64,000 bases of DNA from contig OY820579.1 of assembly GCA_963681965.1 (NCBI GenBank), positions 3,424,001 to 3,488,000 of the forward strand, given 5' to 3'. This document shows positions 1-64,000 of this stretch, piece after piece. The stretch is from a bacterium. Lineage in GTDB: Bacteria; Electryoneota; JAOADG01. How positions within the stretch are numbered: the stretch's first letter is position 1; every line of letters begins with the position of its first letter. The notes under the pieces were generated by a model, which was not told the origin of the DNA, did not search any database, and was given only the letters and a program-made list of their open reading frames with translations. The translations under genes were made by a program, and so were the position numbers.

Positions 1-432
1 CTTGCCATTAAGAAATGACGGTGTTGCAACATCCACTAGGTCAGGGGTCTTATTAATGATTGTTTGACGAACGTCATGTGGGAGATCTAATAAATATTGA
101 CCCTGTTTACTTTGTGCAGTGTGTGCCAGAATATGACCTTCTTCATCCACAAGAATTGCATAAAGCAATTCGGGATACCGACGTTGGGATTCCACCAGTT
201 CTTGAAGACCGGAAATATCGTCTGCCGCGAGCCAATCGGCGGCTGCGGTAGAAAGCGATTGCGAGAGCGCAATCGCCGTCTCTTCCTGTCGATCAAGCAA
301 CATTGTATGCTGACGTATCGTTAAATCAATTATAAAGAGCGTCATCATAACTGCATGTACGGCTGCTACGCTGAGGATCAGACGACCGCGGAGCGTATTG
401 AATAGGAAATTCCGGATATCATGAAGTGTCAT
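1..432 (-). CDS. Partial (5' part only) membrane sensor protein, probably a histidine kinase or diguanylate cyclase; runs off the window edge
   Basis: Not in the ORF track. Reading the minus strand from ATG at 432 gives MTLHDIRNFLFNTLRGRLILSVAAVHAVMMTLFIIDLTIRQ..., open to position 1. It has a TM helix followed by a periplasmic-like segment, and an ATGA overlap with the stop of the upstream binding-protein gene. The output domain is not visible. Confidence 0.7.
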   Translation of the reverse strand, partial: MTLHDIRNFLFNTLRGRLILSVAAVHAVMMTLFIIDLTIRQHTMLLDRQEETAIALSQSLSTAAADWLAADDISGLQELVESQRRYPELLYAILVDEEGHILAHTAQSKQGQYLLDLPHDVRQTIINKTPDLVDVATPSFLNGK

Positions 433-1340
433 TTAACCTCCAACTTCCGAATTTCTTTCTCGAATCGCTCGGTAAAATCGCGTACGACATCGTAATCTTT
501 GTTCGTAGCAGGAATAAATCGAGCGGTCTCCATATTTGCAAGAATGAATTTTCCTTGATCTGTCTCGCCAAGTCTTGTCAGGTCATTTCGGATTTGATCT
601 CGAACATCGAGAGCGATATCGTTCCGAATCATCACCGAATTATTAATCAGCGATGCAGTTTCCCATATTACCTTCAGTTCCGCGGCTTCTTCCGGGTGGT
701 CCTTCTGAAATGCTCGCCAAGGAGGCGGCCAGGTAGCTCCGGCAACGGTTTTATTTAGATAGACATTCATTATCGATGATTCTTGCGATCCGACATAGCG
801 ATTCTCGATATCGGAATTGATATTGATACCATGTTGATGGAGAAAGTATTGTGGCATAATGCAGGCTGCCAGTGCTGTGGAAGAAGGATAGCTAATTACC
901 TTGCCCTTCAAATCGAGTGGATTTTTGATGCCACTATCTTTTCGGACGATGAAAATACCTTTAAAATCTTTCGGTTCTCCTGCCATAGCGATAACATTGT
1001 ATCCATCCTTCATTGCCTGAAGTGTTTGCCATGGATTTGGAAGCAGGAATTCCGGTTTTCGATAGCGATATTTCTCTTCGAAACTGGCATAGTCTCTTGA
1101 TGCTTCCAGCGCCAGTCGAACTCCTTTCAAATGTGAATTCAGATAATCAACCAACGGTTGATAAGCTTGCATCAGCTTTGCGGGATTGTAGAGTGGATGC
1201 ACTGCCAGATGATATACGGGTGTATTTTGGAAGGATGGTGAGTTTCCATACTTCGGTCCAACATTATGTGGTGTTTGTTTACAGCTTGACGTGAAGAGGA
1301 AAACCAAAATTACTGCAAGATCGATAAATCGTACTTTCAT
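429..1340 (-). CDS. PhnD/SsuA-type phosphate/phosphonate-binding periplasmic protein, probable lipoprotein
   Basis: Lipoprotein-like signal (LFTSSC), motifs 'FKGIFIVRKDSGIK..DLKGK', 'YVGSQESSIMNVY', 'W.T..L.NNSV', 'F..A...DYD.VR'; GGGAG RBS upstream. Confidence 0.8.
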   Translation of the reverse strand: MKVRFIDLAVILVFLFTSSCKQTPHNVGPKYGNSPSFQNTPVYHLAVHPLYNPAKLMQAYQPLVDYLNSHLKGVRLALEASRDYASFEEKYRYRKPEFLLPNPWQTLQAMKDGYNVIAMAGEPKDFKGIFIVRKDSGIKNPLDLKGKVISYPSSTALAACIMPQYFLHQHGININSDIENRYVGSQESSIMNVYLNKTVAGATWPPPWRAFQKDHPEEAAELKVIWETASLINNSVMIRNDIALDVRDQIRNDLTRLGETDQGKFILANMETARFIPATNKDYDVVRDFTERFEKEIRKLEVK

Positions 1341-2063
1341 GATGTACTCCCTGCATGTGATCTGAATCGTTACTCGGAATTATTCAATGAGATCGTATCA
1401 GTGTTACATCTCGAGCGACTGCGTTTCACAAATCAATTGCTGAGTAGATTACATTTCAAAACTGTCGATGTCAGTATCGATTCAAGCGAGAACATCTATA
1501 TAGTGATAAGATTTTGGTCGAAAATGTTTATCAGAAATCCTAAGAGATCGCTTTTTTTTAATGTCTTTGCTAGCCTACAAAGTACTTACCTTTTTTCAAT
1601 CTCCGAAGACCGATCATCAATCTTTGGATTTGTCGAACCATTTGTTCTAATATTGATCCTTTTAATTTCCTCTATTTTCTTACTGGATCGATACTCAGAT
1701 GGAAGAGAATAGTATTAAGGTTTGATTGATTACATTAACAAGACAATTTAGCCAATCAGATCGTGTTTTGCGACATATTCCTGATCTTTGGAAAAAAATA
1801 TCGCTAGGATACCGGGATCCCATCCGGAAGATTTACTTAGTAGAAACATCGCACCCCACTTAGCACTATTGGTTTAACGTTCAAAATCACCGATAACCCT
1901 TGCAGTTACGTATGGTATCATTCTGTATTTCCGTATATAAAAGATCAGAGTATCTGATTTTGGATAGCGAGAAGGTTAGGAAATGAAAATTCCTCAAGGC
2001 GAGCGATTAATGGTGCCTAGAGCCGGTGCTTGAAAAGATGATGATTGGTGATTGGTAAATGAT

Positions 2064-2091
2064 GAAAAAGGGCGATCAGTCGCCCTTTTTC
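2064..2091. terminator. Intrinsic terminator hairpin downstream of the glutathione peroxidase gene
   Basis: gaaaaagggcga-tcag-tcgccctttttc: inverted repeat with A and T tracts. Confidence 0.7.
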
Positions 2092-2131
2092 GGTAAAATT
2101 TTATAATCGGATGTGAGAATATTGAGTAGTG

Positions 2132-2680
2132 TTATTGTTTCAGTGCAGATTCGATATCGGAAGCAATACCGGCAGGAGATGTAGTGGGAGCATACCGTTT
2201 AATAACTTTACCATCTTTTCCGATCAGAAATTTGGTGAAATTCCATTTAATCGATTCGATTCCCAGAATTCCCGGTGCCGATTTGGTTAAAAACTGATAC
2301 AATGGATCAGCACCCGACCCATTGACTTCGATTTTTGCAAACATCGGGAATGTCACATTGTAGTTCAAGGTGCAGAAAGATTGGATCTCGGCATTCGATC
2401 CCGGCTCTTGACCGCCAAACTGATTGCAAGGGAAACCCAAGACCGAAAAACCTTTGGCGGCGTACTTCTGCTGTAACTGTTCGAGACCTTCATATTGCGG
2501 AGTGAAGCCGCATTTACTGGCAGTATTCACAATCAACAGCACCTTACCGGTGTAGTGCGAAAGCGCCACCGAGTCACCAGTAATCGTTTTCATGGAAAAT
2601 GAATAAATTGTCGACACCTGCTCCTCCCCAATTGCTGTCAAACCGACAAGCATTATTACGATTGCAACGATCTTCTTCAC
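2132..2680 (-). CDS. Cys-type glutathione peroxidase (BtuE/Gpx family) with N-terminal signal peptide
   Basis: NTASKCGFTPQY, GFPCNQF and IKWNFTKFL motifs. Start placed at GTG 2680 (GGAGA RBS) rather than the ORF-track 2710. Confidence 0.92.
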   Translation of the reverse strand: MKKIVAIVIMLVGLTAIGEEQVSTIYSFSMKTITGDSVALSHYTGKVLLIVNTASKCGFTPQYEGLEQLQQKYAAKGFSVLGFPCNQFGGQEPGSNAEIQSFCTLNYNVTFPMFAKIEVNGSGADPLYQFLTKSAPGILGIESIKWNFTKFLIGKDGKVIKRYAPTTSPAGIASDIESALKQ

Positions 2681-2940
2681 TTTTCTTCTCCATATCTCAT
2701 CAATTTGCACTGGATTAATCGCAATTAATTATTCACCTGTTGAAGAGTAGGAGTAATGAATTTTATCATTACCGAGATCTTTTTGAGGCTCGCACAACTA
2801 AAACCTATGAACCAGAACAGATATACGATTCATCAACCGTAATCCATGATTCCCCCTCTCTACTCCACAAATATTTCAATTAAAATCCACCATTTGCACA
2901 GAATTAGTCGTATATTCAAATGAATAACTAGGAAAAAATA

Positions 2941-4044
2941 ATGAACGCTGGAAATCCGAAGTCCTCTGCTCCCGCCAAGCTGTTCACACCAGTCAGGATC
3001 GGCGAATTAGAGCTGTCAAACCGTATCGTGATGGCTCCGATGACTCGCAGTCGGGCACTGCCCAGAAACATACCCAACCCTTTGGCGGCGGTGTATTACT
3101 CGCAACGCGCTACTGCCGGCTTGATTGTTTCCGAGGGCACACAAGTATCCGAACAGGGTGTCGGTTATCCCTTCACTCCGGGAATGATTACCGACGAACA
3201 GGTTGCCGGTTGGAAAGTGATAACCGATGCGGTGCATGCGAAGAATGGATTGATCTTTGCCCAACTCTGGCATGTCGGGCGTGTCTCGATTCCGGAACTA
3301 CAACCGAATGGCGGTCTTCCCGTCGGTCCTTCAGCCATTGCCCCAGAAGGTCAAGCCTATACCGCGAATGGTGCCGTTGACTACGGTATCCCCAGAGCAC
3401 TGGAAACGAGCGAGATTGCCGGTATTGTCACCGATTTTCAAAATGCCGCCCGACGTGCGAAAGCGGCAGGATTCGATGGCATCGAGCTGCATGGTGCCAA
3501 TGGATATCTCATCGATCAGTTTTTGCGCGATGGTGCCAATCACCGAACCGACCAATATGGCGGATCGATTGAAAACCGAGTCCGGTTCCTATTGGAGTTG
3601 GTTGCCGCGGTCACCAAGGTCTATCGACCGGGCAGGGTTGGCGTGCGATTGTCATTGACCAGCAATGTCAGTGGTTTGAAAGATAGCGACCCAATCGCGC
3701 TGGCTACCTATATTGCAAAGAAACTGAGTAGTTTGGGTATTGCCTACATCCACAACAACGAATTCCCGCAACCCGCCTCAGCAGATATTCCTTTGCTGGC
3801 ACCGGTGTACCGGAAGCACTTCAACGGAGCGCTCATTCTCTGCAGTGGTTATACTGCCGAAACCGCAGAAGCAGCAGTGGTGTCGAAGCATGCGGATGCG
3901 GTTGCATTTGCGACGTTGTACATATCCAATCCCGATCTTCCGCACCGGTTAGCTACCGGCGCACCGCTAGTATTACCAGATCGCGCAACCTATTACGGTG
4001 GCACCGAAGTCGGGTATACCGATTATCCGGTATTCCAGCAATAA
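2941..4044 (+). CDS. Alkene reductase / old yellow enzyme (NemA-like FMN oxidoreductase)
   Basis: NRIVMAPMTRSRA, QLWHVGR, GFDGIELHGANGYLIDQF, RTDQYGGSIENR, GYTDYP. Confidence 0.95.
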   Translation: MNAGNPKSSAPAKLFTPVRIGELELSNRIVMAPMTRSRALPRNIPNPLAAVYYSQRATAGLIVSEGTQVSEQGVGYPFTPGMITDEQVAGWKVITDAVHAKNGLIFAQLWHVGRVSIPELQPNGGLPVGPSAIAPEGQAYTANGAVDYGIPRALETSEIAGIVTDFQNAARRAKAAGFDGIELHGANGYLIDQFLRDGANHRTDQYGGSIENRVRFLLELVAAVTKVYRPGRVGVRLSLTSNVSGLKDSDPIALATYIAKKLSSLGIAYIHNNEFPQPASADIPLLAPVYRKHFNGALILCSGYTAETAEAAVVSKHADAVAFATLYISNPDLPHRLATGAPLVLPDRATYYGGTEVGYTDYPVFQQ

Positions 4045-4056
4045 CACTCTTCTACC

Positions 4057-4329
4057 TTGAATGAATTAATGGCGCTCATCAAGCGCCATTTTTTTTTGTC
4101 TAATCAGCTCGGCGATTTCATTCCATTTGCGCTTGCCGGTATTATCGGTATGATGATAACGCTGGATTTTTCCGACCGGTTCCTCCCACTCGGACTGCTG
4201 ATACTATCGTTCATCGTGCAATTTGGGATCTTATTCTGGTATTTGAAAAATCATTTTGGCGAAAGCACTGCTGCGAAGATGGTGGGTAGTAATGCGGTCG
4301 ATGCGATAGTGGTGGGTATAGTAATCTGA
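4057..4329 (+). CDS. Possible small membrane protein (hypothetical)
   Basis: Two to three hydrophobic segments, but TTG start, no clear RBS and no recognised family. Confidence 0.3.
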   Translation: MNELMALIKRHFFLSNQLGDFIPFALAGIIGMMITLDFSDRFLPLGLLILSFIVQFGILFWYLKNHFGESTAAKMVGSNAVDAIVVGIVI

Positions 4330-4442
4330 TTGGTAAGTCAATAATTAGATTCAATCCCACTGATACGAGAAGTGCGAGATTGGTGAAGTTAATCTTTGGT
4401 ATCTCATAGCCTGACTCCCAGAAAAATCATTATATTCCACCC

Positions 4443-5435
4443 ATGCATTCCGTGATAAAAAAAATCGGTTATCCCATTTATCTTGCCTCATTGCTTGCGC
4501 TCGCGTTCTGGGCAGCGCTCGCGATCCACTACTCGAATCTTCCGGAAGCGCTTAGACCTTGGTGTGCCGGTTTATTCTTGATCGGCAGTCTGATATTATT
4601 GATCGGAAAATTCAGCACGACGAAGACCCGCTTCGGTTTCTGTGCGGTATTTCTCCTGATCCTGATTTGGTGGCTGCAGATTCCGCCATCGAACAATCGT
4701 GATTGGAAACCGTGCGAAGTAAAGCTCCCGCACAGCGAACAACAGGGTTATCGGATTACAATCAACAATATCCGGAATTGCGATTACCGCACCGAAACCG
4801 ATTACACGGTTCACTATTATCCCAAAAGCTTCGAGTTATCGGAAGTAAAAAGCCTCGATTTATCGATTGTTCATTGGGGATCACCTTATATCGCCCATAC
4901 GATGCTCAGTTTCGGATTTTCCGATTCGACTTATCTCTGTTTTTCGATCGAAGCGCGGAAAGAGCAGAATGAGAGCTACTCGCCAATCAAAGGATTCTTT
5001 CGGCAGTACGAGCTGTTCTGTGTCGTCGGCGACGAACGCGATCTCATCGGATTGCGCACCAACTACCGGGGCGAGCAAGTTTTCCTCTATCGCTTGAATG
5101 CGACACCGGAATTTATTCAAAACGTTTTACTCGACTATCTCAGAGAACTGAATACGCTGGAAACGCATCCACGGTGGTATAACTCTCTCACCACCAACTG
5201 TACTACCGGCATTCGTACGCATACCGCGCCGTACAACCCTGACATCCTGATCGATTGGCGCATTGTCGTGAACGGTCTGAGTGATGAAATGCTTTATAAC
5301 ATGCACCGGATCGATACGACCCTCCCGTTCCCATTGTTACAACGGGTGAGTCTGGTAAACGACCGGGCAAAATGGTGGGATAAATCGCCAGACTTTTCCA
5401 ACCGGATCCGAGCCGGATTGCCGGGAATGAAATAA
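4443..5435 (+). CDS. DUF4105 family (Lnb N-terminal periplasmic-like) membrane protein
   Basis: Three N-terminal TM helices followed by 'N.RN.DYR.ETDY', 'AHTMLSFGF', 'SIEARKE..E.YS...GFFRQYEL', 'YNSLTTNCTT'. Confidence 0.85.
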   Translation: MHSVIKKIGYPIYLASLLALAFWAALAIHYSNLPEALRPWCAGLFLIGSLILLIGKFSTTKTRFGFCAVFLLILIWWLQIPPSNNRDWKPCEVKLPHSEQQGYRITINNIRNCDYRTETDYTVHYYPKSFELSEVKSLDLSIVHWGSPYIAHTMLSFGFSDSTYLCFSIEARKEQNESYSPIKGFFRQYELFCVVGDERDLIGLRTNYRGEQVFLYRLNATPEFIQNVLLDYLRELNTLETHPRWYNSLTTNCTTGIRTHTAPYNPDILIDWRIVVNGLSDEMLYNMHRIDTTLPFPLLQRVSLVNDRAKWWDKSPDFSNRIRAGLPGMK

Positions 5436-5743
5436 ATCATCGGGAAGATTATTCGAATCAACCGGTAGATTTGAGCAACTAATTATTAATATTTTCCAAA
5501 ACAATCCCATTTAACTGAGCATATATTCTGTTATCTCAATTGCTTACCTATTCTTTCTAAAGATCACTGTGGTACTATTTTTTTCGATTAGATTGATGTG
5601 GTGTATTTTGCATCACTCCCTACTCCCTACCTCCACTCGTACTACTGTACACATTTGATCCAATCTCTTGCTCAGGTGTCCAAGTATTGGTATTTTGCGT
5701 CGATATAGAAGTATGTAGAAAGATGTAGGAAAAGGAGACACGA

Positions 5744-8296
5744 ATGATCAAGCAAACTCGCTGGAGTTACCTGTTAATTCTCCTTGCATTTGCAACGCTT
5801 TGCCACGCGGAAATCTTTCCCGGTGAAATGTTCGTCAAATTTCAAGGCGAGCCGCAGCAGTGGCTTTCGTTATCGCAGTTGCAGACCAACGATGCGCAGC
5901 TAAAACAACTTTTGTCCACTTGGAAAGTAGTATCTGCCGAACAGAATTTCCCCGAAGCATTTCCCCCGGAAAAAGTGGGTGGTGTCGAATTGCGTACCTG
6001 GTGGAAACTCCACCTTCCCGAATCGACCGATATCAATGCCGCCGTTGCAGCATTTAAATCGGCATCGGTCGTATTAGCGGCACAACCGAGCTTTGTCTTC
6101 AAGACTTTTTTCACGTACAATGACCGCAATTTCTCGCGTCAATATGGCATGTCTCGCGTCCATTCGAGTGGTGCTCACGACATTTATACCGGCAACGATT
6201 CGATCATTATCGCGATCGTCGATACCGGTATCGATTACAATCACCCCGACCTCTCCGCCAATATGTGGCACGATGCTCAAGGAAACCACGGACGCAATTT
6301 CTGCACCGACCAAGCGGCAACGAATCCGATGCCGACCGCCGGCGGCAGCCACGGTACTCACTGTGCCGGTATCGCCGATGCCTGCACGAACAATAGTCTC
6401 GGTGTTGCTTCGCTGGCGTATCGCGCAAAACTAATGGCAGTTCGGTGCGGACAGAGTACAACGATCAGCTATGGTTTCGAGGGCATCCAGTGGGCTGCGA
6501 ACAATGGTGCCGATGTTATCAGTTGTTCCTGGGGAAGTTCGCAATCCGATAGCCGCGAACAAGCGGTGATGGATTATGCCTGGAATTTGAATTGCGTCAT
6601 CATTTGTGCTGCCGGCAACGACGGCAATGATTCGTTGCACTATCCAGCAGCGTTGAATCACGTCGTCGCAGTTGCATCGTCCGATCAAAACGATCGTCGT
6701 TCTTCGTTCTCGTGCTACGGTAATTGGGTCGACGTTACCGCCCCCGGATCGAATATTTACTCTACCGTTCCGAATAGCAGCTATGAATATATGGACGGTA
6801 CTTCGATGGCGTGTCCATTTGCCGCCAGTCTCGCCGGGTTGATCAAAGGTAAGATGGGTCACGCTTCCCGCAATATCGATGTCGTCACAGTGTTGGAAGA
6901 GAGTTGCGATAATATCGATGCCACCAATCCCAACTATATCGGGCGTCTGGGTCACGGTCGCATCAATGCGCAATCGGCAATGCAGATGTTGAATTATCCG
7001 CAAATGGATCTGACCGATCATCTGGTCACGCGAACCGATGGCGAAGGACGCGTCACACCGGGCGATAGCGGTATGATCGTAGTATACCTGAGATCATTGC
7101 CGGGTTACGCCCCGTTCGATTCGTTCTGGGTCGATATTTCTACTACCGATCCCGCGATCCAAATGAATGAGATGTCGGTTCCCGGTCAGGAGTTGACTTC
7201 CGGTTCGAATTGGAACAACGAGCATCACCCGATTTATTTCAAAGCAACGACTACTTCCGTTCCGCACAACGTGCAATTTACCGTACAGGTCTTCGGAACC
7301 CCCGGCGACTTCAGTGCCGAATTCTATTTCAACACCTTCATCGGATGGCAGGAAGCATTGTTGGTCGACGACGACGGTAATACCGGTTATCACACGTACT
7401 ATGATACTGCAATGACCAATCTGGGGATCTCGCACGATGTCTTCAATACGGTAACACAAGGGTCGTTGCCACCTGAATATCTCTCGAATTTCCGGTGGGT
7501 CATTTGGGAAACCGGTAGCGCAACTTCGACGATCGATGTCTACGATCAAGGCGAAATCGAAGATTATATCCGCGCAGGCGGTCAGATGTTGCTCTCATCG
7601 CAGCGTCTACCCAGCGATCCGCAGACCACCGACTTCATGTCGAATGTCCTGCACTGCGGTGTTTCATTTGTCTACGATAGTACAATGTTGCCCGGACCGC
7701 AGCGAATTATAGCGTCCGGTGCGGGTCCATTCACTAGTGGCAATTTCTATTTGGTTGGTTCCGAAGGTGCCGGCAATGGGAATGTATCGCCGACTGTACT
7801 CGATCCCGAATTCCCCGGCGAAGTGATTTATACTTATAGCACTACCGGCGAAGCTTGCGGAATTGCCCGCACGATCGGATCGGGACGGCTGGTATTTTTC
7901 AGCGTTGCGTTGGAATCGATTTCGCGAACATCGCAGACTCCGGCGTTGCGAGCATTGATTACGAATTACCGCAATAGTTTCCTAAGTTCGACCGGTGTAG
8001 CGGAAGAAGCGAAATCCTTGGCGATACCCACCAGTTTCGCAGTAGGAAACGCGTTTCCCAATCCATTCAACTCAACTACTCACATTTCGCTTGCTTTACC
8101 CGTAACACAAGATATACATTTAGTCGTATACGATATTTCAGGAAGAGAAGTAATGAGTGAGAATTATCGCAATTTAACCGCGGGGAATCACCGGTTGTCG
8201 GTTTCGTTACCTATGGCAAGTAGCGGCGTCTACTTCGCTTCGGTTCGAACTACAGCCGGAACAACGATCACGCGCAAGTTGGTTTATTTGCGGTAG
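5744..8296 (+). CDS. Secreted S8 (subtilisin-like) serine peptidase with T9SS/FlgD-like C-terminal domain
   Basis: Signal peptide; triad IVDTG / HGTHCAG / GTSMA; oxyanion AAGN; C-terminal 'NAFPNPFNSTT...VYDISGREV...SGVYF...RKLVYLR'; AAGGAG RBS. Confidence 0.93.
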   Translation: MIKQTRWSYLLILLAFATLCHAEIFPGEMFVKFQGEPQQWLSLSQLQTNDAQLKQLLSTWKVVSAEQNFPEAFPPEKVGGVELRTWWKLHLPESTDINAAVAAFKSASVVLAAQPSFVFKTFFTYNDRNFSRQYGMSRVHSSGAHDIYTGNDSIIIAIVDTGIDYNHPDLSANMWHDAQGNHGRNFCTDQAATNPMPTAGGSHGTHCAGIADACTNNSLGVASLAYRAKLMAVRCGQSTTISYGFEGIQWAANNGADVISCSWGSSQSDSREQAVMDYAWNLNCVIICAAGNDGNDSLHYPAALNHVVAVASSDQNDRRSSFSCYGNWVDVTAPGSNIYSTVPNSSYEYMDGTSMACPFAASLAGLIKGKMGHASRNIDVVTVLEESCDNIDATNPNYIGRLGHGRINAQSAMQMLNYPQMDLTDHLVTRTDGEGRVTPGDSGMIVVYLRSLPGYAPFDSFWVDISTTDPAIQMNEMSVPGQELTSGSNWNNEHHPIYFKATTTSVPHNVQFTVQVFGTPGDFSAEFYFNTFIGWQEALLVDDDGNTGYHTYYDTAMTNLGISHDVFNTVTQGSLPPEYLSNFRWVIWETGSATSTIDVYDQGEIEDYIRAGGQMLLSSQRLPSDPQTTDFMSNVLHCGVSFVYDSTMLPGPQRIIASGAGPFTSGNFYLVGSEGAGNGNVSPTVLDPEFPGEVIYTYSTTGEACGIARTIGSGRLVFFSVALESISRTSQTPALRALITNYRNSFLSSTGVAEEAKSLAIPTSFAVGNAFPNPFNSTTHISLALPVTQDIHLVVYDISGREVMSENYRNLTAGNHRLSVSLPMASSGVYFASVRTTAGTTITRKLVYLR

Positions 8297-8319
8297 CACC
8301 GGATTGTTTGAGTTTTTCG

Positions 8320-8350
8320 ACCGGGCTGCCCAGCGACAGCCCGGTTTTTT
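8320..8350 (+). terminator. Intrinsic terminator after the S8 peptidase gene
   Basis: accgggctg-cccagcga-cagcccggt followed by a T tract. Confidence 0.75.
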
Positions 8351-8460
8351 ATGCATTTATGGTCGCAATTGACAGGCAAATTATCGGTACGCTACCGTTT
8401 GGAAAGTTTACGTATTATCTTATCGACTTGTGCTTCACATTAGTGAGAAAAGAGGATATC

Positions 8461-10383
8461 ATGGCAGTCATCGTACTACCAAATAAAGAAGAATTAAATA
8501 TTGCCGTGGGTCAACCCGTGGGAAATGCCTTGGAACAGGCTGGCGTTGCCGATGCGATCGGCATCAAAAGTGGTGCCGAATATTACGATTTACAAACCCC
8601 GCTCCGGTTCGAAGGGAGCGCCATTCCGGTGACTCTCCGCTCGAAGGAAGGGCTGGAAATGTTGCGACATACTGCCGCGCATGTTATGGCGCAAGCAGTT
8701 AGCCGGTTGTTCGACAACGTCGAATTCGCAATCGGTCCGGTAATCGACGACGGTTTCTATTACGATTTCGATCTCGATCATGTCTTCTCGCCGGAAGATT
8801 TCCCGAAGATTGAAGCGGAAATGAAAAAGATCATCGCCGAGAAATTCCCGGTGATCCGCAAGGAAATGTCACGTAGCGAAGCGCTGGAAATATTAGCGAA
8901 GCAAAAAGCGAAATTCAAGACTGAATTGGTCGAATCGCTGGATGCCGAAGTATTCAGTTTTTATTCGCAAGGCGAATTCACCGATTTGTGTCGCGGACCG
9001 CACCTCCCCAACACCGGTTTCATTCCCGCAGTAAAGCTGCTTAGCGTTGCCGGAGCATATTGGCGTGGCGATGAAAAACGCGAAATGCTGCAGCGATTGT
9101 ATGCCACCGCATTTTGGACCGAAGACGAATTGAACGAGCACATTCGCTTGCTGGAAGAAGCGAAGAAGCGCGACCACCGGAAATTGGGCAAGGATCTCGA
9201 TCTTTATTCATTCCACGGCGAAGGTCCCGGATTTCCCTTCTGGCATCCGAATGGAACTGTGCTGTACAATGAAGCAGTCGCGTTTTGGCGGCTCAAGCAT
9301 CGCGAATACGGATACGATGAAATCATGACCCCGATGATTCTGAGTGAACAACTCTGGCATCAATCGGGTCACTGGGATCATTACCGCGAGAATATGTACT
9401 TCACTCAAATTGACGAGAAGGATTATGCGGTGAAGCCGATGAATTGTCCCGGTGGCACTCTGGTGTACCGGTCGAATATGTGGAGTTATCGCGATTTACC
9501 ATCGCGCATGGCGGAATTGGGACACGTCCATCGTCACGAGAAATCGGGTGTCTTGGCGGGTCTGTTCCGAGTACGGTCGTTCACTCAGGACGATGCGCAC
9601 ATCTATTGCACCTACGACCAGTTGGAAGATGAAATTGCTTCGACCATGCAGTTGCTGCACGAATTGTATGCCGGTTTTGGGTTTGACGATTACGCAGTCG
9701 AACTATCGACTCGTCCGGCAAAATCGATCGGCAGCGACGAGATGTGGGAACGTGCCGAAGGGGCGTTGCGGAACGTACTCGACCGTCGCAAAGTCGATTA
9801 CAAATTGAATCCGGGTGATGGCGCATTCTACGGACCGAAGATCGACTTCCATATTCACGATGCATTGAAGCGTACTTGGCAGTGTGGTACTATTCAGGTC
9901 GATTTCTCGATGCCGGAACGGTTCGACATGGAGTATACCGGACCGGATGGCGCGAAACACCGACCGGTGATGATACATCGGGCGTTGCTCGGCAGTCTCG
10001 AACGGTTCATCGGTATTTTGATCGAGCACTACGGCGGTGCGTTCCCGACTTGGCTTGCGCCGGTTCAGGGTGTTGTCATTCCGATTTCCGAAGCGAAACA
10101 CGGCGATTATGCGCGTGAAGTGGTGAAGAAGATGAAAGCGGCAGGATTGCGGGTGAAACTCGATGCCCGCGAAGAGTCGCTCAACTACCGGATTCGCGAC
10201 AATCAAGCGAAGAAGATTCCGTATTTCTTCGTGGTCGGCGGTCGCGAAGCGGAAAATCAAGCGGTGGCGATTCGACGTCGCGACAAAGGCGATATCGGTG
10301 CACATCCAGTCGATAAAGTGATTGCTCAACTCTTGTTGGAAGTCGCTGAACGGCGGAATAGCCTGTCGCTCGATAAAGAATAA
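8461..10383 (+). CDS. thrS: Threonine--tRNA ligase
   Basis: RHTAAHVMAQAV, DLCRGPH, RDHRKLG, KPMNCP, RVRSFTQDDAH, GAFYGPKIDF, WQCGTIQVDF, IHRALLGSLERF. Start at ATG 8461 (GAGGA RBS); the ORF-track extension to 8308 crosses a terminator. Confidence 0.98.
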   Translation: MAVIVLPNKEELNIAVGQPVGNALEQAGVADAIGIKSGAEYYDLQTPLRFEGSAIPVTLRSKEGLEMLRHTAAHVMAQAVSRLFDNVEFAIGPVIDDGFYYDFDLDHVFSPEDFPKIEAEMKKIIAEKFPVIRKEMSRSEALEILAKQKAKFKTELVESLDAEVFSFYSQGEFTDLCRGPHLPNTGFIPAVKLLSVAGAYWRGDEKREMLQRLYATAFWTEDELNEHIRLLEEAKKRDHRKLGKDLDLYSFHGEGPGFPFWHPNGTVLYNEAVAFWRLKHREYGYDEIMTPMILSEQLWHQSGHWDHYRENMYFTQIDEKDYAVKPMNCPGGTLVYRSNMWSYRDLPSRMAELGHVHRHEKSGVLAGLFRVRSFTQDDAHIYCTYDQLEDEIASTMQLLHELYAGFGFDDYAVELSTRPAKSIGSDEMWERAEGALRNVLDRRKVDYKLNPGDGAFYGPKIDFHIHDALKRTWQCGTIQVDFSMPERFDMEYTGPDGAKHRPVMIHRALLGSLERFIGILIEHYGGAFPTWLAPVQGVVIPISEAKHGDYAREVVKKMKAAGLRVKLDAREESLNYRIRDNQAKKIPYFFVVGGREAENQAVAIRRRDKGDIGAHPVDKVIAQLLLEVAERRNSLSLDKE

Positions 10384-10406
10384 TTACATCTCCAATTCGA
10401 AGAATG

Positions 10407-10440
10407 ACGGCGAGCTGATGAAAGCTCGCCGTTTTGTTTT
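10407..10440 (+). terminator. Intrinsic terminator after thrS
   Basis: acggcgagct-gatgaa-agctcgccgt-tttgtttt. Confidence 0.8.
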
Positions 10441-10554
10441 GATTTATTAAAATGTCTTACGATATTATAATACTAAATTATTATTGGTGAATTGTTTTAT
10501 TAAATCTCTTGATTAAAAGTTATCATAATTTGATCTCAGGTCTAGTCGATCAGC

Positions 10555-10597
10555 GGGCGGACACGGGGGTCCGCCCCTACTATTGATGACAACTCAC
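10555..10597 (-). repeat. GTAG-type REP palindrome plus conserved tail; left member of a direct repeat pair flanking the LVIVD gene
   Basis: gggcggacacgggggtccgcccctac tattgatgacaactcac; the reverse complement of the REP begins GTAGGGGCGG. Confidence 0.8.
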
Positions 10598-10630
10598 TTC
10601 TGAGACCACGGAAATTTTGTGGGAGTAACT

Positions 10631-12802
10631 ATGCACCGACTGACTTCTGTTACAATTTTGATGATCGTACTTGCTCTCGCCACGACCGCACTGGCACAGG
10701 ACAGCAGCGGTGTTACCTGTGAAGCTTCACGGTTCTTGAATTGGGGACATACTGCCAATATCGCGGTACGCGGCAATTATGTCTATGCCAGTACCGGAGA
10801 AACTGGCTTACATATCGTCGATGTCAGCGATTCAACGAACCCGATCGAAACCGGATCCTGTATCACTCCCGGTTATACTTTGGGAATCGCGCTATCGGAG
10901 AACTACGCCTATGTCGCCGATTCCGCGAATGGATTTTCCGGTCTTCAAATCTTCGATATCAGCAATCCCGCAACACCATTTCAAGCAGGATTTGTTCCAC
11001 TCAGCACGGCGCCGATTTCAGTATTTATTGTAGATCATTATGTGTATATCGGCGAGAATTACGGTATCCGAATCCTTGATATTACTACTCCCACCGAGCC
11101 GATATTTGTTCGCATTTTATCGTCCGGATTGGTGTATGAATTTGCCCGGAGTGGAAATTCACTGCTGGTTGCGAGCAATGCGTTTCGAATTTACAACATC
11201 GCCGATCCGGCAAACCCGGTATTAACCGGATCGTTAGCCTACGATTGTCGCCATGTCACTGTTGATAGTAATTACGTCTATATTTCAGGTCCGACAAATT
11301 TTCGTGTGATCGACATCAGTAATCGATTCAACCCACAACAAATTGCGTATCGATATCAGTCTTACGATGCCGGGAATACGTCCATTGCGGATCACTACGC
11401 ATACATTGCCTCTAGCAATCGAATGATTATTTTCGACATCACGAATCCTCGCTCTCCCGTTCCGATCGATACTGTTGTGGCACCGTTGTACGCCTCGATA
11501 TCGAAAACCTTCGGCAATCGATTATATCTAACGAGCTGGACCGGTTTTTCAATTTTCAATATCGCAAATCCCGCTGCGCCGCAGTTAACAAGCGAATCGC
11601 CCGATCAGGGCTGGGATTTCGATGTCGTACAATCCGGGAATTATGCGTACCTCGCCGATGGTCGAAGTGGATTGCGTATATACGATGTCAGCAATCCAGC
11701 GCAACTGGTGCAAATCAGTCGATGTCTCATGCCCGGTTTTGCACGAAGCGTCACGCTCTCGGGACAGTATGCATACGTCTCGGCACGAAATGGCGGGATG
11801 CGAATCATCGATGTCAGCAACCCAGTTACTCCATTCGGAGTGGGAAATTTCACGGATTCAGGAATGACAAGGGGATATGGCATTGAAGCGATAGCGGTTT
11901 CGGGACGATATGCCTATCTAGCCGATCAAGATGTTTATTTTCCCGATTCGAGTCGCGGAATCAGAATTGTCGATATTGATACGCTTTCAGCTCCACATCA
12001 GGTCGGTAATTATCAACATGACAGTTTTCATCCGTTAGCAGTGAAGGTGGTTGGGAATTATGCCTATGTCAGTGATGGTATTGGGCTGGAAATTCTCGAT
12101 CTGACTAATCCAACAGCACCGACGTTAGTTAGTAGTTTTGTTACCAGTAATGCCTTTTATAGTACGCTCCATAACCTGACCATATCGGGACATTATGCGT
12201 ACTTGCCGAAAACGTCTTATGGCGTATGTATAGCCGATATCGCCGATCCCGCTACGCCATTGGAAGTAGGCACGATGAACACTCCGGACAACGAAGTGTA
12301 CAGTGTCGCTGTGTCCGGTAATTACGCATTCGTTACTTCGGGTTTATCGGGCTTGCGAATTTTCAACATCAGTAATCCGGCAGCGCCGATTGAAATCGGG
12401 TACTACAATACACCCGGTCGTGCCGTCGGTGTTTCGGTTTCCGGATCGCACGTGCTGGTTGCCGATTACAATTATCTCAGCAGTTACAATTGCGAGCAGG
12501 CGCTGGGCGTAGTCGATCGCGTGCCATCCGAATTGCCGCTGCAATTGACGTTGCGACAGAATTATCCCAATCCCTTTAATGCTTCGTCGACCCTTGAATA
12601 TACCCTCCCCAAAGCGGGGAAAGTGGAATTGAAGTTGTTCGATCCGATGGGTCGCGAAGTTGGAACACTGGTCGATTTTCAGCAATCGGCGGGAAGTTAT
12701 CGCGTGAAGTTGGATGGCAGCACATTATCCTCTGGAACCTATTTCTGCCGGTTGTCGTGCAACGGAAATAGTGCAATCAAAAAAATGGTGTTGTTGAAGT
12801 AA
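10631..12802 (+). CDS. Secreted LVIVD-repeat (beta-propeller) protein with T9SS/FlgD-like C-terminal domain
   Basis: Signal peptide from ATG 10631 (GGGAG RBS); about 14 repeats of 'V.GNYAYVAD...GL.I.DISNP..P...G'; C-terminal 'QNYPNPFNAS...SGTYFCRL...KKMVLLK'. Confidence 0.9.
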   Translation: MHRLTSVTILMIVLALATTALAQDSSGVTCEASRFLNWGHTANIAVRGNYVYASTGETGLHIVDVSDSTNPIETGSCITPGYTLGIALSENYAYVADSANGFSGLQIFDISNPATPFQAGFVPLSTAPISVFIVDHYVYIGENYGIRILDITTPTEPIFVRILSSGLVYEFARSGNSLLVASNAFRIYNIADPANPVLTGSLAYDCRHVTVDSNYVYISGPTNFRVIDISNRFNPQQIAYRYQSYDAGNTSIADHYAYIASSNRMIIFDITNPRSPVPIDTVVAPLYASISKTFGNRLYLTSWTGFSIFNIANPAAPQLTSESPDQGWDFDVVQSGNYAYLADGRSGLRIYDVSNPAQLVQISRCLMPGFARSVTLSGQYAYVSARNGGMRIIDVSNPVTPFGVGNFTDSGMTRGYGIEAIAVSGRYAYLADQDVYFPDSSRGIRIVDIDTLSAPHQVGNYQHDSFHPLAVKVVGNYAYVSDGIGLEILDLTNPTAPTLVSSFVTSNAFYSTLHNLTISGHYAYLPKTSYGVCIADIADPATPLEVGTMNTPDNEVYSVAVSGNYAFVTSGLSGLRIFNISNPAAPIEIGYYNTPGRAVGVSVSGSHVLVADYNYLSSYNCEQALGVVDRVPSELPLQLTLRQNYPNPFNASSTLEYTLPKAGKVELKLFDPMGREVGTLVDFQQSAGSYRVKLDGSTLSSGTYFCRLSCNGNSAIKKMVLLK

Positions 12803-12844
12803 GTCTGGTGGAAATTAATCTCATCATCCATGATTAGATGCGAT

Positions 12845-12908
12845 ATCAGGCTTCGCCAGAACGAAAGGCGGGCGTGGGAGCCCGCCCCTACAATCGACGA
12901 CAACTCAC
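12845..12908 (-). repeat. GTAG-type REP preceded by a short tcaggcttcgcc hairpin and followed by the conserved tail; right member of the direct repeat pair
   Basis: atcaggcttcgccaga...ggcgggcgtgggagcccgcccctac aatcgacgacaactcac; the same composite occurs at 59294-59340 in the opposite orientation. Confidence 0.8.
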
Positions 12909-12917
12909 GCTCACGAA

Positions 12918-12950
12918 CAAAAAAAAACGCCCGGAAGTATCCGGGCGTTT
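12918..12950. terminator. Probable bidirectional intrinsic terminator between convergent genes
   Basis: A tract-aaacgcccgga-agta-tccgggcgttt. Confidence 0.75.
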
Positions 12951-12978
12951 GGTGGATATCAACAGTACATATTATAAA

Positions 12979-15900
12979 TTACTTACTGATCTTCATAACG
13001 CGATTCGGCAGAGCCGTCTGTCGCAATGCATCCGATGGCGCCATGTCATCGCTGCTATTGTCGGTGAATGCGCGCACCCGGTAAAATCGTTTCGGTGCCA
13101 GAATGACGGCATTAGTGTCGGTCCAACTGGTGTTGGCAGCACCGCTCAAACTGGTTCGCAGCAGCCAGGTACTCAAATAGGTATCGCACGAATAGACGCG
13201 ATAACCCGTCACAGTCATCAATCGTCCCGCCGTCGAACTATCGACCCGCGACCAAGTGAGCAGTGTATTCTGATTCGATACCGATACCGACAAGTTTCGC
13301 GGTACCGCCGGTGTATCGATTCCGGCAATGTGGAAAACAAGATTACTGGTATCGCCATCGGTCGCAAACCAATCTGAGAAGATCCGGAGTCGCGCATTGT
13401 TCGTCGTCGCGCCACTCACCGTCCAGACTTCGAGCGAATCGTTCGGTATCGATGCAAATAGCGTTTCCCACGTTCCGGAAGGATAGTTGCGATCCAGTTG
13501 AATCGTAACCGTTCCACCGAGAATCTTGCTGCTCCACCGAATGGTATCCTGATGTCCGAGGTAAAGAGTTTCACTGCCGTTCGGTCGAACAACCATCGGT
13601 TCCAAACCACCATTGGTCAATGCCCACTGCGACAAATGATTTAAGTTATTGAGGGTGAATTTGTACGAGTTTGTCGTACCGTTGTCTAGTGCAATTGTTC
13701 CACCCGATTGAAAGTGCCACGTCGTTCCGCCATCGTCGCTATAGACCGCATGAATGGCAGGCGACGAGGTGAGAGGATCGCCGATACCCGATGGTAAATT
13801 GCTCGTGGTAAACCGCAAGCCCAGCGAAGCATTGAGATACTGTTCTTGAGTCGGTGTAGTGATCCAACATCGGGTAATCGTTCGTTCCGGCGTCAATGCA
13901 TCGATGTTATACGGTGAATACGAGAGCTCGATACGATCCGGATTCGTGTACAATCCCGTTTGTGTCGGGAACGATAATTCCACTGGAGGAAGACTATTCG
14001 ATGCCAGATCGTAGGGTATCACCGGCGACCAAGCAATATGCGAATCGACGAGGAAGCTCGGATTGGACGACATCAGCGAGATCGACGACCACGGGTAATA
14101 CGACACACTGAACGGGAAGTCCGAGGTATCGCTGGTAGTCGTTTCAGTGACACCGCGAATCCGAATCTTCGCACTGATGGTCGGATTCCCGGTCGGCATC
14201 CAAACTAGCGTTCCACCGTTCGTCTGGTTAGCAGCCAGATTCTCCCAACTTCCGGTAATTGTTCGCCGCAAATCGATGGCGACATTTCCAGTCAAATTGA
14301 TGTTCGACCATTTGATTGTATCGGGCAAACCTAGATAGAATATTTCGCCATCATTCGGTCGAGTCACAGACACCGATGAATTCACGATCTTGAATGGCGC
14401 CGCCGACCAGTCTTCCAGCCCGTAGTAAGTATCGACAATATGGATATAGGCACTATCGGTCAGTGTTCCGGTTGGTGTCCAGACATAGTAACCACGCCGT
14501 GAGGGAATCGTATCGACTGCCGAGATGATTTCCTCGATACCGTTGATTCCGTTACGCAACAGGAAGAGCGAGACATTCCCGGTATAGGTCGCAACCCAGC
14601 GAATCGTGTCGGCACGATTCCGGATAAACGCTTCGCCGCCATTCGGTCTGGTCAAGGTGATCTGCCGGTCCTGAATGGAAAACGCCGCGTCGGACGTATC
14701 CGCTGCAGTCGCATACGATGCTGGAATGATTGCGATTCGCGCATTCGTCGTCGAGGTTCCCGACGGTGTCCAGAGATAGTAACCGCGACTTACCGGTACC
14801 GCAGTTGCCCCCGGAACCGTCAACCACGGCGGGTTTGGATAACTTCGGGTGTACTTGATCTGCACATTGCCGGTCACATCGCGCGAGGTCCATTTGATCG
14901 TATCTGCGACATTCAGCGTGAGTATTTCACCACTGTTCGGATAGCCGATCTTCACAGTGCGTTTGTAGATTTCGAAATTCGCGTCGGAAGTATCGCCGAC
15001 CGTTGGTGTGGTATACGACCGGATTCGAATTCGCGCATTCACCGTCTCCGTTCCGGCAATCGTCCACGCTTCCTTACCATCATTTGCCGTGTTGGAGAAG
15101 AGGGTTTCCCAAGTCGTCGAGGGATAATTGCGGTTGAGTTGAATCGACACATTCCCGGATAGCGTCGGCGCACTCCAGCGAATGGTATCGACTGCGCCAA
15201 CCCGGAACGCCTCCCCACCATTGGGATAGGTCACCGACACCACCGGCATTGCCCCGGAGGATCGAATAACGGTATTGGCATTGGACGTATCGCCATCGCT
15301 GGTATACAGTGTCGAAACGATCCGGAACCGTGCCGCCGATGTGATAGCACCGGACACCACCCAATTCTCGAGTGAATCGTTGGCAGTCGAAGTGATAATC
15401 GATTCCCAATTGCTCGATGGATAATTCCGATTCACTTGAATGGCGACATTCCCGCCGCGAATCGAATTTGTCCAGCGGAATGTAATCGTATTACCGATCA
15501 CGATCGTATCGTTGCCATTGGGATAGGTGAGTCGCGGCTGCAAACCGTCGTTCGTCAATGCCCACATCGACATGTGACTGATACCGGCTACTGAAAATTG
15601 GAAGGTAGTACCACCACTAGTACCCGATGCGAGATTGTCGACGGTACACGCACCACCGGGTTCGTAGATCCACGTCAAACCGTCATCATCGGAATATACT
15701 GCCATCAGTCCGGGATCGGCATTCACCGGATCAGCGATTCCGAAAGGTAAATCAGCAGTACTAAATCGCAGTGTCAAATCGACGGATTCAAATTGCTTCG
15801 ACGAAGGATCGATTGTCCAATACCGGTTAATCCGCTTCGCCAAATCGTCGGTATCGGACCGGCGATAGAATACGCGCACCGTATCGGGATTCGGGTGACC

Positions 15901-18900
15901 TGCCGATTGCGCCGGGAAGTGAATATCGACTGGCGGACGATTCCCCGTCGATGCATCGTAGGGAATCGGAGGCGACCACTCATTCAATAAGGCAGTACCG
16001 GTGTTTGGATTCTTAGCAAGGAACGCCAACAGCCAACTGTAATTTTCGATATTGAAGGTGTAGTCGGAAGTATCCCAAATCGCAGCATTGCTGACTGATC
16101 GAATCCGAATCTTCGAATTCTGATTGGCAACGCCGGTCGGCGACCATAATACTGATCCGGTATTGGGCGTACTGGCGATGATGTTTTCCCACTGCGCCGT
16201 ATAACCGCGCCGTAAATCGACGGCAAGATGACAAGTGTCGCTCAGGTTGTAGCTGTTCCAACGGATCGTATCCTGCAATCCGAAATAGAAATGCTCACCA
16301 TCGTTCGGTCGCGAGATCGTAATGGTGGAACTGACGATGCGGAATGGCACGTCGCTCCAGTCGTCAATGCCCAGATCGGTGTCGACGATGTAGATGTACG
16401 CATTGTCCGATAATGGTGCGGTAGGCGTCCAATGACAGTGGCCATCGGTCGATGAAACTCCCGATGCAATTAATTCTAGTTCGACTGGATCGATTCCATT
16501 ACGACTTACATAAACATCGTAGCGTGTCGGATAGGTTGTACTCCAACAAATGGAATCCGGTCGCCCGACGATTAATTGTTCGCCCCCTGCCGGACGAGTG
16601 ATGACTGCTTGACGATTGACGATCGCGAAAGTTTCAGTCGTGTCGCCATACTGAGGATAACCATTCGGTATCACTGCAATTCGTGCGGAATTGGTTGGCG
16701 CGCCCGACGTCATCCATAGATACTGGTAGCTTGACGATGAAACATTGTTGGCAAGCGTTATCCAAATCGGTCCGGGATAGGCGCGATTCAATTTGATCGT
16801 GTAATTGGTAGCACCGTGCCAATCGCCATAGTTCCAATTGATTGTGTCTTGTTGACCGACAAAGAAAGTGTCGATACCGGACGGATGGAAGATTGTTTCC
16901 AATAAACTGTAACTAATCAAACTGGTATATTGCGGTTGTGAAATCGATGAAATGCGAAACACTGCGGATGCTGCCGGAGCGGTGACTGTCCAAGTTTCAT
17001 TCCCGTCGTTCGGAGTAGTATCGAATAACATTTCCCATGTACCGGTGGGATAATTGCGATTCAAATCGATCCGTACATTTCCGGGTAAGTTGCTGGGAAG
17101 CCACTGTAATGTCAAAGGTAAGTGAATACGCGGTCCGTAACTGTAACTATTGTAGTTTATCACGGATAGCGGATAGTAGATCTTCACATTATCGGAAGTA
17201 CTAGTCCGGAACGGCTCTTCGACACTTTCCAAACGGAAATTGGTCTGACCACTATATCTTCCGAACGTATTGGTAAATCCGAATAGGGAAGAATCGACAG
17301 AATAGATGTAACTACCCGTATTGGGCACATTATCGAAGATGGTGACCCAGCTACCCGGCGGTATTGAATTCCACTTCTTAATCCGAACATGTCCACCGAC
17401 GTTCGATTGCCAGCGAATCGTGTCGGTCATTCCGACATAGATCGTATCGACAGTTGAAGTATTCAACAATGAGAATATCGGTATAACGAGCGAGAAATCG
17501 CTGTCGCTCATATCGGTCAGCGTTGGATACCGCTCCGATACGACTCGAATTCTTCCCTGCGTCGCCGCAGTGAGAAGCGAATCACACCAATCGAAAGATC
17601 CCGATGCGGGAAGTCCATTGGCGATCAGGCTCCATACGCGTGTTGTTGCAGCCTCGCGACTGTATTCCAGCCGCACGGTTCCCGATAAATTTGTCGTCCA
17701 GCTAACGTTGGTGTGACGACCGTAAATAATCGATTCACCTCCATTTGGATACACGATACTGAGTGTCGGTTCGAAGATTGAAAAATCAGTCGAATTCGAA
17801 TCACTCATCGTGGGATTCTGTACTGAAGTGATCTTAATGCGGGCATGAGTAGTCGCCGGTGCTGTGACCGGATTCCAGAGATATGAATGTGACGTTTCGG
17901 GAATATTTGCAGAGAGCGATGTCCAAGTACCAATCCCGCTAGCGCGGTTGAGTTCCACATTCACCGATTGAACGCCGGAAACGTTATACTTGATTGTATC
18001 GACTTGTCCGATCGGGTAGGCATCTCCTCCGGCGGGCTTGATCAATTTCACCGCTAATGGTTCATCGACACCAGCAGCGGGCGTTACCGGATTTCGCCGG
18101 GTACTATCGAAATCGGTCATTGCCCAACTGATCGGCGATCCGCGGAATAGTGCCGGGCTACCCGATAACAGATGGTAATCAAGATTGGTTCCCATCGCAG
18201 ATAAGCATGGGTCGCCCCAATATGAATTGGGATCGACTGTACTGGACTTCCATGTTGACCAGGGAACCGCCGATTCCGGTGTAAACACATCAACTGCGGC
18301 ACCGCCTCCAAGTTCGATCGGACAATACAAAACATTGTTGTCGATCGTTCCCGATTGCCATGCACGGTAATAAATTACATGTCGATTTGTCGCCGAATGA
18401 CTACCATAACTAGCATTCACAAAAATATTGTTGCGTACAATTCCCGTTTGAATTCGGGCACAAGCAGATCCGTATGTCGAATCGCAGTCCAGCACGACGG
18501 TATTGTGAACGATGTCGGAGTTACCCTCACTGTAGATACCGAAGACCCGGAAACCAGTTGCTTGCGAGTTATTGCGAAGATCGTAAATCACATTGTTCGC
18601 AATCTGAATCACATTATTGGTATAACCGACATCGATTCCAAACACCATTCCCGAACCCGAAAGGATCGATAGATTGTGAATCCGATTGCGCACGAACTGG
18701 CTCGCTGCCACGTCGGATTGCGCTTGGATACCGTAGGTGTAATCGCTGGTCGTTAACGCAACATTCTGAATCGTGCAGTCGTGCACATTAATCCCAAATT
18801 GTCGATTCAGAAATATTCCGTAGCCGACACTGTTGGTCGCACCGACCGTGAAGCGATTGGGATCATCCGGATTGGCGGTCGTAGAACCGATTTCATTGCA

Positions 18901-21885
18901 GGAATCGCGACCGACGATACCATCCATAAACATACCGAGCAGGCATCCGGATATTTTCAAATTGAGAAAGCGGTTGTATGAATTCGACGACTCTGTATTT
19001 GCATCATCGTGATTCGATACAATACCCGTTTGTTCGAAGGAATATCCCCGTGTCAGCGTAATCGAGGAATTGCTGATGGTGTTGTGACTTGCACCGTTCA
19101 ATAACCGAAATCCATTTTTACCGAATCCATCCTGATCGGAAACATTGATGCCATCGAAGGTAATCCAGCTTGCACCGTTCAGCGTGACAATATCGGTCGA
19201 TACACCAGGCGCGACGATCGTTGCGTTGCGTGTCGCACAGCGGAAGACGAGCGGATTGCTCGCTCCGATATTGTATATCGGAGTGATCGTTACAAGTTCC
19301 CGATAAATACCGGGAAGTACATTGACAGTCAATCCACTACTGCCGATGCCTAGATATGTAAGATCGCTTAAGACGCTGGCAAACGATGGATAGTCCATAC
19401 CCCCCATTTCAATCGAACCGGTCATTCCCGGATGCGTCGTAAACATGCGAGGAGCAGAAATATGGGTCGTCCCGGGGGGGTTGCTGTTTTCTTTGATGCG
19501 CCAGTAATAGGTCGTATTGATATTGAGTGTAGATATGATCGGATTCAAATTGTACCAGTTCGATGCAATCACCGCAGATGGTTCGAAATTCACCACATCA
19601 GACAATGACGTCGAGAGATAGACATCGTAGGTATTGTAACCATGCATCGTCCAAGTAAATTCGAGAATTCGCGGGATACCGCTCTCACAGTCCTGCGGTG
19701 AAATCAAATCGGGAAACCCGTATATTCCGGATTGCGAGTGAAACGACCAAACCGGACTAGCAAATTCCGAAGAGCCATACTTCGAAACAACTTTCCAATA
19801 ATATGTGGACGACGCCGTATATGATCCGGGATTGAACGTTGTATCGGTGATATTGGACGCAATTTTCATCGGTGGTGGATTGGACATTCCGAAATAGACA
19901 TCGTAGCCATCGGCACCAATACAACTATTCCAGCGCAAACCATCGTTGATAGCGGCATTTCCGCCATTCATCGGAAATGAGTTCGCTGGAATCTGATTGA
20001 GTGTTGTAAAAGAACTGACGTTACTTGTGGTAGTATAATCACCATTTCGCGACATCACCTTCCAGTAATAGAGTGTTCCACCAGCTAGTAGACCAGCGAC
20101 ATAACTGGTGCCGGATTGATTGCTGGAAACAATCGTTGTAGGTGGATTTGTCGTGCCAAGATAAACATCGTAACCAGTAGTTGTCGCAGTGGCATTCCAG
20201 CTCAACGTAGGATTTAATACCGAATTGATCGTTCCGGTCACAGGCAGCAAATTTGTCGGTTGTTCCGGAGTCGGATTATTGATTCGAACCGCAAGTCCCG
20301 GTACAGCATAACTTGAATTGTATGCTACAAGTGTCCCGGTCGTACCGGTACTGTTTTCGATTCCGATCGTCGCACTATTATTGATGGTTCCGATACTATC
20401 GTATTGAAACAAAATCGAGTTATCGCTCTGTTTCAGGATTGCTTGGAACTCACAAGTCCCCGTACCCGATATTCGCGGGCAATGCCACGTTACGATCAAT
20501 TGATTGCTGAGTGTCTGATATTTGACATAATTTCCGGTTCCCGTATTGAGCGTCAGATCGTCCCAATAAGGGGCAATCATCGAATTCGGTACTGCCGCAT
20601 TCGGCAGCGAAGTATTGTTGTATACCGTGGAGGTAGTTGAAGTATCCAGCGTAATCCACCCATTCGTGCAGAGTTTGAAATGAGTGAAATATTGTCCGTA
20701 GTAATAAAAGGGAAATCCAATCGGAAGTGCACTAGAAGTCGAATCGTCACCGCCGGTGTAAACAGTGGTTCCGGTCGTGGAAATATCGACCCACGCGAAT
20801 TCAGGACCAATGTTATCAAAATTGTCGTGCCACCGGTACCCGCCGGCATCGGCTGCTCGGATTGTGAACGACCATACAGCACCGGTATTGGTAGTAGTGC
20901 TATTTCGGGAAACGATTTTCCAGTAATAAGTCATGCCGTCGACCAAACTAAAAGCAGGATAGGTCAATCCCGTTTGATTGGACACGACTTGCGATGTCGG
21001 TGGATTGAAAGTGTTCAAGTAAACATCGTATCCAGTCGCATTCACTGCCGACTGCCAATTTAATATTATCATATTCCGTTGATTGGTGACGCCATTGACA
21101 GGACTATTGTAAACTGGCATACCCAGATAGGTTGCGTCGGGATAAATTCGAACCGCTCTGCCAGCTACGGCATATGATATGTTAAAATTCACAAGCGAGC
21201 CGATCGTACCGGTAGCGTTTTCGACACCGATCGTCGCGGAATTTACCGTCGTTCCGAGAGAATTGTATTGGAAAACGATGATACCACTGGGATAGAGAAT
21301 TGCCTGAAAAGTGTATGTCCCAGTAGCCCCCGAACGAGTAGTGCCAATCCAACTCACTACCAAATTTCCACTGACCAATTGGTAACGAATATTAGTCGAT
21401 ACCAGATCGTCCCAGAATGGCGCGACTAAAGCATTGGGAGCAGTTGAAGTCGGGATTGTCACATTGCTGTAACTTGTGATAGTCTCAGCAGTGTTCAATG
21501 TTATCCAGCCATTCGTACTAACTTTAAATTGCGTATAAGCGGTTCCGTAAAAATTGAAAGTGAATCCGATCGGTAATGCAGCGGAGAGAGATTCATCCCC
21601 GGATATACCGCAACTCGTTCCGGTACTCGAGATATCAATCCAACTGTAGGTCGGACCACCAGGCTCGCCATTGTTGTCGATCCACCGATACCCGTAGTTA
21701 TCATATCCTCCGGATGCATCGATCGATTGTGGTATCGTTATAGTAGGCGTATCGGGAAGCTTATCGAGAGCCTGATTCGGTTGTTTAGCGAAAATCGGTA
21801 CTGATGGGTAGAGGGTTGTTAGCAGTGCGAAGGTGATCAGTAAATAATTCAACGATCTATCTGAAAAGATTCGGCGGAACCGCAT
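12979..21885 (-). CDS. Giant secreted multidomain surface protein (about 2,968 aa): two NIDO-like domains, short FN3-like repeats, parallel beta-helix, about 13 Ig-like 'PNGGE' modules, two copies of an unrecognised domain, C-terminal FN3-like domain
   Basis: Signal peptide after ATG 21885 (GGAGG RBS); 'GY.W.D...PIGF.F.FYG...V.TNGWIT...APFWDDL' twice; 'L.W....GYDVY.G..NPP' four times; beta-helix with 'HNTV', 'RNNIF'; repeated 'PNGGE..DTI.W..NRNYP.G.WE..DTSD..F'. Confidence 0.85.
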   Translation of the reverse strand: MRFRRIFSDRSLNYLLITFALLTTLYPSVPIFAKQPNQALDKLPDTPTITIPQSIDASGGYDNYGYRWIDNNGEPGGPTYSWIDISSTGTSCGISGDESLSAALPIGFTFNFYGTAYTQFKVSTNGWITLNTAETITSYSNVTIPTSTAPNALVAPFWDDLVSTNIRYQLVSGNLVVSWIGTTRSGATGTYTFQAILYPSGIIVFQYNSLGTTVNSATIGVENATGTIGSLVNFNISYAVAGRAVRIYPDATYLGMPVYNSPVNGVTNQRNMIILNWQSAVNATGYDVYLNTFNPPTSQVVSNQTGLTYPAFSLVDGMTYYWKIVSRNSTTTNTGAVWSFTIRAADAGGYRWHDNFDNIGPEFAWVDISTTGTTVYTGGDDSTSSALPIGFPFYYYGQYFTHFKLCTNGWITLDTSTTSTVYNNTSLPNAAVPNSMIAPYWDDLTLNTGTGNYVKYQTLSNQLIVTWHCPRISGTGTCEFQAILKQSDNSILFQYDSIGTINNSATIGIENSTGTTGTLVAYNSSYAVPGLAVRINNPTPEQPTNLLPVTGTINSVLNPTLSWNATATTTGYDVYLGTTNPPTTIVSSNQSGTSYVAGLLAGGTLYYWKVMSRNGDYTTTSNVSSFTTLNQIPANSFPMNGGNAAINDGLRWNSCIGADGYDVYFGMSNPPPMKIASNITDTTFNPGSYTASSTYYWKVVSKYGSSEFASPVWSFHSQSGIYGFPDLISPQDCESGIPRILEFTWTMHGYNTYDVYLSTSLSDVVNFEPSAVIASNWYNLNPIISTLNINTTYYWRIKENSNPPGTTHISAPRMFTTHPGMTGSIEMGGMDYPSFASVLSDLTYLGIGSSGLTVNVLPGIYRELVTITPIYNIGASNPLVFRCATRNATIVAPGVSTDIVTLNGASWITFDGINVSDQDGFGKNGFRLLNGASHNTISNSSITLTRGYSFEQTGIVSNHDDANTESSNSYNRFLNLKISGCLLGMFMDGIVGRDSCNEIGSTTANPDDPNRFTVGATNSVGYGIFLNRQFGINVHDCTIQNVALTTSDYTYGIQAQSDVAASQFVRNRIHNLSILSGSGMVFGIDVGYTNNVIQIANNVIYDLRNNSQATGFRVFGIYSEGNSDIVHNTVVLDCDSTYGSACARIQTGIVRNNIFVNASYGSHSATNRHVIYYRAWQSGTIDNNVLYCPIELGGGAAVDVFTPESAVPWSTWKSSTVDPNSYWGDPCLSAMGTNLDYHLLSGSPALFRGSPISWAMTDFDSTRRNPVTPAAGVDEPLAVKLIKPAGGDAYPIGQVDTIKYNVSGVQSVNVELNRASGIGTWTSLSANIPETSHSYLWNPVTAPATTHARIKITSVQNPTMSDSNSTDFSIFEPTLSIVYPNGGESIIYGRHTNVSWTTNLSGTVRLEYSREAATTRVWSLIANGLPASGSFDWCDSLLTAATQGRIRVVSERYPTLTDMSDSDFSLVIPIFSLLNTSTVDTIYVGMTDTIRWQSNVGGHVRIKKWNSIPPGSWVTIFDNVPNTGSYIYSVDSSLFGFTNTFGRYSGQTNFRLESVEEPFRTSTSDNVKIYYPLSVINYNSYSYGPRIHLPLTLQWLPSNLPGNVRIDLNRNYPTGTWEMLFDTTPNDGNETWTVTAPAASAVFRISSISQPQYTSLISYSLLETIFHPSGIDTFFVGQQDTINWNYGDWHGATNYTIKLNRAYPGPIWITLANNVSSSSYQYLWMTSGAPTNSARIAVIPNGYPQYGDTTETFAIVNRQAVITRPAGGEQLIVGRPDSICWSTTYPTRYDVYVSRNGIDPVELELIASGVSSTDGHCHWTPTAPLSDNAYIYIVDTDLGIDDWSDVPFRIVSSTITISRPNDGEHFYFGLQDTIRWNSYNLSDTCHLAVDLRRGYTAQWENIIASTPNTGSVLWSPTGVANQNSKIRIRSVSNAAIWDTSDYTFNIENYSWLLAFLAKNPNTGTALLNEWSPPIPYDASTGNRPPVDIHFPAQSAGHPNPDTVRVFYRRSDTDDLAKRINRYWTIDPSSKQFESVDLTLRFSTADLPFGIADPVNADPGLMAVYSDDDGLTWIYEPGGACTVDNLASGTSGGTTFQFSVAGISHMSMWALTNDGLQPRLTYPNGNDTIVIGNTITFRWTNSIRGGNVAIQVNRNYPSSNWESIITSTANDSLENWVVSGAITSAARFRIVSTLYTSDGDTSNANTVIRSSGAMPVVSVTYPNGGEAFRVGAVDTIRWSAPTLSGNVSIQLNRNYPSTTWETLFSNTANDGKEAWTIAGTETVNARIRIRSYTTPTVGDTSDANFEIYKRTVKIGYPNSGEILTLNVADTIKWTSRDVTGNVQIKYTRSYPNPPWLTVPGATAVPVSRGYYLWTPSGTSTTNARIAIIPASYATAADTSDAAFSIQDRQITLTRPNGGEAFIRNRADTIRWVATYTGNVSLFLLRNGINGIEEIISAVDTIPSRRGYYVWTPTGTLTDSAYIHIVDTYYGLEDWSAAPFKIVNSSVSVTRPNDGEIFYLGLPDTIKWSNINLTGNVAIDLRRTITGSWENLAANQTNGGTLVWMPTGNPTISAKIRIRGVTETTTSDTSDFPFSVSYYPWSSISLMSSNPSFLVDSHIAWSPVIPYDLASNSLPPVELSFPTQTGLYTNPDRIELSYSPYNIDALTPERTITRCWITTPTQEQYLNASLGLRFTTSNLPSGIGDPLTSSPAIHAVYSDDGGTTWHFQSGGTIALDNGTTNSYKFTLNNLNHLSQWALTNGGLEPMVVRPNGSETLYLGHQDTIRWSSKILGGTVTIQLDRNYPSGTWETLFASIPNDSLEVWTVSGATTNNARLRIFSDWFATDGDTSNLVFHIAGIDTPAVPRNLSVSVSNQNTLLTWSRVDSSTAGRLMTVTGYRVYSCDTYLSTWLLRTSLSGAANTSWTDTNAVILAPKRFYRVRAFTDNSSDDMAPSDALRQTALPNRVMKISK

Positions 21886-21925
21886 TGGATCCTCCATTCT
21901 ATTTCGTAAATGTCAGTTGACTATA

Positions 21926-21954
21926 ATAATACCGTACTTTTCGAATGAACACAA
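21926..21954 (-). promoter_or_regulatory. Possible sigma70-like promoter for the giant gene starting at 21885
   Basis: TTGTGT-N17-TATTAT on the minus strand, about 40 nt upstream of the start; pattern match only. Confidence 0.3.
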
Positions 21955-22016
21955 CAATAATTTCGTAATCTTGCGATTATTCAACTCACTCGCAGGTGCT
22001 ATCCTCTCGCAAGAAG

Positions 22017-24947
22017 TTACTTTGTTTCCAACGCATTAAGTTCTTGAAGTGTTTTTTCTTCAGCATTACGATCATTCACTTCGCGATGGATTGACAGCGC
22101 CATGTGATAGAACTCGCGCGCTTTATCGGTTTCGGAATTGCGGCGGAACAAATTGGCAAGATTTGCCAATGCTAATCCTTCACTTCTCCGTTCTCCGATT
22201 TCGTTGTAAATCTGACACGCATTGCGACACGTTTCGATCGCAGTTGCGATATTTCCCATTCGAACTTGAAGTTTCACAAGATTGCTCGATAATCTTCCCT
22301 CGGCACTGCGATCGTGCAGTAATTTCGAACGTTCGCGACAACTGTCCAATAATTGTTCGCACTGTTCCCATTCGCCTTTACCGAAATAAATACCAGCAAG
22401 ATTCTGCTCGAATACATTGACCGAGTGAGTCTCTTTCAACGCACTCAACTGCTCGATCGCAGCTTTTAACAACTCTTCCGCTTCGGCAATCTCGCCGCGG
22501 TGATTGGCAATCAGACCGAGATTTCCGATTGCCAGCGCAGCAGTTTTCGCATCCGATTTTTCCAAAGCCAATTCGCTGGATCGCTGGTAATGTATAGCTG
22601 CACCATCGATATCGCCGATTAAGTAAAGATAATTCCCGATCCGGTTTTCGACTGTCGCCGTGTGACCGGAAAAATGTTCCATTTCTACAAAGAAGGATAA
22701 CCGATCAAGAATGAGCTTCTGTTCGGACCGTTTCCCAAGAATTGCATAAACACCTTCAAGTTGACTAAGCAAATCATAATACGATTTAGCCAATTGATGA
22801 TGAACCATATCCTCGTACCGCGGAAACCAATCCAAAATATTTTCTGCCATTTTTGCGGCTTCGCGATTGTGCCAAGCCCGGCGAAGTTGCTTCACAGCAC
22901 GCGACCCGTATTCCAACGATTTAGTTAAATCCCCGGCATGATACCAATGCTCGGCTAGAACGCCCGAGAAATATTCGGCATCGTTACCCAGAATCTCTTC
23001 AAGCGATTCCGCAGTCAAACGATGAATTAACGAGCGATTTTCTTTCAAAAGCGTCTGATACGCTACCGTTCGCGATATCGTCAATTTGAATTTGTATGAT
23101 GTCTCTTTCAGCGAAGTGATGTTGCGAAGAAAATCGCGAAATACTAATCCATTCAGTAGTGGTTCGGCATTTTCCACATGCGATAATTTTGTTTTTACCG
23201 ATTGAAATAGCTTTAAGGAGAAATCGAGTCCCATCACCGAGCATTGTTGCAGTACCTGTTTTTCTTCGTGTGGAAGCCGATCGACCCTTGCTCGCACCAA
23301 ACTGGTAATACTATTTGGCAAATCGCCGTGACCACTGTCGGTTAATCGCCAGTGTTCGTCTTTGAAGTGCAAGGTGCCGCTCTCCAGCCAATCCAACACG
23401 AATTCTTCGGTGTAAAATGGATTTCCCTGCGAAAATTCGAAGATCCGTTCGATAATCGTCTTATTCAATTTTACCGGTTCAGCGGAAGAACTATAAGCCA
23501 TCAGCATCGATGAAACATGATGCTGCGCTTGTTCCAACGTTAATGGTACAATCACTCGCTCGTGATAATCGACATAGGCTTCGCGAAGATCCAAAGTCAG
23601 ACGTTGTCCGTCGTCGCGATCGGGTCGAAAGGTGGCGAGAAAAAACATCGGTCGAAACGAATCGCAATTGGTGATCATGAATTCGAGAATTTCCTGCGAT
23701 CCCGAATCGAGCCAATGCAAATCGTCAAGGAAAAACACGATGCGAGGTAAATGATCGGCTAAGATCTGAAAGAGATTGCGGATTGCCAATTTCGATTGTT
23801 GATACAAAACTTGATCGGATAATTCCGATAATTCTTCGGATTCAAATCCCAAAATGTGACAGAGGAATGGAAAACAGGCTTGATATTCGGGATTTTCGCT
23901 TAGACCATACGCCGAACCGAATTCGTAGTATAACTGTTCAAACCTCGCCAGTTCCGATTTATCGTCGGTGATGCGAAAGAAATTGCGAAACAAATTTGCC
24001 CAAAGGTAAAACGGCGGTTGCGCGACCGACATCGTGTGACCGCGCAACAACGTGATCTCGTGATGAGATCGTATATGCTTCAAAAATTCGAAAACCAAGC
24101 GCGATTTACCGCACCCCGGATCGCCACGTAGACCGATCATCGTGTGTTTAACGCCACCGCGCGGATTGATTTCGGTAGGCGAATCCAGTGCTTTCCAACG
24201 CTCCTTGATAAATTCCAATTCGGAGTCGCGTCCGATAATCGGTACCGATTGCATCCACGATGTTCTTTCCCAGCGTGCTTTATGGATATCGCCAAACCCG
24301 ATTAGCCGATACGTATGAATTGGTTTACTCACCCCTTTGACTTCAACACCGCCTAAATCTTCCCAGATAAAATGATCGTGCGTCAATTTGACGACCGAAC
24401 TGGTGACTTGCACGGTGTTCACTGCCGCGGTGGATTCCATCCGCGATGCGACATTGACTGCGGTTCCCATGGCAGTGTGATGTCCGGTCGGATCGGGTCC
24501 AAATGTAACCCAACCGAAGTTGATACCGCACCGTGCACCGATCCGGATTCCCAATCCCGACACGGCGTCATCAAGTGTCTTCACCGCCTCGACCAATTTC
24601 ATTCCACAACTAACGGCGAGGTAACTGTCGTTTTCCGATGCTTGTTTCGCACCGAATAGCGCCATTACCAAATCGCCTTCGTATTTGTCGACATAACCGC
24701 CATGATGTTCGACAATTTTATGGAGCACTGTCATAATTCCGTGTGGACCATTGATGATCGAATTGATCGCCTCGGGATCGTTCAATTTTTCCGATAATGC
24801 GGTGAATCCTTTCAAGTCGAGAAATAGAATTGCGATTTCTCGGCGTTCACCCGGAAGCAGCTTGGGCGTTGGTGGTCCGGATTTATCGCCCGTCGAACCC
24901 AATTTTTTCAATTGTGCGGTCAACGAAGCAAGTAGTTGATCACTCAT
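22017..24947 (-). CDS. Class III adenylate/guanylate cyclase - AAA+/STAND ATPase - TPR protein (976 aa)
   Basis: Cyclase motifs FLDLKGFT, DKYEGD, GINFG, TAMGTAVNVASRME; Walker A GDPGCGKS; Walker B FFLDDLHWLD; GNPFY; C-terminal TPRs. Start at ATG 24947 (GGGAGG RBS, ATGA overlap with the upstream stop). Confidence 0.9.
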   Translation of the reverse strand: MSDQLLASLTAQLKKLGSTGDKSGPPTPKLLPGERREIAILFLDLKGFTALSEKLNDPEAINSIINGPHGIMTVLHKIVEHHGGYVDKYEGDLVMALFGAKQASENDSYLAVSCGMKLVEAVKTLDDAVSGLGIRIGARCGINFGWVTFGPDPTGHHTAMGTAVNVASRMESTAAVNTVQVTSSVVKLTHDHFIWEDLGGVEVKGVSKPIHTYRLIGFGDIHKARWERTSWMQSVPIIGRDSELEFIKERWKALDSPTEINPRGGVKHTMIGLRGDPGCGKSRLVFEFLKHIRSHHEITLLRGHTMSVAQPPFYLWANLFRNFFRITDDKSELARFEQLYYEFGSAYGLSENPEYQACFPFLCHILGFESEELSELSDQVLYQQSKLAIRNLFQILADHLPRIVFFLDDLHWLDSGSQEILEFMITNCDSFRPMFFLATFRPDRDDGQRLTLDLREAYVDYHERVIVPLTLEQAQHHVSSMLMAYSSSAEPVKLNKTIIERIFEFSQGNPFYTEEFVLDWLESGTLHFKDEHWRLTDSGHGDLPNSITSLVRARVDRLPHEEKQVLQQCSVMGLDFSLKLFQSVKTKLSHVENAEPLLNGLVFRDFLRNITSLKETSYKFKLTISRTVAYQTLLKENRSLIHRLTAESLEEILGNDAEYFSGVLAEHWYHAGDLTKSLEYGSRAVKQLRRAWHNREAAKMAENILDWFPRYEDMVHHQLAKSYYDLLSQLEGVYAILGKRSEQKLILDRLSFFVEMEHFSGHTATVENRIGNYLYLIGDIDGAAIHYQRSSELALEKSDAKTAALAIGNLGLIANHRGEIAEAEELLKAAIEQLSALKETHSVNVFEQNLAGIYFGKGEWEQCEQLLDSCRERSKLLHDRSAEGRLSSNLVKLQVRMGNIATAIETCRNACQIYNEIGERRSEGLALANLANLFRRNSETDKAREFYHMALSIHREVNDRNAEEKTLQELNALETK

Positions 24948-27900
24948 TTTCGACCTCCCACATTCCGGGATTTCGTATCCGTTGATAGCGACTCGAAGCG
25001 CACTTTCACCGCATCCACCGGCGCAAGGACAGGTGCACTCGACGAACTGCCGAGATAAGCGCGGACCTGATAGAACTTCGGTGAAATACCGACGGCATTC
25101 GAATCGGTCCAAGTCGTGGTCGTAGCACCGGCAAGCGTTTTCAACAACGTCATAGTAGTGGGATAACTCGTGCCGGTGTAGACACGGTATCCATCCGGTG
25201 TCAAAGCGTGACCTAGCGTAGAATATTCGACCGGCGACCAGCTCAGAATGGCATGCGCGTCGGAAGTCGTTATACTCAGATTCTGCGGCGCTTGCGGAGT
25301 TTCGGTGTAAGCACTGACGATGGTGAAATTCACATTGCTGGTGTCGGCATCGGTAGCAAGCAATGTATTCGGATTACCCCAATACGACGTGATGCGAATG
25401 CGCGCATTCGTCGAAGGTGACCCGCTCACCGTCCAGAGTTCCATCCCGTCATTCGGTGTTTCGGTCGCAATCGTTTCCCAAGATCCTGATGGATAATTCC
25501 GGTTCAATTCGATCTTCACCGTACCACCGTTGATTGCCGCATACCAGCGAATCGTATCGACTGTACCAATCGTACACTGACGACCACTATCCGGCATTGT
25601 AATCACTGGATCGAGACCGCTATTGGTCAACGACCACTTGCCCAGACGCGCCACGCTCGTCACGAAATACTGATAGGTGATCATGCCACTCGTGTTGTGT
25701 GCAGCACCATCGACTACGCACATTCCACCCGGTTGATAGATCCAAGTGAGACCATCGTCGTCGGAATGCACCGCCATCACAGTCGGATTTGCGGTGGTCG
25801 GATCGCTGATTCCACCCGGTAAATCGGCAGTCGTAAAGCGCAACGTCAATTGCGCATTCTGGAAATTCGCAGCAGTCGCCGTCAGATCCCATTCACGATT
25901 GACTGTGCTGACACTGATGTCGTCGGATGCACTCCGGATGTAATGGACACCCAGCGAATCGGGATTATAATTACTGCTCGACTGATCTGGAAAATAGACA
26001 TCGGCTGGCGGTCGATCGGCAGTTGAAGCATCGTACGGAATCACCGGATTCCAGGTGTGCTGACGGTTCGCATTGGGATTACGGGTACGGTATGTATTCG
26101 CCCAATTGAAATAGAAAATTGTAAACGAGGTATCGGAGACGTCGGAAATCGAGGTATCGGCAACCGAGCGAATCCGGATCCAAGCAGCACTCGACGCCGA
26201 TCCGTCGGGACGCCATTCAAACATTCCGGTATTCGGCAGATTCGTACGCAAGGTATCCCAACTGCCGTTTCCGCGTTTGATATCGATTCCGACATTCCCC
26301 GTAACATTTACTGACGACCAGCGCAATGTGTCCGTGAGCCCCAATACAAACGGTTCGTAGCCATTCGGTCGAGTGACGGTGATCAGCGAATTGACGATGC
26401 GGAAACTGCTATTCGAGTAATCTTCGACACCATTGTTACCATCGACGATGTAAATAAATGCGTCATTGGAAATGGGACCGGTCGGTGTCCAGACAAAGTA
26501 TCCATCGCGCGTCCGAACGGTATCCATATCGGTAATCGATTCCGCTTCTCCCAAGATTCCATTGCGGTATAGATAGATCGAGATATATCCATTGTAGGTG
26601 GTTGTCCAGCGAATGGTATCGGGTCGATCGATCAAGAATCGTTCGCTGCCATTCGGGCGCGTGAGTGTTAACTGCGGTGTCGGCACAACCGTGAAATTTG
26701 CATCGGATGTATCGATTAAATCGGTGCGCCCAACCGGAACAACCCGGATGCGATACGTCGTAGTTGCGGGAGCGGTCGGCGTCCATGCCAGATAACCACG
26801 CGAAGCAGGGATATTGCTGCCGCCGGTAGCAGTGACCCACGGTGTCGGGAACGTGCGTGAGAATTGAATGTTAACATTCCCGGTAAAACCGTGGTACAGC
26901 CACCGAATAGTATCGGCGACATTCAACGTGAGTACATCGCCGCCATTCGGGTAAATCAGCGGATGATAGATTTCGAAATTGGCAGCAGATGTGGCGAGTA
27001 CGTTTCCGGTCACTTTCGATACGAGTCGAATGCGCGCCGTGGTGGTTGCCGGGTTCGGTGCACGCCAGAGATAGCGTCCGGTATTGGCGAGTGTGGTAAT
27101 CGAATCCCAACTTCCCGTCGGATAGTTTCGATTCAATTCGATTCGAATCGAATCGGTGACGGTTCCCGCTACCCACTTGACCGAATCCTGTACGCCGATC
27201 TGGAGAAATTCACCGCCATTCGGACGCGTGAACAACAGCCCCTCGTAGATCGTGAAGTTGGTATCGGAGAGATCCGATATCGTCGGATACACAAGGCTGG
27301 TGATGCGAATCCGCGCGATCGTCGACGCGGGTGTAGAAACAGTCCAGGCAAATTGTCCAGCAGTAGCAGTTTGTGTGGTCAGCGAATCCCACGTTCCCGA
27401 TGGATAACTGCGATTGATTTGAATAAGGACATTCCCGCCGAGATCTTGCGATGTCCAGCGGATCGTGTCGGCACTCCCCACCTGTTTGGCAAGCACGCTG
27501 TTCGGTGCAGTGACGGTGATTGCCGGATTGATGATGGTGAAATTCGCATCGCTGGTATCGGCAAGTGACGGTGTCGCGATCGAACTGATTCGCATGCGAG
27601 CGGTAGTCGATGATGTACCCACAACAGTCCAATGATAGCTGCCGGTGTTATCGGCACTGGCGGCGAGGGTATCCCATGTTCCGGTCGGATAGTTGCGATT
27701 CAGTTGGATGCAGACATTGCCGGTGAAACCAATCCCGCTCCAGCGGATCGTGTCGACGGTTCCGTAGCGAAGAGTCTCCGAGCCGTTGGGGTGAGAAAGG
27801 GTGAGCACCATTGCTGAGCGAACTAGGCGGAAACCTATGGTTTGAGAAGGTATATCACTATTATTTCGGAATGCAGATCTAGAATAAACAGGATATGTTC

Positions 27901-30900
27901 CCCATGATCCACCTCTATTGATATGATATGTTGAAGTTGGCGATATCCATGCACTACCATCTGTCGGAGCATTATTATAACTATCATGACTATAATCTTC
28001 ACACCATTCCCAAACATTACCATTGATATCGTAAAACCCCCACGGATTATGAAGATTATTTCCGATTACATGTGATGTATTGTTACTTACATAATAATTC
28101 CAGGCATAAAGAGGAATTTGAGTAGAATCGAGATCGTCTCCCCAGAAAAATCTAGTCGTAGTACCAGCTCTACACGCATACTCCCATTGAGCTTCACTTG
28201 GTAGAGTAAATAAGTTACCAATTGCAGTTTCGAACTGCTGGATATCATTCCAACTAACAGAATCCACTGGAAGGTGATCGTTACTACTGAAGTGTGATGG
28301 ATTATTTCCCATCACTGCGCCCCATTGTTGTTGAGTTACTTCAAATTTACCCATCCAAAACCCTTGCGAAAAGGTTACGGTATGCAACGGTCCTTCGTTT
28401 ACATCGCGTCCAATTTCGGTCGTGGGAGAACCCATTTGGAAGCTACCGGGAGGGCACCACACCATGTCGATACTCAGACCTGAATTACCCAGCGGGAAGG
28501 ATTGTTCCAGCACAATCGAGAAATTCGCATTCGATGTATCGCAGTAGGCAGCATTGGTCAAGGATGTAATTCGTATTCGATTGTTCGAATTGGTGGTGGT
28601 ACCGGTCACTGTCCAGAGATAACTCCCGGTATTCGGGGCGTTGTTGTTAATCGATTCCCACGTACCGCTCGGGTAATTGCGATTCAATTCAATATTAACA
28701 TTACCAGTGAAGCCGTTGCCATACCAGCGAATCGTATCCATGGTACCGACGCGAAGGATTTCGCTGCCATTCGGATGAGAAAGATTCAATTCCGGAGTGC
28801 AGGCGGAACAATCATAGATCTGAAGATTGCTATTCACATCCGCGACATACGCATAGGCACCCGAAACCGCGACCCAAAAGATATTTTTGGTTTCCGGACG
28901 GTCGAAAAATCCTACTTCGAATAGATTGGCAGGATTGCTGATATTGATTACCCGGAAACCGGAACTGCCATTGGTGAGATAAGCATAGTTACCGGCTACA
29001 GCGACACTCGGCACCGGATTAGAGGTAGTATAGACACCAACCGATTGTGGATTCGACGGAGCAGTGATATCGAGAATTCGTAAGCTAAATCCATCAACGA
29101 TATAAGCGAAGTTACCGACAATCGCGACATCACCTACCGAACCCGCCGTAGTGTATGATCCGACTTCCTGAGGACTGGTGGGATTACCGATATTCAAAAT
29201 TCTTAGACAACTGACCGAGCCTACCACATACGAATAGATATAAGCGTAATTGCCGAAAACATTGATGCTGTGAGCACCCCCCGTACCAGTATAAGAGCCA
29301 ACCACTTGCGGATTGCTCGGATTGCTGATGTCGACCACGCGTAACCCATTGGCGGTGCAGGCGACATAAGCGTAATTGCCGGAAACGGCGACATCGGTAG
29401 CATTACCCGGTAAAGCGCAAACGCCGGTGGAAACTGGACTAGCTGGATTGCCGATATTCACGATTCGCAACCCATTGTCGTAGTCGGCAACATAAGCGTA
29501 ATTGCCCGATACAGCCACTTTCATTGCGGTTCCGGGGGTATCGTAAAAACCGACCTCGACTGGATTCTGGGGATTACTGACGTTGACAATTCGCAATCCG
29601 GCTTCCATTGCCGCGACAAACGCATAGTTGCCAACTTGGACGATTCCGTAGGGATTACCGGCAGTCGTCAAGTATCCCACTCTACGCACTCCCGAACTAT
29701 CCATTCGAACCGTAAAATCCGCATTCGAGGTGTCGGAAAAGGTCGGTGTATTGATCGATGTGATGCGAATCCGATTGTGGGTAGCATATTGCGTGGTGCT
29801 AGTGGGGTTCCAAATTTCCTGACCATCATTCGCAGTATTGGCGAATAGTGATTCCCACGTACCGCTCGGATAGTTGCGATTGAGCTCGATACGGACATTG
29901 CCGCCAACATTACTTGCCCATTTGATAGTGTCCTGCTCTCCGATGCGGAAAGTCTCCCCGCCATTCGGTTTCGTCAACGTCAAATACAAATCTTGAATCT
30001 GGTCGCTACGCTGGATGCCGCCATTGTGCGAGGCGAGCAGCTTGCCATCGTTGCTGCGGGCGAGACCGAAGACGAATAGATTCGCGAGGTTGGCATCGGC
30101 CGCCGTCCAGGTCGCGCCATTATCGGTCGAGCAAAAAATCCCCGTCCCCTGATAGTCCGCGAAGTATACGCGCCCACTGTTGAAGCCCTGCGCCCCTTGG
30201 AACTGCGCGCCCACCACTTGCAGCGATGGCGTCCAGCTCGTACCCTCGTTGGTGGTTACGAAAATCCGTCCGTCGCTGGTGCCGGCAAAGATCGCGGCAG
30301 TCGTAAATGCGAACGAGATCACCGGAGCATCGCTCAAACCGCTGCTCGCCGTTGTCCAAGTCGGCGGATTGGCGGTTGGATTGGCGGAATATTGCACGGT
30401 GCTATTGTCACCCGCCGCGATCCAGACATTGCCGTTGCTGGCAGTGCCGACGGCATGAATGAATTGATCGTTGACCGTGAACCAATTGGTGCCACTGTTG
30501 CTCGAGCGGCTGAGACCCGCATAGGTCGCGGCATAGACGTGAGATCCCGTCGGCGAGCAGGCGAAATCGGTGGTGGTGAGGTCGGCGAGGTTGTTGTTGA
30601 CCTGCGTAAACGTGACACCCTGATCGGTCGAACGGTAGACCCCCGACCCGGCGGTACCGACATAAATGTTGCCAGTGGGACTGCAGCGCACACCGTAAGT
30701 GGGATTGGCAAAGGTGATCGACGATTGCGTCCAGCTCGCGCCGCTAGTGGTGGAGCGGAAAAAGTGGCGGTCTTGATCGGTCGCGTAGAGGTTGCCATTA
30801 GTCGGCGACACGGCAATGCGATCGTATGCGGTACTGGTCAGCAGCGCGCCCCAACTCAGATCGGGCGTCGGCGGGGGCAGAATCAGGAATGGCGCACTCG

Positions 30901-33760
30901 ACGTATCGAGCACTGCGGGATTGTTCACCGCCGAGATGCGAATGCGTGCATTGGCCGTGGCGGGTGCCGTGACGGTCCAGTCGGCTTCCCCGAGATTGAG
31001 CACACTGGCGGCGAGCGTCTCCCAGGTGCCGGTGGGATAATCGCGATTCAATTCGACTAGGATATTTCCGGCAACGCCCGAGGTCGTCCATTGTACGATA
31101 TCCTGCGACCCCACGATCAAGCGCTCCTCCCCATCGGGATGTGTGAGCGTCAAGGTGCCTTGGATCGTAAAATTGGCATCGCTGGTATCACCGATGGCGG
31201 GATTGTCGACCGACAGAACGCGCACTCGCGCAGTCGTCGAGGCGGGGCCGGTGACCGTCCACGCGTAGCTGCCGGTATTGGCGGTGCTGCTCGCTATCGT
31301 CTCCCAGGTGCCGGAGGGGTAGGTGCGGTTGAGTTGGAGGGAGATGGGGCCGGAGATATAGGAAGACGTCCAAAATATTGAATCTAGAGTATCAACGTAA
31401 TGAATCAGTCTACTATCAAAGGGCACTAATGTTAAGGCGTTAGCGATTCCTCTGAACCGGGCTACAAAACCATCCTCTGTATTACCCCGGAAAGTACTTT
31501 GAAATACACCTGAGGTACGAGGAAAATTCGAACTATATGTGTATCCGACGATAGTAACCCCGTCCGAATCATCTGGACATATTCCATAACTGACATCAAA
31601 ACTGCTACCACCAAAATATGTGCTATAGAGTAACGATGAACCTCTGTTGTTTAAGTGGGAAATGAAACACTCATCAATAGAACCACCACCGGATCCTTGC
31701 AAAGCATCCAGAGAACTTGGAAAATTAGTGCTGTAAGTATATCCAGTAGCGATTACGCCACCTGACTCATCAGAACATATCCCATACACTCCATCATCAT
31801 TGTTGCCGCCCAAATAAGTACTATACAATAATGATGAACCGGTCGAATTAAACTTTGCTACAAAACCATCGTTTGTACCACCACTATAAATCCGTAGAAA
31901 TGCTCCAATGGTAGTTGGAAAATTGGCACTAGCTGTACTTCCTGCTATCACAGCTAAACCGGAATTGTCTAAGCAAATTCCATCACAAATATCTGCACTG
32001 CTGCCACCCAAATACGTACTACACAATAGAGATGAACCAGTAGAATTTAGATGTGACAAAAAGCAATCATTCGTACCGCCTCCGTACGTTCGTTGATAAG
32101 CTCCGTTGGTGGTAGGAAAATTAGAACTGTTTGTGTTACCTGCTACAAAAACGCCACCAGATCTGTCTCTGCAGATTCCATTTCCAACATCATAATTGTT
32201 GCCTCCCAAATATGTACTATATAACAATGAAGAACTCGTACTATCTAAATGGACAACAAAACAATCTACATTACCACCGTTATAGGATCGCTGATAGGCT
32301 CCTGAGGTAGTTAATAAATCTGAACTTGCTGTACCTCCAGTAATGAAAATTCCACCTGAACTATCGGAACAAATTCCGGTGCCCCAATCACCACCGTTGC
32401 CACCAAAAAATGTACTATACAGCAATGAAGAACCAGAATAATTTAAGCGAGTTATAAAGCAATCACTAGAATACCGATGAGTACTTTGAAGCGCTGTAGC
32501 GGTTGTAGGATAGTCTGTACTATAGGTGGAACCAGTTATACAAATACTATAAGCACTGTCCAAACAAACAGCATAACAATTTTCGTCATTTACACCTCCC
32601 AGATACGTACTAAACAGCACTGATGAACCTGAATTATTCAAATGAGTAATTAAGCAGTCAAGATGTCCTACATTGGATGTTTGATATGCACCAGTGGAAA
32701 CCGGGTAGTTTGTACTATGAGTATATCCCACAACGATAGCTCCACCCGTACTATCGGAACAGACTGCTCTACATCTTTCATCAACACCATCCCCACTCCC
32801 CCCCAAATACGTGCTATACACGAGCGGATCGATATAGAGTTGTTTCGAGTGGTCGTAGCCTTGCGGGAAGGTGAAGCCGTATTGGTCGGTGCCATAAAGG
32901 ACATATTCGGCCGAAACCGGGACACGCTTGCCGCCGATCATCTGATAGCAGCCGGGGATCGTCTCTTTCAGATTGCCCAGCGACGTGGGTAGCACAATTT
33001 CATTCCGATCGATCGCTAATTTTCCGCTCAATCCTTCCACCTGCCAGCGGATTTGCCCGGCATCGGCACCGGGAGCAACGAACAGGTCGTACTTGACTTG
33101 ATTCTTGAATTCATGATAGACGATGTCGACGCCTTGCCAGACATTTTTGTAGGTGAGGTTGGTGTAGTTCTTGCAGTCCGGTGCCCATTTGCTGCTGTCG
33201 TTTCCGAGAAAGTAGTTGCTGTTCCACGAGAGTGGGTCGGAGGCGAAGATCGCTGCTGTGATCCGTGGGTCGGGCACTCTTGCCCGACTCAGTGAACCCG
33301 ATAAGGAATTGACGGGCAAGAGTGCCCGTCCCACGGAAGAGGGGACAAATCGCCATTTGAGGGCGTGGCTCTTCAGGGGGTAGCGTTGCGGGCGACCTTT
33401 GTGCAGCGGATCGCCAAAAGAGGCGGGCGTATTGCCATACGCCCCTACGGACGGATCCGCGAGCGGTTTCTGGGTGCTGTCCGGTGTTGTGACGACCAGC
33501 GATAAACCATCGTTCTCAAAGAACCAAGTCAGACCGTTGCGCCCTTCCGCCTTGTATTTGACGCGCGCATCCCACTGACCCTTGTTCTCGGTAAAGGCGA
33601 GCGGTTTATCGCTGGATCGGAATAGCGTCTCTACTTGTTTTCGAGCGGCAATTTCGTTTGCCACACTCCAGGCTGAAATACCCAGCAATAGTAACAAAAT
33701 GGCGGGAAGAATTTGTGATATTTTTCTCTTGACTAAATAGGATCGTGTGACACGATTCAT
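24944..33760 (-). CDS. Giant secreted mosaic protein (about 2,938 aa): N-terminal SBBP-associated domain, SBBP beta-propeller repeats, BNR-like propeller, LVIVD propeller, FGE/SUMF1 (CLec-fold) domain, about 11 Ig-like modules, unrecognised domain, C-terminal FN3-like domain
   Basis: 'FTENKGQWD...NYFLGND..KW...Y..L.YKNVW.GVD...IDPL'; repeats 'YSTYLGG..D...I..D..G....G.T.S.NFPTT.GAYQ'; 'S.D.G.TW' Asp-boxes; LVIVD repeats; FGE motifs 'FQMGS', 'EVTQ.QW', 'LPSEAQWEYACRAGT', 'GNVWEW', 'RGGSW', 'GFR'. Start placed at 33760 (GGGAG RBS). Confidence 0.88.
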   Translation of the reverse strand: MNRVTRSYLVKRKISQILPAILLLLLGISAWSVANEIAARKQVETLFRSSDKPLAFTENKGQWDARVKYKAEGRNGLTWFFENDGLSLVVTTPDSTQKPLADPSVGAYGNTPASFGDPLHKGRPQRYPLKSHALKWRFVPSSVGRALLPVNSLSGSLSRARVPDPRITAAIFASDPLSWNSNYFLGNDSSKWAPDCKNYTNLTYKNVWQGVDIVYHEFKNQVKYDLFVAPGADAGQIRWQVEGLSGKLAIDRNEIVLPTSLGNLKETIPGCYQMIGGKRVPVSAEYVLYGTDQYGFTFPQGYDHSKQLYIDPLVYSTYLGGSGDGVDERCRAVCSDSTGGAIVVGYTHSTNYPVSTGAYQTSNVGHLDCLITHLNNSGSSVLFSTYLGGVNDENCYAVCLDSAYSICITGSTYSTDYPTTATALQSTHRYSSDCFITRLNYSGSSLLYSTFFGGNGGDWGTGICSDSSGGIFITGGTASSDLLTTSGAYQRSYNGGNVDCFVVHLDSTSSSLLYSTYLGGNNYDVGNGICRDRSGGVFVAGNTNSSNFPTTNGAYQRTYGGGTNDCFLSHLNSTGSSLLCSTYLGGSSADICDGICLDNSGLAVIAGSTASANFPTTIGAFLRIYSGGTNDGFVAKFNSTGSSLLYSTYLGGNNDDGVYGICSDESGGVIATGYTYSTNFPSSLDALQGSGGGSIDECFISHLNNRGSSLLYSTYFGGSSFDVSYGICPDDSDGVTIVGYTYSSNFPRTSGVFQSTFRGNTEDGFVARFRGIANALTLVPFDSRLIHYVDTLDSIFWTSSYISGPISLQLNRTYPSGTWETIASSTANTGSYAWTVTGPASTTARVRVLSVDNPAIGDTSDANFTIQGTLTLTHPDGEERLIVGSQDIVQWTTSGVAGNILVELNRDYPTGTWETLAASVLNLGEADWTVTAPATANARIRISAVNNPAVLDTSSAPFLILPPPTPDLSWGALLTSTAYDRIAVSPTNGNLYATDQDRHFFRSTTSGASWTQSSITFANPTYGVRCSPTGNIYVGTAGSGVYRSTDQGVTFTQVNNNLADLTTTDFACSPTGSHVYAATYAGLSRSSNSGTNWFTVNDQFIHAVGTASNGNVWIAAGDNSTVQYSANPTANPPTWTTASSGLSDAPVISFAFTTAAIFAGTSDGRIFVTTNEGTSWTPSLQVVGAQFQGAQGFNSGRVYFADYQGTGIFCSTDNGATWTAADANLANLFVFGLARSNDGKLLASHNGGIQRSDQIQDLYLTLTKPNGGETFRIGEQDTIKWASNVGGNVRIELNRNYPSGTWESLFANTANDGQEIWNPTSTTQYATHNRIRITSINTPTFSDTSNADFTVRMDSSGVRRVGYLTTAGNPYGIVQVGNYAFVAAMEAGLRIVNVSNPQNPVEVGFYDTPGTAMKVAVSGNYAYVADYDNGLRIVNIGNPASPVSTGVCALPGNATDVAVSGNYAYVACTANGLRVVDISNPSNPQVVGSYTGTGGAHSINVFGNYAYIYSYVVGSVSCLRILNIGNPTSPQEVGSYTTAGSVGDVAIVGNFAYIVDGFSLRILDITAPSNPQSVGVYTTSNPVPSVAVAGNYAYLTNGSSGFRVINISNPANLFEVGFFDRPETKNIFWVAVSGAYAYVADVNSNLQIYDCSACTPELNLSHPNGSEILRVGTMDTIRWYGNGFTGNVNIELNRNYPSGTWESINNNAPNTGSYLWTVTGTTTNSNNRIRITSLTNAAYCDTSNANFSIVLEQSFPLGNSGLSIDMVWCPPGSFQMGSPTTEIGRDVNEGPLHTVTFSQGFWMGKFEVTQQQWGAVMGNNPSHFSSNDHLPVDSVSWNDIQQFETAIGNLFTLPSEAQWEYACRAGTTTRFFWGDDLDSTQIPLYAWNYYVSNNTSHVIGNNLHNPWGFYDINGNVWEWCEDYSHDSYNNAPTDGSAWISPTSTYHINRGGSWGTYPVYSRSAFRNNSDIPSQTIGFRLVRSAMVLTLSHPNGSETLRYGTVDTIRWSGIGFTGNVCIQLNRNYPTGTWDTLAASADNTGSYHWTVVGTSSTTARMRISSIATPSLADTSDANFTIINPAITVTAPNSVLAKQVGSADTIRWTSQDLGGNVLIQINRSYPSGTWDSLTTQTATAGQFAWTVSTPASTIARIRITSLVYPTISDLSDTNFTIYEGLLFTRPNGGEFLQIGVQDSVKWVAGTVTDSIRIELNRNYPTGSWDSITTLANTGRYLWRAPNPATTTARIRLVSKVTGNVLATSAANFEIYHPLIYPNGGDVLTLNVADTIRWLYHGFTGNVNIQFSRTFPTPWVTATGGSNIPASRGYLAWTPTAPATTTYRIRVVPVGRTDLIDTSDANFTVVPTPQLTLTRPNGSERFLIDRPDTIRWTTTYNGYISIYLYRNGILGEAESITDMDTVRTRDGYFVWTPTGPISNDAFIYIVDGNNGVEDYSNSSFRIVNSLITVTRPNGYEPFVLGLTDTLRWSSVNVTGNVGIDIKRGNGSWDTLRTNLPNTGMFEWRPDGSASSAAWIRIRSVADTSISDVSDTSFTIFYFNWANTYRTRNPNANRQHTWNPVIPYDASTADRPPADVYFPDQSSSNYNPDSLGVHYIRSASDDISVSTVNREWDLTATAANFQNAQLTLRFTTADLPGGISDPTTANPTVMAVHSDDDGLTWIYQPGGMCVVDGAAHNTSGMITYQYFVTSVARLGKWSLTNSGLDPVITMPDSGRQCTIGTVDTIRWYAAINGGTVKIELNRNYPSGSWETIATETPNDGMELWTVSGSPSTNARIRITSYWGNPNTLLATDADTSNVNFTIVSAYTETPQAPQNLSITTSDAHAILSWSPVEYSTLGHALTPDGYRVYTGTSYPTTMTLLKTLAGATTTTWTDSNAVGISPKFYQVRAYLGSSSSAPVLAPVDAVKVRFESLSTDTKSRNVGGRK
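33265..33334. repeat. Inverted REP doublet (REPIN-like) inside the coding sequence
   Basis: GTGG-gtcgggcactcttgcccgac (33265-33288, +), 22-nt spacer, GTGG-gacgggcactcttgcccgtc (33311-33334, -). Confidence 0.85.
33425..33448 (-). repeat. Single GTAG-type REP inside the coding sequence
   Basis: Reverse complement gtaggggcgtatggcaatacgccc, with the same GTAGGGGCG head as the intergenic REPs in this window. Confidence 0.8.
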
Positions 33761-33866
33761 GGAGCGCTCCCGATGGCTGAGAATTTTTTTTATCATTGCG
33801 AAAAAGTGATTGCAGAATTTGAAACGATACTATCGCAACAACAGATAAGGATGAAAAAAAATGAAA

Positions 33867-33991
33867 GATTGCCACGTCAGGTGCTTCGCACCTTCCTCGC
33901 AATGACAGACGGGCGGGCGCGGAGACCCGACCCTACTATAGATCAAGAAACAGATCTGGATACACGGGCGGGCGCGGGGACCCGACCCTTC
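33867..33991 (-). repeat. Intergenic palindrome cluster: one gattgccac...cgcaatgac element and two tandem REP copies
   Basis: 33867-33906 resembles 62821-62858; gggcgggcgcggagacccgaccctac (33911-33936) and gggcgggcgcggggacccgacccttc (33966-33991). Confidence 0.75.
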
Positions 33992-34165
33992 TAAAGATCA
34001 AAAAGATCAACTACACCGATAATCGATAAAATACAAAATATCCGCATAAAGTGCATTGTTTCCGCGCACTATTTCATTGTTAACCAGATCATATCCCAGA
34101 TCGGGTCAGTACGCGATCCTATTGCAATATCGGAACTACTCACTTTTTGCGAACATTCCCTGCAC

Positions 34166-37100
34166 TTACTTTTTCAGAAAACGCATTCCCCGAACCGGAC
34201 GCGCCATCGTTGCCTTCACATCGATCGGATCCAATACCGGACTGGACGACGACGATGCATCGTTGAGATATGCCTGCACCCGATAGTAGCGGTTTGTCGA
34301 CGGGAGTGCGTTGATGGCGGTATACGTCGTCGAAGTCGCTCCAATCACTGTTGCCAACAGCGACCACGCGGTATCCGGATACGCCGTCGACCGCGCCGCA
34401 TAAATCTTGTAGCCCGTCACAGTCACTGGACGATTCAGCGTACTGGAATCGACCCGCGACCAAGTGAGTACTATATTGTTGCCCGATTGGGTTCCAACCA
34501 GATTGCGCGGTGCTTTCGGGGTCTGCCCAATGGTGAAGCTGTTATCCGACCAATCCTCGAGCAGCCCATTGTAATCGACGATGAAAATCCTCGCATCGGT
34601 AGTACCCGGTCCGGTCGGCGTCCAAACTACGTATCCCGGTGCCGCCGGGATGTTGTCGAAGAGAATTTCCAGATTTTCATAATCGATACCAGAGCGACTC
34701 ACGGCTACGACGAGCGATGAAAATCCCACCTGATTCCAGCGGATTGTATCCGGAATTCCCGGCGTAAGTACTTCGCCGCCATTCGGTCGCAACAGCGTCA
34801 AAACCGGATTGACGGTGTACTCGTCGGCACCGATTTCCGGCAAAGTGCTGTTACGCGACTCGCCGTCGATATCGGTTGTCACATACGATACCGGCATTCC
34901 CGTCTGATACACCGGCGCGTACAACATCGGTTGGATATGCAGATTGCTAGCCGGATTGATGAATGATGGATCACCACTGCGCGAATTCGCATCGGGGTAT
35001 CCGGGTGACATCTGCCAATCGGCGAGCAGCGCGTAGTTTGAAGCAGTCGATACGTAATATTCGCCGACAAAACCGTTGCCAGTGAACGGTACGTAGAAAC
35101 AGTTGCGATCCGAATAAAGCGAAGTTGTACCGAAATTGGCGATTGCGTAGTGATAAGCGCCAGTCGATTGATCTGCGGTCATATTCGCGAGAATGTTGTT
35201 CCGCAACGTGTCAATTCCGCCATATAGGAACAGCGCCGTAGATGTAGCAAGTAAGCCGTAGTCGGTACCCTGATCGATCGAAATCGTGTTGTTGTCGAAA
35301 TTGCAATTTCCACCGAAACTCGAGATACCACGGACATAGAAATTACTCGAAGCCACGACACCGGTCGCAGTCGACCGCAAGCCCCAAATCATGTTGTTGT
35401 GGCATTTCAACGAAGAACCATTCAGTGAATAGAACAGCATTCCGGTTGTGTAGTAGAAATCGGCATTACCGATTGTATTCTCGATGTTATAGATCCGATT
35501 GTTGTAAATCCGAAAGGTATTCGCGGTTGTCGTCGAGTCTTCGATTTCGATGCCGAGTGAATTGTTGGCAAAAGCCGGTAACGCTTTGATGTTGGTGATG
35601 TCGATATCGTGGATCGATAAATTCGTCATATTGACCGCATAGATCCCCGTACCGGTGATTGTATCGTTTGCCAAGGCTCCGATCGTGAACCGATTCGAGT
35701 TGCTCACTCCAGTCGTCGTGCTGCCAATTTCAACTCCGACATCCGAAAATGCACCACTATAAGCAAACAACAATACCCCTTGATACACTTTCGAGATTTT
35801 CAGATTGAGGAATTTATTGTAGCTGTTTGTTCCCGCCAGTGACGTTGGTAGGGCATTCGCGTTGAAGTATTGTTGGATACCGCGCGAAACAAAGTCTTTC
35901 CGCAAGGTGATCGAACAATTCTTGATAGTATTGTACTGAGCGCCTTGCGTCGAGGAATAATTCGTGAGGTAGTATCCGCGCCGGATGTAGTTACTGGCAC
36001 CGCTGCTGGTATCGACGACATTGATTCCATCGAACGTAACAAAGGAACTACCGGTCAATGAGATTGCACTCTGTCCGACACCATTCACCGGCGGCATCAA
36101 CGTAACCGTACCACTCTGCTTTTGGAAGATGACTTGATTCGTCGTACTGACACCGGGAATCGGATTTAGCGCGATGAATTCGTTATAGGTTCCGGAACGT
36201 ACGTTAAATGTCACTCCTCCGGTACCGACACCCGAAGCCGACAATGCCAAAATAGCATCGGCGAATGTTGCATAATTGGGACTGGTTCCACCGATCGTCT
36301 TCGTTCCAGTCAGCGGAGTTCCACCGATAATGAAATTCGCATTGCTGGTATCGCCTACCGTGGGAAGCGTCACACTAATCAACCGGATGCGAATATTCGA
36401 TCCTTGTTGACCACTCGCTGGTGTCCAGATCAGTCGATTCGCCGATAAATTCACTGGCGATCCGGTAATGATTGTCCAAGTTCCGCTGGGATAATTTGTA
36501 TTGATCTGTACATTGACGGTACCGGTTACATTCTGATAAGTCCAGCAAATCGAATCGGCAACTCCGACGCGCAACAATTCGTATCCATTCGGTCTGGTCA
36601 TCGTAATCAGCGGTGGATAATACGTAAACTCATCCGCACCTATATCGGGTGTAGTAGCGCTGCGCGCTTCGCCATCGATATCGGTAGCAACCGCGGTAAT
36701 CGGGGCACCGGTATTGCTTGCAGGCGAATTGGCATAGGATGGTATATGCAGATTGCTAATACTACTCGTGAAGAGCGGATCGCCAGTTACCGAACTCAAA
36801 TCACCACCGGTTGCAGACTGCCAATCGGTAATCGATGTACAGAGCGAACTAGTCGCGTTGGAATAACCCACCGCACCATTGGTAATGTTCGGAAGATAGA
36901 AGCAATTGTTATCGGAAAAGAGCGTCGTGGTACCGAAATCGCAGATTGAAAGATGATAAGAATCGGTCTGGTTGGCAGTGTAATTTGCCATGATATTATT
37001 GATAAGGGTATCGGCGCCGGAATTGATTTGAATGCAAGTAGAAGTAGCCAGTAATCCGCTATCGGTACCTTGATCCAATGAGATCGAATTGTGAACGATA

Positions 37101-40100
37101 CTACTGTTGCATGAAGTATAAATCCCGATGAGGTAAATAGTACCGCTACCAGTCGCTGAAGTTGCAGTCGTGCGCAGGTTCCAGAGCATATTGTTGTAGA
37201 TATTCGTTTGAGTAGTCTGGTAACGCGTTACATAAATTCCATAAGTGCTGTAGAATGTCGTTGTACCGGAGAGATTCACGATGTTCGAGATTCGGTTGTT
37301 ACTGATCCGAACCGTTCCGCCCGTGATTAACGTATCGTAGATACTAATACCATATGCATCACCCGCTTGTGCCGGGAGTTGGTAGATATTTTTAATATCG
37401 AGATCGTGAATCGACAGATCGGCTAAATGGTACGAGGAAATGCCCGTCGAAGTGATCGTATCAGTTGCCAAAGCACCGATCACCATACGATTGGTATCGG
37501 ACAAACTGGTCGAAGTACTGCCAATCTCCGTGCCGATATCGCAATAAGTACCGCTATTTGAGAACAGCAATAGTCCCTGATAGACCTTCGAAATTTTCAA
37601 ATTGAGATATTTGTTGTAACTATTCGTTCCGGACATTGCCGTGGGCACTGCCGACGCATTGTAATACTGCTGAATACCGCGCGAAATAAAATCTTTCCGC
37701 AACGTAATCGAGCAATTCTTGATCGTGTTGTTTTGCGCGCCTTGTGTGGAAGTCGCATTCGTCAAGTAGTAACCGCGCCGGATATAATTCGTTGCACTAC
37801 GACTGGAATCGAGCACATTGATACCGTCGAATGTCACGAAACTGGCACCATTCAGAACAATTGCACTCTGTGCCGCGCCACTCACCGGCGGCATCACCGT
37901 AACCGTTCCGCTCTGCTTCTGGAAAACAATCGGGTTGGTCGCGCTGGCACCGTAAATCGCATTCACCGAAATGAATTCGTTATAGGTTCCGGTACGGATA
38001 TTGAAGGTAACACCGCCGGAACCGACACCACGCGAACCTAACGCCGAAATCGCCGCTGCAAACGTTGCATAATCGGGACTACTACCACCAATTGTTTTTG
38101 TCCCAACCAGTGGATCGATGATCGTGAAATTCGCATTCGCTTCGTCATTTACAGACGGTGTCATAGACAATGATCGTACTCGAACCCGCGCGGATGCACT
38201 AGCTGGACTCGTCACCGTCCATGGTTCGGTACCGTCGTTGGCGGTATTCGCCGCAATCGTTTCCCAAGTACCGCTCGGATATGAACGATTAATTTCGATC
38301 GCGACATTCCCAGTGATCAATTGCGACGACCAGAGAATATTCAGCGAGTTCCCGACTACGTAGGTCTCACCGCCATTGGGTGAAAGCATCGTCAGGATTG
38401 GGGTCGATCCCGACACCGAAACTGAATCGAGATATAGATTGTCGCCGTAGGCATTGTACCCGACGAAAGCAAATTGCACATTGCTAGTCTGGTATGCGCT
38501 GGGAATCGAAATAGTGTTACGTCGCCAAGCGATCGGATCGCGACCGGTGCGATTCGACAATGGCGCTCCACCCTGTCGCCAGAGTGAATTCCAACTTCCA
38601 TTGGCATATCGACCGAGAACAATGAGCGAATCGTACGATGTACTGTATAAAGCATAACTGGTGCTAAAACCTAGACTGATTGCAGCTTGACCGGTCAAGT
38701 CCAGCATCGGAGTCAGCAGTGAATCGCGCGAACCCGGTGAATTTACCGAGTAATAATTCAACCGCAACGAGTTATTGCCATTGTAACTGTATTGTGCCCA
38801 AATTCCGGCATTCCGCCAGCCGAACGGAACGAAAGTGTCAAAATATTCCGCGATCGTGCTGCGCATCGAGACGATCGTAAAATTCGCTTCAGAAGTATCT
38901 CCTTGCGCTAGATTTGCAGCATTCAGTACCCTGATCCGTGCGGTAGAAGTTGCCGTTCCGGTAACGGTCCATGTTTCGGAATTATCGTTAGTAGTCGACG
39001 AGTAAAGCGTCTCCCATGTTCCCGAAGGATAGTTGCGATTGAGGTCGATCCGCACATTCGTCACGCCAGCCGGAGAAGACCACTGGAACAACATCGGATC
39101 GCCCGCATAGACCCGCTCACCACCATTCGGCGAGACTGCCCAGCCCGACATAATCTCGAGATTCGCTGTCATCGAGGTGCTGGAATTGCCGATATTCCAA
39201 ATGCTCACATTGGTTGCGGTCCCGGAATAGTTGGCACTGCCGGGAGTACTGGTGTTATTAAATGCGCGGTTGGATGTGCTACCGGGATAGGAATCGCCGG
39301 CGTCGCCACGTATTGTTGTACTCTCCAATCCGTATAATCCGTCAGCTTGTTCCAAAGCGACTTTGTAATGTCCACTAGTGGTATGACCCGGATACCACTC
39401 ACTCGCATTCGTCGATTGACTGTCGTCGACATGATAGATTAACAACCCGTTTCCCGGTAGCGCAGCATCGTAGCTGATCGCTTGCCGGTTTTCCACCAGA
39501 AAATATTCACTCCCGCTGGTACTGCCCGATGTCCACATGCGGTAAATGAATGGGGTTGTGGCAACTGCTGGAATCGATGCGGCGATCGTATTGGTCGTTA
39601 AATTCGTCGCCGTAGCAAATCCCATATGGATTCGCGACCATGCATCGGGTGCCGATGGTGAACTGCCCGTGGTGCCATTCCAACTACCTCCCGCCATCAG
39701 CGACCAGTTGCCCAATCCTTCCGATGAATTGTCGGTATCGTAGAGATCTGGTAAACCGAAAATCGCATGACCCATTTCGTGGCAGTAGACACCGCATGTC
39801 ATCGGCAATGTAGTCGACCAATATTCCGGTTCGACCGAATATCTACGGAGATATTTACCATCGAGGTAGGGAACGTTGTATGTCGACCATGCATGCGACC
39901 AAATCTGCGTTGTATCGCCACCGTATTCTGCCCCACCACCGGCATGAACCACCATCAATCCTTCGGCATACCCATCGTTGTTCCAATCGTACTGCGCGTA
40001 ATTCACCAAACTGTTCGCCGCATTTACCGCATCTTCCACCATTTTCTGTGAATTATTTGGATATGCACCTCGCCCTTGCTGACTACCACGGTAGTAAGCA

Positions 40101-40501
40101 TACGTCTGCGGCATTCGCAGCCAACCGATCGTCGTACAATAGTTGTATGTTGTGATGTGGTATTCGCCATAGGACATTGTGTTGTAATAATTGTTCACCG
40201 TCCCCATCGCCTGACCGTAGAGCAAAGAATCGTATGACGATGCTGCCGTAATCGCGGGTTGATCGGTAAAGTCGACCAGTAACACCAATATGTGATAATT
40301 CGTTTCGTCGGTTGATGATGTATTAATCGCCCGTTCGAATCCATTCGTTTCCAAATCGGTGGGGTGCGTCATCGGGTAGAGTGGCGCAATTTCACCGCGA
40401 TGAATCCGATCCAGTAAATACGGACTAGGTGGCATTGCGAAAATTGCTGAACAACAACCCAATAACAGTAACGACAGAATTGTGATTCGAAATTGGAACA
40501 T
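34166..40501 (-). CDS. Secreted M6-family (immune inhibitor A-like) metalloprotease with Ig-like modules, an adhesin-like domain, two tandem beta-helix domains and a C-terminal FN3-like domain
   Basis: Signal peptide; 'LLVDFTD', 'VHAG.G.E', 'IWSH', 'CHEMGHAIFGLPDLYD', 'W.LM.GSW', 'EYFLVENRQ...D..LPG.GLLIYHVD'; two copies of 'GTKTIGG..P.YATF..AI.AL...TDIDGE.R....P.IGADE'. Confidence 0.9.
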   Translation of the reverse strand: MFQFRITILSLLLLGCCSAIFAMPPSPYLLDRIHRGEIAPLYPMTHPTDLETNGFERAINTSSTDETNYHILVLLVDFTDQPAITAASSYDSLLYGQAMGTVNNYYNTMSYGEYHITTYNYCTTIGWLRMPQTYAYYRGSQQGRGAYPNNSQKMVEDAVNAANSLVNYAQYDWNNDGYAEGLMVVHAGGGAEYGGDTTQIWSHAWSTYNVPYLDGKYLRRYSVEPEYWSTTLPMTCGVYCHEMGHAIFGLPDLYDTDNSSEGLGNWSLMAGGSWNGTTGSSPSAPDAWSRIHMGFATATNLTTNTIAASIPAVATTPFIYRMWTSGSTSGSEYFLVENRQAISYDAALPGNGLLIYHVDDSQSTNASEWYPGHTTSGHYKVALEQADGLYGLESTTIRGDAGDSYPGSTSNRAFNNTSTPGSANYSGTATNVSIWNIGNSSTSMTANLEIMSGWAVSPNGGERVYAGDPMLFQWSSPAGVTNVRIDLNRNYPSGTWETLYSSTTNDNSETWTVTGTATSTARIRVLNAANLAQGDTSEANFTIVSMRSTIAEYFDTFVPFGWRNAGIWAQYSYNGNNSLRLNYYSVNSPGSRDSLLTPMLDLTGQAAISLGFSTSYALYSTSYDSLIVLGRYANGSWNSLWRQGGAPLSNRTGRDPIAWRRNTISIPSAYQTSNVQFAFVGYNAYGDNLYLDSVSVSGSTPILTMLSPNGGETYVVGNSLNILWSSQLITGNVAIEINRSYPSGTWETIAANTANDGTEPWTVTSPASASARVRVRSLSMTPSVNDEANANFTIIDPLVGTKTIGGSSPDYATFAAAISALGSRGVGSGGVTFNIRTGTYNEFISVNAIYGASATNPIVFQKQSGTVTVMPPVSGAAQSAIVLNGASFVTFDGINVLDSSRSATNYIRRGYYLTNATSTQGAQNNTIKNCSITLRKDFISRGIQQYYNASAVPTAMSGTNSYNKYLNLKISKVYQGLLLFSNSGTYCDIGTEIGSTSTSLSDTNRMVIGALATDTITSTGISSYHLADLSIHDLDIKNIYQLPAQAGDAYGISIYDTLITGGTVRISNNRISNIVNLSGTTTFYSTYGIYVTRYQTTQTNIYNNMLWNLRTTATSATGSGTIYLIGIYTSCNSSIVHNSISLDQGTDSGLLATSTCIQINSGADTLINNIMANYTANQTDSYHLSICDFGTTTLFSDNNCFYLPNITNGAVGYSNATSSLCTSITDWQSATGGDLSSVTGDPLFTSSISNLHIPSYANSPASNTGAPITAVATDIDGEARSATTPDIGADEFTYYPPLITMTRPNGYELLRVGVADSICWTYQNVTGTVNVQINTNYPSGTWTIITGSPVNLSANRLIWTPASGQQGSNIRIRLISVTLPTVGDTSNANFIIGGTPLTGTKTIGGTSPNYATFADAILALSASGVGTGGVTFNVRSGTYNEFIALNPIPGVSTTNQVIFQKQSGTVTLMPPVNGVGQSAISLTGSSFVTFDGINVVDTSSGASNYIRRGYYLTNYSSTQGAQYNTIKNCSITLRKDFVSRGIQQYFNANALPTSLAGTNSYNKFLNLKISKVYQGVLLFAYSGAFSDVGVEIGSTTTGVSNSNRFTIGALANDTITGTGIYAVNMTNLSIHDIDITNIKALPAFANNSLGIEIEDSTTTANTFRIYNNRIYNIENTIGNADFYYTTGMLFYSLNGSSLKCHNNMIWGLRSTATGVVASSNFYVRGISSFGGNCNFDNNTISIDQGTDYGLLATSTALFLYGGIDTLRNNILANMTADQSTGAYHYAIANFGTTSLYSDRNCFYVPFTGNGFVGEYYVSTASNYALLADWQMSPGYPDANSRSGDPSFINPASNLHIQPMLYAPVYQTGMPVSYVTTDIDGESRNSTLPEIGADEYTVNPVLTLLRPNGGEVLTPGIPDTIRWNQVGFSSLVVAVSRSGIDYENLEILFDNIPAAPGYVVWTPTGPGTTDARIFIVDYNGLLEDWSDNSFTIGQTPKAPRNLVGTQSGNNIVLTWSRVDSSTLNRPVTVTGYKIYAARSTAYPDTAWSLLATVIGATSTTYTAINALPSTNRYYRVQAYLNDASSSSSPVLDPIDVKATMARPVRGMRFLKK

Positions 40502-40910
40502 GAGAATCTCCGGGACAACGTTTCGGTAACAGACTTTGAAAATAAAAAAAGGTTAGTACATATTCGGACTGTTATAGCAGAGCGATCAGACACGATCATA
40601 GATGCAGGGATGCATTGTTCGCTCGTTCAGACGGGTACTGAATATATAATCTTAAAAATTTAGCGGTCGATCCCTCCAAATACAAGAATAATTCAGTAAT
40701 AATAAATATTTCCGAATGATTCCTTGTCGCAATTCGATTTCACAACAATTTTACAGCGATCGAATTTAATCATTTGTCACTTCAGTTGTTACAGTTCACA
40801 GCGAGAATAATTTGAAAATTGATGTGATACCGGTTGCATCCAAATGTTCTATAGCATTTGTCGGTTACTTCAAATCTCTATTCTAGTGAGGTTATTGCGC
40901 CACGATTGTG

Positions 40911-40947
40911 AAAAAAATGCTCGCCTCCACAATCGAAGGCGAGCATT
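40911..40947 (-). terminator. Intrinsic terminator downstream of the giant S8 gene
   Basis: A tract-atgctcgcct...aggcgagcatt, giving a T tract on the minus strand. Confidence 0.7.
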
Positions 40948-40976
40948 CACTGCTAGATAGATAGGTTGTAAATGGT

Positions 40977-43900
40977 TTACTTTTTGGATTCACTCTGTGG
41001 TTTGGTTCGACTGATGGCAGTTGATGAGATTGACACTGGTTGCACTGACGACGACGACGCGCTGCGATACGCCGTTACCCGGTAGTAATAGTGCCCGGTT
41101 ACATTATTGTCGATATAAGTATTCGTTCCTACTGGCACAGTTCCGATCAGTGAACCCACATCGGGTGGTGCGAAGTAACCGGTGCTGTTGCGCCAGATCC
41201 GGTACGTATCGAATGTGCCGGTTGCGGCGTCCCAACTTAGTGTTGCATTCGGAAGCGCAAATGAAATTGTCAAATTACCCGGTACCGTCGGTGGCACCGA
41301 CGACGCTTGAGTAACTGAGATGTCATCAATGAAAATTGCCGCACCATTCCGATTAATAGAAACGAATCCAATTCGACCACAATAATCGAGCAGCATTTGC
41401 GGGATCGAAATTACTGCCTCCCGCCAAGTGCCGGCTGCTGCCGGAACCATTGAACTGCCGCCGGATCCCGATGCCAGTGCCTCTTCCCCGGTTCCGGTTG
41501 CCCATTTCCGGAATAAGACGGTAGAGGTTCCGAATTGCGATTGATAAACTACTTCCACCGAGTCGTTGAACGATCCATAAGGTGAGTATGACCATTTAAA
41601 CCGAAGTTCGGCATTCATTCCTGCGGATAAATCGATGAATGGCGTCCAGAGTACATCGCGATCGTCGTATACCGAATTGTGATAACAATCCATCATCGCC
41701 ACACCGTCATTGGAATTAAATCCGGTGTACTGCGACCACATATAACCACCATCCGGATTCTCGTATTCCCACATCAACGGTGGAAAATACTCACTGCTGA
41801 ATCCAGTAGAGCAGGGTCGATCGACGAATTGCTTCGTAATCAAGTACAATCGATCCGATACGGTTGGAGTGATTTCGCCTGCACCGTTCCGAGCTACCGT
41901 TACAAATATATATTCGGTATTCGGATGCAAGCCAGTGACGTAATAGCGACCCCATTGAGCTAAATTCTTCCACTCGGGATTCTCGCCTAGGGTACAATTG
42001 TTCTGAAGGTATAAATTGTTGTTCTGTTCGAGAATGGCATACTGCGTCTCATCCGGATTGTAAGCAATACTGGAATTTTGCGGCGAGACAATTGCCGTCG
42101 AACAACTGACAAAGCTGTACGTAGGAGCATCGGGTAAAGCTGGATAAGTCCAGAATGAAATGAATTCACAGGTATCCGACGGCAGCGCATCGATCATCGC
42201 ATAAATCTTGAACCAATAATGCATATTTGGTGTAAGCCATTCTGCATTATAGATCGTATCGTTTGCCGGAAGGATTTGCAAAAAGTTCCAGTTGAGACTA
42301 TCGGTCGATTGGAAGACTCTGAACCCAGTCTCATTGTAAGCTTGATCGTGCCAGGCAATTTGCGCCGATTGATAATCGTGAGATACGACTTGTCCCATCA
42401 CTGGTGCGTTTGGACCGAATACCCGATTTACCGAAACCGGTGATATGTAAATATTCGATCCACCGAAACTCTGACCAATGAACCCGATGCGGACATCATT
42501 CCGCCCCATCATATAGGCTGGTAGATTTGCCATCACTTCCCGCCAAGTGGAGCGTGTCGCTGGCGCATCCGGTGCACCACCGGAACCAGCAACCAATGCC
42601 GCGCCACCGACTCCGGTCCCATATCCCTGCCACAACCATTCCAGCGTTGCCCCGTTGTCGATCGTTGCAAAAACATAGAGGATGTCGTCGTGATCGGCAT
42701 CGCGGAGCGCATACGACCATTGGAAATAAATATTTGCCAGCGCGACGTCGCGCAAATCTACGTATGGACCCAGCAACATTCCCATCTGATTGTTCGTTAT
42801 GGGGTTGTTTGCGGGGAAGCAAGCAGCGTGATAATTCTCGGTTTCACTTGCATAGGCTTCCCATAAAACCGTGTAACTAGTTGTCTGAGGTAATTCCCAA
42901 TCCAATGGTGGGAACACTTCCTGCTCAAAAGATTGATCGAATGGGATCGAGTAGCCGGGAACGGTCGAGCACTCAACAGTTGTCGAAAGATCGGTCTGGT
43001 TCCAAGCCGGACTGACTGCACGAACTCCGACACTATATGTTACTCCGGGCAATAGTCCAGATATCTTCAGATTTTCCAGCTCATGCATGGGTCGTTGCGA
43101 ATCTGCCAATCCCAGTGTGCCATTTAATTGAACTTGCAATGTCACGCCAGTAGATTGATTGGTGAAAAATATCCGAAACATAGTCTCCGGACCATTGATA
43201 TTGGAAAAATCATTGCGAACCGTGAGTTTACATTGATTCGTTCCAATCCAATCCACAACCGGTGCTTGCGGAACCATGCAATTTGGCGCGCCGAAGACAT
43301 CTGAAAATTCACTCGATGCCACCGGACCATTCATGGAATAGACGCGGTACGTATAGGAATAGCCCGGCATCGCGGTAAAATCGGTGTATTGGTGGATATT
43401 CGTGGCAGTCGTACCGATCTGCGTGAAGTTCGTACCATCGGTGGAACGCATAATTTTGAAACCGGTTTCGTTATTCGAGTTGTCACTCCAATTCAGTGCA
43501 ACGTAATTCGTTGCGAGACCGGTCACTTGAAGATTCGAAGGACCGTAAGGTGGTGCGTACGCAACCAATTCGAAATTGTCGACAAAGATAATACTTCGCG
43601 TCCTGGCGTAGTTTGTTCCGAAAAGCCCTACCCGTAACGAATTTTGATTGGCAGCATCCGCAGGAAGTGTGATTGTCCAGGTGCCCCACCCGGTCGAAGC
43701 GGGATTCATGGCATCGCCACCGGAACCAAACAAAAGTTGCTCATTGCCGACTCCGTTGACTCGCCTCATACCGACATAAGTTTCGGTATAAAGATTATTG
43801 GTCGAATACGCTACAAACAACGAATCTTCTTGATCCCCCAAATCTTCGTTAGACATGCAGAAATCAAACCTGACAGTGACGGTAGTGGCACCTAACGTGC

Positions 43901-45866
43901 TGACATTCGGCGACCATAGGAAATAACGATCGGGTCCCGCCATATTTGTGGGATATCCCACTACGCCATTGTTGGAATTTGGATTGTTGTAGAAGCTAAA
44001 CCAACAAAATCCACCCATATATGGCGAGGCTAGCCAGCTCGGCGGTAACTCACCTTGATTGGCAACAAATTCTTCACGGTACGGTAGTGCCCGTTGCGCT
44101 AGTATCTTCATATCGACCCGCATCGTATCGCCGATCGTGGTTGGATTATTTGAATCGAGAATTCTAATTCGGACGTGATCGCTCGATGGTCCGGTAACTA
44201 CCCACGAGCGAAAATTCATGTTGGCACCGTCTCCGGAAATCACTTCCCACGCACCCGTCGGGTAATTCCGATTCAATTCCACGCGTGCAGTCGAGACATT
44301 GATTGCAGAATTCCAATAAATTCCCAAATAATCGCCAATGGCTAAATTCATTGAAGTAAAATTGGGTGAGGTTAGCAGCATCGACCGCATGCCTGAAACC
44401 AATGCTTTGGCATCGACAATACGACCCATCCGTCCGACATAATTGGGATTCCAACCCGAAGGGTCTCGTGCCGTACTGATCATCATTGAAGCCAGATCGT
44501 CGTCGGTCATTTCCGGTGCTTTCGACAGCGCCAACGCTGCAACCGCCGCCGCGTTTGGACATGCCATCGAAGTACCAGATTTCAGACCATATCCGAGATT
44601 GGTTGCGGTATGGATTACTGTCGAAAGGATTTCGACACCCGGCGCACAAAGATCGACCGATTCGCGGAAGTTCGAAAAGTGTGCCAATTCATTGCCGCGA
44701 TCCAATGCCGCAACCGACATATAATAGGAATATTCGGAAGGATAATTCGCATCCGACGACGAATCGTTGCCCGCCGCGGCAAAGGGGAGACAATTGCACA
44801 TGCGAGCGTATTGTCCAGCCGACCGATAAACCAAATCGCTCCAAGTGCCACCCAAGCTTAAACTAACCACTCGTGCACCACGCGCAACCGCATATTGGAC
44901 ACCGGCAGAAACATCAACGCTATTAAAACTACCAGTCAATCCTCCATCATGATAGACTGCGAAACCCGCGCGTACCGCCAGTGTTTTTACATTGTACGAT
45001 GCCGAAGGTACACCGATTCCATTATTCGTACGACTCGCGATCGTTCCACAAACGTGGGTACCGTGACCTTCTACATCCATCGGTTTGCCATCGCGCGGTC
45101 CATAATCTTCACCGGGAACATTATGGTATCCAATCATCCAGTAGGTATCGTGGTTGACGGCATCCCAACCAACCACATCGTCGACATATCCATTGCCATC
45201 ATCGTCGATACCATTCATATCGCTGTCGTCGAAGCGACCATTGTGATTCAAATCTTCCGCTGCATTCACGAGGAAATTGTCGACTAAATCGGGATGGTAA
45301 ATGTCGACACCGGTATCGATCGTCACTGCCAGAATCTGTGAACCGGTTTGACCGCGGGCATACTCCCACGCTTCGCGGCAGTGCATCGAATCGAGTCCCC
45401 ACATTGGTCGAGTAAATAGAGACCAATCATTCGGAGTATGGGTGGTATACCCATATGCAGTGGGGTTCGCTTCTTCTACCACCCCGGAATATTTCACCAA
45501 GCGATCGCAAACATCCGTTACAAGCTCAGTACCGAATGGATACGGCTTTTCCAACCCGCCATACATTGTATAGATGCGATCCAAGCCGACTTCCCAGAAA
45601 GCATGATTATTCAGCGATGCAGGATCCCAAGTGAAGACCGGAACGAGTTTAGGAATATTGCATCGTTTCATCAATGTATCGAGCGTCGGATTTCCGGTTG
45701 GATACTGTACGGTACCGTCGTTCAATTTATGCAAAGTGCCATTGAATTTAGTCGTGAGCTTCAGATTCAGTTGGTTGATGGCGTAATCGACTCCCGGTTG
45801 CGGGGTTGCCCATGTGAACACCGGAATCAATAGGATCGCTAGTAAGGCTAGAATAACAAATCGCAT
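40977..45866 (-). CDS. Giant secreted S8 serine peptidase with Ig-like, MAM/cleaved-adhesin-like and FN3 domains
   Basis: Signal peptide; TIDTG / HGTHVCG / GTSMACP triad; 'NGIDDDGNGYVDDVVGWD' Ca-binding-type insert; 'W.DNSNNETGF.I.RS.DG' FN3; 'F....FPP..W...ID.I' adhesin-like repeats; GGAGA RBS. Confidence 0.92.
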   Translation of the reverse strand: MRFVILALLAILLIPVFTWATPQPGVDYAINQLNLKLTTKFNGTLHKLNDGTVQYPTGNPTLDTLMKRCNIPKLVPVFTWDPASLNNHAFWEVGLDRIYTMYGGLEKPYPFGTELVTDVCDRLVKYSGVVEEANPTAYGYTTHTPNDWSLFTRPMWGLDSMHCREAWEYARGQTGSQILAVTIDTGVDIYHPDLVDNFLVNAAEDLNHNGRFDDSDMNGIDDDGNGYVDDVVGWDAVNHDTYWMIGYHNVPGEDYGPRDGKPMDVEGHGTHVCGTIASRTNNGIGVPSASYNVKTLAVRAGFAVYHDGGLTGSFNSVDVSAGVQYAVARGARVVSLSLGGTWSDLVYRSAGQYARMCNCLPFAAAGNDSSSDANYPSEYSYYMSVAALDRGNELAHFSNFRESVDLCAPGVEILSTVIHTATNLGYGLKSGTSMACPNAAAVAALALSKAPEMTDDDLASMMISTARDPSGWNPNYVGRMGRIVDAKALVSGMRSMLLTSPNFTSMNLAIGDYLGIYWNSAINVSTARVELNRNYPTGAWEVISGDGANMNFRSWVVTGPSSDHVRIRILDSNNPTTIGDTMRVDMKILAQRALPYREEFVANQGELPPSWLASPYMGGFCWFSFYNNPNSNNGVVGYPTNMAGPDRYFLWSPNVSTLGATTVTVRFDFCMSNEDLGDQEDSLFVAYSTNNLYTETYVGMRRVNGVGNEQLLFGSGGDAMNPASTGWGTWTITLPADAANQNSLRVGLFGTNYARTRSIIFVDNFELVAYAPPYGPSNLQVTGLATNYVALNWSDNSNNETGFKIMRSTDGTNFTQIGTTATNIHQYTDFTAMPGYSYTYRVYSMNGPVASSEFSDVFGAPNCMVPQAPVVDWIGTNQCKLTVRNDFSNINGPETMFRIFFTNQSTGVTLQVQLNGTLGLADSQRPMHELENLKISGLLPGVTYSVGVRAVSPAWNQTDLSTTVECSTVPGYSIPFDQSFEQEVFPPLDWELPQTTSYTVLWEAYASETENYHAACFPANNPITNNQMGMLLGPYVDLRDVALANIYFQWSYALRDADHDDILYVFATIDNGATLEWLWQGYGTGVGGAALVAGSGGAPDAPATRSTWREVMANLPAYMMGRNDVRIGFIGQSFGGSNIYISPVSVNRVFGPNAPVMGQVVSHDYQSAQIAWHDQAYNETGFRVFQSTDSLNWNFLQILPANDTIYNAEWLTPNMHYWFKIYAMIDALPSDTCEFISFWTYPALPDAPTYSFVSCSTAIVSPQNSSIAYNPDETQYAILEQNNNLYLQNNCTLGENPEWKNLAQWGRYYVTGLHPNTEYIFVTVARNGAGEITPTVSDRLYLITKQFVDRPCSTGFSSEYFPPLMWEYENPDGGYMWSQYTGFNSNDGVAMMDCYHNSVYDDRDVLWTPFIDLSAGMNAELRFKWSYSPYGSFNDSVEVVYQSQFGTSTVLFRKWATGTGEEALASGSGGSSMVPAAAGTWREAVISIPQMLLDYCGRIGFVSINRNGAAIFIDDISVTQASSVPPTVPGNLTISFALPNATLSWDAATGTFDTYRIWRNSTGYFAPPDVGSLIGTVPVGTNTYIDNNVTGHYYYRVTAYRSASSSSVQPVSISSTAISRTKPQSESKK

Positions 45867-45913
45867 TTATTTCTCCGAGAAGTGAGGAAGGTTTTCGTCT
45901 GACCTATCATTTG

Positions 45914-45942
45914 AGAGGCGGGGACGAAGCTGCCCCGCCTCT
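45914..45942. terminator. Hairpin between the two distal giant genes (terminator or mRNA-stabilising element)
   Basis: agaggcgggg-acgaagctg-ccccgcctct; weak T tract. Confidence 0.55.
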
Positions 45943-45967
45943 AGTTATTAATACATACTATGAATTA

Positions 45968-48900
45968 CTATTTGCTCTCATCAAGTTTATCAGGTAATCG
46001 CATGACCGGAATTGTCGGTGAAATCGGTTCTACACTCGAGGACGATGCCCCTTGGTGACAAGTCACTCGATAGAATCCCTTGACCGTTATACCGGGATCG
46101 GTAAAAGTTGTTGTTCCTGCCGGAACGGTTCCGACCAGTGTTCCAACCGATGGAGGTGTGAAATATCCGGATGTGTAGCGCCATACTTGATAATTATTGA
46201 ATGAACCAGTCGAGGCATCCCAAGTCAACGTCGCATTCGGATAGGCATACGAGATTCGGAGATTCGTCGGTGCTGAAGGTGCAGCCAATGAACTGGAAAT
46301 CTCGACATTATCGATAAACAAATTGGAACCATACCCATTTTGCGATCCAAAAAAGAATCGTAGATACTTAGAATTCAAAGTACCGTTACCAAACGGAACA
46401 ACTATATGCCGCCACGACCCGGTTGGTGCCGGTGTCATCCGGGTACCGCCGGTTCCACCCGCCAAGGAGTCATCCCCTGATAGGTCCGATCGTAATGTAA
46501 TTGGAACAAAGACATGGGCGGTGATAGAATCGCCGTAGCTGATGACCAAGTTTAATGCGTCGATCAACCCCGGTTCAGCAACATAACTCAGATCGAACTG
46601 AATGTAAACTGTCGAAACCCCTACGATATTGAAGTACGGTGAATACAGCTCATCTGTCCGACCGATATCCATGTAATTGTAGAAATTGACATACGCACAT
46701 CCATTGTTCGAATTCGCACCGGTATATCTATCCCATCCAATCGCTGCGTCGTCGTTGCTAATTGTCCATTGTTGTGGCGGGAAAGTCGCGCTACTGAAAT
46801 CCTGTAGATACGGTAAGGGCAACCGGGGTAGCATCGTTACAACGGTGTCGAGACCGATACATTCCCAGGATTCGTGATTAATGGCAACCATTCGGATTGT
46901 GTTACTGGATTCGTATGAAATTCCGGAGATGAAATAGTTACTCCACCAGTCCAGAGTCGCTTTTCTACACTGGTTAAAATCGCTTGATAAAATGCCGGAT
47001 TCGGTTACATAATAGTTATTAAAGAGGACATAGTAACGCGTGTTGGAGGGATTGGGTTGAAGCGCGTTGTTGTGTCCGGTAAGGGTTAAATAATGATACA
47101 TGACATTACCGATGCCGGGTACATCCGGTGCCGAACATCCGGTATAGTAGAAGCAATTGGCATATTCGGTGGAATATCCTCCTCGACCAAAGGAATAGAT
47201 TCGATAGGAATAATAGGTGTTGGGAGTCAAGCCATGATCGGTGAAAACCGTCTGATTGGCGGCAACAGCACCCGCAAATTCATAGGGCCCTTCATACGCC
47301 GTTGCCCGGTAGATCGCAAAGGATTCCTCATCGACAACATTGTCGTCCCAGGTCACGACTAGTGTATCGTTATCAGGTCCGCCAGGAGGCAGGACAAATC
47401 GGGCATTGGTCGGAGCCAGCGGTGCAGCGGACGTCATCAATATTAACTGACCCGAGGTGTCGGCTGGCTGAGCGGGATCGAGCGAGTAAGAAATCACCCG
47501 TAACGAATAAGTGTGAGATGGACTTAACCCTCCCAAATGAAATCGCGTATTCGATCGAATCGTAACCAAGTATGGTGTCGACGACCAGGACATATCGGGT
47601 TGCAGGAACAAACGGGTATCGGTATTGAAGAGTGCCGTTAAAGTTGAGGGGTTGTTCGGTTGAAATGGATTATTCCTTGGATAAACCCAGGCTTCCGTGC
47701 ACGTCACCGAGTCGACTACGGGCGCGGGTGAGTTTGACAATCCGGTCAATACGTTATAAACAATCGCGGCATCAGCCGAGACAGTTTCCCCATTGGCGCC
47801 GAAGAAACCGACATCGTAGTAATAATTTCCAGCTCCCATGACGAAGGTTCGAACATCGGATGCAACGAGTGGGATCGTCCCCAGAACATTGAAGTCAGCA
47901 TCTACTCCCGACAACCGATAGCCGACGACATTGTTGGTTGCCGAGGGATCGCTGTCGCGCCATTGAATACCGAATCCAGCAGCAATTGGATACGCATTGA
48001 CCCATCCCGGTGGATTCGGGGTTTGATAGAGTGCAACATCGTCGATAAAGAAATCCGATAGGGCGCTATGCTCCGACAACATTAACCCAACGCGAACAGC
48101 AGCTTGATTGCGCGCTGCAATCGGTAATGCGACTTTCCAGCGTCCCCAGTCTGCGGCAGCCCACATATCGTAAGATCCACCCGTACCGGCATAGAGCGCT
48201 TCCCGAGCCATGCCATTGCCCCATTTCACCGCAAACGGAACCCATGACGCACCATCGTCAAGTGAATACACGAGACTGATTGAATCGTTGTTGACATCGG
48301 TATTGCGTCTAGTAGCGCAATAACGTAGATCGATACAGGCATCGGATACTCCCAACGTCGAAATGGGCGGTAACCAGAAAAAGTCGTTCAACCCATTGTT
48401 CGGTCGGGAACTGATTGGCACTTCCACGATGTAATTATCGGTAATTCCTATCCGTGAAAATGTCTGCGATTGATCCACTGAAGACACGATACGGAAACCG
48501 TGAGCTGAAAGCGAATGATCGAAATTATCATAAAATGGCAGCGGAAGTGTCGTCTGCGGAAGAGCGACAAATGATTGCGATTCCGATACCACCGAGCGAT
48601 CTTCGTTGGACAATCGAAGCGACATCATACCCGGATAGTCCGGTACATAAATCGATCGTGGAGATGTCAATCCATCGAACATAATAAGAATATCATTCCA
48701 CCGGGCACCACCATTGGTAGTAAATTCCAATCTAGCTGGTGCAGCACCGGTAGCTGTCCACGACACACTTTGAGTCGTCCGGACCTGCCAAAACTCACCT
48801 CCGATCGGGCTGGTGAATTGGAAGGGCGGTACTTTCACCTGAATGTTATCGACATACAAAATCGAACCAATCGCATCTGGCGTAACAGATTTAAAGCCGA

Positions 48901-51900
48901 TTCGCACGGCGGGTTGTCCCAGATAAGCCGCCGGTACACTGTATTTGGCATGCTGGTAGGCAGATAGCGGAGGAGCGGTCGTATTCGCATCGGGATAGTA
49001 CCCGGTTTCCAAGTTCGTAAAGAGTGTTCCAGTTCCGTACTTATATCCAATTATTTCGGACGTTGCACCATCGTCATTCGTTGCGAGGATATACAGGGTG
49101 TCGTGGGTGGAATGCGCGGCATCATTGTAGAACCAGTCGAATTCCACATCGGCGGCGGCTGCTCCCGTTGTGATCAAAGGTCTCGTCCAAAACAAATTGG
49201 ACGCGCCGGCACCGTCATGCATCAGATTCGATAACATTCCCCGATTCTGATCCGTGAATGAATATGAGTTGTTCCACAACCCCGGCAAATCATTATTGAT
49301 GGGTCTCCAACCGTGTACAAGACCCCAATTTCCGGTTTCGCAATTTTCCATAAAGGGGAGTGCAACCGGAATGGCTGGAGCGAATGTCATCTGCTCCGAT
49401 GTGGCTGATAAATTGTAAGTCGTGTTGGAAATGCGAATGCGACCAATGGTGCTCGGTCGATCCCAAATAATCCATTCAAATGGTGAGGTCATCGTGAGAC
49501 CATACACTCCGAACCAGGATGCTCCATCATCCGTCGAACAATCCAATCGATTGGGATTGGGTCCATTTTGCGACCAAACCAATCGGAAGGGCTCCGCTGC
49601 GCGCCAGACAGTTCCTACGGTCGGAGTAACGATGTGATAAGATTCGGTGTTGATCAAGATATTATCGATAAAAATCGCGGGACCTTGATGACTAATCGCT
49701 TTGAAACCGATCCGAACTGCCGGTTGATTGGTTGCCCCTTGCGGCATACCGGTAACATAATGTCCCCAATCGGCAATGGATGTGGGCGGATCTGTCGGGC
49801 TTCCGAGTGTATTTACTCCAAGTGCATTGGAACCGGTCGCAGTTCCAACTTTGGTTTCGATAACCGTCCAGGTTGCACCATCATCGAGTGAATAGACGAT
49901 TTGGAGTGTATCGGCGACAGCCGGTGTTTGAGCAAAATAATAAAAGTCGAAACGGATATTGGGGGACATTCCGTAAGTCGAAATTGGCGGCGCCCAAACA
50001 ATGTCATTCTGATGCGTAGGCGTGTAATTGCTGTAAAAGGCTAGGTACCTGTCCACTGGGGTTCCACTCGTTCCCCAACCGTCATAGGTACTTTCGCGAA
50101 CACTCAAATTTCTCCAGCCATCGTTACCCATACTATTTGTAAAATCGAACGAGTAGGGAACGGGTCGAGCGGATTGGGGAGTAACAGCGATAATCCCCGT
50201 CTCGCCGTAAAGACCGGTGGTTTGATCGACGATTCGATACATAAACGAACTACCGACATAATCCAATTGAACGTAGGGAACGACTCCCGACTGGTCGATA
50301 TTCATCCGGCGTCCTGTAGGCCAGGTAAGACCACCATCGGTCGATGTGACCAAATACTTCGAACCCGTTATGTTGGATTCCCAAGTGATATTGAACGTAG
50401 TACGCGCCTGAATCACATCTCCGATCACAGGCGAGGTAATTCGGATATATGGAGCATCCACACGAATGTTGTCGACGTACACGATTCCGCCACCGGCACT
50501 GCACGGCTTCATCCCGAAGATGACTTGTGGCTGGTTGCATACTGCGCTTGGTAATACAATGGAACAGGTCGCCCAACTACCATAGGACGACAGACCAGTC
50601 TCATACATGCCCCATGCTTCTTTTGTCAGCAATGGAATCCAATCGCTATTCGCATCTAACTTGTACACGATTTGCAGCGAATCGTTTTCATTAGTTTCTC
50701 CGGGTTGATAGCGCCAATCGAAGTTAAAGCGCAGATTCGATGCTCCCGTCGTATTCAACCACTGCAGGCATAGGATATTGTCGAGTACACCATTGTAATT
50801 GTGATTCAGATTGTATGAATAACAGGCATTACCCGGTCGAATCGTCGTATTGTAATCCCACCAGTTTCTCGCCGAGATGCTTGGTTCCTGACAGGCACTA
50901 CCGAGATAATCGCCCCCTTCCATCGAGAACGTCTCATTGTAAGGCACCATTACCGCTTCCCGGGTGTGAAAAGACCAGGTCGGTCCGATCCGCATCAGAT
51001 TGGGATACGTTACCTGCCAGGTGTAATCTTGATTGGGATTCAAACGCATACTGATGAAGCCTTGGACGTGCTGATTGGATACTTCGGAAACACTATTGTT
51101 GGTCAAGGTGAAGTCGACGGATGTATTGATATTGGTACCGAAAGGTGGAGTCCAGCGTGGCATGAAGAAATAAGGATACAAAGTTGCATTATCGGCTACA
51201 TTGGGGTTGGAAGCATTCACCCGCTTCGAGAACATCAGTGCATAGCCAGCGTATGTCGAGGAGCGATTGTAGCTATAGAAAACAAAATTTTGCGCGGTTT
51301 CGTCTTCGATCCCAATCGTTCCGCTATTATTATAAGTTCCGATCGACTGATACAGACAGAGAATGTCTCCATCAGGATAGAGCTGCACCTGAAAATTGAA
51401 CAGACCGGTTCCCAATCCCGAATAGAGGTGTGCATTCATCCAACTGACGATCAATTGGCCACTTGGACCGTCGGCATACTTGATGTGTTCGACCACCAGG
51501 TCGTCCCAGTAGGGCGCAATCACGGCATTGGGAGAAGTGGCGTCGGGGATGTTTTGATTCTGCCAAGCCGAGGGAAGGGGTGTTCCAAATGTGATATAAC
51601 CATTGGCGTATACATTTAGCGATGAATACTCATTACCGAAAAAGGGGAACGTACGACCTCCGCCAAACAGTACTTCCGGCATATACCCTTCATCGGGGTC
51701 GGCGGGTGTAATGTCGTACCCACTACTGGAAATATCGATCCAATTGTATCTGACTCTGGTCGTATCAAGTCCTGGTTCATCGGAATCGATGTAACCGTAC
51801 CCTCCGGGGAATGGACCGAGATAGCTGTCGGTACTCGGCGGTGGGGTTGGAGGTTGATTCCGCTCGCGCTCGAGAATAATCGGGTAAGCCAGTGCTTTTT

Positions 51901-52048
51901 CAGCAGCAGTGATCGGTTCACCCCGCAACATCCGGTCGGCAATTGCCTGCGCGGAAGTACTGGCGGGTAAATCGGTGCTTGCAAAAACGGTAGGAACAAA
52001 GATCGCGAAAATTAGAACAAATAGCGCCAAACGGTTACTAAGTAGCAT
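45968..52048 (-). CDS. Giant secreted adhesin-like protein (2,026 aa): NIDO-like N-terminus, repeated MAM/cleaved-adhesin-like and Ig-like modules, FN3 domains
   Basis: Signal peptide; 'GYGYIDSD...FPFFG...ANGYITF...APYWDDL'; five repeats of 'PY...F...W...DSL.I.YS.D.GA.W...NQ..VR.GF...Y.DNI'; GGAG RBS. Confidence 0.85.
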   Translation of the reverse strand: MLLSNRLALFVLIFAIFVPTVFASTDLPASTSAQAIADRMLRGEPITAAEKALAYPIILERERNQPPTPPPSTDSYLGPFPGGYGYIDSDEPGLDTTRVRYNWIDISSSGYDITPADPDEGYMPEVLFGGGRTFPFFGNEYSSLNVYANGYITFGTPLPSAWQNQNIPDATSPNAVIAPYWDDLVVEHIKYADGPSGQLIVSWMNAHLYSGLGTGLFNFQVQLYPDGDILCLYQSIGTYNNSGTIGIEDETAQNFVFYSYNRSSTYAGYALMFSKRVNASNPNVADNATLYPYFFMPRWTPPFGTNINTSVDFTLTNNSVSEVSNQHVQGFISMRLNPNQDYTWQVTYPNLMRIGPTWSFHTREAVMVPYNETFSMEGGDYLGSACQEPSISARNWWDYNTTIRPGNACYSYNLNHNYNGVLDNILCLQWLNTTGASNLRFNFDWRYQPGETNENDSLQIVYKLDANSDWIPLLTKEAWGMYETGLSSYGSWATCSIVLPSAVCNQPQVIFGMKPCSAGGGIVYVDNIRVDAPYIRITSPVIGDVIQARTTFNITWESNITGSKYLVTSTDGGLTWPTGRRMNIDQSGVVPYVQLDYVGSSFMYRIVDQTTGLYGETGIIAVTPQSARPVPYSFDFTNSMGNDGWRNLSVRESTYDGWGTSGTPVDRYLAFYSNYTPTHQNDIVWAPPISTYGMSPNIRFDFYYFAQTPAVADTLQIVYSLDDGATWTVIETKVGTATGSNALGVNTLGSPTDPPTSIADWGHYVTGMPQGATNQPAVRIGFKAISHQGPAIFIDNILINTESYHIVTPTVGTVWRAAEPFRLVWSQNGPNPNRLDCSTDDGASWFGVYGLTMTSPFEWIIWDRPSTIGRIRISNTTYNLSATSEQMTFAPAIPVALPFMENCETGNWGLVHGWRPINNDLPGLWNNSYSFTDQNRGMLSNLMHDGAGASNLFWTRPLITTGAAAADVEFDWFYNDAAHSTHDTLYILATNDDGATSEIIGYKYGTGTLFTNLETGYYPDANTTAPPLSAYQHAKYSVPAAYLGQPAVRIGFKSVTPDAIGSILYVDNIQVKVPPFQFTSPIGGEFWQVRTTQSVSWTATGAAPARLEFTTNGGARWNDILIMFDGLTSPRSIYVPDYPGMMSLRLSNEDRSVVSESQSFVALPQTTLPLPFYDNFDHSLSAHGFRIVSSVDQSQTFSRIGITDNYIVEVPISSRPNNGLNDFFWLPPISTLGVSDACIDLRYCATRRNTDVNNDSISLVYSLDDGASWVPFAVKWGNGMAREALYAGTGGSYDMWAAADWGRWKVALPIAARNQAAVRVGLMLSEHSALSDFFIDDVALYQTPNPPGWVNAYPIAAGFGIQWRDSDPSATNNVVGYRLSGVDADFNVLGTIPLVASDVRTFVMGAGNYYYDVGFFGANGETVSADAAIVYNVLTGLSNSPAPVVDSVTCTEAWVYPRNNPFQPNNPSTLTALFNTDTRLFLQPDMSWSSTPYLVTIRSNTRFHLGGLSPSHTYSLRVISYSLDPAQPADTSGQLILMTSAAPLAPTNARFVLPPGGPDNDTLVVTWDDNVVDEESFAIYRATAYEGPYEFAGAVAANQTVFTDHGLTPNTYYSYRIYSFGRGGYSTEYANCFYYTGCSAPDVPGIGNVMYHYLTLTGHNNALQPNPSNTRYYVLFNNYYVTESGILSSDFNQCRKATLDWWSNYFISGISYESSNTIRMVAINHESWECIGLDTVVTMLPRLPLPYLQDFSSATFPPQQWTISNDDAAIGWDRYTGANSNNGCAYVNFYNYMDIGRTDELYSPYFNIVGVSTVYIQFDLSYVAEPGLIDALNLVISYGDSITAHVFVPITLRSDLSGDDSLAGGTGGTRMTPAPTGSWRHIVVPFGNGTLNSKYLRFFFGSQNGYGSNLFIDNVEISSSLAAPSAPTNLRISYAYPNATLTWDASTGSFNNYQVWRYTSGYFTPPSVGTLVGTVPAGTTTFTDPGITVKGFYRVTCHQGASSSSVEPISPTIPVMRLPDKLDESK

Positions 52049-52344
52049 AGCAACTCCAAATTGATCGATTACGAAATTGGAAAAAAAGACGCACTGGCAG
52101 GTTCACAAGATGCAGTAAACAAAATACAATTGATATTATCCCTTAGAAACAAAATAGACAAAAATATCAAATTTAATGAGTGATACTACGCACTCATTCG
52201 ACTATCAATCATAATTTAATGTGGATAATATCGCTTTCGATTAACCTCTATTAAATTAATTATTAAGAATATATAAACATAGTTTATACTCTCAAAATAA
52301 TTTCGATAATCGTGATGTGTTTTTTAGCCTTCCGTGATTGTGCT

Positions 52345-52676
52345 GTCGGAATCTATTCCGACTCACATTTTTTAGTGGGGGGCATCCCCGCATGCCCCAG
52401 TTCTTGAATCTTACTTTTCTCTTCCCAAATCCCAACTCCTATCCCCCACCATCCGACTTTTCCGTAAGGGCGAATGGCAGCGCCTGAAGCCGAGAATCCA
52501 CAATCGAATTTTGGTTCGATAAAAAATGATCAAAAATAAAAGCGCAGACTAAAGCCTGCGGCTGCGAAGTACATAAAACAGATACTGATAAGAAACAGAT
52601 ACAGAAATAAGAAAGCGGACTAAAGTCCGCCGCTACTAAAATGATGCAAGATGAGTCGGAATAAATTCCGACCCAC
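52345..52676. repeat. Cluster of at least five short palindromic (REP-like) elements from several families, plus a C-rich degenerate heptamer tract
   Basis: gtcggaatctattccgactcac (52345-52366); gtgg-ggggcatccccgcatgcccc (52375-52398); cgcagactaaagcctgcggctgc (52543-52565); gcggactaaagtccgccgctac (52615-52636); gtcggaataaattccgacccac (52655-52676). Confidence 0.8.
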
Positions 52677-53185
52677 CGAAAAACGAAAGTAAACTCAAGA
52701 GGATTCGGTATAAATGTCGAGATAAGAAATCCAAACAATTTGCCCAAACCGAGTAAACGAATATGGACAATTTGTGTTGCAATGGGACAGTGAATGTAGT
52801 CTTTAAAAGTCAATAATATAATTGTATCAAGAAAACGAAATCACAAATAACTAACTCAATGGATCTGAATCGGCACGAGAAATTTCCGGACTATTATCAA
52901 GATTGTATTGTATTGTGTACGGTATAATCAGATCGAACTCAAAATCCTCGAATAACTAGTCCAGCGTTTTCCGAAACCAAATCCATTTATCCCACTGATT
53001 CGTGTAAAATAGCGACCTTTCTGATTGAAATTTATGTTATTGTACAATCGTTATAAAGCGTTTCCCTGTTAAATTGTACCCGTTTTCATGGTTCCGGTTT
53101 GCATTTTCCTCCTCTTTCGCTTATTCTAGAATGTTGCAAAGACCGCACACAGGCTTGTGTGTACACAACTTAACCAAGAGACACG

Positions 53186-55264
53186 ATGTCGGGAACACGA
53201 ACCAAATTACGCATACTCTTTTCCGGAGGCGGCACTGGCGGTCACGTTCAGCCAGCCTTAGCGGTCGCGGAAGAAGTGTTGCGCCTGATTCCCGAGACGA
53301 CAATCCGGTATGCAGGAGTATCGTCTCCCGAATCGGAATTGGTTCCCCCCGAATTTCAGATTAAGCTGTTTCCCGCAGTCGGAATGCCTTCGTTGCGTTC
53401 GTTGAAAATGATTCCGTTCGCATGGACCCTGTTAAAAGGGGTGTTGCAGGCAATCATCTATATCCTCAAATTCCGTCCCCATGCCGTCTTCGCCACCGGT
53501 GGTTTCGCGTCGGCACCAGCGGTATTCGCCGCTGCGATCGTGTCAAAATCGCATTTACTATTTCGTCGTATTCCCATATATCTATTCGAACCGAATGCCG
53601 AACCGGGACGGATGAATATGATGGCAGCGAAACTCGCCGACCGGATCGCTGTCGTCACCGATATTGCCTGTCATACGTTGAATTTCCCGAATGTTGCCGT
53701 CGACGGGTATCCCGTCCGTTGGAATTTTCGCGCGGTCGATCGCGAAGAAGCGCGCCGAGCGCTGAATTTGCCGCAAGATGCCCACGTCGTGCTCGCCTTC
53801 GGTGGCAGCATGGGTGCCCGCACGCTGAACAATGCCTTGGTCGAAGCCTGGTCGATGTTGCGACGCGATCCGCAACTCTTCTTGCTGCTCGCAGTCGGGC
53901 GTCGCGATTCGGACGATTACCACGCCGTACGGGAAACCGAGGATTTAGCGCAACAACTGGGTGTCGCAAACGATCCACACTTCATTCGCGTGAAAAGTTT
54001 TGACGACATGTCTGCCGTATACACCGCCGCCGATCTAGTCGTGACGCGCGCTGGTGCCGGAACCATCGCGGAAATTTGCCAACGGGGATTAGCCGCGATT
54101 TTGGTGCCGAAATCCAATCTACCCGGCGATCACCAAGCAGCCAACGCAGTGATGATGAAGTTGAAAAACGCAATGGATGTCGTCTTCGAACGGAGTGTCG
54201 CAGGTGAATATCATCAAGTGACCGAAGCGATCAATCCCGAGGAGCTAGCTGCCTATATCCACTACTACCTAGCTGCGACCGATCGTTGCGAAGAATTGCG
54301 ACGCAATGCGATGGAAGCCGCCACCCCGGAAGCACGCCGGACAATCGCGTTGAATCTGATTCAGATGGCGCAAGGTCACAAGGTGAAGAACGAGAATTTA
54401 CCGCGCTCGGTAACCGAACTAAGCGAAGATGTCCGGATGCTGGGACGATCGGGAACGGCACTCCGCTCACGTCTCGAACGCGAATTAAAATTCTCATGGA
54501 ATGATTTGTTACCGCCACGAGTGCTCGATCTTCCCGAGCGACCGCTCCCTCATCCCGACCGGCGCGACGCACTGCCGTTGATTTCGTATTACCGTTATCG
54601 CGGTAATGTGATGCTTTCGTCGTCGTCATGGGAAACGCGCAATGAAGGCATCAAATTGGCGGCACTCGCCTGCGATTCCGAAGTACGTCCGATTCTGTTT
54701 GATTGGATCACCGACCGCCGACCGGTGATCGGCTTGAAACGACGACTCGGCGGTGATTTTCAGACAGTTGGATTTTTGCGACGCAACGCGGTTGCGGCAC
54801 TTCCGGCGCTGGAATGGTGGGACGACGAGCAATTCAAAGTACTCCGCACTGCGCTGGACGATCCCTACTGGGAGGTGCGCACAGCGGCAGCACGGGCACT
54901 GGTGCGGCTTCCCGAAGAGCAGAGTGAAGTGACTCACAAAGTGTTTTCGCAACTATTGCAAGAGCATTTGGTCGATGAAAAGCACTACGAAGTACGCACG
55001 GCGATCTGGCTCACACTCGGTGTTATCTCACCGACTTTGCCGTCGATCGAATTGATCCGCGGCGAACTTCACCACCCCAACGACCTGGTGCGTACCGGAC
55101 TGATGCAGGCATTGGAACGCATGGAATTGCGCGGGATCTCGACTGATGAGTATGCCGATGAGATTCAGCGCAACTTGCTGTTGACCAGCAGTCAATTTGT
55201 ACCGAACTTTCAGTTGCGGCGAGCTGCCGCCCGATTCCACAAAGCGAGACAGGACGCGAAATGA
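53186..55264 (+). CDS. murG: MurG-like GT28 glycosyltransferase fused to a C-terminal HEAT-repeat domain
   Basis: SGGGTGGHVQPA, TGGFASAP, EPNAEPG..N, GYPVR, FGGSMGA, DLVVTRAGAGT, HQ..NA, then about 300 extra aa with HEAT-like 'LDDPYWEVRTAAARAL', 'HYEVRTA..LG', 'HPNDLVR'. Confidence 0.85.
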   Translation: MSGTRTKLRILFSGGGTGGHVQPALAVAEEVLRLIPETTIRYAGVSSPESELVPPEFQIKLFPAVGMPSLRSLKMIPFAWTLLKGVLQAIIYILKFRPHAVFATGGFASAPAVFAAAIVSKSHLLFRRIPIYLFEPNAEPGRMNMMAAKLADRIAVVTDIACHTLNFPNVAVDGYPVRWNFRAVDREEARRALNLPQDAHVVLAFGGSMGARTLNNALVEAWSMLRRDPQLFLLLAVGRRDSDDYHAVRETEDLAQQLGVANDPHFIRVKSFDDMSAVYTAADLVVTRAGAGTIAEICQRGLAAILVPKSNLPGDHQAANAVMMKLKNAMDVVFERSVAGEYHQVTEAINPEELAAYIHYYLAATDRCEELRRNAMEAATPEARRTIALNLIQMAQGHKVKNENLPRSVTELSEDVRMLGRSGTALRSRLERELKFSWNDLLPPRVLDLPERPLPHPDRRDALPLISYYRYRGNVMLSSSSWETRNEGIKLAALACDSEVRPILFDWITDRRPVIGLKRRLGGDFQTVGFLRRNAVAALPALEWWDDEQFKVLRTALDDPYWEVRTAAARALVRLPEEQSEVTHKVFSQLLQEHLVDEKHYEVRTAIWLTLGVISPTLPSIELIRGELHHPNDLVRTGLMQALERMELRGISTDEYADEIQRNLLLTSSQFVPNFQLRRAAARFHKARQDAK

Positions 55265-56382
55265 TTTATTGGCTGTGCAAAATGGGTGCGCACATCCACG
55301 GCTTGGGGTTTCTCCGGGTCGCGCAATTTGTTTCGTTCCGCTCGATTGCAGCAGCACTGACGGCATTGCTACTAGCTGTCTGGCTCGGTCCCCGATTTAT
55401 CCTCTGGTTGCATAAGCGCGGACTACGCGACGTACCGAAAGGATTTACCGTCGGCGACGCCGAATCGAAAAAAGGGACACCGCAGATGGGTGGACTGATG
55501 ATCGTCGGCATTTTGCTTTGCTCGGTCATGCTCTGGTGCGATCTCAGCAATCGTTTCGTACAGACATTAATTACCGCAACAGTTTTCTTCGTCTCGATGG
55601 GTGCCTACGACGATTATTGCAAGATTAAGATGGGACGGGGTGAAGCGGGTTTATCGCAATTTTCCAAATTGGCGTTGCAAGGCGGCTTCGGACTCGCGCT
55701 CGGTTGGATGATTGGCTATTCGAATTTTTCACCGTACTACGAAATCTTCCGCACCGACATCAATATTCCCTTCATTAAACCGGCGGTATATGGCGGCCTC
55801 GATCTCAATCTCAAGTGGTTCTATATTCCCTTCGTGATGTTGACAACGATGTTCATCTCGAATTCGGTAAATATCGCCGACGGTCTCGACGGACTGGCGA
55901 TCGTACCAGCCATCATTGGCGCAGGGGTGTTTGCATTCTTCGCGTATGTCGTCGGATCACGCGACGAAGCAGCATATCTGTTGTTCCGGCACGTCGTCGG
56001 TACTACCGAAATGACGGTGTTTATTTCGGCATTGATCGGTGCCGGGCTAGGATTCCTCTGGTTCAATTGTTATCCGGCGCAGGTTATGATGGGAGATGCC
56101 GGATCGCTCTCGCTCGGCGGAATTCTCGCGACTTCGGCAATTCTTTTGAAACAGGAAACACTGTTTCTCTTTGCCGGTGCTTTCTTCGTGGTGGAAGGAC
56201 TGTCGTCGTTCATCAGTCAGCGGATCGGTCACGAATTCCTCGGACGACGGCTTATCACTCGTGCCCCGTTGCATCATGCTTATCAACACGCCGGATTATC
56301 CGAACCGAAAGTAGTGGTTCGCGCTTGGATTCTTTCGCTTCTGGTCGGTCTGCTCGCCATCGCAACAGTGAAGTTGCGCTAA
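55261..56382 (+). CDS. mraY: Phospho-N-acetylmuramoyl-pentapeptide transferase (MraY family), divergent
   Basis: KKGTPQMGG, GAYDD, NSVNIADGLDGLA, GFLWFN.YPA.V.MGD.GSL.LGG, APLHH; ATGA overlap with the murG-like gene. Confidence 0.88.
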   Translation: MIYWLCKMGAHIHGLGFLRVAQFVSFRSIAAALTALLLAVWLGPRFILWLHKRGLRDVPKGFTVGDAESKKGTPQMGGLMIVGILLCSVMLWCDLSNRFVQTLITATVFFVSMGAYDDYCKIKMGRGEAGLSQFSKLALQGGFGLALGWMIGYSNFSPYYEIFRTDINIPFIKPAVYGGLDLNLKWFYIPFVMLTTMFISNSVNIADGLDGLAIVPAIIGAGVFAFFAYVVGSRDEAAYLLFRHVVGTTEMTVFISALIGAGLGFLWFNCYPAQVMMGDAGSLSLGGILATSAILLKQETLFLFAGAFFVVEGLSSFISQRIGHEFLGRRLITRAPLHHAYQHAGLSEPKVVVRAWILSLLVGLLAIATVKLR

Positions 56383-56406
56383 TTACTTGCTTCAATCGGT
56401 TGTTCG

Positions 56407-57318
56407 TTAATTGATCGTAAGATCCGGTCGATGCTGTTTGATCATGTCAATCAGATTCCACCGATCCGCTGCATAAGATTTCGACTTCCCATTTTCCACC
56501 ACTTTAATCCTGCCGCCATTCACCGTGACGGTTCGGCTCGTCGAATAACTTCGACTCGTCGTCTTCGACTGACCGGGTTCCGTTGTCTTGTCGTCACTGT
56601 CATCTTTCGAAGGCTTGGACGTTTTCTTTACAGTAATTTTATTACTGCCACCGTCGATCGTAACTGTTTTTTCAAAGAGAACACCCTTTTTTTCAGATTC
56701 GTCATCATCGTCATCATCCGCAGATTTGGACGTTTTTGTGATAGTAATTTTTTTTGCGCCACCATCAATGGAAATCGTCTTTTCGGTGTGAAATCCGCTA
56801 CTCTCGTCTGAATTCTCTTCCGAATCCACGGAGTCGTCGGAACTGCCGATCGTAACGGTTTGACTGATCGATTCGATCTGCTCAATTTCCTCTTGTGTCA
56901 GGTGTTCGGGAGCAAGTTGCGGGTTGATAATTATTTTCTTGCCATTACCGATGATCGTGATCCGATTCTTATTAAGATCACTATTGACGCCTTTCGAATT
57001 ACGTTTGACCGTTTCTATTTCCGCCCATTGGATGAATTTGTCGTCACCATTCGTTAGATCCCGGATACCGGTATCATCGACTTCAACCGATGTATTCATC
57101 AAACGATCGAATTGAGCTTGGATTCGATTCAAAATAATCAAATCACTCGTCAGCATTACGATGGCGACCATACCGACGATTTTCCAACTAAGAAAAATCG
57201 ATAATATAATCAGCGTTATTAGGGTGAGAACCGATAGGATAATCATCATCACGCGACGTGCGATGCGGAGACCGGTTAAAACACCATCCACTTTCTGATA
57301 ATAGGAAACGTATTTCAT
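56407..57318 (-). CDS. Hypothetical membrane protein: two N-terminal TM helices, PH-like domain, acidic/Lys-rich repeated insert
   Basis: Hydrophobic N-terminus; 'V.D.GI......FI.W.EI..V' pattern; internal repeats 'EKT..IDGG..KIT..KTSK'. Confidence 0.6.
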   Translation of the reverse strand: MKYVSYYQKVDGVLTGLRIARRVMMIILSVLTLITLIILSIFLSWKIVGMVAIVMLTSDLIILNRIQAQFDRLMNTSVEVDDTGIRDLTNGDDKFIQWAEIETVKRNSKGVNSDLNKNRITIIGNGKKIIINPQLAPEHLTQEEIEQIESISQTVTIGSSDDSVDSEENSDESSGFHTEKTISIDGGAKKITITKTSKSADDDDDDESEKKGVLFEKTVTIDGGSNKITVKKTSKPSKDDSDDKTTEPGQSKTTSRSYSTSRTVTVNGGRIKVVENGKSKSYAADRWNLIDMIKQHRPDLTIN

Positions 57319-58035
57319 CTGATCACCCGATAGTTAATGGTAGTCTGAATCAAGTAGAGGCAGTGCAAGAAGGATGTTGGAAAAATACATTCAAAGATTG
57401 TGAAAATGCTATCAAATTCGTAAAGTATTCAAAATTTCTTTGAATAATGACCTAACTTGCTATTTTTCCATCCCAGTTCCGAGGTTTCGGTTCCCCTGTA
57501 GTCTCAGGCGAAGGCTTCAGCGCTTGCGCTCTTCCTGTGAATAAATAAAAACGAGTGGACATATAAGTCTGTTAAAAATAAAAAAGGGAGTGAGTAGATG
57601 CTTACCCCTACTTCACATGATGAATTACATTTCTTGAACAACCGACTGTATCACAGAAAAAGTGCCTTCCAGAATAGGCTTGAAGCAAGTTCTCGCGGCA
57701 ATATAATTTCCACCGTATCCGTTCGATTCATCACATGAACGTGCTCCGAAGGGCGAATTGTCACGTTACTATAATCACATACCGACAAATACTTCAGTGC
57801 TTGACATTCCCCGATATTGATTTGCCGCGTACACAGTCGGTGGGTGATGATTCAGCGATATATCACAGGAACAGTATTCAGTAGAAATATCAATGAATAA
57901 TTATATTTCATTCATTAATATTACATATTACTTCGCATATCTATTCTTTATTACTCCATACTCCGTATAATAATACACGTGCTATTTTTATAATTAAAGT
58001 AGTAATTCACAATCTTCGTTTGGGGGAAGTAAGTC

Positions 58036-59127
58036 ATGAAAATTTATCGTAATCGTTTTATCGCTTTCATCTTTGTTCTAGTATGTCTATCCATGAGTAT
58101 CAGTTATGCGCAACCTTTTGTTGCAGCAGCTACCAACAGTACACCGTTTGTAATTCCCGCGGGAAGCTTCGGGTTCTCGAATATCAATGTCGTAGCCGGA
58201 CCACCAGTACTGTCGCGGGTTCGGGTACAAGTTCAGATTGTTTTTCCGACCGATGGCGATCTGTTGATTCAATTGGTCCGAACCAGTCCGATTGTGGTAC
58301 TAACCAGTCATCGCGGCAGTAGTGGTGCGGATTATCAGAATACCGTATTCGACGATTTTGCTGCAACTCCGGTTGCTGCCGGTGTCGCTCCATTCGCGGG
58401 AATGTATCAACCGGATCAGACGATGATGACGTTGAATGGATTTAATCCGGTCGGTACTTGGCAATTGATTGTTACCAACAGTGGTGTGCAAACCGGTGTC
58501 TTGAATTCGTGGAGTCTCGAATTCAATGCTCCCTTTGTGCTGCCGGTAGAAATGGTATCATTCACAGCCAATAGTTCAAATAATGCCGTTGCGTTGAGCT
58601 GGCGGACTGAATCTGAAACCGACAATTCGCATTTCAATCTTTATCGCTCGACCAATCCCGCCAATCGGGGCGATTTGACCAAACAGATCAATGGACACGG
58701 CACTTCAGCAATTCCGAATAATTATTCATTCACCGATCGCGACGTGGTAAATGGCACTACTTATTATTACCGGATCGCCGATGTCACTACCGATGGTTCC
58801 GAACATCTGAACTCGTTTGTCGTTACTGCTACACCGACCGACCAAGTATCCAGTGAAGTTCCGGGCAAATACAAATTGAGTCAGAATTTTCCCAATCCAT
58901 TCAATCCGACTACCGAAGTCAGTTACACGATCCCCGAAGCAGGAACGGTTCGATTAACGATCTATGATGTGTTGGGCAAAGAGTTGCGGACTTTGGTGAA
59001 TGGATATCAAGCAGCGAAAACTTATCAAGTCCAATTCGATGCTTCCAATTTGCCATCCGGAACATATTACTACTCGTTGAAGGCGAACAATTTCTCGACT
59101 ACGAAAATGATGTCACTGACCAAGTAG
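58036..59127 (+). CDS. Secreted proprotein-convertase P-domain protein with FN3-like linker and T9SS/FlgD-like CTD
   Basis: Signal peptide; 'DL.I.L...T.FDD.A...G.Y.P...GTW.L.V...G.L.SWSL'; 'LPVEMVSFTA...W.TESE.DN..F'; 'QNFPNPFNPTT...SGTYYY...KMMSLTK'. Confidence 0.88.
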   Translation: MKIYRNRFIAFIFVLVCLSMSISYAQPFVAAATNSTPFVIPAGSFGFSNINVVAGPPVLSRVRVQVQIVFPTDGDLLIQLVRTSPIVVLTSHRGSSGADYQNTVFDDFAATPVAAGVAPFAGMYQPDQTMMTLNGFNPVGTWQLIVTNSGVQTGVLNSWSLEFNAPFVLPVEMVSFTANSSNNAVALSWRTESETDNSHFNLYRSTNPANRGDLTKQINGHGTSAIPNNYSFTDRDVVNGTTYYYRIADVTTDGSEHLNSFVVTATPTDQVSSEVPGKYKLSQNFPNPFNPTTEVSYTIPEAGTVRLTIYDVLGKELRTLVNGYQAAKTYQVQFDASNLPSGTYYYSLKANNFSTTKMMSLTK

Positions 59128-59169
59128 AGTTATCGGAGTAGTGAAATCTGAAATTCACATCTTCAGATA

Positions 59170-59200
59170 CAAAAGGGCAGGCGCTTAGTCTGCCCTTTTG
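59170..59200 (+). terminator. Intrinsic terminator
   Basis: aaaagggcagg-cgcttag-tctgccctttt. Confidence 0.7.
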
Positions 59201-59293
59201 TAATTACAGCATGATCAGATTTGTGAGGATAGAATATCGAAAGTAGTTTTGCAATGATCTATAATATCGCTTGAAAATGAGCTGTTATCGGCA

Positions 59294-59340
59294 GTAGGGG
59301 CGGGTCCCCGCGCCCGCCCGCAGGTCAGGCGAAGCCTGAC
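59294..59340 (+). repeat. GTAG-type REP followed by a gtcaggcgaagcctgac hairpin
   Basis: gtaggggcgggtccccgcgcccgccc-gcag-gtcaggcgaagcctgac; same composite as 12845-12891. Confidence 0.8.
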
Positions 59341-59431
59341 ACCGAATCATAATAACTTATTTTCAAAAAACCACAATCAAACCATCGTTTCATCGAATTG
59401 GTTCGTATTATGAAGTAAACAGGAGGAACCA

Positions 59432-59818
59432 ATGGGATTTTCAATCGAACACAAAGCAACCGGTACTATCGACGAAGTGGAAGTGAAATTAACTGCGGCA
59501 TTGAAATCGGCGGGATTTGGAATCCTGACTCGCACCGAAGTAGACAAGGTGTTGCTGGAGAAAATCGGCGAGAAAGTGGCACCGTATCGAATTCTCGGTG
59601 CGTGCAATCCGCAGATAGCGCATCAAGCATTGCAAGCGGAACCAGCGATCGGGGTGTTTCTCCCATGCTCGATCTGTCTCCGTCAAGAAGAGCACAATAT
59701 TGTTTCGATTTGGGCGCTCGATCCTGCTGCAGTGGTGAATGCAGTCGATAATGCCGAGCTGATACCTCATGGTGCCAAAGCACAGGAGATGATTGAAAAG
59801 GCAGTGAAGTCGGTGTAG
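59432..59818 (+). CDS. DUF302 domain protein
   Basis: 'L...GFGIL', 'PYRILGACNP..A..AL..EP.IG.FLPC'; GGAGG RBS. Confidence 0.9.
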   Translation: MGFSIEHKATGTIDEVEVKLTAALKSAGFGILTRTEVDKVLLEKIGEKVAPYRILGACNPQIAHQALQAEPAIGVFLPCSICLRQEEHNIVSIWALDPAAVVNAVDNAELIPHGAKAQEMIEKAVKSV

Positions 59819-59997
59819 ATCAATTTAATTCAATTCTATAACACCGCAATATTTTTAATTACGTTTGTCGATGTTCTATCTGTCAGTACTACCTAATTCC
59901 GATTGGATAATTGTTCAAAGTTCCCGAAATCGGTAGAATAATATAACGGCGAACAATTTCTTGTCCGCCGTTAATTGTAGCTAGATCTGATGTTGAA

Positions 59998-62277
59998 TTA
60001 TTTGTTCGCGTCGACAGCGGCAAAGGCAGCGATGTTGACGATTTCGCTGACGTCGCAACTGCGCTGAAGAACATGAATCGAATCTTCCATTCCCATCAGG
60101 ATCGGTCCGATCGGCTCGGCGTGTCCCAATGCGATCAGCAGCTTGTACGCAATATTACCGCTGGTCATATTCGGGAAGATCAGCGTATTCGCTTCGCCGC
60201 CAACCAGTCGCGAGAACGGATAGGTGCGTTCCAACAATTCCGGATTCATCGCGGTATCGGCTTGCATTTCACCGTCGATCACGATATCGGGACGAGCCGC
60301 GTGAACTATTTCGGTCGCTTTCCGCAACGTCGAAGCATACGGGTGTGCGGAACTGCCAAAGTTCGAGAAACTGAGCATCGCGACGCGTGGTTCCACATCG
60401 AAATGTTTCTTCACTGTGTCAGCTGCCAAAATCGCGATTTCCGCCAGATCTTCCGGTTCATTCGCTTCGATATTCACCGTCGTATCGGCAAGGAACACGG
60501 TACGTTCCTTGAAGACCAACGCATAAAGACCAGATACGTGCTTCACACCGGGCTTCTTGTTGAGCAACTGGAGTGCCGGGCGGAGCGTGTCGGGATAGTG
60601 TTGCGACACACCGGCGACCATCGCATCGGCGCGACCGAGTTTAACTAACACCGATGCAAGATAATTCGGATTGCGCAGCAACAGACGCGCTTCATTGCGG
60701 GTAACACCGCGCCGTTGACGCAGTTTCCACAACTCTTCGACACACTGTTCGTATTCCGCTTCCGGCATCTTGAACAGATCGACGATTTCGGCGCCATCCA
60801 ATTTCAATCGGAGTTGCGCTTTCTTCTCTTCGATGATGTCGATATTGCCGATAAGAATCGGTTTGGCAATTTTCTCTTCGCACAGTTGTTCCGCTGCTTT
60901 GAGAATCTTTTCGTGTTCCCCTTCCGGGAATACGATGCGCTTTTGATGCATCTTGGCGCGATTCACGAACATGCGGGTAATTTCGCGGCTGTGACCTAGC
61001 AATCCTTCCAACTTCTCGCGATAGGCATCGAAATCATCAATCGGTTTACGGGCAGCACCGGATTCGCAGGCGGCTTTCGCGACCGCGACCGCTTCCCACA
61101 ACAATACCCGATGATCGAGCGGCTTGGGAATAAGATATTCGCGACCGAATTCAATCTTGTCGACGCCGTATGCGGCACAAACGTAATCCGGAACGTCTTC
61201 GCGGGCTAGACGTGCCAGCGATTGCGTAGCAGCTTTCTTCATCTCTTCATTGATCTGGGTCGCGTGCGTATCGAGGGCGCCACGGAAGATGAACGGGAAG
61301 CCAAGAACGTTGTTGACTTGGTTCGGATAGTCGCTGCGACCAGTTGCCATGATGCAGTCGCCGCGCGCTTCCATTGCATCGGGATAAGAAATTTCCGGAT
61401 TCGGATTTGCCATCGCAAAGATGATCGGATCCTTCGCCATGCTGCGCGCCATCTCTTTGGTGACGGTGTTGGCAACCGAGCAACCGCAGAAGACGTCGGC
61501 GTCTTTCATTGCATCCGCTAACGTTCGTGCGGAGGTTTTCGCGGTGAAATGCGCCTTGTACTTGTTGTATTTCGGATGTGCGGGGTCAAGATCTTCGCGA
61601 CCTTCCCACAACGCGCCTTTGGTGTCGCAGAGAATAATATTTTCCAGTTTGACACCGAGGGTGACATACATCATCGCGCAGGCAATCCCCGAAGCGCCAG
61701 CGCCATTGAAGACGACTCGAACGTCGCCGATATCCTTGCCGACCAATTCCAATGCATTGACCAAGCCTGCGCCGGAAATGATTGCGGTGCCGTGCTGATC
61801 GTCGTGGAAGACGGGGATATTCATCATCTTCTTGAGGGTCTCTTCGATATAGAAGCATTCCGGTGCTTTGATATCTTCGAGATTGATACCGCCGAAAGTC
61901 GGTTCCAGTAGTTTGACGACTTTGATGATATCTTCGGGATCGTGACTGTCGACTTCGATGTCGAATACGTCGACGTCGGCGAATCGCTTGAACAGCACCC
62001 CTTTACCTTCCATCACCGGTTTACCGCCAAGTGCGCCGATATCGCCGAGACCCAAAACGGCAGTACCGTTGGAGACGACGCCGACGAGATTTCCTTTGGC
62101 GGTATATTCGTATGCGAGTGCCGGATCTTTTTCGATTCGCAGGCACGGTTCCGCGACACCCGGCGAGTATGCGAGCGACAAATCGCGCTGGGTATGGCAG
62201 GGTTTGGTGGGTACGACTTCGATTTTACCTTTGCGACCACGGGAATGGTATTCACACGATTCTTCAAACAGATTCAT
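59998..62277 (-). CDS. maeB: NADP-dependent malic enzyme with phosphotransacetylase-like C-terminal domain
   Basis: [91 protein letters not shown]. Confidence 0.97.
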
Positions 62278-62500
62278 AAGACGATCTCCGAAATATGCTT
62301 GCGGGTGATTCTATTAGACTGTGAAAAGAGTAACAAATAGATGAAAAGATCCATTGGAAAATAACGATCAAGGTAGGTTAACGACTTCTTAGCCAATGTA
62401 CAAAGTAATTTTTAAAGCTCGCTTTTGCAAATCGATGGGATTCGCTGGTAGGAACTGGTTTTAGTGTTAATACTGGGTGCTTAGAGCGGGGTACTTGGCA

Positions 62501-63060
62501 CGGGCGAGTGGACCTGCCACTACTGAGGATACAGGATTCATGAAAAGAAAGATCGCGGACTCAAGTCCGCCGCTACCAATCTTTTCCCTATCACCAACCC
62601 CCCATCACCCAAAACTCATCTTTTCGGTGGGTCGGAATTTATTCCGACTCTTCTTGTGGTAGGGGCGGTTCGCGAACCGCCCGTGTTTGTTGAAGATCGA
62701 TTTTAATTCGCAATCAGGGAAATTTTTTTTGCGAAAGGTAAAATATTTGAGCATCATCATCAGTTACGGAAGGACGCGAACGAGCGCCCCTACCAAAAAT
62801 GATTAACAGAAAGAAAGAGTGGGTTGCCACATGCGCCGAACGGCGCATTCGCAACGACAAAATTAAAAGATGGGGATTGGGAGTTAGGTGTTGGGAATAG
62901 GGGAAAGATGAAAAAATACAAGAGTGGGCGGGCATGGGAGCCCGCCCCTACTATAGGATACAGGATTAAAAAAAAACGCAGACTAAAGCCTACGGCTACA
63001 GTGGACAAAAAGCGGACTAAAGTCCGCCGCTACCGATCTTTTCCCATCACCTACCACTCA
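62501..63060. repeat. Dense multi-family REP-like palindrome cluster with an internal duplication and C/G-rich heptamer-like tracts
   Basis: Elements at 62555-62576, 62627-62648, 62659-62682, 62772-62793, 62821-62858, 62926-62951, 62977-62999 and 63012-63033; several are near-identical to those at 52345-52676. Confidence 0.85.
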
Positions 63061-63103
63061 TTCTCCACTACCTCTTCTCTAACACCATTCTCTATCATCA
63101 ATC

Positions 63104-64000
63104 CTATACAAACCAAATCCACCAGACCAACGCAAAAACCGGCAGCAGAATCGGAATCGAGTACTTCACGATGTATCCGAAGAAGCTTGGCGTCGCACAT
63201 CCCAGCTCTTCCGCAATCGATTTCACCATAAAATTCGGTCCATTGCCGATGTATGTATTCGCTCCGAAAAATACCGACCCTACCGAAATTGCAATGATGT
63301 AAATGTAGGTAGAACTCTGTTGCAACAATCCATTCACTTCCATGCCGTGCAGACCGATTGCCGCCGACAGGAATGTCAAATAGGTCGGTGCATTGTCGAG
63401 TACCGACGACAGCGAGCCCGAGCACCAGTAAAACATCCCCGGTGTGTTGATCCCGAGTTGCGACGCATTCGTTTCGAGATATTGAAGTGCGGGAATCATC
63501 GTCGCGAAAATTCCGAGGAAGAGGAGTGCCACTTCTTTTATCGGACCGAAGGAAAATTCGTTATGGACGTGAACCACTTTCGGTGTCGTCTTCAACGACA
63601 GCAGTGCCGCAATCACCTGAATCAATTCCGGTAGAAACAACATGACCTGATTCAATTCATGATTGAATAGCACTGCGAGAATAATCACTGCGAGATACCA
63701 GAAATTATGTTTGCCGAGTAACTCGAACGATTTGTGTCCTGTCGGCGGTGTCGCTACCGGTACTACTCCTTTGTTTCGAGCATCGATGAGATAAAAAATC
63801 CCGAGTAACAACCCGACTGCCAACAGCCATATCCAAATCACGTGCTCGAACAACCAGAAAAACGGTACCCCTTTGAGATATCCGAGAAAGAGTGGCGGAT
63901 CGCCAATCGGTGTCAGCAGACCACCGGTATTGGAAACGATAAAGATAAAGAATACAATGTGATATGGTTTTAGACGACCGCGATTCACCCGGATAAATGG
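63104..64000 (-). CDS. Partial (3' part) putative sodium:proton antiporter of the ion-transporter superfamily
   Basis: 'SN.GG.LTP.GDPPLFLGYL.GV.F.W', 'PIKEVA.LF.GIF.TM.P', 'LSS.LDNAPTYL.F', 'GANTYIGNGPNFMVK.IAE'; the frame stays open to the window edge. Confidence 0.88.
   Translation of the reverse strand, partial: PFIRVNRGRLKPYHIVFFIFIVSNTGGLLTPIGDPPLFLGYLKGVPFFWLFEHVIWIWLLAVGLLLGIFYLIDARNKGVVPVATPPTGHKSFELLGKHNFWYLAVIILAVLFNHELNQVMLFLPELIQVIAALLSLKTTPKVVHVHNEFSFGPIKEVALLFLGIFATMIPALQYLETNASQLGINTPGMFYWCSGSLSSVLDNAPTYLTFLSAAIGLHGMEVNGLLQQSSTYIYIIAISVGSVFFGANTYIGNGPNFMVKSIAEELGCATPSFFGYIVKYSIPILLPVFALVWWIWFV

Follow-up and report, generated by a model that had tools for sequence, protein, structure and literature searches.

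A C-terminal FN3 subtype on giant exported proteins of an Electryoneota bacterium: a candidate address tag alongside the type A T9SS CTD

The window analysed here is a 64,000-nt stretch of contig OY820579.1 (positions 3,424,001 to 3,488,000 of the forward strand; assembly GCA_963681965.1) from a bacterium of the Electryoneota. Five giant ORFs lie on its minus strand (12979-21897, 24944-33796, 34166-40501, 40977-45866 and 45968-52048), and translation of the last 174 codons of each places a common FN3-like domain at all five C-termini, followed by a tail of 29-37 aa. An earlier note on this DNA had described such a shared C-terminal pattern, which is borne out by translation and alignment: the C-termini it quoted are exact, and the columns P..P.NL, L.W, Y, Y.V and S..P are invariant among the five. 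The domain is called FN3CT below, meaning an FN3 subtype at the extreme C-terminus as defined by a profile built from these five ends (domain E<1e-3).

The 2972-aa protein (ORF 12979-21897) carries the domain, comprising strands A to F, at 13069..13332, where it matches the profile at E 6e-50, aligns with its counterparts and ends in FYRVRA; in its translated 29-aa tail, FTDNSSDD...MKISK (12982..13068), the Ser run is weaker than in the four other tails. In the 2950-aa protein (ORF 24944-33796), which also includes DUF7948, SBBP, LVIVD and FGE-sulfatase parts, the profile match covers 25058..25324 and is followed by a 37-aa Ser-rich basic tail, YLGSSSSAPVLAPVD...GGRK (24947..25057). The domain of the 2111-aa M6-peptidase protein (ORF 34166-40501) lies at 34271..34534 and was located by profile match, AlphaFold and Pfam fn3; for the 34-aa tail behind it, YLNDASSSSSPVLDPID...FLKK (34169..34270), AlphaFold gives a pLDDT of 51-64 and predicts no G strand. 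Next along the DNA is the 1629-aa S8 subtilase protein (ORF 40977-45866), with a profile match at 41070..41327, which falls on the tree with a subgroup marked by GYFxPP..GTLIGTV, and a 30-aa tail, YRSASSSSVQPVS...ESKK (40980..41069). The last of the five, a 2026-aa protein (ORF 45968-52048), matches the profile at 46058..46312 and ends in a 29-aa tail, HQGASSSSVEPIS...DESK (45971..46057). All of these features are on the minus strand, and the five tails contain no hydrophobic stretch, as judged from sequence, a trait shared by the other tailed members of the family.

Three smaller proteins encoded on the plus strand of the window end in the type A C-terminal domain (CTD) of the T9SS: an 850-aa S8 subtilase (5744..8296; CTD at residues 771-847), a 727-aa LVIVD protein (10619..12802; CTD at residues 649-724) and a 363-aa P-domain protein (58036..59127). 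All three match PF18962, and a profile scan for Por_Secre_tail matched none of the five giants, in agreement with the division that had been noted between the two sets. Between the first and second giant genes lies an adenylate/guanylate cyclase-AAA-TPR gene (22017..25112, minus strand), which is outside the tag. It is one of 10 paralogues, a family that often adjoins giant secreted-protein genes.

When the 4.24 Mb genome was searched with the FN3CT profile, 45 ORFs matched, and in 42 of them the match lay at the C-terminal end; 41 of these terminal domains end no more than 45 aa from the stop, and one is followed by a 146-aa tail. The recurrence of FN3CT in the genome is far above chance. Iteration of the profile within the genome produced a generic FN3 model, and the first-round definition was therefore retained. 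A signal-peptide-like N-terminus, called by hydropathy scan and by-eye reading with no trained predictor, is present on 40 of the 42 ORFs, and the near-exclusive C-terminal placement on such proteins that had been anticipated is thus what the genome contains. The two exceptions are short fragments of 84 and 86 aa, one of which adjoins an IS-like paralogue.

The passengers are varied and include S8 and M6 peptidases, LVIVD, FGE-sulfatase, BNR and ASH-type Ig proteins, and proteins with EYFFD repeats. The suggestion that this ending serves very large cargo holds as a tendency, the median length being 1589 aa where CTD proteins have one of 722 aa (Mann-Whitney p=6e-5), but not as a restriction: FN3CT proteins run from 345 to 4099 aa, 40 of them being intact long ORFs, and the 52 ORFs longer than 1500 aa include 24 with a CTD and 21 with FN3CT.

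A CTD profile built on the same genome found 238 ORFs, none of which is among the 42 with FN3CT. Mutual exclusion with the type A CTD had been predicted, and a second class of C-terminal domain does exist in this genome. The outcomes that were to count against it (mostly internal placement, co-occurrence with a CTD, identity with a known domain) were not observed. The relationship between the two endings is clearest in six pairs of paralogues, where homology breaks off at the start of FN3CT in one protein and at the start of the CTD in the other. One pair consists of a 399-aa LVIVD protein with FN3CT and a 459-aa protein with a CTD, homology ending at the tag junction; others pair 391 with 385 aa, 396 with 436 aa, and three proteins with a 2445-aa CTD protein. 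Similarly, a Chitinophagaceae homologue of the EYFFD-repeat protein has an FN3 domain plus a CTD at that end instead.

The domain is small and recognizably of FN3 type, though it falls below the Pfam cut-off. Pfam gave sub-threshold fn3-like matches only, scoring 19.9 and 20.8 bits where PF00041 requires 25; the higher score belongs to the 2111-aa M6-peptidase protein, where the match spans profile positions 2-78 of 84, and in a tail-less member it spans positions 2-71 of 84. NCBIfam yielded no match at E<=10, so no already described sorting domain was hit, and our searches returned neither a curated family nor a publication on FN3CT. AlphaFold models of two members place strands A to F at pLDDT 83-97 with no confident G strand; in the 122-aa piece modelled from the 2111-aa protein there are six strands, strand F being residues 83-90. 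Foldseek's top matches, with a probability of 1.00, are FN3 domains without exception (5n06, 1wf5 and 4u3h, for example), and a protein-cluster search returned only FN3-type clusters, with scores of 0.89-0.91.

Searches of larger collections are dominated by this general resemblance. At E<=0.001 the profile matches 111,120 library proteins, which are FN3-type and generic at the profile level, and the top 150 hits of a 41-sequence FN3CT profile are all proteins with 10-54 FN3 repeats; summing scores over many repeats swamps any signal from terminal position, so the library ranking is uninformative on that point. Generic multi-FN3 proteins were likewise found among the 120 listed matches when an alignment of tail-less members was compared with longer proteins, and the 44 that were retrieved added no information. 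More focused searches returned little: the C-terminal part of the 1629-aa protein matched nothing but itself, the FN3CT of a 398-aa protein matched itself, a single paralogue and a further, weak hit, and a related-locus search with the latter protein gave four loci, matched through its N-terminal repeats only.

Within the genome, the distinction between terminal and internal FN3 domains is sharper. A tree of 81 FN3-like domains places the 45 terminal ones within a single group of 46 rows (SH-aLRT 90), apart from internal FN3 domains, even those of the same proteins, and the terminal and internal labels require 2 changes on this tree as compared with 26.7 in shuffles, none of 500 shuffles being as low. 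FN3CT is thus a distinct sequence subgroup of FN3, and the models and the sequences together suggest that it has lost its last (G) strand or keeps a degenerate one; a divergent G strand may be present in the tailed members.

FN3CT also recurs at the C-terminus outside this genome. Three genomes of the bacterium's own family have it at the C-terminus in 40 of 40 loci, and three further families of the phylum in 29 of 30, with a CTD on none, and the terminal domain is conserved across at least 4 families. Among 101 sampled Bacteroidota, no truncated terminal FN3 was seen in the 28 best-match loci examined, and an FN3-linker-CTD ending is common there (at least 10 loci). At the threshold used, FN3CT was found in 0/16, 0/16 and 0/9 for three whole T9SS-bearing families of the same phylum (f2, f3 and f5), which indicates that FN3CT is dispensable for the T9SS. 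Families rich in the domain are f1, f6, f9, part of f4, and f7.

Taken together, these observations lead us to lean toward FN3CT serving exported proteins as a modular address tag at the C-terminus, alongside the type A CTD, a function that we infer from position, exclusivity and replacement at shared junctions. The tail is a poorer candidate for the signal. The earlier note had treated a 'SSSS-x-P...K' tail as common to the family and as part of the signal; in the event, 14 of the 42 members have no tail and stop 2-8 residues past YYRVxA, about 16 have a Ser-rich basic tail, and about 12 (class 2) have a different motif, DSFDRIIRxIPxGTPxxEVxxxL, that is conserved between families. That the tail is nonetheless recognised, with the Ser run serving cleavage or glycosylation and the basic end being read like that of a CTD, draws on three facts: the last residue is K or R in 22 of 28 tailed members (compared with 25% among 2008 other ORFs and 95% among CTD proteins), runs of at least three Ser seldom precede a CTD (5 of 238), so that the Ser run is specific to the FN3CT class, and Ser-rich tails ending in basic residues are found again in the same-family genomes. 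Yet a tail missing in one third, ranging from 11 to 146 aa, unalignable even among close relatives and modelled at low confidence makes this reading very unlikely. Moreover, the Ser run aligns to the FG-loop region of Pfam fn3 (positions up to 78 of 84), which makes a degenerate FN3 end likelier than the cleavage site that had been proposed. The Ser-rich tail looks like an add-on that evolves fast and that members can do without, made up of a degenerate FG loop and G region and of a low-complexity end, and not the signal itself. Signals of the PEP-CTERM, LPXTG and exosortase/sortase types, in which a short motif is followed by a hydrophobic helix and a basic end, were also considered and rejected, there being no hydrophobic segment in the tails and no NCBIfam match.

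A more serious alternative takes FN3CT for an ordinary FN3 module at the end of the protein, with the role of a spacer, a stabiliser or a substrate-binding domain and none in sorting; the proteins would be untagged for the T9SS and would leave the periplasm by another route or stay there. The generic character of the profile, the FN3-only fold matches and the lack of FN3CT in several T9SS-bearing families of the phylum are all what such a module would give, as is an empty partner search (see below), and the genome encodes two secretins, so other envelope systems do exist. A spacer, however, would be expected internally as often as terminally, and the observed placement is terminal in 42 of 45 ORFs here and at 69 of 70 loci in relatives; by sequence, the terminal copies cluster together and away from the FN3 domains found inside the same proteins, they replace a CTD at the same junction in paralogues, and truncation just past strand F is seen repeatedly, in proteins unrelated to one another as well as in other families. 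We therefore regard the ordinary module as unlikely. It is far less probable still that the FN3CT proteins are decayed T9SS cargo in which the CTD was lost and the preceding FN3 left as a stump. The FN3-linker-CTD ending that could give rise to such stumps is common in the sampled Bacteroidota and occurs in 11 proteins of this genome, and the two short fragments, one beside an IS-like paralogue, would fit decay. But the 11 FN3 domains that precede CTDs group apart from the 45 terminal ones, FN3CT sits on 40 intact long ORFs of up to 4099 aa, its terminus is conserved across families, and the class-2 tail motif has been kept between them.

If FN3CT is an address tag, a Sec signal peptide would take the protein across the inner membrane, and the six-stranded end, with its G strand missing or degenerate, would then determine the destination of the cargo. 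The likeliest route would be binding of a cell-envelope partner along the open F-strand edge, by strand complementation, the candidate partner being either a type IX component or a receptor at the surface by which the cargo stays attached to the cell. Sorting, anchoring or docking by FN3CT, the strand-complementation mode and any link to the T9SS are thus put forward by inference. A more specific version, in which a strand of an outer-membrane or T9SS-associated protein completes the open domain in trans and the Ser-rich and helical tails act as caps or modulators in cis, strikes us as rather doubtful.

The search for a partner was conducted among neighbouring genes and known T9SS components. 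Neighbour clustering in the genome and the neighbours in relatives revealed no conserved membrane-protein gene beside FN3CT genes. The clusters that did appear were rejected as partners: IS-like families, ORFs running through REP repeats, the cyclase-AAA-TPR family, and a 7-member family of secreted beta-helix-like proteins that is tied to the EYFFD-repeat subgroup only. Type A CTD cargo depends on PorV, PorU and the SprA translocon and is cleaved and attached to the surface; PorV and three paralogues are present in the genome, and the PorV paralogue count does not track FN3CT abundance between genomes. An Omp85-peptidase fusion in the porU-porV operon was found in 31 of 31 genomes, with or without FN3CT.

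Should FN3CT prove to be a sorting or anchoring tag, some 15% of this lineage's tagged secretome (42 ORFs compared with 238 bearing a CTD) would be invisible to current predictors of T9SS cargo. This share would cover 21 of the 52 ORFs longer than 1500 aa, many of them peptidases, and the annotation of secretomes and surface proteins in several uncultured lineages of the FCB group would have to change. Docking by trans-complementation, if true, would amount to a second cargo-sorting route for roughly half of the giant surface proteins. The domain is small (about 85 aa), modular and naturally swapped among proteins, and so is well suited to reporter fusions.

Comparison with known systems begins with the canonical FN3 domain (PF00041), with which FN3CT shares the A to F strand pattern and the motifs P.xP.NL, L.W, Y.VY and YYRVxA; it differs in scoring below the Pfam cut-off, in a match that stops at position 71-78 of 84, and in forming a strictly C-terminal subgroup of its own. 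A precedent for two CTD classes in one secretion system is the type B CTD with its PorP/SprF-like shuttle (TIGR04131, TIGR03519), which, as described in PMC9143113 and PMC12618676, uses its own outer-membrane partner. No barrel gene was seen among the neighbours of FN3CT genes; TIGR04131 and TIGR03519 had no match in the genome, a weak negative given that neither profile matched any control genome either.

The subunits of chaperone-usher and type V pili have an Ig-like fold without its final strand, and the edge left open is filled by donor-strand complementation. FN3CT, as an Ig-like fold predicted to lack its last strand and to present an open edge, would resemble such subunits. The comparison serves purely as a mechanistic lead. 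A similar likeness to donor-strand complementation has been drawn for the type A CTD in PMC4804311, where that domain is described as an Ig-like sandwich of seven strands with the export signal in the last two, these final strands being the recognition element and able to swap between molecules.

The closest known system remains the type A CTD. The two differ in fold, FN3 as opposed to Ig type, and in strand number, six in the FN3CT models and seven in the CTD of PMC4804311, and no homology between them was detectable: hhalign gave a probability of 3%, aligning only 12 columns around YYRVtA and GxYFvR, and the reading of FN3CT as a divergent type A CTD was rejected on this result. Like the CTD, however, FN3CT is a small beta-sandwich at the extreme C-terminus of Sec-exported multidomain proteins that are often very large; within this genome the passenger families of the two coincide, and FN3CT occupies the same slot in paralogues and, in tailed members, has the K/R end. 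A second tag of different architecture would be a natural counterpart in working out how beta-sandwich signals at the C-terminus are recognised.

Five large ORFs occupy the minus strand between positions 12979 and 52048 of the window (12979-21897, 24944-33796, 34166-40501, 40977-45866 and 45968-52048) and encode proteins of 2972, 2950, 2111, 1629 and 2026 aa, respectively. The second carries DUF7948, SBBP, LVIVD and FGE-sulfatase domains, the third an M6 peptidase domain and the fourth an S8 subtilase domain, while the first and fifth yield weak Ig, BNR and reelin-type matches only. The C-termini of all five can be aligned along an FN3 signature, P..P.NL / L.W / Y.(V/I)(Y/W) / (F/Y)Y(R/Q)V.(A/C), which is followed by tails of 29-37 aa. 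A domain search of the five proteins found no T9SS tail on any of them; three smaller secreted proteins of the window (an S8 subtilase, an LVIVD protein and a P-domain protein) do have one. The earlier note had claimed this combination of a shared C-terminal FN3-like domain, here called FN3CT, and a tail in place of the type A T9SS C-terminal domain (CTD; TIGR04183 / PF18962), and the translated C-termini reproduce the strings it quoted exactly.

Between the first and second giants lies a cyclase-AAA-TPR (STAND-like) gene, 22017-25112 (-), whose longest ORF begins at a TTG and overlaps the last 169 nt of giant gene 24944-33796; the gene itself probably starts downstream of this TTG. It is one of a 10-member paralogue family, three members of which directly adjoin giant FN3CT genes and others of which lie near giant CTD genes, as read from coordinates only. 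This family may regulate giant surface-protein genes. Also adjoining the giant cluster, at 53186-55264 (+), is an unusual fusion of a MurG-like glycosyltransferase (families 28 N and C) to HEAT repeats, after which comes a family 4 glycosyltransferase gene (55261-56382).

The genome containing the window is a single contig of 4.24 Mb, and a profile of the five giants' C-termini matched 45 of its ORFs when run against all those of at least 50 aa (domain E<1e-3). The match is internal in three of these ORFs and terminal in the other 42, where no more than 45 aa remain before the stop in 41 and a 146-aa tail follows in one. A hydrophobic, signal-peptide-like N-terminus was recognised on 40 of the 42 by scanning hydropathy rather than with a trained predictor. 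The same genome has at least 150 TIGR04183 matches, and a CTD profile built from them finds 238 ORFs, none of which also bears a terminal FN3CT; weak internal FN3 matches do occur in four CTD proteins. Terminal position, export-type N-termini and mutual exclusion with the type A CTD were all anticipated in the earlier note, which had further assigned the domain to very large cargo. FN3CT proteins are indeed longer on average, with a median of 1589 aa versus 722 aa for CTD proteins (Mann-Whitney p=6e-5), and the 52 ORFs above 1500 aa include 24 with a CTD end and 21 with an FN3CT end, but their lengths span 345-4099 aa, which makes great size no more than a tendency. The two terminal carriers without a signal peptide are stand-alone fragments of 84 and 86 aa (2676113-2676367 and 1252925-1253185 on the genome's contig, G000:C1), probably remnants of disrupted genes; the former lies next to one of the 23 copies of an IS-like family.

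A BLAST comparison of the FN3CT proteins with the CTD proteins of the genome revealed several pairs in which passenger homology reaches the tag junction and stops there. Residues 45-324 of a 399-aa LVIVD protein, in which FN3CT begins at residue 322, align with 82-363 of a 459-aa CTD protein; homology likewise ends at the junction in pairs of 391 vs 385 aa and 396 vs 436 aa, and three FN3CT proteins align with a 2445-aa CTD protein up to its residue 2360-2380. The small EYFFD-repeat FN3CT proteins also have a homologue in Chitinophagaceae that ends in a complete FN3 and then a type A CTD. From this and the junctions, FN3CT and CTD are endings that replace each other naturally on the same cargo. 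The FN3CT module of exported proteins is mobile and strictly C-terminal, and is an alternative to the CTD.

A secreted family of seven (G000:C1:223171-224181 and six paralogues, L082-L088; 329-351 aa), which matches no Pfam or NCBIfam family, gives a weak right-handed beta-helix signal and has the C-terminus GLP(V/I)TIRARGRN. Six of its genes stand directly upstream of an EYFFD-repeat FN3CT gene, sometimes overlapping it, and the seventh lies one gene further up, beside a paralogue. Small ORFs next to FN3CT genes at G000:C1:3808779-3810395 and 2281969-2282556 were rejected as genes, being read-throughs of repeat clusters with a repeated FWTQEVVRTSSDLQQYDRT peptide. About 540 nt beyond the window end is a PorV-like paralogue (G000:C1:3488539-3489507; NF033710, E 4.7e-6), followed by ECF sigma and anti-sigma look-alikes, judged by size and N-terminal sequence only; two other PorV paralogues adjoin CTD cargo genes.

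FN3CT has no match in NCBIfam (E<=10) or in Pfam-A, where fn3 alone scores, below threshold, on the third giant (20.8 bits, profile positions 2-78 of 84) and on a tail-less 398-aa member (19.9 bits, positions 2-71 of 84). Foldseek retrieved FN3 domains only, and a profile from 41 members matches 111,120 library proteins, so that at profile level FN3CT is generic FN3. A tree of 81 FN3-like domains from the window's genome, a quick search over few columns, nevertheless placed all 45 terminal ones inside one 46-row group (SH-aLRT 90); 11 FN3 domains preceding CTDs and 17 internal ones fall into groups of their own. The terminal and non-terminal labels change twice on this tree, whereas 500 shuffles averaged 26.7 changes and none came as low; columns filled in less than half of the rows had been removed, and end-truncation itself could still add to the grouping. 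Judged from their sequences, the terminal copies are a group of their own within the genome, FN3 but distinct and truncated. Fourteen members stop 2-8 residues past YYRVxA, the end of strand F. In two AlphaFold models, one for a tail-less member and one for the end of the third giant, strands A-F are predicted with high confidence and a G strand is absent.

The same 14 members have no tail. Of the other terminal carriers, about 16 have Ser-rich, low-complexity tails and about 12 carry another motif that is better conserved, roughly G.G.SDSFDRIIRxIPxGTPxxEVxxxL, a regular expression having recovered only 6 of these and the others being assigned by eye. The Ser run aligns to FG-loop positions of Pfam fn3 and looks like a degenerate remainder of the domain. 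Ser-rich tails recur in three same-family genomes, where they are unalignable and vary widely in length, and that of the third giant is modelled at pLDDT 51-64. These properties speak against the proposal of the earlier note that the Ser-run/Lys tail is part of the signal. Ser runs of at least 3 are rare before CTDs (5/238), and a K or R end is found in 22 of 28 tailed FN3CT members, a share that is 25% among 2008 other ORFs and 95% among CTD proteins. In our reading the tail is an optional extension under compositional constraint, possibly with a modulatory role, and not the signal. At eight loci of two genomes from other families (L049, L050, L054, L058, L063, L065, L069 and L073; G011 and G016), the second tail type is YIGEIGILDxxxSxGxxISREELxxxL, a conserved mini-motif, probably helical, that follows the truncated FN3.

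The 41-sequence profile finds matches in 29 of 31 related genomes. Labelling the families of the phylum Electryoneota f1-f9, counts per genome are 19-60 in the window's own family, 28-51 in f6, 23 in f7, 31 in one f4 genome, and a low 0-8 in f3 and f5. FN3CT is C-terminal at 40/40 loci in three same-family genomes and at 29/30 loci in f4, f6 and f7; the CTD is absent from all of these loci, and the same three ending types recur in both sets. A scan of every one of the phylum's 79 species genomes with a stricter, tail-less profile gave matches in 4/4 genomes in f1, 4/6 in f9, 12/24 in f6 and 1/2 in f4, and none in f2 (0/16), f3 (0/16) or f5 (0/9). PorV and the Omp85-peptidase fusion of the porU-porV operon are each present in 31/31 genomes tested. 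Among 101 evenly sampled Bacteroidota genomes, 18 gave matches, between one and four each. All 28 loci examined (25 from this sample, 3 from the genomes of loci L079 and L080) are complete FN3 domains: at least 10 lie before a type A CTD, one forms the terminus and the rest are internal; the lack of a truncated terminal FN3 among them may explain why the module has gone unmet in T9SS model organisms.

The reading we favour is that FN3CT would act as an address tag. Its reader could be a part of the T9SS: the genome leans heavily on this system, FN3CT and CTD cargo families are the same, and the T9SS moves very large proteins. Against such a reader, FN3CT is without homology to the CTD (hhalign with the genome's CTD alignment gave a probability of 3% over 12 columns) and is missing in several T9SS-bearing families, and no component co-varying with it was found. 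Whatever its reader, the tag would most likely bind a partner through the open F-strand edge, since no other conserved property of it is as unusual as its truncation, and the type A CTD offers a precedent: there the last strands are the recognition element and are also prone to strand swapping (PMC4804311). Published AlphaFold-multimer models exist for complexes of the CTD with PorV (PMC11969387).

A truncated terminal FN3 acting as a sorting signal was not found in searches of the literature on the T9SS, type A/B CTDs, Fn3 and strand swapping, and the main text of PMC12618676 mentions neither Fn3 nor 'type C'. Relative to the literature searched, FN3CT, as a putative tag, appears to be a new member of an already known kind, the C-terminal beta-sandwich tags of secreted proteins.
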